Made by a program: the position numbers and the translations under genes
The notes under the pieces: generated by a model
Seen by the model: only the letters and a program-made list of their open reading frames with translations
What the model was told of the DNA's origin: nothing
The model's database searches: none
Assembly: GCA_040285825.1 (NCBI GenBank)
Contig: JAUPSS010000011.1
Coordinates: 496,001-560,000, forward strand
Reading direction: 5' to 3'
From: Eukaryota sp. TZLM1-RC
Taxonomy: Eukaryota; Protista; Metamonada: BaSk clade
Length of the DNA stretch: 64,000 bases
Part shown: one piece after another, positions 1 to 64,000 of the stretch
Position numbering within the stretch: the stretch's first letter is position 1
Layout of the letters: every line of letters starts with the position of its first letter

Positions 1-3000
1 TCACAATGAAGGTGTTCTGAGGTGATATCAACGGCTCTATTCGGTTCAATTTGGACGTCTATTTTTCCTAATGTTTGGTACAGTTTTGCTTCATAGAGTT
101 TGACATCAATAATGGTGGAATCAGTATATGAATTACTCAAGAAGGACGAGATAGTTTCTCTTGCGGCTCTTGGATCACCAAAATGTTCTAATATGGAGGA
201 CTCATGCAAAACCAATTGTGATTTGAAAGTGTGAATCAAGTGTTGGTGTTGAGTTCCTTTTAAGCCTTCTACTAGTTGGTAACAATGTCCCAATATGGTG
301 GTGGCTTCTGACAATAGTGAATTGTTCATCAAACAGGAGATTTGTTTGGCTAAAAAAGTCAGTATTGGGGGTACAAGATTGGGTCGAATGTGACCGAGTG
401 CGATCACCACATCCCTCACAACTCCTTGGTTAACCTTGACAAGGTTAAGAGAAAAACTGCCTGTTGATTCTTTTGCTGATTCCAAAAGCGACGCAATAGT
501 AGAAGCATTGGATAATCTCTGAAAGCACTCTTTCAATAGAGTGTAGGGAGAGGTGTGAGAGAATGAATTTAGAGCAACAGCCTTGAGTTCATCACTGACT
601 ACTGTAGGAACATCCTTGTCTTCAGCTTGAATTGAACAAAGTGCATAGAAAATCGATTGAACAGAGGCTTGATTGAACACTAATAGTGAATCCTTCCCTA
701 CACGTTCATCACCAACAGTAAGATCATCAACCTTAGACCAATTGCCTAGCTTGAGTGCAATATCGAACCCAAAAGAAGATGAATTGGATTCCGTTGCGTC
801 ACTAAATTTGAAACATTGCTCTAAACCAATGTTGATCAAGGTAGTGGCAGGGACAGTAGGATCAGCCAAAAGTGAAGCATTAAGGGCACCTGAGGCTCTT
901 GAATAGTCGCTATTGAGAAGGGAAAGCTCAATGGCAGATCTTCCGATCAGCTTGGACGAAAATTTGGACGAAAATTTACCTAAATTTACACCCTTCAATC
1001 CATCAGCATCTCCAAGTTGGTACAGAGCTTCGTGCAATAATTGAACAGATTCCTTAAGAAATTCCTTGCTGTCTTTCATAGCTTGTTCAGCATAAAATAT
1101 ACAGTCATAGTAGGCACCTGTGGTCAACGCAACTTTGGCAAGAGCCAAAGGCGATAGAGCAGCAATCAATTCATTATACACAACCAAGGTTTCGTTAAAT
1201 TCTTTTTCATAGTGACGAAGCCCAGTCAACCAAGACAATACAGAGAGGCATGCAAGATGTACCCTTTCAGAGTTGACCCTTTCAGAGTCAAACTTTGTAT
1301 GAACGATGTCCTTCAACAACAAAGTTATTACTGGAACTAATGATGCATCGTAAATTAATAGTAAAGGAATAACTGAATTTGAAACAAGAGAATTTGAACT
1401 AAAAAAGGGCTGGAGAGCTGAAAACCAAGTAAATGTAGCACTAATATGAGCAAACAACCTTCTGGCTATAGCACAAACCCAAGAATCATGAGATTCATGA
1501 AGCAAAGGGTTTGGTGAGTTGTTAATTGAGGAGACGGACGATGAAGGTGAACATTCCAGGCAAGTGTCCTTTATCTCACTCAAACTAAAGCCCAATTTGT
1601 GAACAATTCTGGTTATTAATGATCTAAGATTTGAGGGTGATGAATTAAATAAGGAAAATAAACCTGTAAGTGCTGATATAGACTCATTAGGAGGAACAAC
1701 TCCAATTGAAAGAGCCATTTCATTAACCAGCAGAAACATACACTTAGATGATACATTCTCTTCTCTATGATCAATCGACTGTAGTTCTCTCAAAAAAGGA
1801 TTTGAAAAAGTAATAAATTGATTTTGAAGGAATAATTCCAATTCATCAAAAGTATACTTCGACATTATGTGGTTGATTATGGAATGTAATACTGCAAGAT
1901 TCGAGTAGTTACTGTGCTTATTGATGAAAACAGTGATTAGGTGAATAACCATTGATAGTGAACCCAGAGTATCCTCACCAGAATCTAAGGGAAGATTTAA
2001 GAATTCACCAGCAGAGATTTCTAATATTGAGAACAATCCTGAAACAAAAACAGAGTCAACGCTAAAACTCAGATGGTTTGTAAGCTCTTCAAGAACCCAA
2101 CAAATGGAGCTTGATGGCTGAAACATTGGGAAGGAAGATGGTTCAAAAGATGGAACTATTCTGGCGAGGGGCAACAAAGTTAAAGATTGACTATGCAAAA
2201 ACTCTGAATAACGAAATAAATTTTTGAGAAGAGAGACATGTGAAGAATCAAATGTTAATAACCCTATTATTAACCCGCAAAATCTTGTCAAAGAAGCTTC
2301 TAATGAACAACGAAGTTGAGAATCTTGAAGGCAAACGTGAACAAGTTTTGTTAGTTCTGATATCCAGTCATCAAAAAGACTAAGTTTCTTCGTAATAATA
2401 ACTGATAAAATAGAGTTGAAAAAAGTAAGAACTGAATCAATTACTCCGTGATTTCCCAAATAAAGATGAATGATGGGAAGTAGCATGGAGTAACAAGACT
2501 TGACCCTTTTTAAATAAGAAACAAGTAACACACTGGGCAAGCAGGAGAACGATTCAAAACATGTTTGAGACAGCTCATTAAAAAAGACAAGTAATACAGT
2601 GCTAGAAATTAGGGACGTCAACTGGGAACTCGGAGAGTGGTTTAAAAATTGCAAAAGTGGTGTTAGAATGGCAAGCAAACTATTTAAGGATAGTTCTACA
2701 GGGCACAGAATTAAAACAAAAGATAAGATTGACTGAAAAAATTGAGACAACAACGCCTTTGATTCAATTAGTGCTTGAAAGTTGGAAAATATGGTAGACT
2801 GGGAAGTCAAAAACTGTTGAATGAGACTCCGTGCACAAATCTTTGCAAAAGAACTGATAGGAAAGGGAAGATTTCGAGTATATAGTTCATTGGTATTTTT
2901 CCAAATAGTTGAAATTTTTTCTATATCAGATGAAAACATTAGTGATGAAACAGTGTAGCACTCATAGTGAATAGTTTCTACACGGCCAAATCGTGACAAA

Positions 3001-6000
3001 ATATCAAGGTAATTGAGATCAAGAGATGGTGGACAAAGTCTCAACCAGGCACTTGCCAATTGGAATGAGTAATAGTAGAAACCAAGCTTAACAGACATAT
3101 TAAAAACTTTCAAGAAAATGCAATTTGCTTGATCTAATGTGATGAATTGCTTGTAACAAAAGAGAGCTAAAACTGCCAAAACATCACCTAAATAGTCCTC
3201 ATGGTAAAGACCAAAATACAGGAGTAATTCCAAAAACACATCACCAAAGGCAGAAACTGAATTAGGATTAAATTCAGAGGTGAAATATACCGAAAATTGA
3301 AACCCTTCACTTGGGGAAGGTAAGGGATATTCAATCAAAATATGATTGGTGATATTACGTAGTAATAAGAAAACAATTCGCTGGGCGACTGGTGCTGCTA
3401 GATACGTATTTGCAAAGTGTAACGCGTGTTGATAACATGGCAAATAATTCATCAACAAATTAGTTCTAATAATGGGTTGATCTAAGAACAGATACAATGG
3501 TTTGTAAATATCAGCAACAGAAGGACAGCAATCTAAACCTCTGGCAGAGAGCAAACGGAACATTTCAGCAGTGAAAAAGAACTGGCCTTTGGGTACAGAA
3601 GGGACATTATCAAGAAAAGACATTTCCTTCAAGACAAACATGATCAAGTTTGACAAATCGGCATTAATTTGTAAATCCGTGTCAGTAGAATACGCAACCA
3701 AACAAGCCGAAATTGTCCCAAGAAGTGCATTCTTGAATGAAAAAAGTTGAGTGAAAATGCTACTCTGATTGATTAATAATGTCAGTAAGCTAATGATAAC
3801 TTCGGGATGGTGATAGGAAATGCTGCTTCTTGGGTTGAATGTACTTGAATTACAACCAACACTGCGGATAGTACTTAAGAATTGATTAAGCAATGGTACT
3901 GAACATGTATTCAAAATTAAGTGTTGGATCTTTTGAATAATGGAATCTTTAAGTTCTGTCAATTCAACGCTAGGTCTAATAACTAAGAAAAGCTTGACCA
4001 GCAAAACAAACCAGTTTTGTACAACAGAATTACTGAAATTATAAAGTCTAGTAAACTGACTGACATAATCTTGAATGCTATTAGTTAAGGAGCCAAGTAC
4101 ATCAGAGGGAACATCAAATGAAAGAGGGATGTCGAAAGGAAACCAGTTGTTGATTGATTGCAAGTGGTCAGATAAGCCAGATGACAATGAAGAAACGTCC
4201 CTGAACAATCTAGCATAGCAGCTAAATACAGAGAGTGAGATAATTGGCATTAAATCATGCAGAGTTTCATTTGTCGATATTGAAACAACCAGAAATGTTA
4301 CAAATATAGAATACCCGTTGATTTCATTAAACGATGAAGATTTGGAAAACAGAGATGTTTTCTGTTGAATAAGTGATTTAAATTCCTTCACCACAGCCTT
4401 TATCTCCTTTTCAGTAGTGAAATCGGCCAAGATGGAGTCAGTAGTGGGCTTCCTTCGAATCAACAAAAGCGAACAAGTTTCAGCAATTAACTCAATTTGT
4501 GAAGGAGAAAACCAAGAAAAATCAAAGTCAAGTAGTGCAGTAAGAACCTCAATTCTAGGTAACATAGCTATTTGATTTGATTGATTAGAGGTGCAAAATC
4601 TATACTTGCTTAGTAATAAATGAATGGCTTTGACAAACGAGTACTGCAAGGAATGGTCAGCACCAAACTTGCTCGAATTCAGCAATTCAAACGTCACATT
4701 GTATAATTTTTGAACAAATAAACCAGATTCATTACAAACAGAGGTAAGAAGATCCAGAAGAGCAGATGAAGGTGAAGACTTTGCAATAGTAGCTTGTAAT
4801 TCAGATTTGTATTTATCGATATTTAGGCAGTTTTTCTGATTTTTGAAATATTCAGAAATGACTGAGATTATTGAATCAAAATAAGAATTATTGCTCTCTG
4901 CACTGGAGGCCAAAGAAAACAATATCGGCAGAATATTGACAAAACACTCGCTGACCAAAACTTTACAAGCACTTAACAATTCACTTTGACCAAAAGTGCA
5001 CAAGCTACTACCATCCAATAAAAGTTGAACCTCCCCAAAAATTTCTTTATTAACTTGTTGTTGTTGTTGTTGGGATTCTTGGGTTCGGTTGAAAGTTGAT
5101 GTAGTAGATGATCCTGCTTCTAAGGCTCTACTGGTTCGTTTTAAGGATGATTCTAGAGAGACGGTATTTTCAAACTTTAATAGAATTTTCCAACAATTTG
5201 CTAATAAATTGCTGACTTTAAATTCAATCTTAACACTCCTATCTAGTTGCTTACCCAAGCACAACAGCAATTGACTCTTTAGACAATCAACCTTCGATAA
5301 CACTGAACTATTGCAAGGAGAAGAGCGTTCAATAGTGGTCAAGAATTTTGTTATTATTAATGAGAACTGTTCAAAGACAGGGGGAGGTGGGATATTGCGG
5401 AGACGCTCAATAATAAGATCAAAAATAGACAAGAATTCAAGGGAAATCAACTGCTCAGGAAACAAATTTGAAACATTATTTACCAAAGTAACAATCAATT
5501 TCAGAAATTCATCTGAATTATAAGATTTAAAAGAGGAAGATAAAGTTGAAATGCACCTCTTTGCCACAGTTATTGTCAAAAAAGGACTTTGCAGAAAGCA
5601 AGATATACTGGAAAACAAAATCCCACCACCAACACCCAATTCATTGTTGAACAAGGGGAAAAGAAGTCCCTCCAAAGTGTCTTCTTGAATAAACAGTCTA
5701 CCAAGATCAACATTGGTACATAGTTGGGCAAGAAGGTTTGTGTAAAGAGGTCTTAATGCTGAGTTGTCATAGAATCTAGTCACTAGTGATGTGATATCAG
5801 CAACAGAGTCCAACAATCTGATTGGATTGGCTGAAATGATTGGTGTTAGGTCAAGGCAAAACCTGGAGTGGAACTCAACCAGCTTATTTTGGTTTTTGGT
5901 TGCTGAGGAGAGGAAGGTGAGCAAAGATTTGATCAGCATTCGCCAGTTGTGGTTAGAAGAGGAAGGGCAAACAGACAGAGAGTCAAGATGGTGGAGTAAG

Positions 6001-6116
6001 TAGTCATTAGACGTGAGATTGTTGATGATATCATTGTAATACTCTGTTCGCTTAACAATAGATTCCTTTGAGTTTAAACGTGCTAGTTGGTCCAAAATCA
6101 CAAATTGAGTGTTCAT
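1..6116 (-). CDS. ATM: ATM/Tel1-like PIKK kinase, N-terminal ~2040 aa (runs off the left edge; absent from ORF track)
   Basis: ATG at 6116 gives MNTQFVILDQLARLNSKESIVKRTEY (TAN-like). The same frame gives LAKVALTTGAYYDCIFYAEQ...LYQLGDADGL at ~1000-1140, typical of the start of the ATM/ATR FAT region, and is open at the window edge. Frame spot-checked only; the kinase domain is outside the window. Confidence 0.65.
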   Translation of the reverse strand, partial: MNTQFVILDQLARLNSKESIVKRTEYYNDIINNLTSNDYLLHHLDSLSVCPSSSNHNWRMLIKSLLTFLSSATKNQNKLVEFHSRFCLDLTPIISANPIRLLDSVADITSLVTRFYDNSALRPLYTNLLAQLCTNVDLGRLFIQEDTLEGLLFPLFNNELGVGGGILFSSISCFLQSPFLTITVAKRCISTLSSSFKSYNSDEFLKLIVTLVNNVSNLFPEQLISLEFLSIFDLIIERLRNIPPPPVFEQFSLIITKFLTTIERSSPCNSSVLSKVDCLKSQLLLCLGKQLDRSVKIEFKVSNLLANCWKILLKFENTVSLESSLKRTSRALEAGSSTTSTFNRTQESQQQQQQVNKEIFGEVQLLLDGSSLCTFGQSELLSACKVLVSECFVNILPILFSLASSAESNNSYFDSIISVISEYFKNQKNCLNIDKYKSELQATIAKSSPSSALLDLLTSVCNESGLFVQKLYNVTFELLNSSKFGADHSLQYSFVKAIHLLLSKYRFCTSNQSNQIAMLPRIEVLTALLDFDFSWFSPSQIELIAETCSLLLIRRKPTTDSILADFTTEKEIKAVVKEFKSLIQQKTSLFSKSSSFNEINGYSIFVTFLVVSISTNETLHDLMPIISLSVFSCYARLFRDVSSLSSGLSDHLQSINNWFPFDIPLSFDVPSDVLGSLTNSIQDYVSQFTRLYNFSNSVVQNWFVLLVKLFLVIRPSVELTELKDSIIQKIQHLILNTCSVPLLNQFLSTIRSVGCNSSTFNPRSSISYHHPEVIISLLTLLINQSSIFTQLFSFKNALLGTISACLVAYSTDTDLQINADLSNLIMFVLKEMSFLDNVPSVPKGQFFFTAEMFRLLSARGLDCCPSVADIYKPLYLFLDQPIIRTNLLMNYLPCYQHALHFANTYLAAPVAQRIVFLLLRNITNHILIEYPLPSPSEGFQFSVYFTSEFNPNSVSAFGDVFLELLLYFGLYHEDYLGDVLAVLALFCYKQFITLDQANCIFLKVFNMSVKLGFYYYSFQLASAWLRLCPPSLDLNYLDILSRFGRVETIHYECYTVSSLMFSSDIEKISTIWKNTNELYTRNLPFPISSFAKICARSLIQQFLTSQSTIFSNFQALIESKALLSQFFQSILSFVLILCPVELSLNSLLAILTPLLQFLNHSPSSQLTSLISSTVLLVFFNELSQTCFESFSCLPSVLLVSYLKRVKSCYSMLLPIIHLYLGNHGVIDSVLTFFNSILSVIITKKLSLFDDWISELTKLVHVCLQDSQLRCSLEASLTRFCGLIIGLLTFDSSHVSLLKNLFRYSEFLHSQSLTLLPLARIVPSFEPSSFPMFQPSSSICWVLEELTNHLSFSVDSVFVSGLFSILEISAGEFLNLPLDSGEDTLGSLSMVIHLITVFINKHSNYSNLAVLHSIINHIMSKYTFDELELFLQNQFITFSNPFLRELQSIDHREENVSSKCMFLLVNEMALSIGVVPPNESISALTGLFSLFNSSPSNLRSLITRIVHKLGFSLSEIKDTCLECSPSSSVSSINNSPNPLLHESHDSWVCAIARRLFAHISATFTWFSALQPFFSSNSLVSNSVIPLLLIYDASLVPVITLLLKDIVHTKFDSERVNSERVHLACLSVLSWLTGLRHYEKEFNETLVVYNELIAALSPLALAKVALTTGAYYDCIFYAEQAMKDSKEFLKESVQLLHEALYQLGDADGLKGVNLGKFSSKFSSKLIGRSAIELSLLNSDYSRASGALNASLLADPTVPATTLINIGLEQCFKFSDATESNSSSFGFDIALKLGNWSKVDDLTVGDERVGKDSLLVFNQASVQSIFYALCSIQAEDKDVPTVVSDELKAVALNSFSHTSPYTLLKECFQRLSNASTIASLLESAKESTGSFSLNLVKVNQGVVRDVVIALGHIRPNLVPPILTFLAKQISCLMNNSLLSEATTILGHCYQLVEGLKGTQHQHLIHTFKSQLVLHESSILEHFGDPRAARETISSFLSNSYTDSTIIDVKLYEAKLYQTLGKIDVQIEPNRAVDITSEHLHC

Positions 6117-6303
6117 AAAGGAATGAACAGACAAGGAGAAAGGACAAATGACTTATGTAGGTTTGGTTGCAGGGAAAGTTACTTTTTCAAAAAAAAGAAC
6201 AAAATAGATTTTATACAAATAAAGATTAATCCAAAACAAGAAAGAACAATCAAAAAATCAGCAATTGACAATTACTATAATACAATCACAAGAAACAGGC
6301 AAA

Positions 6304-6762
6304 TTAGACATCTTCAGAAGCAAGCATAAGTGTAAACTTTTCATAATCAAGTTCACCTGAATTATTGAGATCCCAGGGTGTGGCTAATTCATGAATGGAT
6401 AGGTTGAATACCCCAAACTTATCCAGAATGTCTTGCATACGTTGAGTTTCAACACGACCACTTTTATCAGGGTGCCCACCAACAGCTACGAAGGAATCAT
6501 AGCAGTCATCATCGTCTTCGGCCTTCAATATGGCCATTTTTTGGTTGATTAAGACCTGTAGAAAATCACTATAAGCTATCCGACCGCTGCCATCGTCGTT
6601 GATGTCTCCAATGACAGCAAAAAACTGTTCCTCAGAAGCAGGTCGTCCAAGAGCATGTAAAGCTTGCCGAAGTTGCCAAACATCCATGTATTCAGCACCT
6701 GATGTATATTTCGCCCAAATTTGTTTGGCAGCATCAGCTTCAGATGGTGAGAGTGAAGGCAT
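6304..6762 (-). CDS. EF-hand protein, outer-arm dynein light chain 4 (LC4)-like
   Basis: 152 aa calmodulin-like with LRQALHALG.P.EE.F, DDGSGRI and DSFVAVGGHPDKSGRV, resembling flagellar LC4. Confidence 0.75.
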   Translation of the reverse strand: MPSLSPSEADAAKQIWAKYTSGAEYMDVWQLRQALHALGRPASEEQFFAVIGDINDDGSGRIAYSDFLQVLINQKMAILKAEDDDDCYDSFVAVGGHPDKSGRVETQRMQDILDKFGVFNLSIHELATPWDLNNSGELDYEKFTLMLASEDV

Positions 6763-7129
6763 TAGGTTATGTTTAGGTGTAGCAAGGTGTGAAGGATTTA
6801 CTGTGAATTTTTATCAAAACGCACTTCTGGGTTTTGACCAATTCATGCAATCTTGATAGACGTTAAGCTTACTTTAGATCTATCACTATATGATATCACG
6901 ATCAAATGATAGTTAAAGCAGCAACATCACAATACGCGTACAGGCACGCATTACATGGAAAAACACTTATCTACGTGGTCTCCGGAACGCCTCAGGTCTT
7001 TCTTTGTAGTAGTGCTCACTTATGGCAATCTCCAGCTGGTTTCTGGAAGCTGAGATGTCCCTTGACCATAGTGTCTGACATTGAGGGCAAACAAACTTAT
7101 CATTGTTCACCCTCCCATCATCGTGATAC

Positions 7130-7428
7130 AATTTTTGATTGAATACCTTACAGCAATTCGTTTTGGCAGCGATACTGCTACAATTTAGCTAAAGGTTTCA
7201 AAAATGGCCAGCCAATTTTTGTCTACATTGGTATGTCATCTCATGCTCTACCTAACAGTAGGTGGTGAAAGTAGAATGAGAGATAACACCTGTGATAATG
7301 GTTACATTCCTGAATTAGCAAAAAAACTACAGGGTGCCGTCTTTGCTCTTGAACACAGATTCTATGGTGAATCTTATCCGTTACCTGATCTTACTACCGA
7401 ATCACTTGAATATTTATCCTCCAAGCAG
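7130..7428 (+). pseudogene. Serine carboxypeptidase S28 5' fragment
   Basis: FWQRY...PIFVYI-G(31-nt intron 7231-7261)GE...ALEHRFYGESYP.PDLTTESLEYLSSKQ; has an in-frame stop/frameshift and is truncated after SSKQ. Confidence 0.75.
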
Positions 7429-7429
7429 G

Positions 7430-7670
7430 GGACGACTTTCCAAACTTAGGATTTTCATTTCCAGATCAATTATATTGTTTATCCAGATGTTGATTTATAA
7501 GTTTTCTAATAAATAAATCTAATAAAAGATAGATTAACCATTGATGGTGTTGAAATTCCTTTTCTTAACTATTCCTCAGATGCTTTTCGTTTCCTAGGAT
7601 GCTGACTTGGAAATTTCCAAAAATTACTGAAGAATTGAAGAATCTTTTAATAGATTGATATCTAGAGGAA
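7430..7670 (+). mobile_element. Decayed internal fragment of RLE retrotransposon RT
   Basis: IDGVEIPFLNYSSDAFRFLGC*LG matches IGGAQIPFINYDQQAFKFLGCWLG of the 18553 ORF. Confidence 0.7.
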
Positions 7671-8451
7671 ATAGCTTTGGAAAGCCAATTCAACTATTAA
7701 ATTATTTTATTTATTATATTATATTCATTTAAATTTAACAGTTAGTGCACAGAGTCCAAAATGGTTGAAACGTTATTTTTAAAAATTGTAGAAAGCCACC
7801 ATCAGTAACGCTATATAGAAGACTTTATATAGGCTAATTGAGATGCAACATAAGCTTTATAGCCTGTTGGTGCATGTCTGAACTTCTCAGCCCATGTTTT
7901 TTCCAATTGTACACAATCATCATATGTTCGTTACAAAACTAAAGGAGGAGCTGATATAAGAAACAGCCACCAAGATACAACAACTTGAATCACGAGTCAC
8001 AGAAAACTTAGAACACACACAGAATTTTCTTAGCATAATAACGTGTCAATAATGTTCAAGTAAACAACAAAACACATCAACTATTTATTTACAAAATAAC
8101 TTACTTTATTACAGATTGTCTATTTGAACAGAAATATCTAGCTTCAAATCAAGTAAAACGCTAGGGACAGAAGTGTTTTTCTTTGATGAATGACTAACAG
8201 TTTTGTTTAACTTTCAATCAGAGCTTTCAACGAAAGTTTTTCTGGTATTATTACCGGATGAGCGAGGAGCAGGAGGTGTGTACATGGACTGTACCGGTTG
8301 AGGCGTCGGTGGGAGAGCAGCATAAGTTGCAGTTTGTGGAGAGCCAGTAGTGGGGCATGAACTGAGGGAGTAATAGAAAGAAGTTGAAGGAAACCTCCCA
8401 GAACAAGCAACCAGAAGTCGAAAATGGAATCACAAGTGTAAAATTTGGTAG

Positions 8452-11305
8452 ATGAGCTGTGTATTCTTACTACATGACAGACACCCCCTCCCCCTGTGTC
8501 ACTCTGTATTCACTCGGTCTTGTGCACTTAACACACTGCTGACCCCTGCAGCGGTGCAACAAATTCGGACTGACCTTCTTTTGGTCACCGAGATTTGTCA
8601 TGAAGCTTCTTTATTGCTTCAATCTTTTCTTCTAAATTTTCCGTTGGCATCTAGAGCTTTAGTTGAACAGGATGAATGGTATCTTGTTATGACCATCATC
8701 ACCACTGGTTTTTTTCCAAAGCCTTCCACATCTAAAGGCCAACGCCAATTACTCCATATCTTTTTCAGTGGATTTCTTCCAGAATGCCCACAAGACGGGT
8801 CTCTTGTTTCATTGTGGCAAAATTCTTTAGTGCCTTACAGAAATTCATTCAATCTTTTTCTCAATGCTTGGCTTCAGTCTCAGAATTGTAATTCTATCAA
8901 TAGAAAAGGGCTTTCTCCTTACCTTGCTTGTCGGGCTCGTCGATTGGCGTCTAACGTGAAGACAGGTTTACCTAAAATTTGTCCATCCTGGACAAAAAAC
9001 TTTATTCGTGCTCATTTCAGAGATCTAGATAGAACAAGTGTCTGTGCGAATTATATTCTCTCTCTTTTGCCAGATGAACCATTAGCCCAACCCGAGGAAC
9101 CTTTTCTTTTCTCATATGCATTGCTGAATGAAATTCAGAATAATACCTTTAGCTTCTCATAAAGGTTCTAAATTTCTTGAGGTACCTTCACATGTTTTCA
9201 AATCTGTGAAAAAATTTCCAATTATTGATTTTGTATCTTTTGATCTTTGTAGATCTTTCAACAAACTTCGGGTCAAATTTTTTTCCTCATTATTGGAGGT
9301 AAATGAATCTTTAATTCGAAGTCATGTTTTTTGTTATGCTGATTTAGGTGGAATTGGTTTCACGGAATCTTCGATTTTATGTAAAGCAGCTTTTTTAGGA
9401 GGTGGAAAAAATTTTGTTTTTGAATTTTTTCAAAGGTTTCCTTATGATGTTCATCTGATCCATGGTGAACCAAATTTTTATTTGAATCAGCTTCAAATTG
9501 AATTTGATAATTTGCCTTGTGATATCTGGATTCAGTGTTTTCCTCAAAATATTCAAGAAATTCCCACCCGATCACTTCCAAATTTGCGTTTTTGCTTAAA
9601 AAGGTTCAGCACCATCTGGTTAAATTATATGAAGGTTTGGATTATGAAGTAAGATTTGGCTTGGCCAAAACTAAAAATCCCGCTTTCGGTAATTTTTTAA
9701 AGGATATTCGTGATAGCTCTGCTGCTGCTTTAGTAACTCAAATTCCCTCTGTTTATGGACTTTTGTTAAAAAACAATGAATGGCTTTTAAACATGCGTTT
9801 TCGTTGTTTTCTGTGGCCAAACAATTTGCCCAATCATTTAACTTGTAAATGTGGTAAACCTCTTTTGTTTACTCATCTTTTGAACTGTAAACATTTCATA
9901 ACATTTAGAAGCAAAGTGCATAATAACGTCAGGGACCAAATTTATGTAATGTACAAATCATATCGAGTAGATTCCTTTTTAGAACCGCTGTTGTCAAAAT
10001 TAATTCTTGATGATCCCAATATTGATAGTACGCGTTACAACAGAGTTTCTATGGGTCTGACAAGAGGTGATCTAGTTGTTTCCGGTTTAAATGGTAGTTT
10101 TACTATTTTAGACGCCATGTCTTTTGACCCTTGTAATTCCTCTAACGAACAACTCATTAACTCGGATGTAAATAATCCTCTTCCTACAGGCGAAAAATAT
10201 AAAATTGCTAAATATGCGAAACCCATTTCCTCGATTAATGAAAATTCTCATGCCCAATATAATTTATGTCCCTTTGTTTTTTCTTTGCTTGGATCTTTGG
10301 GTAAGGCTGCTATGGCTTTTTTGAGGATTTTGTTGTAGTTGTAAAGGAAAGAACTGGAAGAATTTTCAATCGTGTTTACTGGCAAAACAGGATTGTATTT
10401 TCTATTTTTAAGGGAATGGTAAAACTAATTTCTGATTCACTTTCTTCTTTTGGGCAATTTTCTGAATCTTTGGCAATTAATCGTTTTGATGTAGGGGAGG
10501 CAGGTTTTGAGGATGTGGAGTTTTAATTGTGTATTTTATGTTTTTATATTTGTTGTTGATGAATAAAAGCAATTTTTTCATTATTGAAGGATCATCTTCC
10601 AAAACAAAGTTTATTAAGAATACATGTCTGAAACGAATATTCAAACAATGTTTTTACCAAAAATTCAATATCAACAGAAAAAGTTTGAAAAATAGATTTA
10701 AAACAATTTTATTGAAAATTAATGGTAATGAACTGCTTTTGACCTTTGAAGGTAAAAATAATGACTCAGAAAAAACAGATGAGCTGGATGAACCACCGAA
10801 AAAGAAAAGAAGATCAAAAAATGAAATGAAAAATGACCCTGATGCCAACAAAACCAGAGAAACACAGTTGAAGGGTACTACAAAAATGCCCCGTCGAAGA
10901 CGTAGACATCCAGTCGAAATTTTATCTGAGAGGCCCCTTGTGGGTGTTAATCTGGGCCAATCAAGATTATGTGGTTACTTCTTAACTGCTAATCAATGTG
11001 GAGTTATTCCTTGTCCAACTGGCAGAAGATACATGACAAAACTTTCACATAGTAAACACTCTCCCAACCAATATTCCGTTCAAAATTTCAACCAATATTT
11101 GAATCATTGGAATTTGGTCAGGAGGAAAGTATATTTGGAAAGTAATCGCCAGAAATGGAAAATAATTAAATTTGATAACCGCAGACGAAACGAGAGACGG
11201 TTCAGAGAGAGTCTCAACAAATTTCAAAGGCTGGCTGGACATCCTGAAAAACTCTATCTTGCTGTGGGTTCTGCTAATTTCCCTAATTGGTGTAGCACAA
11301 ATTAG
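8452..11305 (+). mobile_element. Fanzor relic, family D, split by a retroelement and 3'-truncated
   Basis: ORF 8452 has a Fanzor-like N-terminal pattern. After a frameshift, FRIIPLAS...KKFPII joins in frame across TSD ATTATTGA to EGSSSK...KING...LVGVNLG (RuvC-I-like)...KWKIIKF...LAVGS. Confidence 0.6.
9229..10579 (+). mobile_element. 5'-truncated CRE-type RLE non-LTR retrotransposon, subfamily F1 (C-term AGFEDVEF)
   Basis: Near-identical to the 3' part of 18561-21747; AATAAA near the 3' end; TSD ATTATTGA at 9221-9228 and 10580-10587. Confidence 0.9.
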
Positions 11306-11614
11306 CCAATTTTCGAAGCATTTTTCAATTAATTAATTTTCAATTGTACAACAAAAACTCTCAAAATTGGAATGGTATTAGAAAACATTGTAGAAAACTC
11401 TAATTCCACTGGTGAAATGAATTAAGTCAATCAATTAATCAACGGTGAATTTATTGACGATGAGCAACCTCTAGTTTAACTAGAAACATAGGTAATAACT
11501 CACTTGTATAGACATTTGCTGATAGATTTGTGCGAAAACAATTTGAACAAAAACGTGATGTTTGCTCAATAGATTTGGGTCAAATCTAAAGTCAATATAT
11601 TGATTGACACCTCA

Positions 11615-12331
11615 ATGCTAATGTCAGATCCAGGGCACCACTCTTTGCCAAATTGTATTTCAGCTGCTTTCTTTGATCTTGATGGCACTCTTGTTGAAAA
11701 TGTAGAACATGTGGTGGACAGTTATCTTGATGCTCTTTTACATTTCAAGTTACCCACTACAACCAGGCAACATCTTAGGGACATTCAAGGCCTTTCTTTT
11801 GAAGCTACATGTAACGTAATAGGTGTACCTGAGGATTTAGTAGCTGATTTTTCCGTTGTTTTCTGGAAAAAGATGGAGGTCTTCAACTCTACTCCTGAAC
11901 TATTACCAGGTGTTTTAGAACTTTTGCATTATTTAGACAAACACAATATTCCCATGTCTATTGTCACCAACAATAGGACTCATATAGCTAAAGCAGCTTG
12001 TAAAATGGCGGGTATTGATCATTTCTTCAAAAATTACTTAGGTAGTGATGTCGTTGATGCTAAACCTAATCCAGCGGGTATACTGAAGCTTTGTAGTTTA
12101 CACAATATAGTACCCTCAGAAGAAGTGCTTTATATTGGTGATAGTTCTTCTGATATGAAGGCCGCCATGAATGCTAAAGTAACGGGGGTTTGGGTAGTCT
12201 CTTCCAAAGATTTTGAGGTTAGATACACGAATGACCTTAATCAATACTTTGATGACTGTGGTTTTCGATTTAGTTATTTTCCATGTTGTTTGAATTTCAA
12301 AAAACAACTTGCTTTGAAAATGGGATGTTGA
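11615..12331 (+). CDS. HAD-family hydrolase (phosphoglycolate phosphatase-like)
   Basis: Motifs FDLDGTL, IVTNN, KPNP and YIGDSSSD. First ATG is 11615; 11621 is an alternative. Confidence 0.9.
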   Translation: MLMSDPGHHSLPNCISAAFFDLDGTLVENVEHVVDSYLDALLHFKLPTTTRQHLRDIQGLSFEATCNVIGVPEDLVADFSVVFWKKMEVFNSTPELLPGVLELLHYLDKHNIPMSIVTNNRTHIAKAACKMAGIDHFFKNYLGSDVVDAKPNPAGILKLCSLHNIVPSEEVLYIGDSSSDMKAAMNAKVTGVWVVSSKDFEVRYTNDLNQYFDDCGFRFSYFPCCLNFKKQLALKMGC

Positions 12332-12639
12332 TATTTTAGTTCAATGTTCAGTTTATTAAATCACATTTTGTTGTCTTTTTTGAGAATTTCTACACATCTA
12401 CCACGTTTGTATGTACCTTATACTCATTACTTCCACCATTGTTTCGGATCTTCTCTTCAATCTATATTAGCAGAACAACCTACCAAGGTATTGAATAAAG
12501 AGTAGAAGAATCAATCAGTCACTCTCACAATAGCTATTTGATCTTGAAAGATGTTCGAAAGCAACAGAGTAGGGTAGTTAAAAGCATTCTGTTACGTCAA
12601 TAAAATGAAGCTGTACACAACACTATATGATATTTAAAC

Positions 12640-13205
12640 TTACACACTTAACAAAAAAATCACATAACTAATGGGAAGAAATTCATTGAACTAAGATTTC
12701 CTCTACAAAAACTTGATCTGTTTGCTCTCTCGCTGAAGCTTCTCTAATTAGATTGAAAAACAGAGATGATCTATTAATAATGGCAAATTGAATCGAGAGC
12801 GCCATAAAAAGATATCAAATCTTTTCATTGTTTTTTCTTGAACCATTTTTTGGAAATCATTCAAAAAAATTCCTGCTTCCGTTTATAGAATATGGGAAAG
12901 CAATAAAAACAAGTGGTCTATTTCTATCAGTATTAGCTTCCTCGATGTCTTTGTCATATTTTCCATGTTTTTCTTCGGCGTTAAATTTAAGAGCATCTAC
13001 AAGATTAAGTTTTCTCCTTTGGACCAAAGTGTCATTTTTAATAATACAGGAGACAAAGTCAACAACAGCTTCGGAGTTCTCAATCCAAACACAGTAAATA
13101 TCACGTCTATCATCAGAACCAAAATTATTCAATGACAATGTTCTTTCAGCAGAAGATCACTGATAGACGAGATTCTTGCATTTCGTGCCTTATTAAAAAC
13201 AGTGT
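12640..13205 (-). mobile_element. RLE retrotransposon 3' fragment, subfamily F2 (C-term FVEEILVQ), decayed
   Basis: Homologous to the 61957 and 63164 ORFs (SLNNFGSDDR..., EEKHGKYDKDI). Confidence 0.85.
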
Positions 13206-14086
13206 CTCATCAGCACTATTGAGATATATTTAATGAAAGAATTTGTACATGGAATCACTTGAAATATTATTATCAACGGACCACTTCAAGAGTGGAATAT
13301 GATTATTCAATTGAAATTAAAAATGATTTAAGACAGCATCGATCAATTTGGATAGGAAATGCAGTTATGGACATGAGAAAAATTGAAATTTATACAGAAC
13401 ATGATAGACCTTCATAAGGACCAGTTTAGCTAATTTTGTTAACCTCCAACTTGCCTTCCAGATCAATAAGGTGTTTATTGTCATTTTCCTTATCATACAA
13501 ATAATCATGCAATTTTCCTTTGGTGGTAACTGAATTCAGACATGTTTTTGTTTCTATTAGAAAAAATGTGAGAAAAGAAGAAAAACAGTTTTGATTTGTG
13601 AGTTATTATCATCGTTGTGTACACGTGTGCTGTACACGTGTACATTATTTAGATCGTAGACATGGACTGAACAGTTCGAAATACCAGAGTTTTGAATTGC
13701 AATTGTCCTATTTAAATTTTCTGTTGAAAAAATTAATCATTTCAAAGTCTACGCTGAGAAGCATCTGTAAAGAAATCACATTCCAAGCTATCAAATGTAC
13801 ATACTGCTACTTCTCTGTTAGAAAACTTCCTGCGTGATTGTCTGAAGAAATAGACTTGTATAACCACAAGTTAATGGTGACTTAAAGTGTTGCAAGCTCA
13901 GTATTTCCCATTGATTATCAACAGGACAAATTTTTTTTCTTATTAATAAACAGTCTTTGATATGCTGTTGAAAGTGCTGAAGCGGAGTGGAGAAACTGGA
14001 GACATATGTGGGTGGGTTGGTGTTGTGAATCTGAAATTGGGCATTTTAAGTTTCGCAATCTTCTCAATCGGTCTTAAAAGGTCAGA

Positions 14087-15610
14087 ATGCCCGTCGATGA
14101 CAACAATCCTTCAGAGGGCAATGTGCCGGGCAGTCTTCTTGCAGATGCTCAACCTAGTTCATTAGACCGTACCTACATTGATGTTTCTTCACCTATTGAA
14201 TCTCCAAATACACCGGAACTGATATCAGCATATGCCGGTGGTGTAAGTACTGCTGTAGCGTCTTCTTCCACGTTAGATGGGACGCTATCGGGACAATTAT
14301 CCTACAATAGTTTACCCACTCATTCTAATTCATACCAATTCACGTCACAACCTTCGTATCCATATGGCTCGTATTCTCCATATCACTATGATTCATTCTC
14401 TCACCAGCAAAAGCAGTCTTATCACCACTCGCAAAACACAGTAGTCAATGGATTCCCTGTTTTCTCCCAAGTAGACCCTAATCACCGCAGTGCTGATCTT
14501 CCAAGACCATCGTTCCCTTTCCCGATGAAAACTCCCGTTCCCTCGTTAGAAAGCCAGTCCTACTCCAATTCCAATGTCACCGAACGTGTTGTTCATGATT
14601 CCCCTGCTGCTCCTGTTCCTTCCATCGTTGACACCAATACCAACACATCTGAAGAAGCGGAGGACAAGAAAAAGAAATTCATTAATTACTATGAAGATGT
14701 TCTAAACGATGGGTTTCAGTGGCGCAAATATGGGCAAAAATTCTCTAAGAACTCTCCCTATCCAACCTGCTATTACAAATGCGCTTACCCCAATTGCACA
14801 GTAAAGCGTCAGATACAAAGGGAATCTGATGGCCAAAAGGTTGTGTCGTTGTATAGAGGGAAACATAACCATGACCAGCCCAAAGTTGTACGTAAGACCG
14901 TCAATAACCAGCAGGAGTTCACTAGTGTCATTGAACAGTTTTGCTTTTCTGAGGATAGTGATGTTAGGGTTCGGTTGATGACAAAGAGCACTTCTTACGC
15001 TGATCACAAACTTATTCTCGAGGTTGATCCATCAGTCAACATCTCTTCTGATGGTTGTTCCTGGAAGAAATATGGCCAAAAGCAAGTAAAGGGGGTCTCC
15101 GTTATGAGATCTTACTACAAGTGTGCAGTGTCTCATTGTGCGGCGAAGAAACTTGTTCAAAAGGCTTCTGAAGAGGGTGGTAAGTCTCTTGTTACTTACG
15201 AGCACCTTCATTGTCATGGAGCTAATGCTTCCACAACTTCCCTAGGACCTCGCCATGCTGGTGATGAGGGCATGCCTTGGAAACGTCCCAATCTAGACAA
15301 CCAAAACCCCTTTACATCAGCTATTCACAGCACGCAGTTAGCAAATCTTCCTTTGGGAGCAGTGTTTTCAGATGTGAACAAACAACTATATACAGTGACT
15401 CAATTGCCTACTGGGCAAAAAGCCATTCTTCCAGTTGTTCATATTCCACATTTCCACGGTTTTAATGCCTCTATTTCTGCCCAACATAATGTTTCTTTAA
15501 ATGATAATATTCAAGGATATAGTGGTGCGGTATCTGTGAAGTCTGAACCTCAGTATGAGCCAGAGGTTGGTTTTGGTTATGTTGCAGGGACAACTTTTGA
15601 TACCAAATAG
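14087..15610 (+). CDS. WRKY transcription factor with two WRKY domains
   Basis: DGFQWRKYGQK...YYKC-x4-C...HNH and DGCSWKKYGQK...YYKC-x4-C...HCH. Confidence 0.93.
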   Translation: MPVDDNNPSEGNVPGSLLADAQPSSLDRTYIDVSSPIESPNTPELISAYAGGVSTAVASSSTLDGTLSGQLSYNSLPTHSNSYQFTSQPSYPYGSYSPYHYDSFSHQQKQSYHHSQNTVVNGFPVFSQVDPNHRSADLPRPSFPFPMKTPVPSLESQSYSNSNVTERVVHDSPAAPVPSIVDTNTNTSEEAEDKKKKFINYYEDVLNDGFQWRKYGQKFSKNSPYPTCYYKCAYPNCTVKRQIQRESDGQKVVSLYRGKHNHDQPKVVRKTVNNQQEFTSVIEQFCFSEDSDVRVRLMTKSTSYADHKLILEVDPSVNISSDGCSWKKYGQKQVKGVSVMRSYYKCAVSHCAAKKLVQKASEEGGKSLVTYEHLHCHGANASTTSLGPRHAGDEGMPWKRPNLDNQNPFTSAIHSTQLANLPLGAVFSDVNKQLYTVTQLPTGQKAILPVVHIPHFHGFNASISAQHNVSLNDNIQGYSGAVSVKSEPQYEPEVGFGYVAGTTFDTK

Positions 15611-15742
15611 TGAATACTTTGCGTTTTATTAGTTTAGGTTTTTGTTTATTGATGTTGAACTGTTGTGTAAAGATTTTTCCAATAGTATATTTTAATCATC
15701 AATTTTTAGCATATTAATTGAATATTTAGAATAATTTAGAAT

Positions 15743-17062
15743 TTAAAGCTCAATTTTGGGTTGATATGTTGCATCCAATCTACCAACAATTTCTTGTGCC
15801 TCAATATTGTTTTCATCTTTGCTCAGAACAAGTCTCCCATCTATCAAAGCCTCTCTATACATGCCCAAGAGAACCCTTGTCTTGGCTCTGATTACATAAA
15901 CAGGGAGAAGTTTCGGATTAAAGCTTATAGATGAGGAAAATGCCTTTTCAGCGTCAAGAAATCTTCCTTGATTGAACAGATTGACACCAATCGAGTAATG
16001 GACGGTTGCGATCTTGGTATTAATACTCCAATCAGATTTAATTGACACAGCATGATTATAATCAAGCAGAGAGTCCATGAGATTCTGTAGCTTTAAGTGA
16101 ACATCCCCTCTAGATACCAATAGTTTAAAGTTGTTAGGTGCAATTTTAAGTCCAAGATTAAGGTAAACTAATGCTTGTTTGAAGTAGTCGTCTGTGATGA
16201 GAGCATCAGTATGTGATTCAATAACCTCTACAAGTTCCTTATTTACAAATGGTTTAAAATCATCGCTACTGAGCTCTAGTGATGCCTTTAACTCATCTAT
16301 AGCTGATTGAAACATTCCTATGTCCTTGAGAAGTATACCCTTCACAAAATGTGCTCTGACGTGATCAGGGTCGACCTTAATGGCCTCCTCGATCAATACT
16401 AGTCCCTGTTCGTTGTTAACTCCAACCATATCATGTGCTCGGTTGACAAGGTCCTCTAGATCTGCTCGAGATTCTTCTAGTATTTGTTTGGCAAGGTTAT
16501 TATTAGACTTTATTAAGAGAACCTTTTTTGCGTGTGAGACGGAAATATGCTTTTCACCACTGTATAAATGTATCAAAGCTAAAACTAATAAAAAATCAGA
16601 ATCATTTGGCAAATCCAAGGCTTGATAAGTTTTAATGTATTCATCTATACCATCTTTCAATGTTGATGATGGATAAAGTTCAACAAATAATAAAGATAAT
16701 TGAAGTAATCGATGAGAGGTTGGAAAAGCATTGAATGCTTCAGTAGTGAGAGAGAAAGCTTCCTTGTATGCACGCTGCAACAAACAATCTTTGGACAGGA
16801 CTTCATAGCAATGTGCTATTCTGGAACCAACAGAAGGAGTTAACTCTATGTTATGATCTATCGTGTTAAGGCAGGATAATGCAGCTTTGAAGTCAAGTAG
16901 TGTACAGAAAAGTTCCGCTTTGATACAGATAAGATGTGCATTTTGAGGAAGAAAGAAAATAGCTTTGTTTAGATGAACAAGAGCGTCCTCAAATAATCTC
17001 GCATCTATAAGTTTGAGGGCTGCCTCATAATGAAGTTGAAAGCTATTTTCAATGGCATTCAT
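15743..17062 (-). CDS. TPR-repeat protein (TTC16-like)
   Basis: Multiple TPR-like repeats (ALVHLNKAI, AIKVDPDHVRAHFVKG, AEKAFSSSISFNP). Confidence 0.8.
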   Translation of the reverse strand: MNAIENSFQLHYEAALKLIDARLFEDALVHLNKAIFFLPQNAHLICIKAELFCTLLDFKAALSCLNTIDHNIELTPSVGSRIAHCYEVLSKDCLLQRAYKEAFSLTTEAFNAFPTSHRLLQLSLLFVELYPSSTLKDGIDEYIKTYQALDLPNDSDFLLVLALIHLYSGEKHISVSHAKKVLLIKSNNNLAKQILEESRADLEDLVNRAHDMVGVNNEQGLVLIEEAIKVDPDHVRAHFVKGILLKDIGMFQSAIDELKASLELSSDDFKPFVNKELVEVIESHTDALITDDYFKQALVYLNLGLKIAPNNFKLLVSRGDVHLKLQNLMDSLLDYNHAVSIKSDWSINTKIATVHYSIGVNLFNQGRFLDAEKAFSSSISFNPKLLPVYVIRAKTRVLLGMYREALIDGRLVLSKDENNIEAQEIVGRLDATYQPKIEL

Positions 17063-18552
17063 TCTTACAGATGATGTCTATAACAATGAAATAAGTGTCC
17101 TTTTGACAACGATGTAGAGGGACTAAGTTTTTGAGGGTGGAAGATTTTATCCTTGATGCCTGTTTCTTTGAACCTTTGTCAACCTTGGTTCTCTGCAGGT
17201 ATCCTGGTCTATCTCCTCCATTTACATGTGCTTCCATCACTGCCAACATATTCAGCGAAGAATTTCAATCTCTTTTCCACAAACTTTCGCATGATTTACA
17301 CATGGTAAGCCCGTGACGAATAGACATCTCATGCATCTTCCATGGCCTAGGATTTCTGCACCATCGGAATGTTTCAACTGTTTTCTCCGATCTCTTACAG
17401 TTGAAACAGCAGCAACTGGTTCGAAAGTCATCAATTAAAAAGACCTTATAACCAGCCTTTTTCAATAGAATTCTCAAACCTTTTCTTTTGGTAGGTTCTT
17501 TGAATTTCTTGTGTTTTCGTTGTTCCCAGTCTCCGATTCCAATAACTACTTGGCTGGGATCACCAATTACTGATTTGAATCTCTGAATCATTTTTGCCTC
17601 AAATCTTGTGCGATTAATCTCAGCCCACCACCTTAGTTTCCTAAATATCTTTTGATGATAGACTTGACCAACAATACTATTCACAAAATTTCTTTTGTTT
17701 ACTATACTCCATAAATCTATCAAACCTGCAGCTTTTGGAATTGAAATGGGATAATGTTGCTTCCCATTCTGCTACAGATTTAGTCTTGTGATCATTCTTT
17801 CTCAAATTTAATGAGTAATCAATTTCGTGGGGAATATTGATTTCTTGAGGTACTTTTCTTCTTAATACACTAATTGTTCTTTCAGTCATTTAATTAATTA
17901 TACTGCTGTTTAAATCCATCCTTTGTTGTTGCTCTTCAGATGATTGATAATTGGATAGATCAATCACTCTACCAGTAGAGTTACATATTGTGATAAGAGT
18001 GTCATTCCGTATGCTGTCTCTTATTCTTTTGAATTTGGATCTTTTCGACTCAAATCTTCGTTGATTTTGAGTGCACCTGAAATGAACATATTTATCTCTC
18101 TCAGGTTATTTTGAATGAGTCATTCCAGTAGCCAAATTGGCAGAAAAAGAGTAAATCATATTTACATGGATCAGCAGCAGCAAGGGTTATATCTTGAAAT
18201 TGAGAAATGCTAATGTTGGGGTCATCAATACATTTTGCTTTTTCTTTGAATTCTTATGCAGTTACTTTGTATTTTTTCAAATCAATGCTAGATTGAATGA
18301 ATGATACTGCTATTCCATCAGTCTCAATGCTAGTCACGATGCACCTGGAACTTTCTAAATCAATTTCAGTGTTTTAATCTCGTTTATTTTCAAAATGGTG
18401 TCCCCTGAAACAAAAGCAGCAGCTTGATTGTTGCATTGGTAGGAGGACTTTGGACCAAGAATGTCCTTGAATTCGTCAAAGAACAAGTCCAATAGACTTG
18501 TATTGTCAATTCTGATATAGGAGGGAAAACAAGAATTTTTCAAAGGCAGAGT

Positions 18553-21500
18553 ATGAAAGACTTTAAAAAAGACTTTTTGCCTTTGTGTGATGCCCCTGAT
18601 ATTACGCCTGAAAAAGTGCAAAAAAGAAGATATACCTGTTCCAAATGTGGCAAGGTTGGTCATAACATTAGAAAATGTCCTGATATTATTACCGAAAAAA
18701 TGAGACTGAAAACCAATATTTCTATTGTTAATAGTTTGCAAACGCCATCCGAACTAAATCTTCCTCCTGTTCCCAATGTTTCTGCTGATGATGTTAATTA
18801 TGATTTAAATATTGATCAAACTCATTTACCAAAAACTGTTGCTCCTGATCCTACGGATAATGTCTTGAAACATAGTTGTCCTTTTTGCAAAAAGTTCCTC
18901 TCTAATTCTTCTAATGGTCGCCCTCTATTGTTTTGTTATGACTGTCAAACAAGTGATTCTCTTCTTACACCTGTTAAAATTCCTGTAGAGGTGAGTCCTG
19001 CCAGTTCTGTTCCTTTGTCAATGGAAATGCGTTCTTTTTCTTCGCAATTGAAATTAAACAAATGGAACATAACAAGATTTTGGAAATTCTTTGCCAAAAA
19101 GAATAAGAAAAAAATTAATTACAAACCAAAACAGGGAAAAGCTAATTCATCTTTTCAGGCAAGAAAATTGTTTTTGAGAGGTAGATATGGAAGCGGATTA
19201 AAAAATATTTTTTCGGGAAAACTGGCTGATACCAATCTCGAAACTGTTGAAAAATTGAAATCCCTCCATCCAACTGAACATTTTTGCCCCAGTAAGCCTT
19301 CTATTTGTCAATATTGGCTCGAAAATCCATTTCAGGCTCAAGAAGTATTGAATGCCGTTGCTAAATTACCAAAAGGAAAAGCTGCTGGTCCTTCAGGCAT
19401 TTCCTTTGATTTGTTAAAAACTGCCTGTAAAAATGCTCCTGAAATTGTTGAGGATCTTGCTTCTTATTTTCAAAATTTAATGTGTTTAAATTATGTTCCT
19501 CCGCCTGAATTGACTGCTGCCCGTTTAGTTGCTTTAGTTAAACCTGGTAAAGGTGACAAACCTGATGGAGTTAGACCAATTGCCATTGGAGAGTCATTAA
19601 CCAGATTGCTTTCTTCGCTTATTTTTAACAGAATTTCTACTAAAGCAAGGGACTATTTGAAGCCTTTCCAATTTGGTATAAAAACTGTTGAAGGTGCTTC
19701 TGTTGCTTCAATGACTTCAGATGTTTTTTTTAATAGTCAACAACATCAATATATTTTCAATTTGGATTTCAAAAATGCTTTCAATTCTGTGAAACGTAAT
19801 TGTATTTTTGATGTGCTTCTTCATGATTTTCCTGAACTTTCTGCATATTTTTATTTATTTTATGGAAAAAAATCAGACTTAATTTTTGACTCCTTTACCC
19901 TTGAATCTTCTTCTGGTGTGAAACAAGGTGATCCTCTTGGCCCTTTGCTGTTTTGTTTGGCTATTCATAATATTATTAAAATGACACAACAAGATTTCCC
20001 TGATTTGCGTATTGTTGCCTATATGGATGACATTTCTATTATTGGTTCTTTTGAAAGCATTTCTAGGGTTTCTGAAGACATTGCGGCGAAATACAAAGAA
20101 ATTGGTTTAGCTTTAAACCCATCTAAATGTCTCTTGATTGGTAGAGAAAAACAATATTTGATGATTGGTGGAGCTCAGATTCCTTTTATCAATTATGACC
20201 AACAAGCTTTTAAGTTTCTTGGATGTTGGCTTGGCAATTTGGATGAAATTTATTCCCAGTTAAACAATTTATTGGAGAAGTTTGACAAGGATCTTAGTTT
20301 TATTGCTGAATGTGACATTGAGAAACACATCAAATTTTTTATTTTAAAAATTTGTTATTCTGGAAAATTCACTCATATTTTAAGGTCAACTCCCCCTTCG
20401 GTATCTCTCAATTTTTGCAGATCTTTTAACAAACTTCGAGTCAAATTTTTTTCTTCTTTATTAGAAGTAAATGAATCTTTAATTCGAAGTCATGTATTTT
20501 GTTCAGCAGATTTGGGTGGAATTGGATTCACCAAATCTTCGATTCTGTGTAAAGCAGCATTTTTGGGAGGTGGTAAAAATTTTGTATTTGAATTTTTCCA
20601 AAGGTTCCCTTTTGATGTTCATCTGATCAATGGTGAATCAAATTTTTACTTGAATCAACTGCAATTTGAATTAGAAAATTTGCCTAGTGATATCTGGATT
20701 CAGTGTTTTCCTCAAAATGTTCAAGAAATTCCCACTCGATCACTTCCAAATTTACGTTTTTGCTTGAAAAAGCTTCAGCACCATCTGGTTAAATTATATG
20801 AAGGCTTGGATTATGAAGTAAGACTTGGCTTGGCCAAAACTAAAAATCCCGCTTTCGGTAATTTTTTAAAGGATATTCGTGATAGTTCAGCTGCTGCTTT
20901 AGTAACTCAAGTTCCCTCTGTTTATGGACTTTTGTTAAAAGACAATGAATGGCTTCTAAACATGCGTTTTCGTTGTTTTCTGTGGCCAAACAATTTGCCC
21001 AATCATTTAACTTGTAAATGTGGTAAACCTCTTTTGTTTACTCATCTTTTGAACTGTAAACATTTGATTACGTTTAGAAGCAAAGTGCATAATAACGTCA
21101 GGGACCAAATTTATGTAATGTGCAAATCATATCGTGTAGATTCCTTTTTAGAACCGCTGTTATCAAAATTAATTCTTGATGATCCCAATATTGATAGTAC
21201 GCGTTACAACAGAGCTTCTATGGGTCTGACTAGAGGTGATCTAGTTGTTCCTGGTTTAAATGGTAGTTTTACTATTTTGGACGCCATGTCTATTGACCCT
21301 TGTAATTCCTCTAACGAACATTTCATTAACTCGGATGTAAATAATCCTCTTCTTGCAGGCGAAAAATATAAAATTGCTAACTATGCGAAACCCATTTCCT
21401 CGGTTAATGAAAATTCTCATGCCCAATATAATTTATGTCCATTTGTTTTTTCTTTGCTTGGATCTCTAGGTAAGGCTGCTATGGCTTTCCTTGAGGATTT

Positions 21501-21582
21501 TGTTGTAGTTGTAAAGGAAAGAACTGGAAGAATTTTCAATCGTGTTTACTGGCAAAACAGGATTGTATTTTCTATTTTTTAA
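18553..21582 (+). CDS. Retrotransposon ORF: CCHC knuckle, RT, CCHC Zn motif and restriction-like endonuclease
   Basis: CSKCGKVGHNIRKC; KAAGPSG, RPIAIGE, LDFKNAFN, GVKQGDPLGP, AYMDD, FLG; CKC..H..C; RGD..D..EKYK. An extra T near 21580 removes the last ~38 codons, and the ATG lies inside the TSD. Confidence 0.92.
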   Translation: MKDFKKDFLPLCDAPDITPEKVQKRRYTCSKCGKVGHNIRKCPDIITEKMRLKTNISIVNSLQTPSELNLPPVPNVSADDVNYDLNIDQTHLPKTVAPDPTDNVLKHSCPFCKKFLSNSSNGRPLLFCYDCQTSDSLLTPVKIPVEVSPASSVPLSMEMRSFSSQLKLNKWNITRFWKFFAKKNKKKINYKPKQGKANSSFQARKLFLRGRYGSGLKNIFSGKLADTNLETVEKLKSLHPTEHFCPSKPSICQYWLENPFQAQEVLNAVAKLPKGKAAGPSGISFDLLKTACKNAPEIVEDLASYFQNLMCLNYVPPPELTAARLVALVKPGKGDKPDGVRPIAIGESLTRLLSSLIFNRISTKARDYLKPFQFGIKTVEGASVASMTSDVFFNSQQHQYIFNLDFKNAFNSVKRNCIFDVLLHDFPELSAYFYLFYGKKSDLIFDSFTLESSSGVKQGDPLGPLLFCLAIHNIIKMTQQDFPDLRIVAYMDDISIIGSFESISRVSEDIAAKYKEIGLALNPSKCLLIGREKQYLMIGGAQIPFINYDQQAFKFLGCWLGNLDEIYSQLNNLLEKFDKDLSFIAECDIEKHIKFFILKICYSGKFTHILRSTPPSVSLNFCRSFNKLRVKFFSSLLEVNESLIRSHVFCSADLGGIGFTKSSILCKAAFLGGGKNFVFEFFQRFPFDVHLINGESNFYLNQLQFELENLPSDIWIQCFPQNVQEIPTRSLPNLRFCLKKLQHHLVKLYEGLDYEVRLGLAKTKNPAFGNFLKDIRDSSAAALVTQVPSVYGLLLKDNEWLLNMRFRCFLWPNNLPNHLTCKCGKPLLFTHLLNCKHLITFRSKVHNNVRDQIYVMCKSYRVDSFLEPLLSKLILDDPNIDSTRYNRASMGLTRGDLVVPGLNGSFTILDAMSIDPCNSSNEHFINSDVNNPLLAGEKYKIANYAKPISSVNENSHAQYNLCPFVFSLLGSLGKAAMAFLEDFVVVVKERTGRIFNRVYWQNRIVFSIF

Positions 21583-21747
21583 GGGAATGGTGACACTAAT
21601 TTCTGATTCACTATCTTCTTTTGGGAAATTTTCTGAATCTTTGGCGATTAATTGTTTTGATGTAGGGGAGGCAGGTTTTGAGGATGTGGAGTTTTAATTG
21701 TGTATTTCATATTTGTTGTTGAATAAAAATAAATAAGAACAAAAAAA
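18561..21747 (+). mobile_element. Near-complete CRE-type RLE non-LTR retrotransposon F1
   Basis: 13-bp TSD AGAGTATGAAAGA at 18548-18560 and 21748-21760; AATAAA and A-rich tail. Confidence 0.93.
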
Positions 21748-21874
21748 AGAGTATGAAAGAGTTTGCTCTCATCACCTTCTAAATAATTATTAATATAGAA
21801 CATGGCACTTAAACACAAATTATATTTTGAATACTTTTCCCTTTTAGCATTAGTCGGAAGTAAATAAGGAATAT

Positions 21875-22494
21875 TAAGTATTTATTGAACATGTACACTT
21901 AATTAATCTTATTCATAACTAATGGGACGAATATCATTGGACCAAGATTTCCTCTACAAAATCTTGATCTGCTTGCTGTCTAGCTAAAGCTTCTCTCATT
22001 CGATTGAAAAACCGAGGTAATCTATTAATAATGGCAAATTGAATCCGAGAGCGCCATAAAAAGACATCAAATCTTTTCATTGTTTTTTCTTGAACCACTT
22101 TCTGGAAGTCATTCATCACTGCTTCTACTGATAGTCTACCGTTTATCGAAAATGGAAAAGCAATAAAAACTAGTGGTGTATTTCTACCAGCATTAGCCTT
22201 TTCGATATCTTTGTCATATTTTCTATGTTTTTCATTAGCTTTAAATTCAAGAGCACCTACAGGATTCAGTGTTCTTCTGTGAACCAAAGTATCATCTTCA
22301 ACATTGCATGAGACAAAGTCAACAATAGCTTCAGAATTATCAATCCAATCACAGTATACATCACCTCTATCCTCAAAACCAACATTATTCAGAGAAAGTG
22401 TTTCCTTCAGCAGAGGCTTTTTGGTACACGAAATTCTGGCAGTTTGTGCCATATTAAAAACAGAATCATGTGAGCATCATGTGATGAAGAAGGT
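21875..22494 (-). mobile_element. RLE retrotransposon F2 3' fragment nested in Fanzor A1
   Basis: ORF 21934-22452; TSD AATAAGGAATAT at 21863-21874 and 22495-22506. Confidence 0.88.
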
Positions 22495-22959
22495 AATAAG
22501 GAATATGGACATTAATCAAAAGCGTACTAATTGACCAGACTTTTTTTTCATTAGAGAAGTTTCTCCATCAATATCCCTAAATCTTTTGGGAAGAAGAGGG
22601 TTAACTTTACTAAAATAAATGAAAAGTTCTTCTTAGCTTGCTTTTGCAGAACATTATTGTTTCTCTCAACATTATGGAAAATCTCAATAAACCAATCCAA
22701 GTAATTGAAGTAATGCTCTTGAATGTTGTTGTTGAAATTCACAATCAATTTTTCAATTGTGTAATACAAAGTATTACTTACCTCTTTTTTTTGTTAATTT
22801 AGCAGATTTACCCATAATTCCAAAAGAACAATGGGCCCGAAGAATCTGCCTGCTTGACACCTCTTGATGCAGAAATGTCCTCAAAATTAGAAATCAGGAT
22901 AGAAGCCGATCCATACATCAATTTAAAATATGGCAAAAGAGTGAGAAAATTTTGAATTT

Positions 22960-23285
22960 TTATTTATTAAATTTCGAAATAGTATTATTTCTTAAACAAT
23001 TAAGCCTCCACATCCTCAAAAACTGCCTCTGCAACATCGAAATAATTTCTTAACGATATGTAAATCGACCAAAAGAGGACAGCGAATGAACAACAAATTT
23101 CACCATTTTCTCATAAATTGAAAACACAATTTAATTTTGCAATAAAAATGACTTCCCCGCTTTGAAAATTTTTGAAGACGTGACCACAAAAGAAAATTGC
23201 CCTTTCATTTGTGGTAACACATCATCAGAATTTTAGTCCAAAAAGTTTAAATAATTCCCCCAAATAAGCTCTAACGCAATACTAG
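22960..23285 (-). mobile_element. Highly decayed RLE retrotransposon 3' end
   Basis: Ends FDVAEAVFEDVEA* followed by an A-rich tail. Confidence 0.6.
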
Positions 23286-23544
23286 AAATGTTTCGACTCC
23301 TAATTACCGCCACATCATATCACGTCATCATATCACGTCAATCATTATCGGTTCTCTAATGACATTGTTTATAGCATTTCTTTTGAGCATCATAAGATTT
23401 GTCTTCAACAATTTCCAGTAGTTCACCATTTCTAATGAACTTAATCAATATATCTGAAAGAACTACAAGAGCTTTTTTCTTTGGGATGAGGAAAAATCTT
23501 AGGAGGAATAATCCATTTTTTATATAATAATAAAAGTTCTTTTT

Positions 23545-23930
23545 ACTTTTTTTATTCAAACGAAATTGTTTAAAACTAAAAATCAATTTCCTCAAACTTC
23601 ACCTATACCATTGAAAATTTACCTAGAGCATTTTCTTCACAAAATCTTCCTATTGATTACAACGAGCTAGAAACAAGGCTGTACATGCCCTTAAAAATAG
23701 AAAATACAATTCTGTTTTGCCAAAAGGTTCGGTCAAATATTCTTCCAGTTCTATTTTCGACAATAGAAGTGAAATCGTCCAAACGAGATAACACAGTATT
23801 ACCCATGGTTCCAAATAAAAAAAAGCAAAAGGACAAAGAAGGTATTGACTATGTGAGTTGGAATTCAGATTATTGATTTTTTCAGCATATTTGATAATTT
23901 TCGCTTCTTCAGCTTTGAAACGATTTTATT
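23545..23930 (-). mobile_element. Decayed RLE retrotransposon 3' end
   Basis: LCPFAF..GTMG...ENRTGRIFDRTFWQNRIVFSIFKGM...FEEIDF*. Confidence 0.75.
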
Positions 23931-24183
23931 TGAAAATAAGATAATTTGGCGCAATGTAGGTAAAAAAACGAGGTTTAAAGAAGCAAAACAATTTGGTTTT
24001 GGTTAAGTTTTTTATCTTCTTGCTAATGGTTTGGTTTGGTTTTTATTTGGTTTGTTTTGGTTTCGCAAAATTGATTGATCGATTGGATTACACTTCTGGA
24101 TGTTGAAAACTTCACTTTTCACATTCAGTGAAATTCACAGAATTGATTACTTCTCCTCTTTAACATTATCTTTATTATTTAAC

Positions 24184-24969
24184 ATGGAAGCCCAGGTTCC
24201 ACCAACAGTTTTTGATAAGCTTGCCAAGATAGTACAAACTATGGACAGCTTACAGGGAGAGTGGAATGATTTTCGCGAATCATACACCCCTGGAGACACA
24301 TTTGGTTCACACACGGATCCACCACAGTGTTTATTTCCTTTCAACGATGTGGAACAGAGTCTACTTAAACTTGAAACTGATGCAAAGTCATGTGTTCAAC
24401 AGCTTAATTCTTTACTGGAACCTGTAACTCCAAAACCTCAACCCCAGCACATACATATTCCCCCAGCCTCACAACCAACAACACGCCGTAAAGCCAGCAC
24501 TCCCATTCCCACACAACCACCAACACCAACCTTCTCTACACCAGGAGCTCGGGATAAACATCCCACTCCTCCAGAAGCTTTGGTACCGGGGCAGTTTATC
24601 GCTATCAGGGCTCCCTCAATGGGAGAAGTTTTGTTGGGAAAATACCAGCACACAGATTGGTCTGATCCAGAACGACCTGTCATCTATGCAGATGATGTAG
24701 AAGCTGATCAACCGGTGATTTGTGGTGATGCAGCTGTCTCTTTAGATGATGACTTAAGAACCAAAATGAGGAATTCCAGAATGTCTCGTAAGGTTATGGC
24801 ACTTTATCCTGGTTGCACGGCATTTTATGCTGGAACCGTCTCAAAAGGAGTAAAGAAGCATGATACACAAATACTTGTTAATTTTGGAATAAATGATGAA
24901 CATTATGTGGATCTTAGATGGGTTTATCAACTGCCAAGGTTGCCTCCCCCGCCAAAACCTGGGTTTTAA
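24184..24969 (+). CDS. SGF29-like protein (coiled coil plus C-terminal Tudor-like domain)
   Basis: KVMALYPGCTAFYAGTV resembles the SGF29 Tudor VLALYPQTTCFY. Start placed at 24184 (MEAQ); in-frame ATG 24100 is an alternative. Confidence 0.6.
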   Translation: MEAQVPPTVFDKLAKIVQTMDSLQGEWNDFRESYTPGDTFGSHTDPPQCLFPFNDVEQSLLKLETDAKSCVQQLNSLLEPVTPKPQPQHIHIPPASQPTTRRKASTPIPTQPPTPTFSTPGARDKHPTPPEALVPGQFIAIRAPSMGEVLLGKYQHTDWSDPERPVIYADDVEADQPVICGDAAVSLDDDLRTKMRNSRMSRKVMALYPGCTAFYAGTVSKGVKKHDTQILVNFGINDEHYVDLRWVYQLPRLPPPPKPGF

Positions 24970-25127
24970 TTAATTTTTGTTGTGTATATAAATGTCATGC
25001 TACATTGTTGTTATTATTATTATACACAAATGGTTCAATTCAATCATGTTGTATAGTATATTGGTTCAGGTTTATGCGAAATGCCTAAGAAAAACAACAA
25101 ACAAAGGAAAAAATACACAATACAGTT

Positions 25128-25389
25128 TTAAAAACCCCCTCTGAGAGCTAATACCAGATGCACGCAGTCACCAGGTTTAATGTTGGCATCTTTCAAAGTT
25201 TGATCATCACGGAGAGGAGTACCACCAAAAATAATACTAGGATAAGCGAGGTGATGGGACCAACCGTTGTTGGGAGGGATGAATTCCTTCTTTTTCTTGA
25301 ATACGTTGCTTGACGAACTGAATGGTGTCGCTGTCTTCAACAGTAAGAGAGAGCTGGGCTCCTGTAAGAGTTTTGACTAAGAGATTCAT
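25128..25389 (-). CDS. NEDD8: NEDD8/Rub1 ubiquitin-like protein; 28-nt intron 25237-25264
   Basis: Spliced product [10 protein letters not shown]...[16 protein letters not shown]...[11 protein letters not shown]. Confidence 0.85.
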
Positions 25390-25483
25390 TGAAGAGATTT
25401 GAATCAATGCAGAGAATGTGGTGAAACAATGGAAATTTTTAATGATTGGCAAGCTGTTGTGAAACTGTTAGCAGCGTGGTTGC

Positions 25484-26195
25484 CTTAACATAGATCATAA
25501 ATTTGGCGTTGCTATCCATAAAATGGCTCCATAAACTGTTTAATATGTTAGTGTATAATGAGGTTGTTGTCTGTATAACGACCGTCTAATAAACTTTTCC
25601 TGATTTTACATCAAACACAGGGGGCCATTATAAGGAAAACAATCGCCATGCAATTACAAGAATTAAATACAAGACATGATGACTATAGTTTCTAGAAAGA
25701 CTTTCATCTTATAAAGGTTTGATCTGCTAACTTCTTTGCTATGATTCATCTTTTTTTGATTCACAAACAGTAGTAATCTGATGAGGATTCATCAGAACTG
25801 AATTAACCAACACTATGAAACTATTTCTGTTCGTTTCTGTTCGCTTAAATTAGATCATAAATTTGGCGTTGCTATCCATAAAATGGCTCCATAAACTGTT
25901 TAATATGTTAGTGTTTAATGAGGTTGTTGTCTGTATAACGACCGTCTAATAAACCTTTCCCTGATTTTACATCAAACACAGGGGGCCATTATAAGGAAAA
26001 CAATCGCCATGCAATTACAAGAATTAAATACAAGACATGATGACTATAGTTTCTAGAAAGACTTTCATCTTATAAAGGTTTGATCTGCTAACTTCTTTGC
26101 TATGATTCATCTTTTTTTTGATTCACAAACAGTAGTAATCTGATGAGGATTCATCGGAACTGAATTAAACAACACTATGAAACTATTTCTGTTCG
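25484..26195. repeat. Near-perfect tandem duplication, period ~360 bp
   Basis: 25484-25833 is repeated at 25844-26195, with an extra TTTCTGTTCG at the junction. Confidence 0.95.
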
Positions 26196-26358
26196 TGGAA
26201 GTCATTCAAATAATGCCTTGAAATTCTATGCTTCTCCTAATCGTCTTCTGGTTAAAGACAACAGAAAAAGTAGTTGCTTTAAGCAACTACATTATTAAAT
26301 TTTCGATTCTGTTGCTAAAGTAATAAATAATGAATCATTTCAAACACAAAGACTTTAT

Positions 26359-27750
26359 TTACCATCCCTCTTCTACTAGAAAACTTTTTCCATGTCCATC
26401 TTCAAAAATTCCCTTGATAAGTTCATACAAGCTTTCTAAATCTGCAACACTGCAAGACTCCCTTACACTATGCATGCCCCACATACCAATACCTAGATCC
26501 AAAACTTTTGTAATAGACATCTTACCCAAATGCGGACCAACAGTCGAACCGCCTGGTACTGATTCCTTACCACAAAAAAACTGAAGAGGAATATTTCTAG
26601 AAGATGCAACAGAATTAGCCAATGCCAAGGCATCTAAATCAGTAACATACTTGTATTTGTTAGAATGCTTAATTGCGACGCCTTTTCCAATGGTTACATG
26701 GTGCTGTCCATCAGTCTTATCAGGGTAAGAAGGATGGGTTGCATGTGCTCCGTCAGCTGAAATGATAATGCTTCTTGAGAGGAAAGGGAAAAACTCTGAA
26801 TCCTTCCCCTTCAGTTCAGAGAAAATTTTGCTTAACAAAAATGGTAAAAAGTTTGAGCTAGCACCCCTATCAGTTCCAGAACCAATTTCTTCATGATCAA
26901 ATACCACAATGCCTTTGATACCATCAAAAGAAAGATCATTTACGGTCAACAAAGCTTCCAACGAGGCAAATACAGATGCCTTGTTGTCCAGCCCCTGTGC
27001 CAAAAGGAACTCTTCCTTCAATCCAACAATTGCAGGTGGTTCGGTGTCATAGGATTCAAGGTCAACAAACACTATTGAATTGGGATCAATATTGGCAACT
27101 TTACCTAAAGCCGACAACAAATCACTTGAAGCAATATTGAAAGCTTCAAGTGACTTATTCTCAGTATCGTCTTCTTTTTCATCCTTTTTCTCTCCTTCCT
27201 GCTTCAAACAAAGAACTGGATTAGTGTCTTTGTCCAAGTCGAAACCGTTGCCTTCGGTCTTTCCCTTTCGCAAATGGATGGCCAATGAAGGAAGAAACAT
27301 AATAGGTTCGGGAATGGTGACTAATCTTGTGTACATTGAGCCATCTTCATTCTTGGCAACCACCTTGCCAGCAAGGGACAGCTTTCTGTCTTGAAAGGTT
27401 TGCCATAGTCCACCACCATAAGTTCCGAGATCGAGCTGTTTAACACCCGCAGATTTGTTCTGCACGTCGCTTTTTGGTCGTACTTTTAATGTTGGCGAAT
27501 CAGAATGGGAAGCCACCAGGGAAAACGAACCTGATTGAGGACTGAAATGTTCACCCACAATCCATGCACAGAGAGTGCTCTGGTTACGAGTGGTGAAATA
27601 CTTGCCACCAGAAACTAAATTCCATGATCCTGAGGTTGAGCTCAGTTCGGTGAAACCTGCTTCGAGCAATGAGGATCGCACCTTAGAGACACAGTGAAAG
27701 GTACTAGGTGATGCAGTAAGGCTGGAGATAAGGTCATGTACAAAGGGCAT
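26359..27750 (-). CDS. DNPEP: Aspartyl aminopeptidase (M18)
   Basis: SHSDSP, YGGGLW, LDN, FDHEEIGS, SADGAHATHP, GGSTVGP, MHSVRE. In-frame ATG 27786 is an alternative start. Confidence 0.93.
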   Translation of the reverse strand: MPFVHDLISSLTASPSTFHCVSKVRSSLLEAGFTELSSTSGSWNLVSGGKYFTTRNQSTLCAWIVGEHFSPQSGSFSLVASHSDSPTLKVRPKSDVQNKSAGVKQLDLGTYGGGLWQTFQDRKLSLAGKVVAKNEDGSMYTRLVTIPEPIMFLPSLAIHLRKGKTEGNGFDLDKDTNPVLCLKQEGEKKDEKEDDTENKSLEAFNIASSDLLSALGKVANIDPNSIVFVDLESYDTEPPAIVGLKEEFLLAQGLDNKASVFASLEALLTVNDLSFDGIKGIVVFDHEEIGSGTDRGASSNFLPFLLSKIFSELKGKDSEFFPFLSRSIIISADGAHATHPSYPDKTDGQHHVTIGKGVAIKHSNKYKYVTDLDALALANSVASSRNIPLQFFCGKESVPGGSTVGPHLGKMSITKVLDLGIGMWGMHSVRESCSVADLESLYELIKGIFEDGHGKSFLVEEGW

Positions 27751-27982
27751 TGGTTGGAATAATCTAAAGAATTTTTCATGGTGCATCAGGACTCTCCATC
27801 ACCAGACTCTTGTGTGTTCAGTACGTTTGAATTGAATCGTTGCGATCTTGATATTACAGTACACATAACAATATTTATTCAAGTGGTATAGTATAATATT
27901 GGTGTTGTTAGATGATATAAATGAGATCAACACCAAAGAAATATTGCAAAGATATTTGTTTTGATCAATGTAAATTTGATTC

Positions 27983-29494
27983 TCAGCACATATCATCAAC
28001 AATAGTTAATAATCGATCTTGAACAGTATCTGCAAAATCTACAATATTGTCTACATTAAACATTTGAAAAGCTTTTTCTTGAATTCCACTATTTGATATT
28101 ATTTTAAATAAAGATCCCACTACTGATGGAACTCTTTCTTTAATGAGGGTTCTTTTCGCAACGAAATCTTCACCACAAATTAGTTCATTTGGCAACAGTG
28201 AACTCAAAGTCTTTACAGTATTATTGACACACCTATTTATTGCCTTTTTCAATGTCCATGGTAACATTAGAGATTCCTTCGTTAAATTCTTGAACGAAAC
28301 ATTTCCTAACAGAGACACTGATAACACCAGATCAAAGCAAAATATTGAAGATTCATCAAACATCAACTGTGCAAAACCCGCAAACGGTTCGAATCTGGCG
28401 TATTCAGAATTACGATCAGAACATTTGGTTCTTAAATAAGTTGATTTAAACCTTCCTAGACTGGAAAGAGTTAAATGCTCTTTTAATAATTCAACTAAAT
28501 CGCAAGAATCAGACATTCTTAAAGGGGTATTATTGACATAATTCAAACAAATCAAGCTCTTGGTGAAATTACCAGCAATTTCACTCACTTCCTCAACATT
28601 TGCCAAACCCAAATAAGCAATAATTGTAACATCATCATCATCATGGGTTGTTAGCTTTGATTGTCCTTCTACTACATTGAAGAATTTGTCCAGTCCCAGA
28701 CCCAGCCTCTGTCGAAATGAAGTACATGGAGGAACGAAGGGTTTAATTACGAGAGAATTATTATCGATAACGCCAAACGGAAATTCAACATTAGGAGGTT
28801 CAATTAAAGTAGAGAAAACTAATCTAGCTGGCAATTGCAGCAGTGCCATTAATGTACAAAAGGTGGAAAATAAGTTTTGAGACTCTGCCCAATTACCTTT
28901 CACTTTCATCGACACACTAGTTCCTTGGCTAGTTTCACCACCTAAACTTGGTTCTGATTGAAAGTTTATCAGTTCGAGTTGATCCTGGTGTTTGTCAAAT
29001 CTTATTTCTGCTCTAGTACATGTTTGGTTACAATTAGAGATGATAGTCGTTGAAGAATCGTACGTCATACCAGACTGCATGATGGCTAACTTAAGGCCAA
29101 GTCCGTAAGTACCTCTAGCACATTGGGTGTTTAGGTTGCTTCGGTTACTTGCATCTTTAGTAGTATTGTATAGGGAGGAAACTAGGGCAGGAAAGTCATT
29201 AGGATTAATACCGCATCCTTCATCACTTATTTTTATCATCAATTGGTTATCATCATCAGTGGGGTGAATGTCTATTCGAATAGTTTTTAGTCTCAAACTA
29301 TCACGATGAAGATGTAATGAATCAAGAGAGTTATCAAAGAGCTAGAGTCAGGGACAGATATCAACATTACTTCAAGGAAGGAAAAGAATAATACTTGGTC
29401 ATTGTAAATTCCAGATAGATGTATATCTATGTTGAGTAGTAGGTCAACGCATACTGTCCTTGAAGAAGGTCAATGAAGTCCGATTCTTGTACAT
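27983..29494 (-). CDS. Topoisomerase VI B-like GHKL protein (TOP6B/MTOPVIB-like); introns 29427-29454 and 29342-29370
   Basis: Spliced N-terminus MYKNRTSLTFFKDNIHLSGIY...FLELFDNSLD, then ISDEGCGI, GTYGLGLK, QGTSV, YVNNTPL and transducer-like VSFKNLTKE. Confidence 0.85.
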
Positions 29495-29519
29495 AATGTT
29501 TTTGCAGGGAAAAGTCTAA

Positions 29520-30110
29520 AACTCAAAAATACTAGTTTTGTCACAGTCACTACATTCATTGTTTTTGACAGTGTAGCAGTCCATTGCAAGGGACTAGTTT
29601 CACTTTATACTTCTTCTGATTCAAATGCTTTTCGACATTTTTGACTTTTGTTATCAACACGATTTCTTATTGTTCTGAATGGAATATTTTTGATAACGTA
29701 GTGTGATAACGTAAGGTCAAGTCATTCAAACTAGATCTGAATCCTACCTTAACGATTTCTTATTGTTATCTACACGATTCGTTTTGGCATCATCATCATT
29801 ATTGATCTTGATCATGTTTGAATTTTTCTTTCTTGCTTGAAGCTTTTCATGCGCTGTGCTCCTTCATATTAACATTGTATTTAGTATTTCTCTCTCGATT
29901 GGTTTCAACACCAGCACCGCTTGTTTTTTTTACAGTACTACCCACCAAGTAGACTTTAATTCCAGCTTTGCTGGCAATTTTTTTCGGATCATCAGCTTTG
30001 ATCTTGCTTGGATCACTTTTAGGATTTATTTTGGCGTTCCAATCCCCAAAACCATTATTTTAAACCAATATTTCAGGATTAGCTTTTCGATTTGATTTTC
30101 AATCGGTTGA
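29520..30110 (-). mobile_element. Decayed Fanzor relic, family E (E1), co-oriented just upstream of the TopoVIB-like gene
   Basis: GFGDWNAK...KAGIKVYLV at ~29943-30055 and KLVPCNGLLHCQ at ~29565-29600, the latter homologous to 39376-39412. Confidence 0.6.
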
Positions 30111-31496
30111 TTTAGTTGGTCTCACTCTTATTTATATTTTTGTTCAGAGAGCAATGATTAAACAATGGATGTCAGTAAATGGGAAAGGGCAATACAGTTT
30201 GGAGTGTTTTCATTTTGAATTTTTTGTTGACTTTTCTTATTTGAATTGTTGACGATCCAAAGATTTTCCAAAGAATTCTGACAATTCATTTATATTACTT
30301 TTTTCTTGAGCTTTTTTTCTTTTTCATTAAATGATTTTTTTCAATTCTTTGTTTTCCTATCTTGCTATTTATTCCATTTTTTCCTATTTTTCCATTTGAA
30401 TTTGATTAATTTTTGAAACAAATTCCAAATTCAGTAATCATGATTCTGTTGGATTCAATATTACTCATCTCAGCATACGATTGGCCAATAAGGTATGGTA
30501 TTTGCTCTTGATTATGAGTTTCCGACACGGATACTAGTTTCGGATCATGTATGTTTGGTTCTATTCCAGCATTAACCTCACCTTTTTAGTGAATTCAGTT
30601 AGCTTCGCTGAGATCATGAATATGGGATCTTTTTGATTACCTTTACATTTTTTTCAAATGGTTCGTCTTGTGAGGAATTCAAACACCAAAGCCACACTTA
30701 ATTTTGCCATAAAAAAGGGAGCAATGATTTTTTGGTCATGGCTACATGTTGAGCACACTTTTTTAAATTTTGAGATTTCTTTCATCGACATTAGTTGTAT
30801 CATCAATACTTCTTTTGACGTCATCAAGCTGATTAATTGGAATTTCATTAGACTCATCACTCAATCTTTTTGTTTGCTTAAACAAAATGTTAATGCTCCT
30901 GGTCTTCATGCGCATATAAGCTAAAAAAAGAGATTTCGAAAAGGAAAAACGTAGTAAATAAATAAGCAGAGGGTTAGGTTTTTCTTTTTCAGCATCTTGA
31001 ATTAATTTTTTTGTCAGTCATTGCTAGAAAAGCGCATTGGAGATATTGCACTTAATGTGCAATAAAAGATGTTGACCAATGAGACTTGCTTTTCCTTGAT
31101 TTTCATATTGGGTACACGAACTTAGAGTTCTTTAAAGTGCTTTTCTGGTGAATCAACATTTTTCTACCTTCCAAAGGAACATTGAACCAACGTCAGAAAT
31201 ATTCAAAGTGTTGCTGAATATTGATCATATAAGATGTGTGACTGTTGGTCACTCATTCGTCAGAGATACGGGTATAGAATTGAGGGTAACTGAGGGCAAT
31301 AATTTTCATAGTCAAGACTGAACACTATTAGTTTCAAAGTTTGAACAATTTGACCTGGTGGTTTATATTTTTGCTCCATTGAAAAATCGTTCAAGAAAAC
31401 ATCACCATTTGAGTGCCTAATTTCATAATCACCCATAGAGTTGCTTCAATAGGTTGCTTAGAGAACAGACTTGGGTCCGTATGATTGGAATTCTTC

Positions 31497-31851
31497 ACCC
31501 AAATAGGCAATAATTGTAACATTATCATTATCATGGGTTGTTAGCTTGGATTGTCCTTCTACTACATTGAAGAATTTGTCCAGTCCCAGACCCAGCCTCT
31601 GTCGAAATGAAGTACATGGAGGAACGAAGGGTTTAATTCCGAGAGAATTATTATCGATAACGCCAAACGGAAATTCAACATTAGGAGGTTCAATTAAAGT
31701 AGAGAAAACTAATCTAGCTGGCAATTGCTGCAGTGCCATTAATGTACAAAAGGTGGAAAATAAGTTTTGAGACTCTGCCCAATTACCTTTCACTTTCATC
31801 GACACACTAGTTCCTTGGCTAGTTTCAGCATTTAAACTTGGTTCTGATTGA
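31497..31851 (-). pseudogene. 355-bp duplicated internal fragment of the TopoVIB-like gene
   Basis: Near-identical to 28607-28961. Confidence 0.95.
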
Positions 31852-32303
31852 TGAATCTGGCTCCTCTTCACAAATATGTCAATTCATTGAAACCAGTTTC
31901 CTTGGATGAAAAAACACTGAAGGACTATGTTAGGATTCTGGAATCTGATTTGTACGATTCTGCATCTGTTTTAAACTCCACGATACAAACTCTAACATCT
32001 ACACAATCTGTTCTTTGCTCCATGTCTGATGAAGTATTGCCTACATTCTCATCCACTATTAACACTGCCATTCGTACTATTAGACAGAATTGCACCACCA
32101 TTCTTGAAAACATTTCAAAATCATCGGAAAAGACACCACACATAGAGAGCCCGATTGAGGAAAAATCTGATGAGGTGACAGAGTCCGATGCTTCAGAGTA
32201 TGAATCAGAAGAAGATTCTCACGCTTCTGATCCAAATTGTTCATCTTATTCAGAGCCTGAGCCTGATCAAGAGGAATCAGTAGTGGAAGGATGTGATGAA
32301 TAG
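31851..32303 (+). CDS. Hypothetical protein with acidic C-terminus
   Basis: 150-aa ORF with a helical N-half, followed by AATAAA and convergent with the next gene. Confidence 0.55.
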   Translation: MNLAPLHKYVNSLKPVSLDEKTLKDYVRILESDLYDSASVLNSTIQTLTSTQSVLCSMSDEVLPTFSSTINTAIRTIRQNCTTILENISKSSEKTPHIESPIEEKSDEVTESDASEYESEEDSHASDPNCSSYSEPEPDQEESVVEGCDE

Positions 32304-32495
32304 TCATAGTTGTGATTGTAAATAAATTGGATTTTTTAAAAAATATCTATTGTTTATTAAAATTTGAAGTTAGGTTTCAGTAATCCTGAATAAACAATGG
32401 GTAGAAATAAAAATAAATAGAAAATTAAATTAAAAGTATAATACATGAAGACCAAAATCAGAAGAGACAAAAATAGACTTGCTTCCCTCCCAAAT

Positions 32496-33317
32496 TCACT
32501 TCTTTTTCTTTTTCCCTCCTTTTGTCCCCTTTTTACCTTTCTTACCCTTCTTTTTTCCCTTTTTTCCCTTTTTTCCTTTCTTTTGTTCTGCCACTTTTGG
32601 AGGCGGAATAATTGGTAATTGAGGTAAGTTATCGAGCCCTATCCGCCTTGCCAAACTAACATTATATAAAACAGTTGCTGACTTTGGATGGGATAGACCT
32701 AAAGAAGAACTGAAAAATCCAAGAGAATCATTAAGAAATTGCAAACCTTCCAAAGTTTGGTTGTTCATTATCAGAGCACAACCCAAGTTATTGTAAACAG
32801 TTCCCAAATCTATAGGAGAGACTCCAAGAATGGTTTCCCTGCAAACCTTGGCTGATCCAAATGATTTCAATGCCTTTTCATATTGTTGTTTCACTGAATA
32901 ATAATAACTTCCTTGAAGAGTGTGGCCAAGAGATCTATCAGGAGACCCAACTGAGAGTCTGTCAGAGAATGTCAAAGCACGGTCTATTGAAGATTCTAAC
33001 AGTTCAGTGAAGGAATCATCCAAGCAACCAAGAGCAATGAGAGAAACACCCATCTGGAATGCAAAGAAAAGTTCTGCTTCAGGGTACAATTCTTCTGGAT
33101 GGTATGAGAGAGGTTTGTTATCTTCTTCGTGTTGGAGGACAATGGCTTGTAGCCAAAGCTTACGTGCAGCTTGAAGTGCTTCAATTGATTCTACGAATCG
33201 TTTCGAATTGTGATGAATTCTGGCACTTTCAACGTAAAAAAGGATAGATTCTGGACAAGAAGGAGGGGCAAGTACCTCAACACAGATGATTGGAAGGTTT
33301 TTTGGGACATCATTCAT
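32496..33317 (-). CDS. TPR protein with Lys/Gly-rich tail
   Basis: GTVYNNLGCAL and HPKSATVLYNV; tail KKGKKGKKGKK. Confidence 0.75.
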   Translation of the reverse strand: MNDVPKNLPIICVEVLAPPSCPESILFYVESARIHHNSKRFVESIEALQAARKLWLQAIVLQHEEDNKPLSYHPEELYPEAELFFAFQMGVSLIALGCLDDSFTELLESSIDRALTFSDRLSVGSPDRSLGHTLQGSYYYSVKQQYEKALKSFGSAKVCRETILGVSPIDLGTVYNNLGCALIMNNQTLEGLQFLNDSLGFFSSSLGLSHPKSATVLYNVSLARRIGLDNLPQLPIIPPPKVAEQKKGKKGKKGKKKGKKGKKGTKGGKKKKK

Positions 33318-34907
33318 TGTTGGTCACTGCTAAAACTGCGCCCAATACCTTACAACTACCTAATCCTTGCACGTGAAATGTAGAAAGAAGGGAATCCTTC
33401 AGTTGGATTAAAATAATGTTTCAAAAGTATTCTTTTTCATGCTGTTGTAAGACTCCATCCTAATGCTATCAGTATTGTTTTGCACACCCAATGATCTTTG
33501 TTATTCCAAATATTTACTGCTTTAAGAGTGTCACATTCCATGGAACGCTAAATGTTCTCAGTTTCCTTATCCATGGAAACATAAATAAAATACATTTTAT
33601 TCATAATTGATTCCCTGAGATTTCGAAACAAAAAATAATTTGAATTAATTCTTTTTTTTTTCTTGATCCAAATACAGATAAAAAATCAACCATGAAACTG
33701 AAATTCTGACATCTTAACCCGAGAACTGATTTTGTGAGTTGTTTTAAAGACTGTTGTCGTCAATAAATATATTTCAATTAGAAAAAATAAAAATAAAATA
33801 AATAAATTTCAAGACATCATTGATATTTTAAAACACAATACATTCCCAAATTCCAAAATAATTGACGATTGCTGAAATTGTGGTATGAATATCATTTTCT
33901 CAACGTTTGCAATTTTCTGTAGAAATTCTTTCCTACTTACAAAATACAAATGAAATTTAAATGTCAATAATTGTCTCAAATTGATTGAGTCCAACAGGAT
34001 TTGAATTTTAACAATAAAAGAGAAGAAATGTTTCAAAAAGTGAGAGGTAAACTACTTCGTTTGATTGACTGAAAAAGTTTGTGTCCAAAAACTGGAATCT
34101 TTAGGTACTTGTGTTTTCAATTTGAAATTTCTATAGTTATTTTACCATATGATCTCAATTATTTCACACATGTAGAATAATCTTTGCTTCAATTGAGTTT
34201 GTCACTGAGTTAGAAAGTATCTGAACTCATCTTCAAATTGCATTAGGTGAAATAATCAATATTAATGTCGATTTTTTGCTGACACTACTTCATATAATAT
34301 ATGTTTACAAATATGCATGTACATTTGGACGGTTAAACAATCTGCACTGTTTCAACTGTTCCATAAACTTTGTGCTATGTCAAACTGACACAAACTGTAT
34401 AGTTCACTCTTACATATTCGAAATATGATATATCAAATTTGCAATTCTGTTGGCTTATGTGCACGGGTTTCCATAAACGAGAATAAAAACAGGAGTTTAT
34501 GAACAGAGTTAAGAAAAATCAACTAAATAAAAGATCAAACAGAATTTAAACTATTGATGACGTGATAGGAGACGTGATACTTTCCAAAACGGGAAGGTTG
34601 GGTTTAGCATAGCTAACAATTCAATGAATGATTATAATGGATTAGTTGATCACAACCACAAATTAAATCGTTGAGTACACTCTTTTTGAATTTCACGAAT
34701 TCATTCACAAGTTTGAGGTAAATAACACAACAAGTGTTGTTATGAACATTTTGCACTGGAAATACCCTATCATATTGTTTATCATTCAGTTCAATTTATA
34801 CAGAATGACCCAAGAATAATTGATGAAAGTATATGTTCTCAAAAAATGATTCAAATACAATCCAAAAGGTTATTTATAGTTAGTCATGAATTGTACAAAA
34901 ATGTGAT

Positions 34908-35639
34908 CTACTTTTGGCCTTTGAGTGTACGATAGAGCAAACAAGCGGCCAGTGCTTTACCATCAGCAGTGACAAAGGGAAGATCCTGCATTTTGAACAA
35001 CCTCAGAACAATGTGCTCACCATCTTCCCGTAAACCAGTTAGCTTTCCATCGAGTTCGTTCAGTTCTTCCTGACTGATTTCTTTCCTATATAGATAAAGC
35101 TTGATGTATTCGTCACATCCACCTGGAGAGGGATACATGCCAGGAAATGAAGATCCAGTGGAGTTGGTGACTTCCTTGATTAGATCAACAAGATGGTTCT
35201 CATCAATAGTTATTCCTGTTTCTTCTTGGACTTCGGCAGCAGCTGTGCCTTTGAATTGTCCATTTTCCAGCATTCCAGCAGGTATTTCTATAAATTTTGA
35301 CTTACCACAAGGAACACGGCACTGTTCCGTCATGATACAATACTCTTCACCATTTGAAGCATTAACCAAAACCATCAGTATAGCGACAGCAGCACCACGG
35401 CAAAACACAATACCAGGAACCCTGTGACCATCAACCGAGCAATCGGCTTTGAACTTAATAAATCCCACCTTGGAGGAACCAAACATATCAACGGATTGTA
35501 CGTGTAAGCCATGAACTTTGATCTCAGGATCGACTTCAGCAGCCCAAGAAGTTAATGGATGAGAAGAAAGTACTTTAGACAGAACATCTGATGTTATACT
35601 GGGATCTGCTGTAATATTAATGCTGTTAAGGTCTAACAT
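34908..35639 (-). CDS. Nudix hydrolase, ADP-sugar pyrophosphatase (NUDX14-like)
   Basis: VDMFG..VGFIKF, PGIVFCRG, EIPAGML, AAAEVQEETGI, YPSPGGCDE. Confidence 0.9.
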   Translation of the reverse strand: MLDLNSINITADPSITSDVLSKVLSSHPLTSWAAEVDPEIKVHGLHVQSVDMFGSSKVGFIKFKADCSVDGHRVPGIVFCRGAAVAILMVLVNASNGEEYCIMTEQCRVPCGKSKFIEIPAGMLENGQFKGTAAAEVQEETGITIDENHLVDLIKEVTNSTGSSFPGMYPSPGGCDEYIKLYLYRKEISQEELNELDGKLTGLREDGEHIVLRLFKMQDLPFVTADGKALAACLLYRTLKGQK

Positions 35640-35695
35640 TGAATGAAATATGAGAAAAATGGAGCACCATTTTCCAATTCAAAATATTGTATCTA

Positions 35696-36133
35696 TTAAA
35701 TAAATTTGATAACAAAATAAATAAACAAGCCCACTACTATAATGAAAGGTAGATACGTTCGCAGCCAGGCCTTAGATGAATAGTAAGTAGAATACCTCCA
35801 AGAATAATATGCTATATAGAACACAGACCATGATTGGCCAGTTGCGCGTTCAATAATTCTTTGCACAAAATGATGGCAATTGCGAGTAAACAAATTATAA
35901 AAGTTGTTGGAAAACTCTCCACAAACATCATTTAAAGTTTCCTGACACAATGGTATAGGTGTGGAAACAAAACGAACAGGTGATCCAAAGATTGATAATC
36001 CACTGTTGATCACACCAATCCAGTCAAGTTGATAGTTGGTGTCGAATTCATCTTCATAGGAGATACCTACATGTCCTATAACTGGTATGATCCAAGAAAC
36101 AAAAGGAATAGGTGTCCATGTCAACGTGAGCAT
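35696..36133 (-). CDS. TMEM222/RTE1-like membrane protein
   Basis: WTPIPFVSWIIPVIGHVGI and YNLFTRNCHHFV; first ATG at 36133. Confidence 0.8.
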   Translation of the reverse strand: MLTLTWTPIPFVSWIIPVIGHVGISYEDEFDTNYQLDWIGVINSGLSIFGSPVRFVSTPIPLCQETLNDVCGEFSNNFYNLFTRNCHHFVQRIIERATGQSWSVFYIAYYSWRYSTYYSSKAWLRTYLPFIIVVGLFIYFVIKFI

Positions 36134-36210
36134 CACAAATGGGTTTGGGGATTGGAATCCCAGAAGAAATCGTAAAGGAACAAGGTGGGAAATTCCCAAA
36201 GTAGACGATC

Positions 36211-37187
36211 TACTAGTAGTGTATTTTGTTTTGGAATTTTGTAGAAGATATCCTTTTGCCGAAAATCTTCTTGAAACTACAAATAGTTTATTCCTCGATA
36301 ACTTAAGAGAAGAAATATCCAGTTTATCTCCTGAATTATGGAAAACATGTTTCTCTAAAGCTATTCAAGTCATTCCAGAAGGAAGTTTGTTTTCATTGAA
36401 ATTTGCGTTGAAAAAACTTCAACGACATATTTTGAAAAAATATGAAAGGAAAGATTTTATTGTTCGATTTAGCACGGCCAAGCAAGAAAATCCTGCTATT
36501 GCTCATTATTTGATTGATTTGAAGGAGAGTTCATCTGCAGTTTTGTTGAATCAAATTCCCCAAATTTATGGCTTATTGATAAATGACGACCAATGGACTA
36601 CTGCAATGAGAATGCGTTGTTATCTGTGGCCCTGCAATTTGCCCAATGAACTATTTTGCATATTTGGAGCTAGTTTGACATTTCCACATTTCTTCAATTG
36701 CAACAGATTTATTTTTTATCGTTGTACTTTGCATCATGCAGTCAGAGATCAAAGTGTCCTCATTTGATGATGTCTTGAATGTTGTTGATGTCGTAACAGT
36801 GGATGTTTGCAAGCATAATGCCTTGCGAAATGCACAATCATGCAAACCCTTTAAAAGAATTGAAACATGTTCGCCATGCAGATCACCACATTTGCCCATT
36901 TGCTATATCGTTGTATGGACGTCTTGGAAAAACTGCCATGAATTTCATTGATGATTTTGAAAATCTGATAAAAAGAAGAGTAAATAAGCGTTTTGGTTGT
37001 TTGTGGTTAAATCGCATTGTTTTTACTATTTTCAAAACAATTCCAAAAATGATTTCGAAAGCTTTGATGTCTGTCAGTGCACATTACAAAGACATTGCTG
37101 TTGTAAGGTTTGATGGTGTGGAAGCTTGTTTTGAAGATATTGATTTCTAGATTGTAGTTTTAAAAATAAATAAAAAAATCGTTAAAA
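36211..37187 (+). mobile_element. RLE retrotransposon 3' fragment, subfamily F4 (C-term EACFEDIDF), inserted in the Fanzor C1 3' end
   Basis: MRMRCYLWP, HHAVRDQ, CPFAISLYGRLG, WLNRIVF; A-rich tail. Confidence 0.85.
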
Positions 37188-39212
37188 AATTTTCGTGTTG
37201 AATAATTACAAAAACTATCAACTACACAGATACTGAGGTCTTTCATGACCACTCATTCTGGCTTCAGCAATTGCAAATATATTCAGACAAGCCAGCTTAT
37301 TTCTATTGAAAAGCTTTGTTCAGCCCTTGTGCTGATTTTGCAACTCTCACTGTTACAAGCAAATAAACCATGACATTTAGTAACAGGAGTCTTTTTTCTT
37401 ATAGAATCTAAGATTGGTTACCCTCACAAACGTAGTAACCTTTTCAAAACAAACAGGACATTTTGCTGAAGTGAAAGCTTCATTAATCATCAATACTTCA
37501 AAACCATTTCTTTTCAGAAATTGAATACATCTAATAGCATCGAGTAAGTCTCTGATGTCTTAAGTTTTTAGAGCCGCTTTTACCATAATCACCCATTAGC
37601 ATTAATGTGTCTTTTGGGTTGCCAAAATTCTGAACAAGGCATTTTAACAACCAGTTTTCAGTCTGTTGCATGTGAATAAAAGCTTGCATTTTAAAAATGT
37701 TCCACAAGTCAAGACGGTAAAAGTCAATTGTCAAAAAAACTTGCCGAAGTTTGGCACCCACAAAGTTGGAAAAACCTATAAAAGTTCCTGAATTAGCAGC
37801 AAACGTGGATAATTTGGTGTTTGAGTCTTCGAATGTCATTTTGTTAGACTCTATCATTTGGTTCCTGCCGTAATCTACCTCAGTATATTTTGTCGTCCAT
37901 CGTTTTTGTTTTTCATTTATCCTACTTTTCAAAGACCAGGACATCTGAGTCATTCTGAACCATTTGTACTTCTTGTCTTGATTCATCACCCGACTTTTTC
38001 TTTACTGTTCAGTTTCATGTTCAGGCACAATGGCTAATTGTTGATTACCTTTGTACTCCCAAAACACAATAAATCACGTTTTCCAGGATCACAAACAACA
38101 ATTCGTGTGCCTTGAAAAGTAACATCATCAACATCAGTATATAAATCAGAAATACTAGCCTTCTTTTCTGGCTTACATTTCTGACCTTGTAAATCCCGAC
38201 GAATATATTCTACTGCAATATTAAATCCATCCGTGTGGAATATGTATGTTGAATTTAAAAAAATATCTTTTGATTGAACATCTGTTGGTTTAAATCGAGA
38301 ATATTAGACCAAAAGTCAAATTGCTCAGGTGGTTTGAATCTATGAACTTGGCCTTTGTATTGACCATTTTCAATCTCTGATTAGGCAATAAATCGACCAT
38401 CACTGTTTGTCTGTTATTTGTCCATAATGTTCTTGTATCAATAGTAAAATATCCTGAACCTACAATGGTTGACACAGGAGAAATATTATAAGGTTTCTTC
38501 TCTCTATTGGAGATATATTGCACAATTGTAATTGCTGCCTTTGGGAATATTTGATGATCTTTTTCAACAGCGTCTGCAAGAAAATGTATATCCACTGGAA
38601 TTATGTTATCAACTGAATTGTCGCCAGTGACCAAATTCTCAAATTGACAAGTAAATGGCTCAACAAGACCTTCAAAGATGTCTGTAAGTTCATTGTTTCT
38701 TATATCATGTTGTTCACATAAAACGAAAAATTCATCATTAAGAAAGTCTGCACTATTTTCAGGATGATGAAACAAAGAACTCAAGCAATCTTTATCATCA
38801 ACTAAAAACAAGTTTTTGAATTGACGAAGCCTAAATCTATATAGTGAAATAATGGTAGATAATGGCGTTGAGTATCCACCCAGCTTCTGCATTTCTGCTA
38901 ACACATTTTCCACATCTGGTTTGTCAAACAAACATTAATAAAACGATTGATTTGTTTTTCATAATTAATTTCAAATTATTCTCAAAATTGGCAAACATTA
39001 TTGGGGCCATATTCTCAGGTGATCTACTGAAGCCATCAGTTGGAAATCGTGGAAACTGTTCAGGCTTGTGTCTAAGTGATCAAGATAGCTCAATGTTTTC
39101 TTTAACTTTTGTTGCTTAAGGGTAGTTCTTAAAGTATAAACTTCTTCACCATAAACAAAGTCTTCAAAATCCTGTGGAAATGCACTTTTTGTTTTTACCA
39201 CTTTGCGCCCAT
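37188..39212 (-). mobile_element. Fanzor family C, near-full-length frameshifted copy C1 (3' end resumes at 36210-36186)
   Basis: FTIDTRTL, HTDG, IVVCDPGKRDL (RuvC-I), LMGDY, INEAFTSAKCPVC (RuvC-II plus Zn), HGLFAC, FNRNKLACLNI, ERPQYL. Confidence 0.88.
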
Positions 39213-39249
39213 AATACTGAGAAATAATAATAATAATAATACTCAGCTG

Positions 39250-39500
39250 AAATATAACGAATGCTTGTCATTAATGATTCATGTATTTTGGCAGATATTT
39301 GTGGTAATAGTAAATTGGTTTCATTGAGGGAGAATGAATAGAAAATGTACTAGGAAAAAAGAAGAAAGGATGCGAAATTGGTTCCCTGTGATGGATTTTT
39401 ACACTGTCAAAACAGTGGAAGTGCGATCTACTGGAACAGAGATACCAAAAGTGTCAAAAGTGTTAGGGCTGTTGACTACACAAGCGGATGTAAATCATAA
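39250..39500 (+). mobile_element. Fanzor family E C-terminal fragment (E2)
   Basis: KLVPCDGFLHCQNSGSAIYWNRDTKS (Zn finger end plus RuvC-III WNRD), in a frame not listed in the ORF track. Confidence 0.7.
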
Positions 39501-40119
39501 CAGTACAGCCGCTTTTCTTACTGTGCTTACAGGCTGTGTATGATTCAGAATGATTCATTTTCGGTGAATGAGTTTGGCGCAGATGAAAAATAGATCGTTT
39601 AGTGTAGGTGAAAGAATCGTTTGGTGTAGGTGTATTGTTTGGAGAAAATATGAAGAGATCATCGAACAAGCAGAGGTGCCACATCTGCGCACATGAGCTG
39701 TACTGAACGGCGAATGCTGTGTTGGCGGACTCTCACCAGATGCTGACACCTCTGTACATAGGTTTCAGACTAGGCAGTGAGTACTTGTGACAGTGGTTAC
39801 TACAGGGTTTCAGAAAACCTTCCAGTATTTGTAGGGGTCACTGTTTGTGCCAGAAGGGATAGTTCTTATTAGATAGTTGTTATTTCAGTCTACTTCAACC
39901 AGTAGGCAACTACTTCGGTAGTATTGATCATTGATCATCGAATGGAGTTGATTCACAAGAAAAAAGGTTGTTTACCTAAAAAAATGTTCTAGATTACAAT
40001 TCAATTTTTTATTCAAACAAGCTTGAAAAGGTCAATATTAATGTCAAAATTCACATTGTTGGCTATGAATTCAGTCAAAAAAGAAATAATTACTATAATA
40101 CATTTTGCAAAAATCTTGA

Positions 40120-43100
40120 TCAAGTTTTCTTGGGACTCGAAATGAGCGGGTACCGAAGATTGACCAACTCTAGGGCATCTTTCTCCTTCAATATGCATTG
40201 AACCTTGTAACTTTTGCAAAGTGCCCTGAGTGTTGATATTGAGGCATTTGATAATTGTTCATTACCATTCCTGGCGGTGGAGATTAAGAAATCAATCATA
40301 TCTGCTTGAATTATCGCATTCCTCCCTTCTGAATGAAGCCCAAAACATTTCAGGACCAATAAAAGAGCCTCGCAAAGAGCAACACCATAGCCATTTATAT
40401 TATAATTATGAGTACATGTTTTAAAAACTGCTGATTCAAAACATAACGAGCAAACCACATCAAATAAACCAAATTCTAGTAAATAAGGAATGGAAAAATC
40501 ATATTTGGCCAGTGATTTGAGAAATATTAGCCCTTGTAATAAAATATCTTCTTCAGTACAATTAAAATCAACAAAAGACTTCCTGGTAAAAATTTCTTTA
40601 AGTACCAAAAGAATTCCACTTTGGATTAAATGCTCAACAGATTGATCAAATCTCAGTAGAGGTTTCAAAACATTAAGGAGATACTTTAATAAAACATAGT
40701 CCTGGCAATTGTTGATACTCTGAATAATAACTTTAGAATATTTTTCATTTAAAAAGAATAAAACGTTAGAGTCCACAGAGAGAAAAGCTTCCAAAACTGA
40801 AAAATAGAATATAAATTCTTTTTGCAAATCATGTTCCATCTCTTGAATTGTCAGTGAATTTTCCTTAAAAAATGAGCATATTTCAGTAATATGAGATTCA
40901 TGTTTAATTTCAAGTTTACGGAAAGGAGAGACAGGATCTTTTCTAACGAGATTGTTAAATTTAGATAACAACGCTTGAAAAACGTCAATGGAAATCAGAA
41001 ATCTATTAATAAATCCCCAGTTAAGAACCTGTAAACGTGACTGCGGTGACTGTGACACGTCAGTAATTACTTCTAATTTAGAATTCAACTCAGTTGTAAG
41101 CAATTCTTTAACATTCTCCACAACATTACACAAATCTTGTTGAGAATCAGCTAAAACACTTATAGTGTTTGATAAAGATTCTTGATTACAATCTGATTCG
41201 GCAACTGATGTCGATAGTTGCTGTAAGGTTGATGATTGGTCACTTAAATTGTCAGAGAGACGTTGAATTTCTGTAGAAACAGTTGCTTTATGGTTTGAAA
41301 ATTGAGTTTTCAATTCCAAAAGTGGATTGATTGTTTCAGAAACCTGGATTTGAAACTCTTCAAATTTGGAAAACAGCTTTAACACCGAGGGAATGATACC
41401 TTCTAGTTCAGATTTTAAACCAACGACATCACCAACTGATTCCCAATCAGATTTGATTGAATCGAAGTTCATACATAGAGAAGAATTACTTTGGCTTAAT
41501 TCGGTCAAAATTTCTGAATTATGAGCGACCTCTGACTCACATTGACTGACACGTTCCCTGAAAGAGGCAAGACCTGACTGAAAAACTTCAAACTGCATTT
41601 TAAGATTCTCAAACGAATCTACACGTTGACCTATCTTGCGAATATTATCACGTAAATTTCGAACTTTTCCACCAACGGTGTTGACGTCATCTTCAAGGAC
41701 GGTCATGCGAGTCTGTAGTAGTTTTGACCTTTCAGAGCTCTTCTCTACTTTGGAAGTGCTGTTGGTTAAATCAGATGTCATCACTTTGAATTGATTGTCA
41801 TGATTAGCAATCGAAGTCAAACAAATTCTGACCTGGTCTTGTAATTTCAGAAGATCTTCCATCACTTTCGATTTAAATTCTGAATCACTGAAAAGATTAT
41901 CGACTTTACCAGAAAGGTAGTCAAAGCTTCTAGTCAATGAGTTTTCTTTTGAGCGGAATTCAGCATCAGAGACATCAACTTCATCAGTCGAAGAAATAGA
42001 ATTCTTGACTATAGGCGATGGATTAACTTCCTCGATTGTAATCGAATTTGATTGTTGATTGGTTTGATTAGAATTTGATTGATTAGCGACAGAACTTCTA
42101 CGACTATTGGTTACTTTGGGTGTTTCAAAAGGAGTTATACATTGTGAACTTTCTACCGAATTTTGATCTTCTATTATGACCTTATCAGAATCTTCTTGCA
42201 TTTCCTTCTCTAAATCATTAAATGCAGCTTCTGTTTCTTTTTTAGAGAATGTTACTGGTGATTGAGAACCTTTTACATAGAGCTCTACTACAGCTGACTT
42301 TCCAAGACTGTCTTTAGGTTTCTGATCTTGTTTTTGACACTTTGGTGATTGAGAACCATTTCCACTACTAGTTTCCCCCCCATTTTGCTCTAAATTTGAA
42401 ATTCGAAACTTTAAATCAGCAATTTCTTCTTTAAAATTCAAGATTTCTTGGCTAACGTGCGTTTTGAAATCTTTTTCCAATGACAAATGATCAACTTTGG
42501 AAGTTAAAGTATTGACAGACTGAACTAATTTGTAAAAGTCTTCTGAATTCTGATCACCAATCAAATTTTGACTGACCTTCCCTTGGTTGACTTTCCCTCT
42601 CAACTCCTGCAACTCTTCCTTCATACTTCCACAACGTTCCTCCATTGCCTTGTCAATAGCTGCAGAGACGATAGAGTCGAGGGACTGGTTTTCAGCTGGT
42701 ACATTGTCTAGTTGGTAGCGTTGAGTTAATACTTCGAACTGACGCACCAGAAAATTTCTGGAATCGAAAGCAATGTAATTAAGTATACGAGCCTGAATGA
42801 CTGGATCAGTGGTGATATCGTCTATTTGAAGAGAGGAGAATCGGGTGAGAAGGGTGACTGAGACGCGTAATGCGAGGGTACGGAGATCTGCATTGGAGCT
42901 CGAGATGTAGTAGGGTAGGTTTAAACGAAGAAGGTTCTTCGCATTAGGTCTGAAGCGAGAAAGACACTTTTCATGTGAAAAAAACTTTTCGAGATTAATC
43001 AGAGCTTTGACAGCTTGGGGAGAGGGAGCAGAGTTGCAGATTTGAAGTATTGATTCTAGAGATTTGTCAATATGATCTTGGGACAAATTGCTTGGAGAAC

Positions 43101-43182
43101 TGAAAGGATCATCAAACGAAGACAGTAAAGAATCGATAGCTTCATCATCACAGAGTCGCAGGGAAGTGACAGGTGTGGACAT
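40120..43182 (-). CDS. Large coiled-coil protein with ARM-like C-terminus
   Basis: 1020-aa ORF with long heptad regions and a helical-repeat-like C-terminus. Confidence 0.8.
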   Translation of the reverse strand: MSTPVTSLRLCDDEAIDSLLSSFDDPFSSPSNLSQDHIDKSLESILQICNSAPSPQAVKALINLEKFFSHEKCLSRFRPNAKNLLRLNLPYYISSSNADLRTLALRVSVTLLTRFSSLQIDDITTDPVIQARILNYIAFDSRNFLVRQFEVLTQRYQLDNVPAENQSLDSIVSAAIDKAMEERCGSMKEELQELRGKVNQGKVSQNLIGDQNSEDFYKLVQSVNTLTSKVDHLSLEKDFKTHVSQEILNFKEEIADLKFRISNLEQNGGETSSGNGSQSPKCQKQDQKPKDSLGKSAVVELYVKGSQSPVTFSKKETEAAFNDLEKEMQEDSDKVIIEDQNSVESSQCITPFETPKVTNSRRSSVANQSNSNQTNQQSNSITIEEVNPSPIVKNSISSTDEVDVSDAEFRSKENSLTRSFDYLSGKVDNLFSDSEFKSKVMEDLLKLQDQVRICLTSIANHDNQFKVMTSDLTNSTSKVEKSSERSKLLQTRMTVLEDDVNTVGGKVRNLRDNIRKIGQRVDSFENLKMQFEVFQSGLASFRERVSQCESEVAHNSEILTELSQSNSSLCMNFDSIKSDWESVGDVVGLKSELEGIIPSVLKLFSKFEEFQIQVSETINPLLELKTQFSNHKATVSTEIQRLSDNLSDQSSTLQQLSTSVAESDCNQESLSNTISVLADSQQDLCNVVENVKELLTTELNSKLEVITDVSQSPQSRLQVLNWGFINRFLISIDVFQALLSKFNNLVRKDPVSPFRKLEIKHESHITEICSFFKENSLTIQEMEHDLQKEFIFYFSVLEAFLSVDSNVLFFLNEKYSKVIIQSINNCQDYVLLKYLLNVLKPLLRFDQSVEHLIQSGILLVLKEIFTRKSFVDFNCTEEDILLQGLIFLKSLAKYDFSIPYLLEFGLFDVVCSLCFESAVFKTCTHNYNINGYGVALCEALLLVLKCFGLHSEGRNAIIQADMIDFLISTARNGNEQLSNASISTLRALCKSYKVQCILKEKDALELVNLRYPLISSPKKT

Positions 43183-44100
43183 CGGCTAATAGCACAAAAA
43201 TGTCAAATAGTAGTAACCCGTTGAGATTACTGGAATATGAAGATGAAATGAATCAAAACTCGAGGTCTTTCATTTCCTTTGAAATACTCATCCACAACAT
43301 GAATCATATCAAGAACAGCATTGACATTACGATTCCATACATATCCACAATTCTTGCAAGTGATTAATCTTTGTCTAAGGACCGTTGGAGTCTTTGCTCT
43401 CCTGTAATGTCTTGGGTTAGGTACTCGTTGCTTCTTTACATTTTCGCCTTATTTCCCCTTGAGTACACATGCCTGATATCTACAACCTGTTCTGTATCCA
43501 TCCAGCAGCAGTAGTCGGAAGTTACGTTTTTTAAACATCTTTCGATAACCAACTTTTTTTGTAGGTGCTTTTTGCCTAAAATTGGTTTGCTTCCAAACAC
43601 CCATCACTAGTGAATCACTAGAATGTTATCTTCTGGGCATCCAAACTTATTTTCAAATTCATTCATCCATTTAGCCTCAAACGCCTCTGTGGCCATGAAT
43701 CTTTGCAGTTTCACAATTCTTTGTTAAAGTCAAAAGCTCCAATATTGAGAGAAAAGTTTAGGAATTCTTCATGATCTAGGGTTTTTTTGAAAATTGTTTT
43801 AATTCTTCTTCCCGTTCCTTTACAGTTTTGTTTTGATAAATTCATGATTCTTTGCCATCCTTATAGAATTTTTGATGGTCTTTGTTTAGAGTTTCTGACG
43901 TGTTGGGCTGACTGTGCCATGATATTTACGTAATTACTAATCCTGATATATCTTATCTCCACAGCATTATGAGGGAAAACTTTGAGCGCACATCTAGTAT
44001 TCATTGACCTCTAAATGGGTGTACATCTAAACATTTAACAACCATTGTTGCAGTCTTTACCACTTGAGTTCAGATATCCAAAGCTGGTTTTCATTTACAG
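43183..44100 (-). mobile_element. Fanzor family B, copy B1 (C-terminal half plus 3' end abutting host ATG 43182)
   Basis: KLQRFMATEAFEAKWMNEFENKFG...KAPTKKVGYRKMFKKRNFRLLLLDGYRT...RVPNPR...LITCKNCGYVWNRNVNAVLDM...ERPR. Confidence 0.85.
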
Positions 44101-44139
44101 TCAAGAATTTTACTTCTGTTTATTTGATTCTTACATTTA

Positions 44140-44716
44140 ATGGGGAAATTCCCTCAAGTACACGATCAATTTTCGCACGGAATTACTACAAAAGCTATCT
44201 ACTACACAGATACTGAGGTCTTTCATCACCACTCATTCTAGTTTCAGCAATTGCAAACATATTCAGAGAAGCCAGCCTATTTCTATTGAAAAAGCTTTGT
44301 CGAGCCTTTGTTACTGTGTTTGCAACTCTCACTATTACAAACTAATAAACCATGACATGTAATAACAGGAGTCTTTTCTCTAATAGAATCTGGGATGTGT
44401 TACTCTCAAAAACGTAGCAACCTTTTCAAAACAAACAGGATATTTTGCTGAAGTGAAAGCTTCATTAATCATCAATACTTCAAAACCATTTCTCTTCAGA
44501 AATTGAATCCATCCAATTCCTGTTGATGTTTCAAATTCTTACAGCCGTTTTTGCCATAATCACCCATTAGAATTAAAGTGTCTTTTGGGTTGCCAAACTG
44601 GTGAACAAGGCTTTTTAACAATCAACTCTCAGTCTTTTGCTTGTGAATAAAAGTCTGCATTTTATGAATGCTCCACAAGTCAAGACTGTAAAAGTCGCTA
44701 CATCTCCATTTCAAGT
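44140..44716 (-). mobile_element. Fanzor family C, C-terminal copy C2
   Basis: High nucleotide similarity to 37190-37725; INEAFTS, FNRNRLASLN. Confidence 0.88.
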
Positions 44717-44730
44717 ACAGATTAAATCTT

Positions 44731-45266
44731 TTTTTTTGATGAAATGAATTTTTATTTTATTCATTCAAGAAATATGAAAACATAAAATACACAATTAAAA
44801 CCTTACATCCTCAAAACCTGCCTCCCCTACATGAAAACAATTAATTGCTAAAGATTCAGAAAATTTCCCAAAAGAAGAGAGTGAATCAGAAATTAGTTTT
44901 ACCATCCCCTTAAAAATAGAAAATACAATCCTGTTTTGCCAGTAAACACGATTGAAAATTCTTCCAGTTCTTTCCTTTACAACTACAACAAAATCTTTAA
45001 GGAAGGCCATATCAGCCTTACCTAGAGATCCAAGCAAAAGAAAAAACAAAGGGACATAAATTATATTGGGCATGAGAATTTTCATTAACCTAGGAAATGG
45101 GTTTCGCATATTTAGCAATTTTACATTTTTCGCCTGCAATAAGAGAATTATTTACATCCGAGTTAATGAGATGTTCCTTAGAAGAAATACAAGGATCAAT
45201 AGACATGGCGTCTAAAATATTAAAACTACCATTTAAATCAGGAACAACTAGATCACCTCTTGTCAG
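44731..45266 (-). mobile_element. RLE retrotransposon F1 3' fragment
   Basis: TSD ACAGATTAAATCTT at 44717-44730 and 45267-45280; poly-T tail on the + strand. Confidence 0.9.
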
Positions 45267-45609
45267 ACAGATTAAATCTTCTTCAAACTAATTATAATTA
45301 ATTATGAAACCCAACAATCGGCATCTAATCCCCAGAAAGGAACTGATACTGTGAGTTGTTTTAAGTGTCTTAAAAAGTGTTGTCGTCATTGTTTTGAAAT
45401 TTATTTTAATGTAGATAAAGTAAAAAAATTTTAAGTACCAAATCAATTCCAATGTATTTATTATGAGATTTTGGAGAATTGAATAAATCAAAAATACTAA
45501 TAATAAACTTGTGTTTTCTACTCTTAGGTGTCGACATATGAATACGCAATACAAAAATATAGGAAATAAATAAATGGTAATAGAAATAATGGTAAAAACA
45601 TGCAGCATG

Positions 45610-45759
45610 GTTGCATGAATTGTGACCTCGTCAGATGTGTTCATGATATTGTTTTTAAGAGTCTGCCATTCTCATTTAAGGAAAAAAGACTCCGATTAAT
45701 TTCATCTTCATCCTCCCAACGAGTTACTACTACTTGATATATCTTTGTGCTGCTAGCCG
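45610..45759 (+). mobile_element. Fanzor family B 3' end remnant abutting ATG 45760
   Basis: TTTCATCTTCATCCTCC..AACGAGTTACTACTACTTGA...TTTGTGCTGCTAGCCG|ATG aligns to the reverse complement of 43183-43256 and 57563-57636. Confidence 0.85.
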
Positions 45760-46239
45760 ATGTCATGTACAGAGCATCATGATCTTATAGCAGCTCTTTT
45801 GTTTGAACTTGTAAGATTCGTCTCGTATGCAACAGTGGTGCCTGATTATGCAGATTCTATTTTACATGAGGAAAACGTCTTTGCTTCTCTTCCAATATCT
45901 TCACCATGTGAGCTATCATGCCGTTGTCTCAAATGTAATAATGAATCTCGCATTGATTCTGGTGATACCCAATCCCCTGAATTACTAGAATTAGTTGGGT
46001 CCAATCCCTGCATTAATCGCTGTACACCTTTTTCGAGGTCCAGATCTATTATTAATCCACATTATGCTTTCAATCCCCTTCCTCCCATTTCAGTCCAAGA
46101 CTTGACCCCATGTCTTGCGGAAAGGATTTCGGAAATATCCCAACTGTCTTTACGTACTATGCAATCAGAATCTTCTAAATTGAAAAAAGGCAATGATAAG
46201 GTCAAATTGAAAAAAAGTAAGAAGAGTAAAACTAGTTAA
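45760..46239 (+). CDS. Hypothetical protein (Cys motif, basic tail)
   Basis: 159-aa ORF with no recognised family. Confidence 0.6.
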   Translation: MSCTEHHDLIAALLFELVRFVSYATVVPDYADSILHEENVFASLPISSPCELSCRCLKCNNESRIDSGDTQSPELLELVGSNPCINRCTPFSRSRSIINPHYAFNPLPPISVQDLTPCLAERISEISQLSLRTMQSESSKLKKGNDKVKLKKSKKSKTS

Positions 46240-46352
46240 TTCATCTTTTTCCATCAATCTATTATTCAGGAATTAAAAACCTAAAAGGGTTTTTCCATCT
46301 TTTTACCAACATGTACACTTATATTTATTTACTTATAAATAAAACCTCGTTT

Positions 46353-47139
46353 CTACATTCCATATCCGCCTGTAGCTTCCATGGTAGCGCCTGTAATATA
46401 AGATGAAGCATCTGATGCCAAAAATTGAACCAATGAAGCAATCTCATCAACTTCACCAAATCTTCTCATTGGAATATCAGCAACTAATCTATCAATGACC
46501 TTTTGAGGGATCTTTTCAACCATGGGGGTGTTGATGAAGCCTGGCAATACAGCATTGACTCGGACATTCTTTCTTGCTGTTTCTTTTGAGAGAGCTTTGC
46601 TCATACCAATAACACCAGCCTTAGCGGCAGCATAATTGGATTGTCCTGAGGTGAGTAAAAGAGTGTTGACAGTGAAACATACCGAAACCTCCAACCTTTC
46701 CGATAATAGATGCAATATTGATAACAGATCCGCTTTGTTGAGCAGTCATGTAAGGAATAACACAGTGACAAACATTCCATACCCCCTTTAAATTTACGTC
46801 GATTACCATCTGGAACTGATCAGGGGTCATCTTTTCAAGAAGAGAATCGCGTGTTATTCCAGCGTTATTGACAACACAGTCGATCTTTCCGTGACTGTCG
46901 ACGACAGCATTGATGAACTGTTCTACGGAAGAGTGTTCAGCAACATTACAAATATGACCAGTTGCGTTGACACCTAGAGCTTTAATTTCACTGACAGCTT
47001 CATCGAGTGCTTCTTGATCTAAATCGCAAATTGCAATATGAGAACCTGCTTTAGCAAGGTGAATGGCAATGGCTCTACCGATTCCCCTTGCAGCTCCTGT
47101 AACTACAGAAACTTTATCGTTTAAGGAAAAAGAAGACAT
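46353..47139 (-). CDS. fabG: 3-oxoacyl-ACP reductase-like SDR; 37-nt intron 46646-46682
   Basis: TGAARGIG, NNAGITRD, spliced GKVGGFGQSNYAAAKAG, VNAVLPGFI. Confidence 0.9.
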
Positions 47140-47425
47140 AAAGAGTAAAGAAGTAAAATTTACAAACCTGTTTTTCAGTCATTTTTTTGTAAATGATTTA
47201 TTTCAATAAAAAGCTATACGACAAAGTTAAAACACATAGTAGACAAAACACGATATGTGGCAGAACACCGGTGTTCGAACAGGCGTGTGAAGCACGTGTT
47301 TTCAACAGATCATCACTTATGCGGTGTTTTGCACATATGTGGTTTTCTGCAACTGTTTAGTTACTGTTGTTTACCTAACAAGATCAAATCAGACTAGTTC
47401 ACTCTTTGTCTGTTTCCTCAACATA

Positions 47426-47834
47426 CTATCATTTTTCTAATAGAGCCCGGTTCTTGTTCAAAGGGTTCAATTAGAACAGTGATCGATCTATTAGAAGAGG
47501 GCTGTAATGTGAGCCCTCTGATATTCATGAACAACACTAATAAAAATACTTTTTACTGGTCAAATTGCCAAAACTAAATAAATCGACAGACTCAAGATCT
47601 TCGTCATTAGAGTCATCGTTAACAAGCTCATTACCTTCTGCATTCGTATTCACTTCTACGGTGTGATCTGAGAACCATGAAGATTATGAAGGATAATTTT
47701 TTACTCAACTCATTAAAGACAGAATTGATTCATATGGAAATAATCACCACATGTAGTTTGATCTGCTGAATAACTATAAACCAATAGTTTCAGCAGGGTT
47801 CTATTAGAACAGGGCTCAATTAGAAAAATCATGG
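47426..47834. mobile_element. Non-autonomous TA-flanked TIR element (MITE, Tc1/mariner-pogo type)
   Basis: ~29-bp imperfect TIRs (CTATCATTTTTCTAATAGAGCCCGGTTCT vs rc CCATGATTTTTCTAATTGAGCCCTGTTCT), with TA on both sides. Confidence 0.75.
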
Positions 47835-49129
47835 TAGTTCACTAATACATCAGGTCAAACTAACATCTATTATACAACAAAAAAGCCAAACTGTTAACAA
47901 GATTTCCGTGATGATAACGTATTAAAAAAAGTTGTTCAAGATCTATCTTTCAAAGACAAGATGTCCTGTTGGGGCCATTGTTGGGATTGTGGAAATTGGG
48001 AGAATTGAAAAGAACACGTGTACAAAACACGTGTTTATACTAGTTGGCAGAGGGACATAGATTATTTTGATCATTGAAAATTTCATTTTAGCATTCTTCC
48101 CCAGCAAGAAAAGGCATTTGACATTAAAATTAATAGATTGCAAATAAGAAGAAATAAAAGGGTCAATGGACATAACATTAAAAATCGTGACGTTTCCATT
48201 CAAAGCAGGAACCAAATCCCCTCTTGTCAGACCCATAGAAGCTCTGTTGTAGCGCGTACTATCAATGTACCTTACTTCTAGATGTGATAAAAGTATTTTC
48301 TTCATAATCAAATAACTAAAAAGTCACGAAAAAAAATCATGAACAATTGAGCGAAAGGTAATAAAATATTTGCAGTTTAAAATACGGGAAAGCGTAACCA
48401 CATTCTTGCAGCGACAAATTAAATCATTATGTAACGAATATGGCATAAAGAAACATCTCATTCTCATAGTGGTGGTTGATTGATAATTATTGAATAGTAG
48501 GTCATCAATATTGGGGACTCGGCGGATTAGGCAACTTGAGCAACTGTCTTTAAGGTCAATCAAAAAGTTTGAAAAAACGTAGTTTTTTTTCTTTAGCCAA
48601 GTTAGGACGTATAATTTGATCCAAGTTTTTCTCAAACTTAAGATTTTTTTCTCCCATTTTGCAAAGGTCAGTGGTAAGGAGAGCAAGCATCTTGAAGGAA
48701 GTTCCACAATATCAGAGGAAAAACATTTAGGCCAGATATTTGGTGAACGAGTTTTAATTTCTTGTTGCAAAGATATAAGATAAAAGCTGCCACAATTTTC
48801 AATGAGATCACTTTTTTCTGAAAAGCGATTCACAAATTAAAAAAAAATAAAATTTTGACCACCTCCAATAAAAGCAGCTTTACAAAGGTAGCTTGATTTA
48901 TGAAAATCAAGACCACTAAAATCTGAACCACAAAAGTGTAACTCCGTAACTGAGATGTATCAATTTCTCATAAATTGGCCAAAAAATTGGTCCTTTGTTC
49001 TTTGAAAGTACAACACAATTGCAAGGAAATAGACGGTGATGTTGAGCTCAAAATATGAGTAAACTTTCCAGAAGAACAAACTTTTAGAAAGAGAATTTCA
49101 AATGTTCTTCAATATTCAAATTCTGAATA

Positions 49130-50453
49130 CAGTAACCTCTCTATAACTTCTCGGTCTTGGGAACCAACTAAAACCGAGAACTTATAGAAAGCGAGAACTT
49201 ATACAATTCCTTGATTACTATCATTAAACCTATTGAGATTACAAGTTTATTCGATATCAATAACTTCAGATGCAATTTCATTCAACTTAGGTGTTAGAAA
49301 ATTCATCAACGGAATTTGTTTCTTCCTAAAAGCGCTTAAACACTGCAATAATTGCAGCATCGAGTGGTTGGATGTGTGAAGTGGCATTCTTTAACAAAAA
49401 CTCAGTCCTCACATTAGACAAATTTTCAGTTAAAATGTGAGATGGGGCATTATCAATGAGCAACAGAATTTGTCTTCCATTTGCTCTCATTGTTTCATTC
49501 AGTTTCTTACAGTAATCGGTAAAAATTGATGAAGTCATCCAAGCCTTTTTGTTAGCATACCACAATAAGTTCAGTGAATTGGCAGTGTTTGGTTTCATAC
49601 CGCGAGGCTTTTGAGACTTGTTGATGATACCGAGAGGCATTTTCTCTGACCCATCTGCATTTACACAAAAAACCAGAGTGATTCTTTGCTTAGAATCTTT
49701 AAAACCAGAAACGTATGATTGAGTTGTGTGAGTTTTAACAGACGTGTTTTTTCTCCAAAAAAGAGCAGCTTCGTCTAAATTCCATATGTCTTCAGATTTG
49801 TACTGAGACAATAATGGTTCCAGAGATCTTCGAAAGTCATCAACAGCCAGTTCATCAACAGAACCTGTATGTCCGTGAGGAGTAAGAACTTTTATTCCAT
49901 GTCTCTGTTTGAAAGATTCGAACCAGCCATCACCGTGTTGTAACTGGTCGCTTTTTGGAATATCCAGGACTTCATAAAGCTGTTCTGCCTTTGTTAGAAT
50001 AACATCTTCAGTGATTGTCATGAGAGCTGAGTTTGACGCAACAAACAGTGCAAGAGCAGCATCAAGGTCAGGGTGTTTTACAGAACGAACTCTCTTTGCA
50101 GATGGTCTCAAATTTTTGCCCAGGGCAAGAGCTTGCTCAAGAACTTGTGAACGTCGCTTCAAAATCTTTCCAATAGTTGTACGATGGGGTTTTGAGGGCA
50201 AGTTGAAAGTCTCTTTAGCCCAGGATGCCAAAGCAGTATTCTTTAGATGAGGATTTTTGTCAGCATATTGGATGAGGAGTGCTGACTGTTTGACACCTAT
50301 CTCTACTGGTTTCGGTTTTGGTGGTTGTGACATGAAAAAGAGAGAAGTTATAAAGCGAGAAGTTACAATTATAAATGACTAAGGGAACCAGAAAAAACGA
50401 GAATTTATAGAGAGTGAGAAGTTATATAGCGAGAAGTTATAGAGATGTTATTG
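49130..50453 (-). mobile_element. pogo/Tigger-type DNA transposon
   Basis: 24-bp TIRs CAGTAACCTCTCTATAACTTCTCG (22/24 match), TA TSD, subterminal GAGAAGTTATA repeats. Confidence 0.92.
49326..50333 (-). CDS. pogo transposase (CENP-B HTH plus DDE_1), probably C-terminally shortened
   Basis: GWFESFKQRHGI, IWNLDE, NKKAWMT, LLIDNAPSH, IQPLD. Confidence 0.9.
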   Translation of the reverse strand: MSQPPKPKPVEIGVKQSALLIQYADKNPHLKNTALASWAKETFNLPSKPHRTTIGKILKRRSQVLEQALALGKNLRPSAKRVRSVKHPDLDAALALFVASNSALMTITEDVILTKAEQLYEVLDIPKSDQLQHGDGWFESFKQRHGIKVLTPHGHTGSVDELAVDDFRRSLEPLLSQYKSEDIWNLDEAALFWRKNTSVKTHTTQSYVSGFKDSKQRITLVFCVNADGSEKMPLGIINKSQKPRGMKPNTANSLNLLWYANKKAWMTSSIFTDYCKKLNETMRANGRQILLLIDNAPSHILTENLSNVRTEFLLKNATSHIQPLDAAIIAVFKRF

Positions 50454-50554
50454 TAGATTCTAATTTATTTCCAAATTGAGTCAAAAAATTCAGAATTTGC
50501 CTTTTGACATCATCAATAATTCTGAGATAACAACCAAAAAAAATCAAACTGATT

Positions 50555-51210
50555 TTTTTTAAATAAAAATTGTATTCAAAACCTATAAATCAACATCTAA
50601 AAAATCCATCTCTCCCAGAACAAAAACACTAGATGCAACTCTCTCATAATGAGATCCAAGAGAAAGCAAAGCATCAGAAACCATCTTCAACATCCCCTTA
50701 AAAATAGAAAACACAATTCTATTTTGCCAAAACAATCTGTTGAAATTTCTGCCAGTTCTTCTCTTTACAATCATTTCAAAATCATCCAAAAAACGTAAAG
50801 CAGTTGGTGCAAGTGAACCAAAAAGGGAAAATACAAAAGGATACAAATTGTATTTTGCATGCTGTAGACTGGCCAATTTAGACAAAGGTTCATTGTATTT
50901 TTTGAATTTAAAATTTTCAGCATTTGAAAGGGGATTATGAATTTCAGAATTAACTAGCCTTTCATTTGAGGCATTACAAGGATCAACAGACATTACATCC
51001 AATAAAATGAAACTTCCATCTAATCCAGGTAATATAACATCACCTCTATTATTCTTATGAAAATCATCTTCAGCATCAAACAAATTTGACAACAGAGGTT
51101 CTAAGAAGGATTCAATTCTATGAGATTTACACATACAAAATAACTGGTCTCTTACAGCATCATGAACCTTCCTTCTAAAAGTAATAAAATGTTTACAATT
51201 TAACAAATGA
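50555..51210 (-). mobile_element. RLE retrotransposon 3' fragment, subfamily F3 (C-term DFLDVDL)
   Basis: Near-identical to 53535-54160. Confidence 0.9.
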
Positions 51211-52084
51211 TCGTGCTTAATAAAGGTGACGTTAACGTCGTTAATAAAAAAATCAATTGGTTCATCGCCAATAATCAGACATTTGGCAATATCTAATGAG
51301 AGACCAATATCTTTATAACGCTGTTGAATAAAAGTTGGTTTTTTTGAGAACTGAAAAAGGAAGAAATGACAGAAATGTCATCCATATATGTAACAATATG
51401 TATTTCTGGAAAAATTTCTTTTAATTCATACATTAAAGGATGAATTGCCAAACAAAGGAAAATGGAACCAAGCGGATTGCCCTGTTTAACACCTGAAGAA
51501 GAAAGCAGGTCAAAATATTTATAGACCAATGTTGATGATTTTCCATAAAAAATAGAGAAAAGACTCAACTTCGGAAAAATGCTTTTCCAACAAAGGAAAA
51601 TTGGAAGAACGGCATACACAATTAAAAGCATTTTTAAAATCTGAAGTAAAAATGTAATTAGAATTACTAAAATTAAAGAATACATCAGACGAAAGGCCAG
51701 TAACAGAAACACCATCAGTTGTCTTGATTCCACGATGAAAACGGATGACAAATTCTTTGGCTTTTTCCCCAATTCTTTTAATAATAAGGGAAACAAAAAT
51801 TCTGGCGAACGATTCTCCAATTGCAAATGGACGAATTCTGGATGGATTTTTCTTGAGGGGAAGTAAACGAGTACTGTTCATCTCATCAGGCTCTTTAATT
51901 TTCAAGGTAAAAAGAGTGTTGAAAAAATAGACGAGATCATCAATAAGTTCAGGTCACTGACCAGCAGCTGACTTAGTCATATCAAAATTCATCTCAAATG
52001 GTCCTGGAGCTTTTCCAACAGGCATATGATGAATGAATTTTGATACCTCTGAAGCATTCACAGGATTTTTCAACAAATATTTTA

Positions 52085-52680
52085 AAATGTTTTTACTATG
52101 ACTCGAACTGCAAGAATTTCGTGTATCAAAGAACCTTTGCCGGAAGCAACACTGTCATTAAATAATTTTGGCTCTGATGATAGAGGTGATATACACGGTG
52201 ATTGGATTGATCGCTCTGAAGCTGTTGTTGACTTTGTCTCATATATTGTTACAAATGACACTTTGGTGTAAAGGAGAAAGCTTAATCCTGTAAGTGCTCT
52301 TGAATTTAAAGCTGAAGAAAAACATAGAAAATATGACAAATACATCGAAGAAGCTAATGCTGCTAGAAATACACAACTAGTTTCTATTGTTTCCCCTTTT
52401 CTTTAAACGGGACCTATCAGTAGAAGGAGGAACCGTTTTGAATGATTTCCAAAAATTGGTTAAAGAACAAACAATGAAAAGATTTGATATCTTTTAATGG
52501 CCCTCTCGAATTCAATTTGCCATTATTAATAGATTATTTCTGTTTTTCATTCGAATTAGAGAAGCTTTAGCTAGACAGCAAGCAGATCAAGATTTTGTAG
52601 AGGAAATCTTGGTTCAATGATAGTCGTCCCATTAGTTATGAGTTAATTTCATTAAGTGTGCAAGTTTAATAAATACAAAT
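52085..52680 (+). mobile_element. RLE retrotransposon F2 3' fragment, decayed
   Basis: Ends ...QQADQDFVEEILVQ* with the conserved 3'UTR TAGTCGTCCCATTAGTTATG. Confidence 0.85.
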
Positions 52681-52847
52681 TTTGTATAGACAATGAAAGA
52701 AAATGTTTTGATACGAAAAAATTCTCTTCCTCTTTTGTTCAACAGTAACTGAGAAGGAGCCGAGGGGGTGTTTTGTGACCTTTCAAACGTGTAAATGCAC
52801 TTTCAAATAATATTATATTATATGAAATATAGCGATCACACAAGACA

Positions 52848-54360
52848 GGTTCAATTCCAAAAGCTGCAAATTTAATACACTTATGGAGTATAAAGAACAA
52901 AACAAATAAATAAATGGTATTGTTGGCGAAGTCTATCATCAAAAAAATCCTAAGGAAACTGAGCTGGTGGGCTGAGATTAATCGCACAAGATTTGAGGCA
53001 AAGATGATTCAGAGATTCAAATCCGTAATTGGTGATCCATGTCAAGTAGTTATCGGAATCGGAGACTGGGAACAACGAAAACACATGAAATTCAAAGAAC
53101 CTCACAAAGGAAAAGGTTTGAGAATTCTATTTAAAAAAGGCTCGTTATAAGGTCCTTTTGATTGATGACTTTCGAACCAATTGCTGTTGTTTCAACTGTA
53201 AGAGATCGGAGAAAACAGTTGAAACGTATCAATGGTGCAGAAATCCTAAGACATGGAAGAGGCATGAGATGTCTATTCGTCACGGGCTTACCATGTGTAA
53301 ATCATGCGAAAGTTTGTGGAATAGAGATCGAAATGCTTCGCTGAATATGTGGGTGATGATGGAATCACACGTAAATCGTGGAGATAGACCAATATACCTA
53401 CAGAGAGCCAAGGTTGATGAAGGTTCTGAAAAGAAGGTATTAAGAGTATTAAAAACTCAGAACCTCTTCATTGGTGTAAAAGGGCACTTATTTCTTTGTT
53501 ATTTTTTTTATTTAATTTTAATTTTATTCAAAACCTATAAATCAACATCTAAAAAATACATCTCCCCCAAAACAAAAACACTAGATGCAACTCTATCATA
53601 GTGAGATCCAAGAGACAGCAAAGCATCAGAAACCATCTTCAACATCCCTTTAAAAATAGAAAACACAATTCTATTTTGCCAAAACAATCTGTTGAAATTT
53701 CTGCCAGTTCTTCTCTTTACAATCAATTCAAAATCATCCAAAAAACGTAAAGCAGTTGGTGCAAGTGAACCAAAAAGGGAAAATACAAATGGATACAAAT
53801 TGTATTTTGCATGCCGTAGACTGGCCAATTTGGACAAAGGTTCATTGTATTTTTTGAGTTTGAAATTTTCAGCATTTGAAAGTGGATTATGAATTTCAGA
53901 ATTAACAAGCCTTTCATTTGAGGCATTAGAAGGATCAACAGACATTACATCCAATAAAATGAAGCTTCCATCTAATCCAGGTAATATAACATCACCTCTA
54001 TTATTCTTATGAAAATCATCTTCAGCATCAAACAGATTTGACAACAGAGGTTCCAAGAAGGATTCAATTCTATGAGATTTACACATACAATATAACTGGT
54101 CTCTTACAGCATCATGAACCTTGCTTCTAAAAGTAATAAAATGTTTACAATTTAACAAATGAGTAATTGTAATTTCTCGAGAACATTTACAAATTAAATT
54201 ATGAGGTAAATTATCAGGCCAGATAAAGGAACGAAATCTCATGTTCAGAGTCCAAGCAGAATCGGTTAAGAGAGTACCATAAACTTGGGGAATTGTTGTT
54301 ACTAAGGCAGAAGAAGTACTGTCACACATATCTTCTTTGTTATTGACATCATTTGTAAGA
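52848..54360 (+). mobile_element. Fanzor family A, copy A2 (C-terminal part and 3' end, split by F3; abuts NME7 ATG)
   Basis: LSWWAEINRTRF, IGDWEQ, IDDFRTNCCCFNC, WNRDRNASLN. The end continues after the TSD as TTCTTTGTTATTGACATCATTTGTAAGA|ATG. Confidence 0.9.
53504..54332 (-). mobile_element. RLE retrotransposon F3 3' fragment
   Basis: ORF 53535-54329; TSD TTCTTTGTTATT at 53492-53503 and 54333-54344. Confidence 0.92.
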
Positions 54361-55383
54361 ATGACTCATCCAGACCGTCTCACCTTCATTTTACACTACC
54401 ATGATCCCCAAGCGGAACTCAACCGAGTATATAACCTTCTCTTCTTTCCATCTGACAACTCTATCGAAATCCATGACCCCAAGCTTAAACGTATTTTCCT
54501 TCGTCGCATACCCTTCCCCAGTTTATCATTAAACGACTTCATCATTGGCAACTCTGTTGATATTCACTCCCGACAGATGAAAGTTGCTGACTATGGTGAC
54601 TCGTGTACCAGGGACTACCTCACTGCTTCCCAAGAGACTATCACCGTCGTCATCCCCCCTTCAAAGTTTCCTTCTTTCGGAACTATTATTCAATCCTGTC
54701 TTGATGCTAACCTCCGTCCAACCAAACTCCGTTGCTTTTCCTCCTCTTCTTGTAAGTCTCTTGACCGTCTGTCCTCATTATCCAATGAACCTAGTGGAGT
54801 GGTGTGTTTTTTCAAATTAACTGGTAATGATTGTTTAACCAAATGGGCAACTATTTCGTCTTCTTTCTCTTTACCTCCTGTTGATGACTTTTCTACCATT
54901 GAACAAGTCTTTCAATCAGTTGAATATAACCCTTGCCCTGTAGATTCTGAGAATTCCTCCTTGTTGTTAATTAAACCCCATTGTGTCAAGCATCAAAAAT
55001 GGGGCGATTTGATTGGTGACGTCATGAAAAACTTTGCTATTTCAACAATAGGCTCTTTTAATTTCACCAGAGAGCAGGCAGCTGAGTTTCTTGAAGTATA
55101 CAGGGGGGTTTTGAACGAATATGATGGATGGTGTAAAGATTTAAGTTCTGGGATGGTTGTTGCCTGTCATATCAAAGGTGATGATGTTATGATTGTCAAT
55201 CAATTACGTGATTGGGTAGGTCCAGTTGATCCTGAGATTGCTAAACAATTAGCACCAAATTCAATCAGAGCTAGATATGGTAAAAATAGAATATTTAATG
55301 CGGTTCATACCACTGATTTGATCGATGATGGGTCACTAGAGGTTCATTATTTGTTTGAATTTATGTGGAAGTATGGAAATTAA
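54361..55383 (+). CDS. NME7: Nucleoside diphosphate kinase 7 (DM10 plus NDK domains)
   Basis: DM10-like LLFFPSDNSIEIHDPK.KRIFLRR; NDK LLIKPH, APNSIRARYG, NAVHTTD. True ATG is 54361 (the track start is a TTG). Confidence 0.9.
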   Translation: MTHPDRLTFILHYHDPQAELNRVYNLLFFPSDNSIEIHDPKLKRIFLRRIPFPSLSLNDFIIGNSVDIHSRQMKVADYGDSCTRDYLTASQETITVVIPPSKFPSFGTIIQSCLDANLRPTKLRCFSSSSCKSLDRLSSLSNEPSGVVCFFKLTGNDCLTKWATISSSFSLPPVDDFSTIEQVFQSVEYNPCPVDSENSSLLLIKPHCVKHQKWGDLIGDVMKNFAISTIGSFNFTREQAAEFLEVYRGVLNEYDGWCKDLSSGMVVACHIKGDDVMIVNQLRDWVGPVDPEIAKQLAPNSIRARYGKNRIFNAVHTTDLIDDGSLEVHYLFEFMWKYGN

Positions 55384-55450
55384 CAATTGTAAAATAAATC
55401 TTTATTATTTCTTTTACTTATGTACAAAACTTTTTTTTAAAATGAATTTT

Positions 55451-57562
55451 TTAATTGTTTGTTCTGGATATTATAGAATTTTTCACTTTAATTACATGCC
55501 TTAATGAATCAATAGTCATGTTACTGGAATTGGTCTTATTTAAAAGTTCCTTGTTGAAAATGTTCATTGACAGAAATCCCAAAAAACTAACAAAAAGTAA
55601 ACAAATTGAAATAACAAACAACAAAAGAGGATTTAAACCAAATGAAATAATAAATTCTCCAATTGAAGAGCCCTTTAAATGATTTTTAAACTCCGAGAAG
55701 GGCGAAATAGCTTCAAAAGGTCCACAATTATGGTTTAAAAAGAAAGAAAAATAAATAATATTTGCCACCAACAGCCCAGTTACCAAAGAAAAAAGCAAGC
55801 TGAAAATAAAACCAATTGATTCTGTCCTGAAGTGATCTTTAGGTCTTTTTAAAAACACATTTAAATACAATCGATCCCACTTTGTTGTTAAAAAAGCTAA
55901 AATTACTGCAATTACACTTGTAAATGGAGAATAAGGTAATACTAAACAGCAGAGAGCATATTGGTAAAGGACACGTAAGCCAGCATCAGCTACCACGAAT
56001 TCCTGGGTTTTCTCTTGTTTTTGGTCTTTGTTTTGCTCTTTTTTTGACCACCTTTTGATGGAGCTTCTAACAATCGCTATAAACAAAGGAGAGAGCTTTT
56101 CAACAATAAAAACTGTTAGAATGAGATTTGTTAATTGGTTACCAACAAAATCAAGCCCGCAGTCGAACTGAGAGTCAGAATACCTGGAATTTAAAACAGA
56201 AAGATAAGCATATCCAATGTTGCAAATATTAAAAAACCTAAACAAAAATAATCTTTTAATTCTTTTTTGATTAACTTCAGCAGGGTTAGGGTTTGATTCC
56301 AAATAAAGAGTGAACGAAATAATTCTAGGGGACAAAAGGTTCAAAAAAGCAAGAATTAATGAGACTATGACGTTTCCAAGGAAAGAGAGAGCCCCTGACC
56401 ATATTTCTATCACAAACTGTCGAACGACATCAGCATACAAGATAACTAAAAGGATTGTAGCAGCAGTAACGACAGTGTAACCAATCAAAACAACTAAAGC
56501 AATCAACCGTTTGACTTTCAAAGACCAACCTCTGTACACTTCACCAAGCTTCTGTTGCCTGGCTGATTCCTCATTAAGGTTAACCAAAAGTGATTCTGTC
56601 ATCAAGTTCTGTTGAACAGAAGTGGGTTCAGTCCCAGCAATGTTCCAATTCCAACCAAACACTATTGAAGCAAAAGTATATGAATCTGATGAAGTTGAGG
56701 CAGACTTGGCCATGACTTTGTAGTACAAAAGTCCAGAATTTAAAACAAAAAAACCAGAAAATATTATCAACAGAATCATTGTGCCATAAATAAATAACAA
56801 GTAAAGAAATTCCAGAGATGAATTTAATTCAGATAGCTTGAAAAAAACAGGATATGGTCCAATAAAAGGAGCAAACTTACCACCAGAGATTACACTGACT
56901 AACATGGGTAAGGATAGCAACGAGCAGATTAAGAAACAAGAAAACACAAACCTTGAGAATTGGAAATGGAAAGCACAGGTTGTCCCGTGAGATTTCTCGA
57001 CTGAGTAAACGTCACTTGAGAGAAAAGGGAACAATGACGATAGAAAGGTCAAAAAAGAAGTCACTTTTGATCTGATAGAAACCTTATCAACGTTATCAAT
57101 AGGAATACTAAGTTCGCCATCGTCAACCATTGCTTTCCTCAACTCTTCTATTTCTTTAAGCGCTCGTTTCCTTCCATAAGAAAGATTTTCTTTCTGGCTT
57201 TTACTTCTCTTCAGTAAGAGCGGATCTGGGCGGTTAGACTTGGAGGTGGCATCACGAACCAGGGCTTCTTGGTCATTGAGGAGTTCCTTGAGGGCTGAGG
57301 AGTGCCGTTTTTCCTTTTGTACTTTGTTTCTTAGCTTCGTGATGTGTTCTTTGGCAAGAGAAAGAGAGTTTTCGAGTTGGGTGATTCTCTGCTTCATGTC
57401 TGGAACATTCTTTTTAGAGGACGAAGAGGTGAAAGTGGTTGTTGGATCTGCATCAGAGGTAGGCCCTATCTGATTGGGTAGCAATTCAAGTTCAGTAAGA
57501 TCGCTCGGTGTAACATTCGTGGGTTCGGATGTATCAGGAGATATATTGTCAGTGTCTGACAT
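55451..57562 (-). CDS. Transmembrane channel-like (TMC) protein
   Basis: VEKSHG...FQFSRF, LES, CGLDFVGNQL, EF.VAD..LRVLYQ...PYSP, CGPF; multiple TM helices. Confidence 0.8.
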   Translation of the reverse strand: MSDTDNISPDTSEPTNVTPSDLTELELLPNQIGPTSDADPTTTFTSSSSKKNVPDMKQRITQLENSLSLAKEHITKLRNKVQKEKRHSSALKELLNDQEALVRDATSKSNRPDPLLLKRSKSQKENLSYGRKRALKEIEELRKAMVDDGELSIPIDNVDKVSIRSKVTSFLTFLSSLFPFLSSDVYSVEKSHGTTCAFHFQFSRFVFSCFLICSLLSLPMLVSVISGGKFAPFIGPYPVFFKLSELNSSLEFLYLLFIYGTMILLIIFSGFFVLNSGLLYYKVMAKSASTSSDSYTFASIVFGWNWNIAGTEPTSVQQNLMTESLLVNLNEESARQQKLGEVYRGWSLKVKRLIALVVLIGYTVVTAATILLVILYADVVRQFVIEIWSGALSFLGNVIVSLILAFLNLLSPRIISFTLYLESNPNPAEVNQKRIKRLFLFRFFNICNIGYAYLSVLNSRYSDSQFDCGLDFVGNQLTNLILTVFIVEKLSPLFIAIVRSSIKRWSKKEQNKDQKQEKTQEFVVADAGLRVLYQYALCCLVLPYSPFTSVIAVILAFLTTKWDRLYLNVFLKRPKDHFRTESIGFIFSLLFSLVTGLLVANIIYFSFFLNHNCGPFEAISPFSEFKNHLKGSSIGEFIISFGLNPLLLFVISICLLFVSFLGFLSMNIFNKELLNKTNSSNMTIDSLRHVIKVKNSIISRTNN

Positions 57563-57636
57563 CGGCTAGCAGCACAAAAATGTCAAGTAGAAGTAACCCG
57601 TTAAGATTATTGGAGGATGTGGATGAAATGAATCAA
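57563..57636 (-). mobile_element. Solo Fanzor family B 3' end (74 bp) abutting the TMC ATG
   Basis: 64/74 identical, ungapped, to 43183-43256. Confidence 0.9.
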
Positions 57637-57922
57637 GATGATCTTTAGCTTATTTTATTTATCAAAATATTTTGTTTTAATAAACAAATTACTATGGGGA
57701 TGACATTGAACCAAGTCATTCTTAAAAAAAGCGTTCATTTTTTCAACCAATTTAATTAATTATTTATTCTGTCTGAATATGTACCTCTAACATCTCAAAA
57801 ATAACTCACAATTTAAAAGAAGACTCAATCATGAGAACCGTAAATCTATTGAAACCACCCTCAAACATCAAACCTCTCGAGTAAAGTTTATTAAACCTCT
57901 GGGAATTCTACAACATCGATGC

Positions 57923-59819
57923 TTGAAATGCCGCATAGTTGATAACTACCACCCTCCCATAAGAATACTTCAAGAAACTCGTCCGACCAAATGCAATGAA
58001 TTTGCTTTCGTTTTTAAAAGATTTTTTGATCAATTATGTAAAGGAAAGTATGCTATCAATATTCTTTGGGAATTTTTTCGTTCTTTTTGTCCTCTTTTTG
58101 AACAAAATTTCGTAAATATTTCCGAAGATTTAACTAATATAGCACCGAGAAATCAGTCATCCGAGAAATTAAGTAAAATTTTTGAAGACAAATGCTTTGA
58201 CAACAAATGGTCCAAGGCTTTGTCAGCTTTAAGTCCCGGAGTTAAAGCACCCAACAATGAAAATACAATAGATAAATTAAAAATACTTCATCCTTATGAA
58301 GACCCTATAATGGATCAAAATTTTTACGGCACATTCTGGGAAAATTATCCATTGATGCCATCCGAAGTTTTTTCGGTTATCAAAAAGAGACCACGTGGTA
58401 AGTCTGCCGGACTTTCTGGTATTACTATTGATCATGTAAAAGCCGCGATTATTTCTTCAGAAGATTGCCTTGGTTTATTGACCAAATTTTTCAACCAAAT
58501 ATTATCTGGTCAACTCAAATACCCAGAAGAATTAAGAAGTTCTCGTTTGACTGCACTTGTCAAAAATTCCAAAATAAAAGTTCGTCATATTGCAGTCTCT
58601 GAGGGCTTATAAAATATTGTTTCTGCGTGTTGCTTGAGCAGGTTCAATGAGAAAGCAAAAAGATTTAATTACCCTTTCAATATGGAATTAATACCACTGA
58701 TGGAGTCTCTTCAGCGATATTTGCTACTGATGTATTATTTCGCCAAAATGAATCCAATGTTTGTATGTCATTGGATTTCAGTAATGCATTCATTTCACTC
58801 AGTCGTCGCAGTATCCATAGTGCTTTATTGCAATATATGCCTAAATTAATGCCGTATTTCCAATCAACATATAGCACATATTCTAATTTACATTTTGTAA
58901 TTGCATTTTGAGTTCATCAAGTAATGTAAAGCAAGGAGATCCGTTAGGACCTCTTTTGTTTTGTTTGGCCATTCATCCTATTTTAATGCAAATTCAAGGG
59001 ATGTATCCTTCGCTAAAAATGATTGCATATATGGATGATGTTGTGCTTATCGGTGATTTAAATATTGTGAAACAAGCAACTGTATGTTTTAAAGAATTAT
59101 TTACCAAAATTGGTCTCCGACTTAATTTACTTAAATGTGTTTTGTTATAGAATTTTCCAGTTTCCACAATAGTTGATGGTATTGAAATTCAAGCCAAATT
59201 ATATTCAATTGATGCTATTCGTCATTTGGGTTCGTTTTTAGGAAATAATGATGAAATTACCAAAAAATTGTTTGAAAAGTTGAACTCGATTTCCGACAAA
59301 ATTGACCAAATGATGAATTTAGATATACAAAAACACATCAAAATTACCATTATAAGACTGTGTTTTAGTTCCAATTTCAATCATATATTTCGACCTACAA
59401 ATCCTCTTGTCACTAGGCCTTTGGCTCAGAAGTTTAATGAATTACGTGCAAAAGTTCTGTCACAATTACTGGGATGTAAAATGTTCCAAATTCCAGACCA
59501 TGCTTACCTTAGTCCACATTATGGCGGTTTAAGGTGGACGAAGGCTTCTATTCTTACCTCGTGTGCTTTTGTTGGTGGATGCAGAAATGCAATCTTTGAG
59601 TTTTCCGAAAGATTGTCAGATTGGGAAGATTTATTGATGGCAACGCAAAGTTCCACTGTTTTTGCATTAAATGAAGAAATTTCAAAAAGTGATGCAGAAA
59701 AATGGGGTCGATGCTTTCCCCAATCATTCAATAGCAATATTCCAGAAAAGAATGTTTTAAATTTGAAGTACACTCTTCGAACATTGCAGAAACGATTGAC
59801 TGGAATGTATGAAGAATGT
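57923..59819 (+). mobile_element. Decayed RLE retrotransposon RT region (divergent subfamily)
   Basis: LHPYE, GKSAGLSG, VKQGDPLGPLLFCLAIH, AYMDD; frameshifted. Confidence 0.85.
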
Positions 59820-61880
59820 TTGAAGGTGCATCTGTTGCCTCGATGACTTCAGATGTTTTTTCCAATAGTCAACAACATCAGTATATTTTCAATTTGGACT
59901 TCAAAAATGCCTTCAATTCAGTAAAGCGTAATTGCATTTACCATGTCCTTATTTAAGAATTTCCAGAACTATCAGCGTATTTTTATTTATTTTATGGAAA
60001 AGAGTCAGACTTAATCTTTGACACCTTTACCCTTGAAGCTTCTTCTGGTGTCAAACAAGGTGATCCTCTTGGCCCATTGCTGTTTTGTTTGGCTATTCAT
60101 AATACTATTGAAATGACCCAGAAAGAATTCCCTGAGTTACGTATTGTTGCTTACATGGATGACATTTCGATTATTGGTTCTTATGAAAGCATTTGTAGGG
60201 TTTCTAAAGGCATTCCTGCGAAATACAAAGACATTGGATTAGCCTTGATTCCCGAAAAATGTCTCTTAATTGGAAGAACAAAACAATCTCTATTGATTGA
60301 TGATGTTCAAATTCCTTTCATTAATTATGAACAACAAGCATTCAAGTTTCTTGGATGTTGGTTAGGTTAATTGGATGAAATTTATTCCCAATTGAACATT
60401 TTATTGGAAAATTTTGGTAAGGATCTTTGTTTTATTGCTGAATTTGATATTGAAATCAAACTTTTTATTTTAAAAATTTGTTGTTCTGGTAAATTCACTC
60501 ATATTTTAAGATGAACTTCTCCTTCAGTGTCTCTTGATTTTTGTAGATCTTTCAACAAACTTCGGGTCAAATTTTTTTCCTCATTATTGGAGGTAAATGA
60601 ATCTTTAATTCGAAGTCATGTTTTTTGTTCTGCTGACTTAGGTGGAATTGGTTTCACGAATCTTCGATTTTATGTAAAGCAGCTTTTTTAGGAGGTGGAA
60701 AAAATTTTGTTTTTAAATTTTTTCAAAGGTTTCCTTATGATGTTCATATGATCCATGGTGAATCTAATTTTTATTTGAATCAACTTCAAATTGAATTAGA
60801 TAATTTGCCTAGTGATATCTGGATTCAGTGTTTTCCTCAAAATATTCAAGAAATTCCCACCCGATCACTTCCAAATTTACGTTTTTGCATGAAAAAGCAT
60901 CAGCACCGTCTGGTTAAATCATATGAAGGCTTGGATTATGAAGTAAGACTTGGCTTGGCCAAAACTAAAAACCCTGCTTTTGGTAATTTTTTAAAGGATA
61001 TTCGTGATATTTCTGCTGCTGCTTTAGTAACTCAAATTCCCTCTGTTTATAGACTTTTGTTAAAAAACAATGAATGGCTTTTAAAAAGGCGTTTTCGTTC
61101 TTTTCTGTGGCCAAACAATTTGCCCAATCATTTAACTTGTAAATGTGGTAAACCTCTTTTGTTTACTCATCTTTTGAACTGTAAACATTTCATTACATTT
61201 AGAAGCAAAGTGCATAATAATGTCAGGGAGCAAATTTATGTAATGTGTAAATCATATCGAGTAGATTCTTTTTTAGAACCGCTGTTATCAAAATTAATTC
61301 TTGATGATCCCAATATTGATAGTACACGTTACAACAGAGCTTCTATGGGTCTGACAAGAGGTGATCTAGTTGTTCCCGGTTAAAATGGTAGTTTTACTAT
61401 TTTAGACGCCATGTCTATTGACCCTTGTAATTCCTCTAACGAACTTCTCATTAACTCGGATGTAAACATTCCTCTTCTTGCAGGCGAGAAATATAAAATT
61501 GCTAAATATGCGAAACCCATTTCCTCGATTAATGAAAATTCTCATGCCCAATATAATTTATGTCCCTTTGTATTTTCTTTGCCTGGATCTTTGGGTAAGG
61601 CTGCTATGGCTTTCCTTGAGGATTTTGTTGTAGTTGTAAAGGAAAGAACTGGAAGAATTTTCAATCGTGTTTACTGGCAAAACAGGATTGTATTTTCTAT
61701 TTTTAAGGGAATGGTAAAACTAATTTCTGATTCACTTTCTTCTTTTGGGCAATTTTCTGAATCTTTGGCAATTAATCGTTTTGATGTAGGGGAGGCAGGT
61801 TTTGAGGATGTGGAGTTTTAATTGTGTATTTTATGTTTTCATATTCGTTGTTGAATAAAATATTGTTTTTTTTAAAAAAA
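59820..61880 (+). mobile_element. 5'-truncated RLE retrotransposon F1 with stops and frameshifts
   Basis: Colinear with 19689-21730. Confidence 0.92.
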
Positions 61881-61914
61881 AGGAATTTATGAAAATGATC
61901 TTTATAATAATATA

Positions 61915-62805
61915 TGCAGCTCGGCTGTTTTAAATCAAGATCTTCAGTCATTGTAATTGGAAAAGGGTGTTCGTGAAGGTAAGTCAACAGATTCTTCACT
62001 TTTTGTGACCATTGTACCACGAAGTTTTCAATTGTGTGCCACTAATGCAGCATTTGTAACAAAAATGAAATTATATTTGAATATCCCCATTAATCAATTA
62101 TTATCAAAAGAAAAATGTATTTGTTCGAATTCACCTCAACTCACTTTGCGCCGTGCTCTGAATTGCTCTAAATTGATAACTTATCGTTCTTCATTACATG
62201 ATGCTGTTAGAGACACTGTTTTCAATATGGCACAAACTGCAAGAATATCGTGTATCAAAGAGCCTCTGCTGAAGGAAACACTTTCTCTGAATAATTTTGG
62301 TTCTGATGATAGAGGTGATGTATACTGTGATTGGATTGATAATTCTGAAGCTATTGTTGACTTTGTCTCATGTAATGTTGCAAATGATACTTTGGTTCAC
62401 AGAAGAAAACTTAATCCTGTGGCTGCTCTGGATTTTAAAGCAAAAGAGAAACATAGAAAATATGATAAAGATATTGAAGAGGCTAATGTCGATAGAAATT
62501 CACAGCTGGTTTTTATTGCTTTCCCATTTTCAATAAATGGAAGATTATCAGTTGAAGCAGAAACTTTTTTGGATGACTTCCAAAAAATGGTGCAAGAAAA
62601 AACAATGAAAAGATTTGATATTTTTTTATGGCGTTCACGGATTCAATTTGCCATTATTAATAGATTACCACGGTTTTTCAATCGAATAAGAGCAGCTGTA
62701 GCTAGACAGCAAGCAGATCAAGATTTTGTAGAGGAAATCTTGGTTCAATTATAGTCGTCCCATTAGTTATGAGTTAATTTAATTAAGTGTGCAAATTCAA
62801 TAAAT
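61915..62805 (+). mobile_element. RLE retrotransposon F2 3' fragment
   Basis: ORF 61957-62754 with CIC, HDAVRD, RGD and EKHRKY. Confidence 0.9.
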
Positions 62806-62814
62806 ATTTTTATA

Positions 62815-63010
62815 TCCTTCAAACAAGCATCACTATAAGTAAATCTACTCACCGCATTTCGTTCATATTCTACACCAATAGCCAAAAGAGCTTTAGAAAG
62901 CACTGTTGGAATAGACTTAAAAATGCAAAAAAACAATTCTATTTAACCAGAAAGTGGAATTCATTGTTTTACCAGACCTATTCAGTAAAACTTTTTTGAA
63001 ACCTTCAAAA
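62815..63010 (-). mobile_element. RLE retrotransposon C-terminal fragment (F4-like)
   Basis: FWLNRIVF.IFKSIPTVLSKALLAIG...DACL. Confidence 0.65.
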
Positions 63011-63106
63011 AAATCATTTACTTTTGGAGTATTACTTGATTGGTTGTATTCGTAATATGTTTAGGGAATTTCTAATCCAATGTTTTGAAAACAAAAAGAT
63101 GATTTA

Positions 63107-64000
63107 ATTTATTGAATTTGCACACTTGATTAAATTAAATCATAACTAATGGGACGACTATCATTAAACCAAGATTTCCTCTACAAAATCTTGATTTGCT
63201 TGCTGTCTAGCTAAAGCTTCTCTAATTCGATTGAAAAACCGCGGTAATCTATTAATAATGGCAAATTGAATCCGTGAACGCCATAAAAAAATATCAAATC
63301 TTTTCATTGTTTTTTCTTTCACCAATTTTTGGAAGTCATCCAAAAAAGTTTCTGCTTCAACTGATAATCTTCCATTTATCGAAAATGGAAAAGCAATAAA
63401 AACCAGCTGTGTATTTCTATCGATATTTGCATCTTCAATTTCTTTATCATATTTTCTATGTTTTTCTTTTGCTTTAAAATCCAGAGCAGCCACAGGATTA
63501 AGGTTTCTTCTGTGAACCAAAGTATCGTTTGCAACATTACATGAGACAAAGTCAACAATAGCTTCAGAATTATCAATCCAATCACAGTATACATCACCTC
63601 TATCATCAGAACTAAAATTATTCAGAGAAAGTGTTTCTTTCAGCAGGGGCTCTTTGATACACGATATCCTTGCAGTTTGTGCCATATTGAAAACAGTGTC
63701 TCTAACAGCATCATGTAATGAAGAACGATAAGTTATCAATTTAGAGCAATTTAGAGCATGGCGCAAAGTGAGTTGAGGTGAATTCGAACAAATACATTTT
63801 TCTTTTGATAATAATTGGTTAATGGGGATGTTCAAATATAATCTCATTTTTGTTAGAAATGCTTCATTAGTAGCACACAATCCAAATCTTCGTGGTACAA
63901 TGGTTACAAAAAGTGAAGAATCTGACACCTTGTTTTCACAAACACCCTTTTCCAATAACAATGAGTGAAGATCTTGATTTAAAACAGCCGAGCTGCAAAT
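63107..64000 (-). mobile_element. RLE retrotransposon F2 (continues off the window)
   Basis: ORF 63164-63961, near-identical to the 61957 ORF and inverted relative to it. Confidence 0.9.

Follow-up and report, generated by a model that had tools for sequence, protein, structure and literature searches.

We show that two sequence blocks, A and B, in the genome of the skoliomonad metamonad Eukaryota sp. TZLM1-RC form the 3' ends of Fanzor-carrying DNA elements, now decayed, that belong to two families. We found 12 such ends (nine of family A and three of family B) in approximately 167 kb of this genome. An ATG lies directly 3' of the end in all 12, and in 11 of them this docked ATG is the start codon of a real, co-oriented gene. 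These data are best read as targeted, orientation-specific insertion at start codons.

The window analyzed here is the 64,000-nt stretch JAUPSS010000011.1:496001-560000 of assembly GCA_040285825.1, and unprefixed coordinates refer to it; Skoliomonas strain TZLM1-RC is a free-living flagellate. The full sample comprises the window and approximately 100 kb of further DNA from the same genome. Since the additional loci were picked via annotated Fanzor fragments, the sample is small and non-random; two of the start-codon-docked ends were found incidentally, in the flanks of fetched loci.

Junctions between element ends and start codons

In the window, the family A end (GACATCATYTGTAAGA followed by ATG) occurs at 17060-17078 (-) and 54345-54363 (+), and the family B end (TTTGTGCTRYTAGCCG followed by ATG) at 43180-43198 (-), 45744-45762 (+), and 57560-57578 (-). 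These five fusions had been proposed by a sequence-only reading of the window, and our search recovered all of them, with 0 matches in shuffled sequence (chance expectation 0). The same reading held that the host ORFs are intact and co-oriented with the ends. Indeed, all five are called genes of GCA_040285825.1 with annotated starts identical to the docked ATGs, and each is co-oriented with its end. Family A adjoins a TPR-repeat protein of 439 aa with Pfam TPR matches (15743..17062, -; ATG at 17062-17060) and an NME7-like nucleoside diphosphate kinase of 340 aa (54361..55383, +), in which the Pfam profile PH_NDK7_N aligns residues 2-88 with profile positions 2-88. Family B adjoins a coiled-coil protein of 1020 aa (40120..43182, -), a 159-aa protein without a Pfam domain (45760..46239, +), and a TMC/anoctamin-like membrane protein of 703 aa (55451..57562, -).

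Beyond the window, a search for further ends and the bases next to them yielded seven A-type ends, with ATG next in seven of seven and a real gene start in six. One docked ATG opens an ORF with a galactokinase signature at residues 7-35, which marks it as the true N-terminus. The exception, at L004:10448, has only a 46-codon ORF downstream. The sequence-only reading was open to refutation by a majority of copies lying elsewhere than before the ATG of an intact gene; 11 of 12 ends meet real gene starts, and the start-codon pattern therefore stands.

In both families every copy ends on the identical base before the host ATG, and all elements examined are co-oriented with their downstream gene. 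The element/host boundary is ambiguous: the ATG, or the ATG plus 1-2 nt, could be element-derived or a duplicated target. The terminal 29-88 nt are kept even where a copy is heavily deleted or has been invaded (A2, B2, and B3, described below, as well as L003:1864-1930, L004:11753-11782, and L010:13668-13755). At locus L002, the element occupies the spacer of two divergent genes except for approximately 40 nt.

Fanzor pseudogenes behind the ends

The ends of A1, A2, and B1 had been described as continuous with Fanzor C-termini. We found that A1 and B1 pass directly into them (a CxxC zinc finger, then WKRD and a stop in A1, or WNRN in B1), while A2 does so only once an inserted retroelement is removed. 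A1 (17063..18340, -) is a Fanzor pseudogene with a non-coding tail of approximately 40 nt ending in CTGTAAGA. It contains RuvC-I IGIGDW, RuvC-II LIDDFRTS, and CxxC zinc fingers, and is cut off on its 5' side beside a full-length non-LTR retroelement (18553..21733, +; 1009-aa ORF with RVT_1) that lies head-to-head with it. The upstream part of A2 (52850..53502, +) is a frameshifted Fanzor C-terminal pseudogene, followed in antisense by a 5'-truncated non-LTR retroelement with an A-rich 3' end and a short flanking duplication of TTCTTTGTTAT (53503..54331, -). Just 29 nt of A2 (54332..54360, +), ending in TTTGTAAGA, are left beside the NME7 ATG, flush with it. B1 (43183..43760, -; terminal block 43183-43256) is a Fanzor C-terminal pseudogene with the zinc finger CKNCGYVWNRNVNA, an Asn at the RuvC-III position, and a stop codon approximately 45 nt ahead of its end.

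The terminal block stands alone in B2 (45692..45759, +; with an 8-nt deletion) and B3 (57563..57636, -), which retain just ~70-78 nt of the B end; at their shared 78-nt boundary, no retroelement duplication was found on the far side. We considered whether the B block is the first exon of a divergent gene, given that the opposite strand reads ATG TCA AAT in B1 and B3, and rejected this because B2 lacks that ATG and carries the deletion. A weak B-like string at 29306-29327 was judged to be a chance match.

Two further families lie near genes at a distance. A family C Fanzor fragment (FNRNRLASLNM; 44168..44732, -), with a tail ending in GGGAATTTCCC, is stacked upstream of B1, and the 3' part of a non-LTR retroelement (44721..45268, -) adjoins this truncated fragment. 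A second one (37188..38303, -) has its tail broken by a retroelement fragment (36200-37187, +) upstream of an RTE1/TMEM222-like gene (35696-36133, -). Family C ends lie approximately 52-55 nt away from the ATG, not flush with it, and in families B and C the third RuvC Asp is replaced by Asn (WNRN, FNRN). A family D end lies approximately 300 nt ahead of the ATG of a HAD gene; this family gave no recognizable match by Pfam or blastx.

Family A copies are pseudogenes with differing 5' truncation points. Their consensus retains IGIGDW, LIDEFRTS, and WNRDRNA, and most copies keep the third RuvC Asp, but every copy contains stops or frameshifts. The longest copy, at least 3.6 kb, joins an Ulp1-like protease and a PolB-exonuclease-like segment to the Fanzor; the ORFs of the A element match solely Peptidase_C48 and Fanzor. 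The tree of A copies is a star, with copies 3-10% from their common node, which suggests one burst of independent insertions. In long A copies, the last 35 nt show no extra conservation over the Fanzor coding part (0.87 identity vs approximately 0.9 elsewhere), and the tail RNA folds no better than shuffles (z-score +1.6), with no stable hairpin predicted. The A, B, and C copies seen are without exception pseudogenes or fragments, which makes present-day activity doubtful.

The Fanzor assignment is supported by profile and homology searches. PF07282 matches the A-family fragment P0121 at 28.3 bits (cut-off 26.3), and phmmer with the A1 piece returned 622 proteins at E<=1e-10. Proteins of 600-750 aa are reached at E=1e-45, and the best full-length matches (655-744 aa) combine DUF8286 with PF07282. 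Among the matches listed, which are dominated by proteins of this type, the nearest full-length relatives of family A are P0125 and P0127 (52-55% identity). They come not from TZLM1-RC but from metagenomic contigs with compact gene order, one lying beside a PolB gene; our guess is that these contigs are giant-virus-like.

Putative target motifs and possible routes to the start codon

We found that the host side of the junctions is biased in a family-specific manner. ATGR (family A) or ATGTC (family B) adjoins the end in 12 of 12 junctions; the base at host position +4 is A in seven and G in two of the nine family A junctions, and all three family B junctions continue with TC, while 37 other genes show A at +4 in 22% of cases and T in 35%. 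For each family, the element end carries, 20-28 nt inward, a fixed motif to which the host motif is complementary. A 5-6-nt complement spanning the ATG at the fixed internal position is present in 9 of 12 junctions, compared to 5 of 34 other genes. Together with the star tree, this bias argues for many independent, sequence-directed insertions. The proposal that the elements insert at start codons thus gains from true starts at 11 of 12 ends, the star tree, and the host-side bias, and it still shares the field with rival routes.

The sample contained neither terminal inverted repeats nor an inverted copy of either end. Likewise, there was no target-site duplication: the first 6-12 nt of the host genes recur upstream at chance level only. 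Since an intact left end is not definable in any copy, the target site and any duplication are not visible directly. This absence of inverted repeats and duplications gives the geometry of single-strand (HUH-type) elements, such as IS200/IS605, IS91, and Helitron, landing beside a short motif. We found no transposase for the A/B elements and no HUH/Rep gene, subterminal hairpin, or CTRR end; an HUH-type partner may act in trans. Signs of a TIR DNA transposon (Tc1/mariner/pogo) were also missing, with no inverted repeat of the ends and no consistent TA at the junction. The window contains a pogo-like DDE_1 ORF (49326-50333) without a link to the A/B ends. In the sister strains GEM-RC1 and TZLM3-RCL, the regions surrounding the M18 peptidase orthologues showed no synteny with the window and one small Fanzor fragment only.

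The full explanation that we tentatively favor, at a little under an even chance, combines a burst of oriented, motif-directed integrations at start codons with a second determinant, promoter supply, and guide homing. The A and B copies would derive from a burst of independent integrations, each sequence-directed and orientation-specific, and the target would be a short start-codon motif, ATGR or ATGTC, pairing with the fixed 5-6-nt motif that the element end carries 20-28 nt inward. A 4-5-nt motif cannot alone explain true starts in 11 of 12 cases, so the explanation needs a second determinant, one linked to where the transcription unit starts. The mRNA leaders of other metamonads are short; if those of Skoliomonas are as short, DNA melted at the transcription start is a candidate. 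Insertion would cut the gene from its former upstream DNA, and it would then fall to the last 30-90 nt of the element to supply a proximal promoter or leader. Such a supply would explain why the terminal piece is kept while the remainder is truncated, frameshifted, and invaded by retroelements. TnpB and Fanzor omegaRNA is encoded at the element 3' end, and its guide is read from flanking DNA. If the Fanzors studied here act like characterized ones, the putative guide would correspond to the host coding sequence over its first ~16-20 nt, and it could drive homing into an empty allele. A more specific version is possible, though we lean against it: a Fanzor lineage that inserts at starts via end-motif pairing, probably on melted DNA, donates a portable promoter, and homes between alleles at essential genes by its first-codon guide. 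The promoter handed to the host gene would make the insertion both harmless and irremovable.

Survival of copies, rather than choice of target, might also concentrate ends at genes. Elements would insert beside any ATGR or ATGTC, or at random, and only start-codon copies, indispensable as the new promoter, would escape deletion. Skoliomonas has a compact genome, the parts retained are precisely the gene-adjacent ones, the A copies are old by their 3-10% divergence, and the end at L004:10448 does lie away from a gene. However, ATGA is expected from base composition several hundred times over both strands of 64 kb and is found at only about one-fifth of approximately 25 gene starts; start codons should thus make up a few percent of neutral sites, vs the 11 of 12 observed. 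Useless copies of 3.3-3.6 kb are still present, which argues that deletion is too slow to erase all intergenic insertions of the same burst, and deletion cannot yield an identical end base each time. We therefore regard survivorship as unlikely.

RNA-mediated joining appears less probable again. A reverse transcriptase on a near-leaderless host mRNA would switch at its 5' end, the ATG, to the 3' end of a Fanzor transcript or omegaRNA, and the chimeric cDNA would convert the locus. The junction lies where mRNAs with very short leaders would be expected to begin, and the short complementarity at the joint could serve as switch microhomology. Non-LTR retroelements are abundant in the window, copies have constant 3' ends and variable 5' truncations, and at 40120-45268 a retroelement, family C, B1, and the host form a same-strand stack of 3'-intact, 5'-truncated units. 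Against this, the DNA immediately 3' of ten host genes showed no A-tracts or retrocopy flanks, NME7 and TMC retain their native tail-to-tail arrangement 67 nt apart, copies of up to at least 3.6 kb contain the 5' coding part of the element, and the last four bases of the element track weak sub-lineages instead of varying freely.

Splicing could make an insertion tolerable if the element lay in a 5'UTR intron, introner-like or IStron-like, with the distant upstream host promoter still serving the gene. Native introns of this genome end in CTNAY..ATAG, and strings resembling 3' splice sites lie 16 nt ahead of the ATG in family A (TTGTTATAG) and 3 nt ahead in family B (TTTTTGTGCTGCTAG). Yet the AG is missing in some copies beside intact genes (L005 and the minus strand of L004), a conserved 5' splice site is not assignable, L002 leaves only ~40 nt between the element and the ATG of its divergent neighbor, and the flush position at the ATG is not accounted for, all of which makes this explanation improbable. 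Finally, nuclease-dead Fanzors that bind the start of the neighboring gene by a flank-derived guide and control its transcription, like bacterial TldR and Cas12f-like factors, would fit the Asn at RuvC-III in families B and C and the uniform co-orientation, but this is very improbable given that every copy examined has stops, frameshifts, or truncations, that remnants of 29-78 nt are too short to encode both a scaffold RNA and a protein, and that family A mostly retains the Asp.

Relation to known elements and significance

On the current view, known TnpB and Fanzor elements go wherever their transposase places them, the flank serving as guide for return. The Skoliomonas elements share with Fanzor1/TnpB (OMEGA) systems a RuvC-split nuclease, a zinc-finger C-terminus, a conserved non-coding 3' tail to the right end, and, by analogy, a guide read from the flank. 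In contrast to them, the Skoliomonas Fanzor comes linked with an Ulp1-like and an exonuclease-like segment, and each copy seen is dead; we found no description in the Fanzor/TnpB literature of docking at start codons. Asymmetric ends, the lack of target-site duplication, and oriented insertion beside a 2-5-nt motif recall IS200/IS605, IS91, and Helitron elements, and in IS608 target recognition works by base pairing between the target and a motif inside the element end. The Skoliomonas specificity for genuine start codons, however, exceeds any short motif. Position-specific retrotransposons include Ty3 at Pol III starts, Tf1 at Pol II promoters, and CRE/SLACS in spliced-leader genes. Their placement is likewise relative to the start of a transcription unit and not by sequence alone, but they are retroelements with an integrase or endonuclease, whereas the Skoliomonas elements are DNA-type and base-precise at protein-coding start codons. 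Bacterial IS with outward promoters, IStrons, and introners may offer an analogy, in that insertion before or inside a gene is tolerated via supplied expression signals or RNA self-removal; compared to the bacterial elements, the Skoliomonas host is eukaryotic and the junction lies at the ATG.

If true, landing with single-base precision on the start codons of unrelated genes would add a new rule to how DNA transposons choose their targets, and it would exemplify wholesale promoter replacement occurring naturally in a compact eukaryotic genome. How a mobile element recognizes where a gene begins could be tested in this system. The predicted guide RNA of each element would match the first codons of a host gene, and such guides would bear on selfish homing and on a possible regulatory use of RNA-guided proteins.

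Fanzor-element ends at host start codons

The sequence-only reading placed the 3' ends of two families of Fanzor elements, A and B, directly against the ATG of five host genes. Indeed, the terminal strings of both families lie at the claimed sites and strands, with zero matches in shuffled sequence, and the public annotation calls all five host ORFs as genes that start exactly at the docked ATGs. These are a TPR gene (17062) and NME7 (54361), preceded by copies A1 and A2, and a 1020-aa gene (43182), a 159-aa gene (45760) and a TMC gene (57562), preceded by copies B1, B2 and B3. The Pfam N-terminal PH domain of NME7 aligns with residue 2 at profile position 2, and therefore the docked ATG is the ancestral start.

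The reading was also right in describing A1, A2 and B1 as extensions of Fanzor C-termini. The translation of A1 runs IGIGDW ... LIDDFRTSCCCFNC ... CKSCESLWKRD followed by a stop, while that of B1 reads CKNCGYVWNRNVNA, with its stop approximately 45 nt before the end. In direct comparison A1 and A2 seemingly share approximately 35 nt, since the A2 tail is interrupted by an antisense, 5'-truncated non-LTR retroelement (53503-54331); when this retroelement was excised in silico, A2 proved to continue into the Fanzor C-terminus seen in A1. In each of the three window copies, family B similarity reaches only approximately 74-78 nt upstream of the ATG; B2 and B3 consist of the terminal block alone.

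Additional sampling from four annotated A-type Fanzor fragments (P0121-P0124) and from P0126 added five more loci from this genome. Across approximately 167 kb in total, we found nine A-type and three B-type ends, with ATG immediately next in 12/12 and a real gene at 8/9 A ends. The family A host genes encode the TPR protein, NME7, a 494-aa protein, a galactokinase-like GHMP kinase, a 394-aa protein, a WD40 protein, a DUF3161/SKA1-like protein and a 324-aa protein. The annotated start of the GHMP kinase lies 27 codons downstream of the docked ATG, and the galactokinase signature occupies residues 7-35 of the ORF which that ATG opens. The sole exception among A ends, L004:10448, has only a 46-codon ORF downstream. 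Two ends (L004:11753-11782 and L003:1864-1930) were chance finds in the flanks of fetched loci. All Fanzor fragments detected by blastx in these loci are co-oriented with the downstream gene or stacked on a fragment that is. Our data thus confirm and extend the original observation: the right ends of Fanzor elements abut true start codons with single-base precision.

Composition, decay and relatives of the elements

The L010 copy gives a minimum length of 3.6 kb for family A. The 5' part of that copy matches Ulp1/C48 protease at the Pfam cut-off, and the order within the family is Ulp1/C48, then a PolB ExoII-like GFNILKxDI stretch (a motif recognized by eye only), then Fanzor; this upstream part is found at L010:7674-9400, L004:6982-8900 and L003:1-1296. 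A relative of a third family, C, is annotated as a 787-aa DNA_pol_B_exo1 and DUF8286 protein, which together with the family A motif suggests an exonuclease-Fanzor fusion.

Family A copies are 85-92% alike, carry many stops and frameshifts, and differ in their 5' truncation points. Their tree is a star, which indicates one burst with independent insertions. The last four bases of A ends vary (AAGA, GAGA, AATA, AACA, TTCA) and track weakly supported sub-lineages, and are therefore part of the element. Family C tails terminate ...GGGAATTTCCC; the one in L005 stops approximately 55 nt short of an annotated ATG, and elsewhere these tails form stacks in which an A remnant (L003) or B1 lies downstream. 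In independent copies of families B and C (43183-43330, 44195-44332 and 37224-37330), Asn replaces the third Asp of RuvC (WNRN, FNRN), which possibly marks a nuclease-altered lineage.

TZLM1-RC is a skoliomonad metamonad of the BaSk clade (bioRxiv 10.1101/2023.05.03.539051), and the M18 peptidase of the window shares only 48-50% identity with its counterparts in the sister strains GEM-RC1 and TZLM3-RCL. Among full-length proteins, the nearest relatives of the family A Fanzor, at 52-55% identity over the C-terminal part, are on two compact metagenomic contigs (L006 and L007), and one of them adjoins a PolB gene. Our guess is that these contigs are giant-virus-like and that the family A Fanzor lineage may have a viral source.

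The Fanzor tails were hit repeatedly by non-LTR retroelements, in A2, in the L010 copy and in family C at 37188. The window copies (18553-21733, 59807-61890, 9233-10568, 44721-45268, 53503-54331, 50552-51210 and 36200-37187) represent at least two families that combine RVT_1 with a Cys-rich/endonuclease-like region at the C-terminus; the majority are 5'-truncated, and Fanzor relics were repeatedly invaded. A 600-900-nt repeat, often directly after a non-LTR 3' end, occurs in five copies (61912-62805, 63107-64000, 12630-13215, 21876-22491 and 52088-52676), the first two forming an 894-nt inverted pair (95%), and its 265-aa ORF had no Pfam match. A pogo/Tc5-like DDE_1 transposase ORF of 335 aa (49326-50333, minus strand) has no visible link to Fanzor ends, and a tandem duplication of an approximately 360-nt unit, 95-99% identical, lies at 25479-26196, just upstream of the M18 aminopeptidase gene region.

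Junction preference and origin of the docking

At the nine family A junctions host position +4 is A in 7/9 and G in 2/9, and host +4/+5 is TC in 3/3 family B junctions, compared with A at +4 in 22% and T in 35% of 37 other genes. The family A junction string is complementary to an internal (T)TCATT(G) fixed at -28 to -22, and that of family B to an internal TGACAT fixed at -23 to -18; a 5-6-nt complement is present at 9/12 junctions versus 5/34 other genes. The string ATGAATC begins the sequences after Fanzor tails or captured DNA at L005:20254-20309 (minus strand), L004:10449, L003:1931 and window position 31851, a recurrence that the ATGA preference plus chance may explain.

The reading we favour is DNA integration that is oriented and sequence-directed and that targets an ATG-containing motif. 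Such integration would need an added determinant tied to where the transcription unit starts, and the host gene would later depend on the element end as a putative promoter or leader. Heavily eroded copies keep just the terminal 29-88 nt, and at L002 the element occupies a divergent intergenic spacer except for approximately 40 nt, both of which fit this reading. The earlier interpretation, that elements insert at start codons and would replace the host promoter or 5' UTR with their own end, is partly supported. A 355-nt copy (31497-31853, 97.5% identical) of part of a neighbouring HATPase-like gene (source 28607-28961) overlaps by one base the ATG of a putative 150-aa ORF (31851-32303). Non-Fanzor DNA thus meets a putative start codon as well, a hint that the position of the joint may depend on the host site and not on the element end alone.

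Reverse transcriptase template switching at mRNA 5' ends is a possible alternative, as is removal of the element as a 5' UTR intron. Neither an inverted copy of an A or B end in the sampled 167 kb, nor a duplicated host start upstream of the element at the junctions examined, nor poly(A) 3' of the host genes examined was found. Survivorship alone seems too weak, since base composition predicts ATGA hundreds of times more often outside starts, and useless element DNA of 3.3-3.6 kb is still present at several loci.

Full-text literature searches, whose coverage is incomplete and which give absence of evidence only, returned no description of start-codon docking by Fanzor or TnpB and no paper naming both Fanzor and metamonads. 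The kind of element is known; its docking at start codons is a new behaviour.
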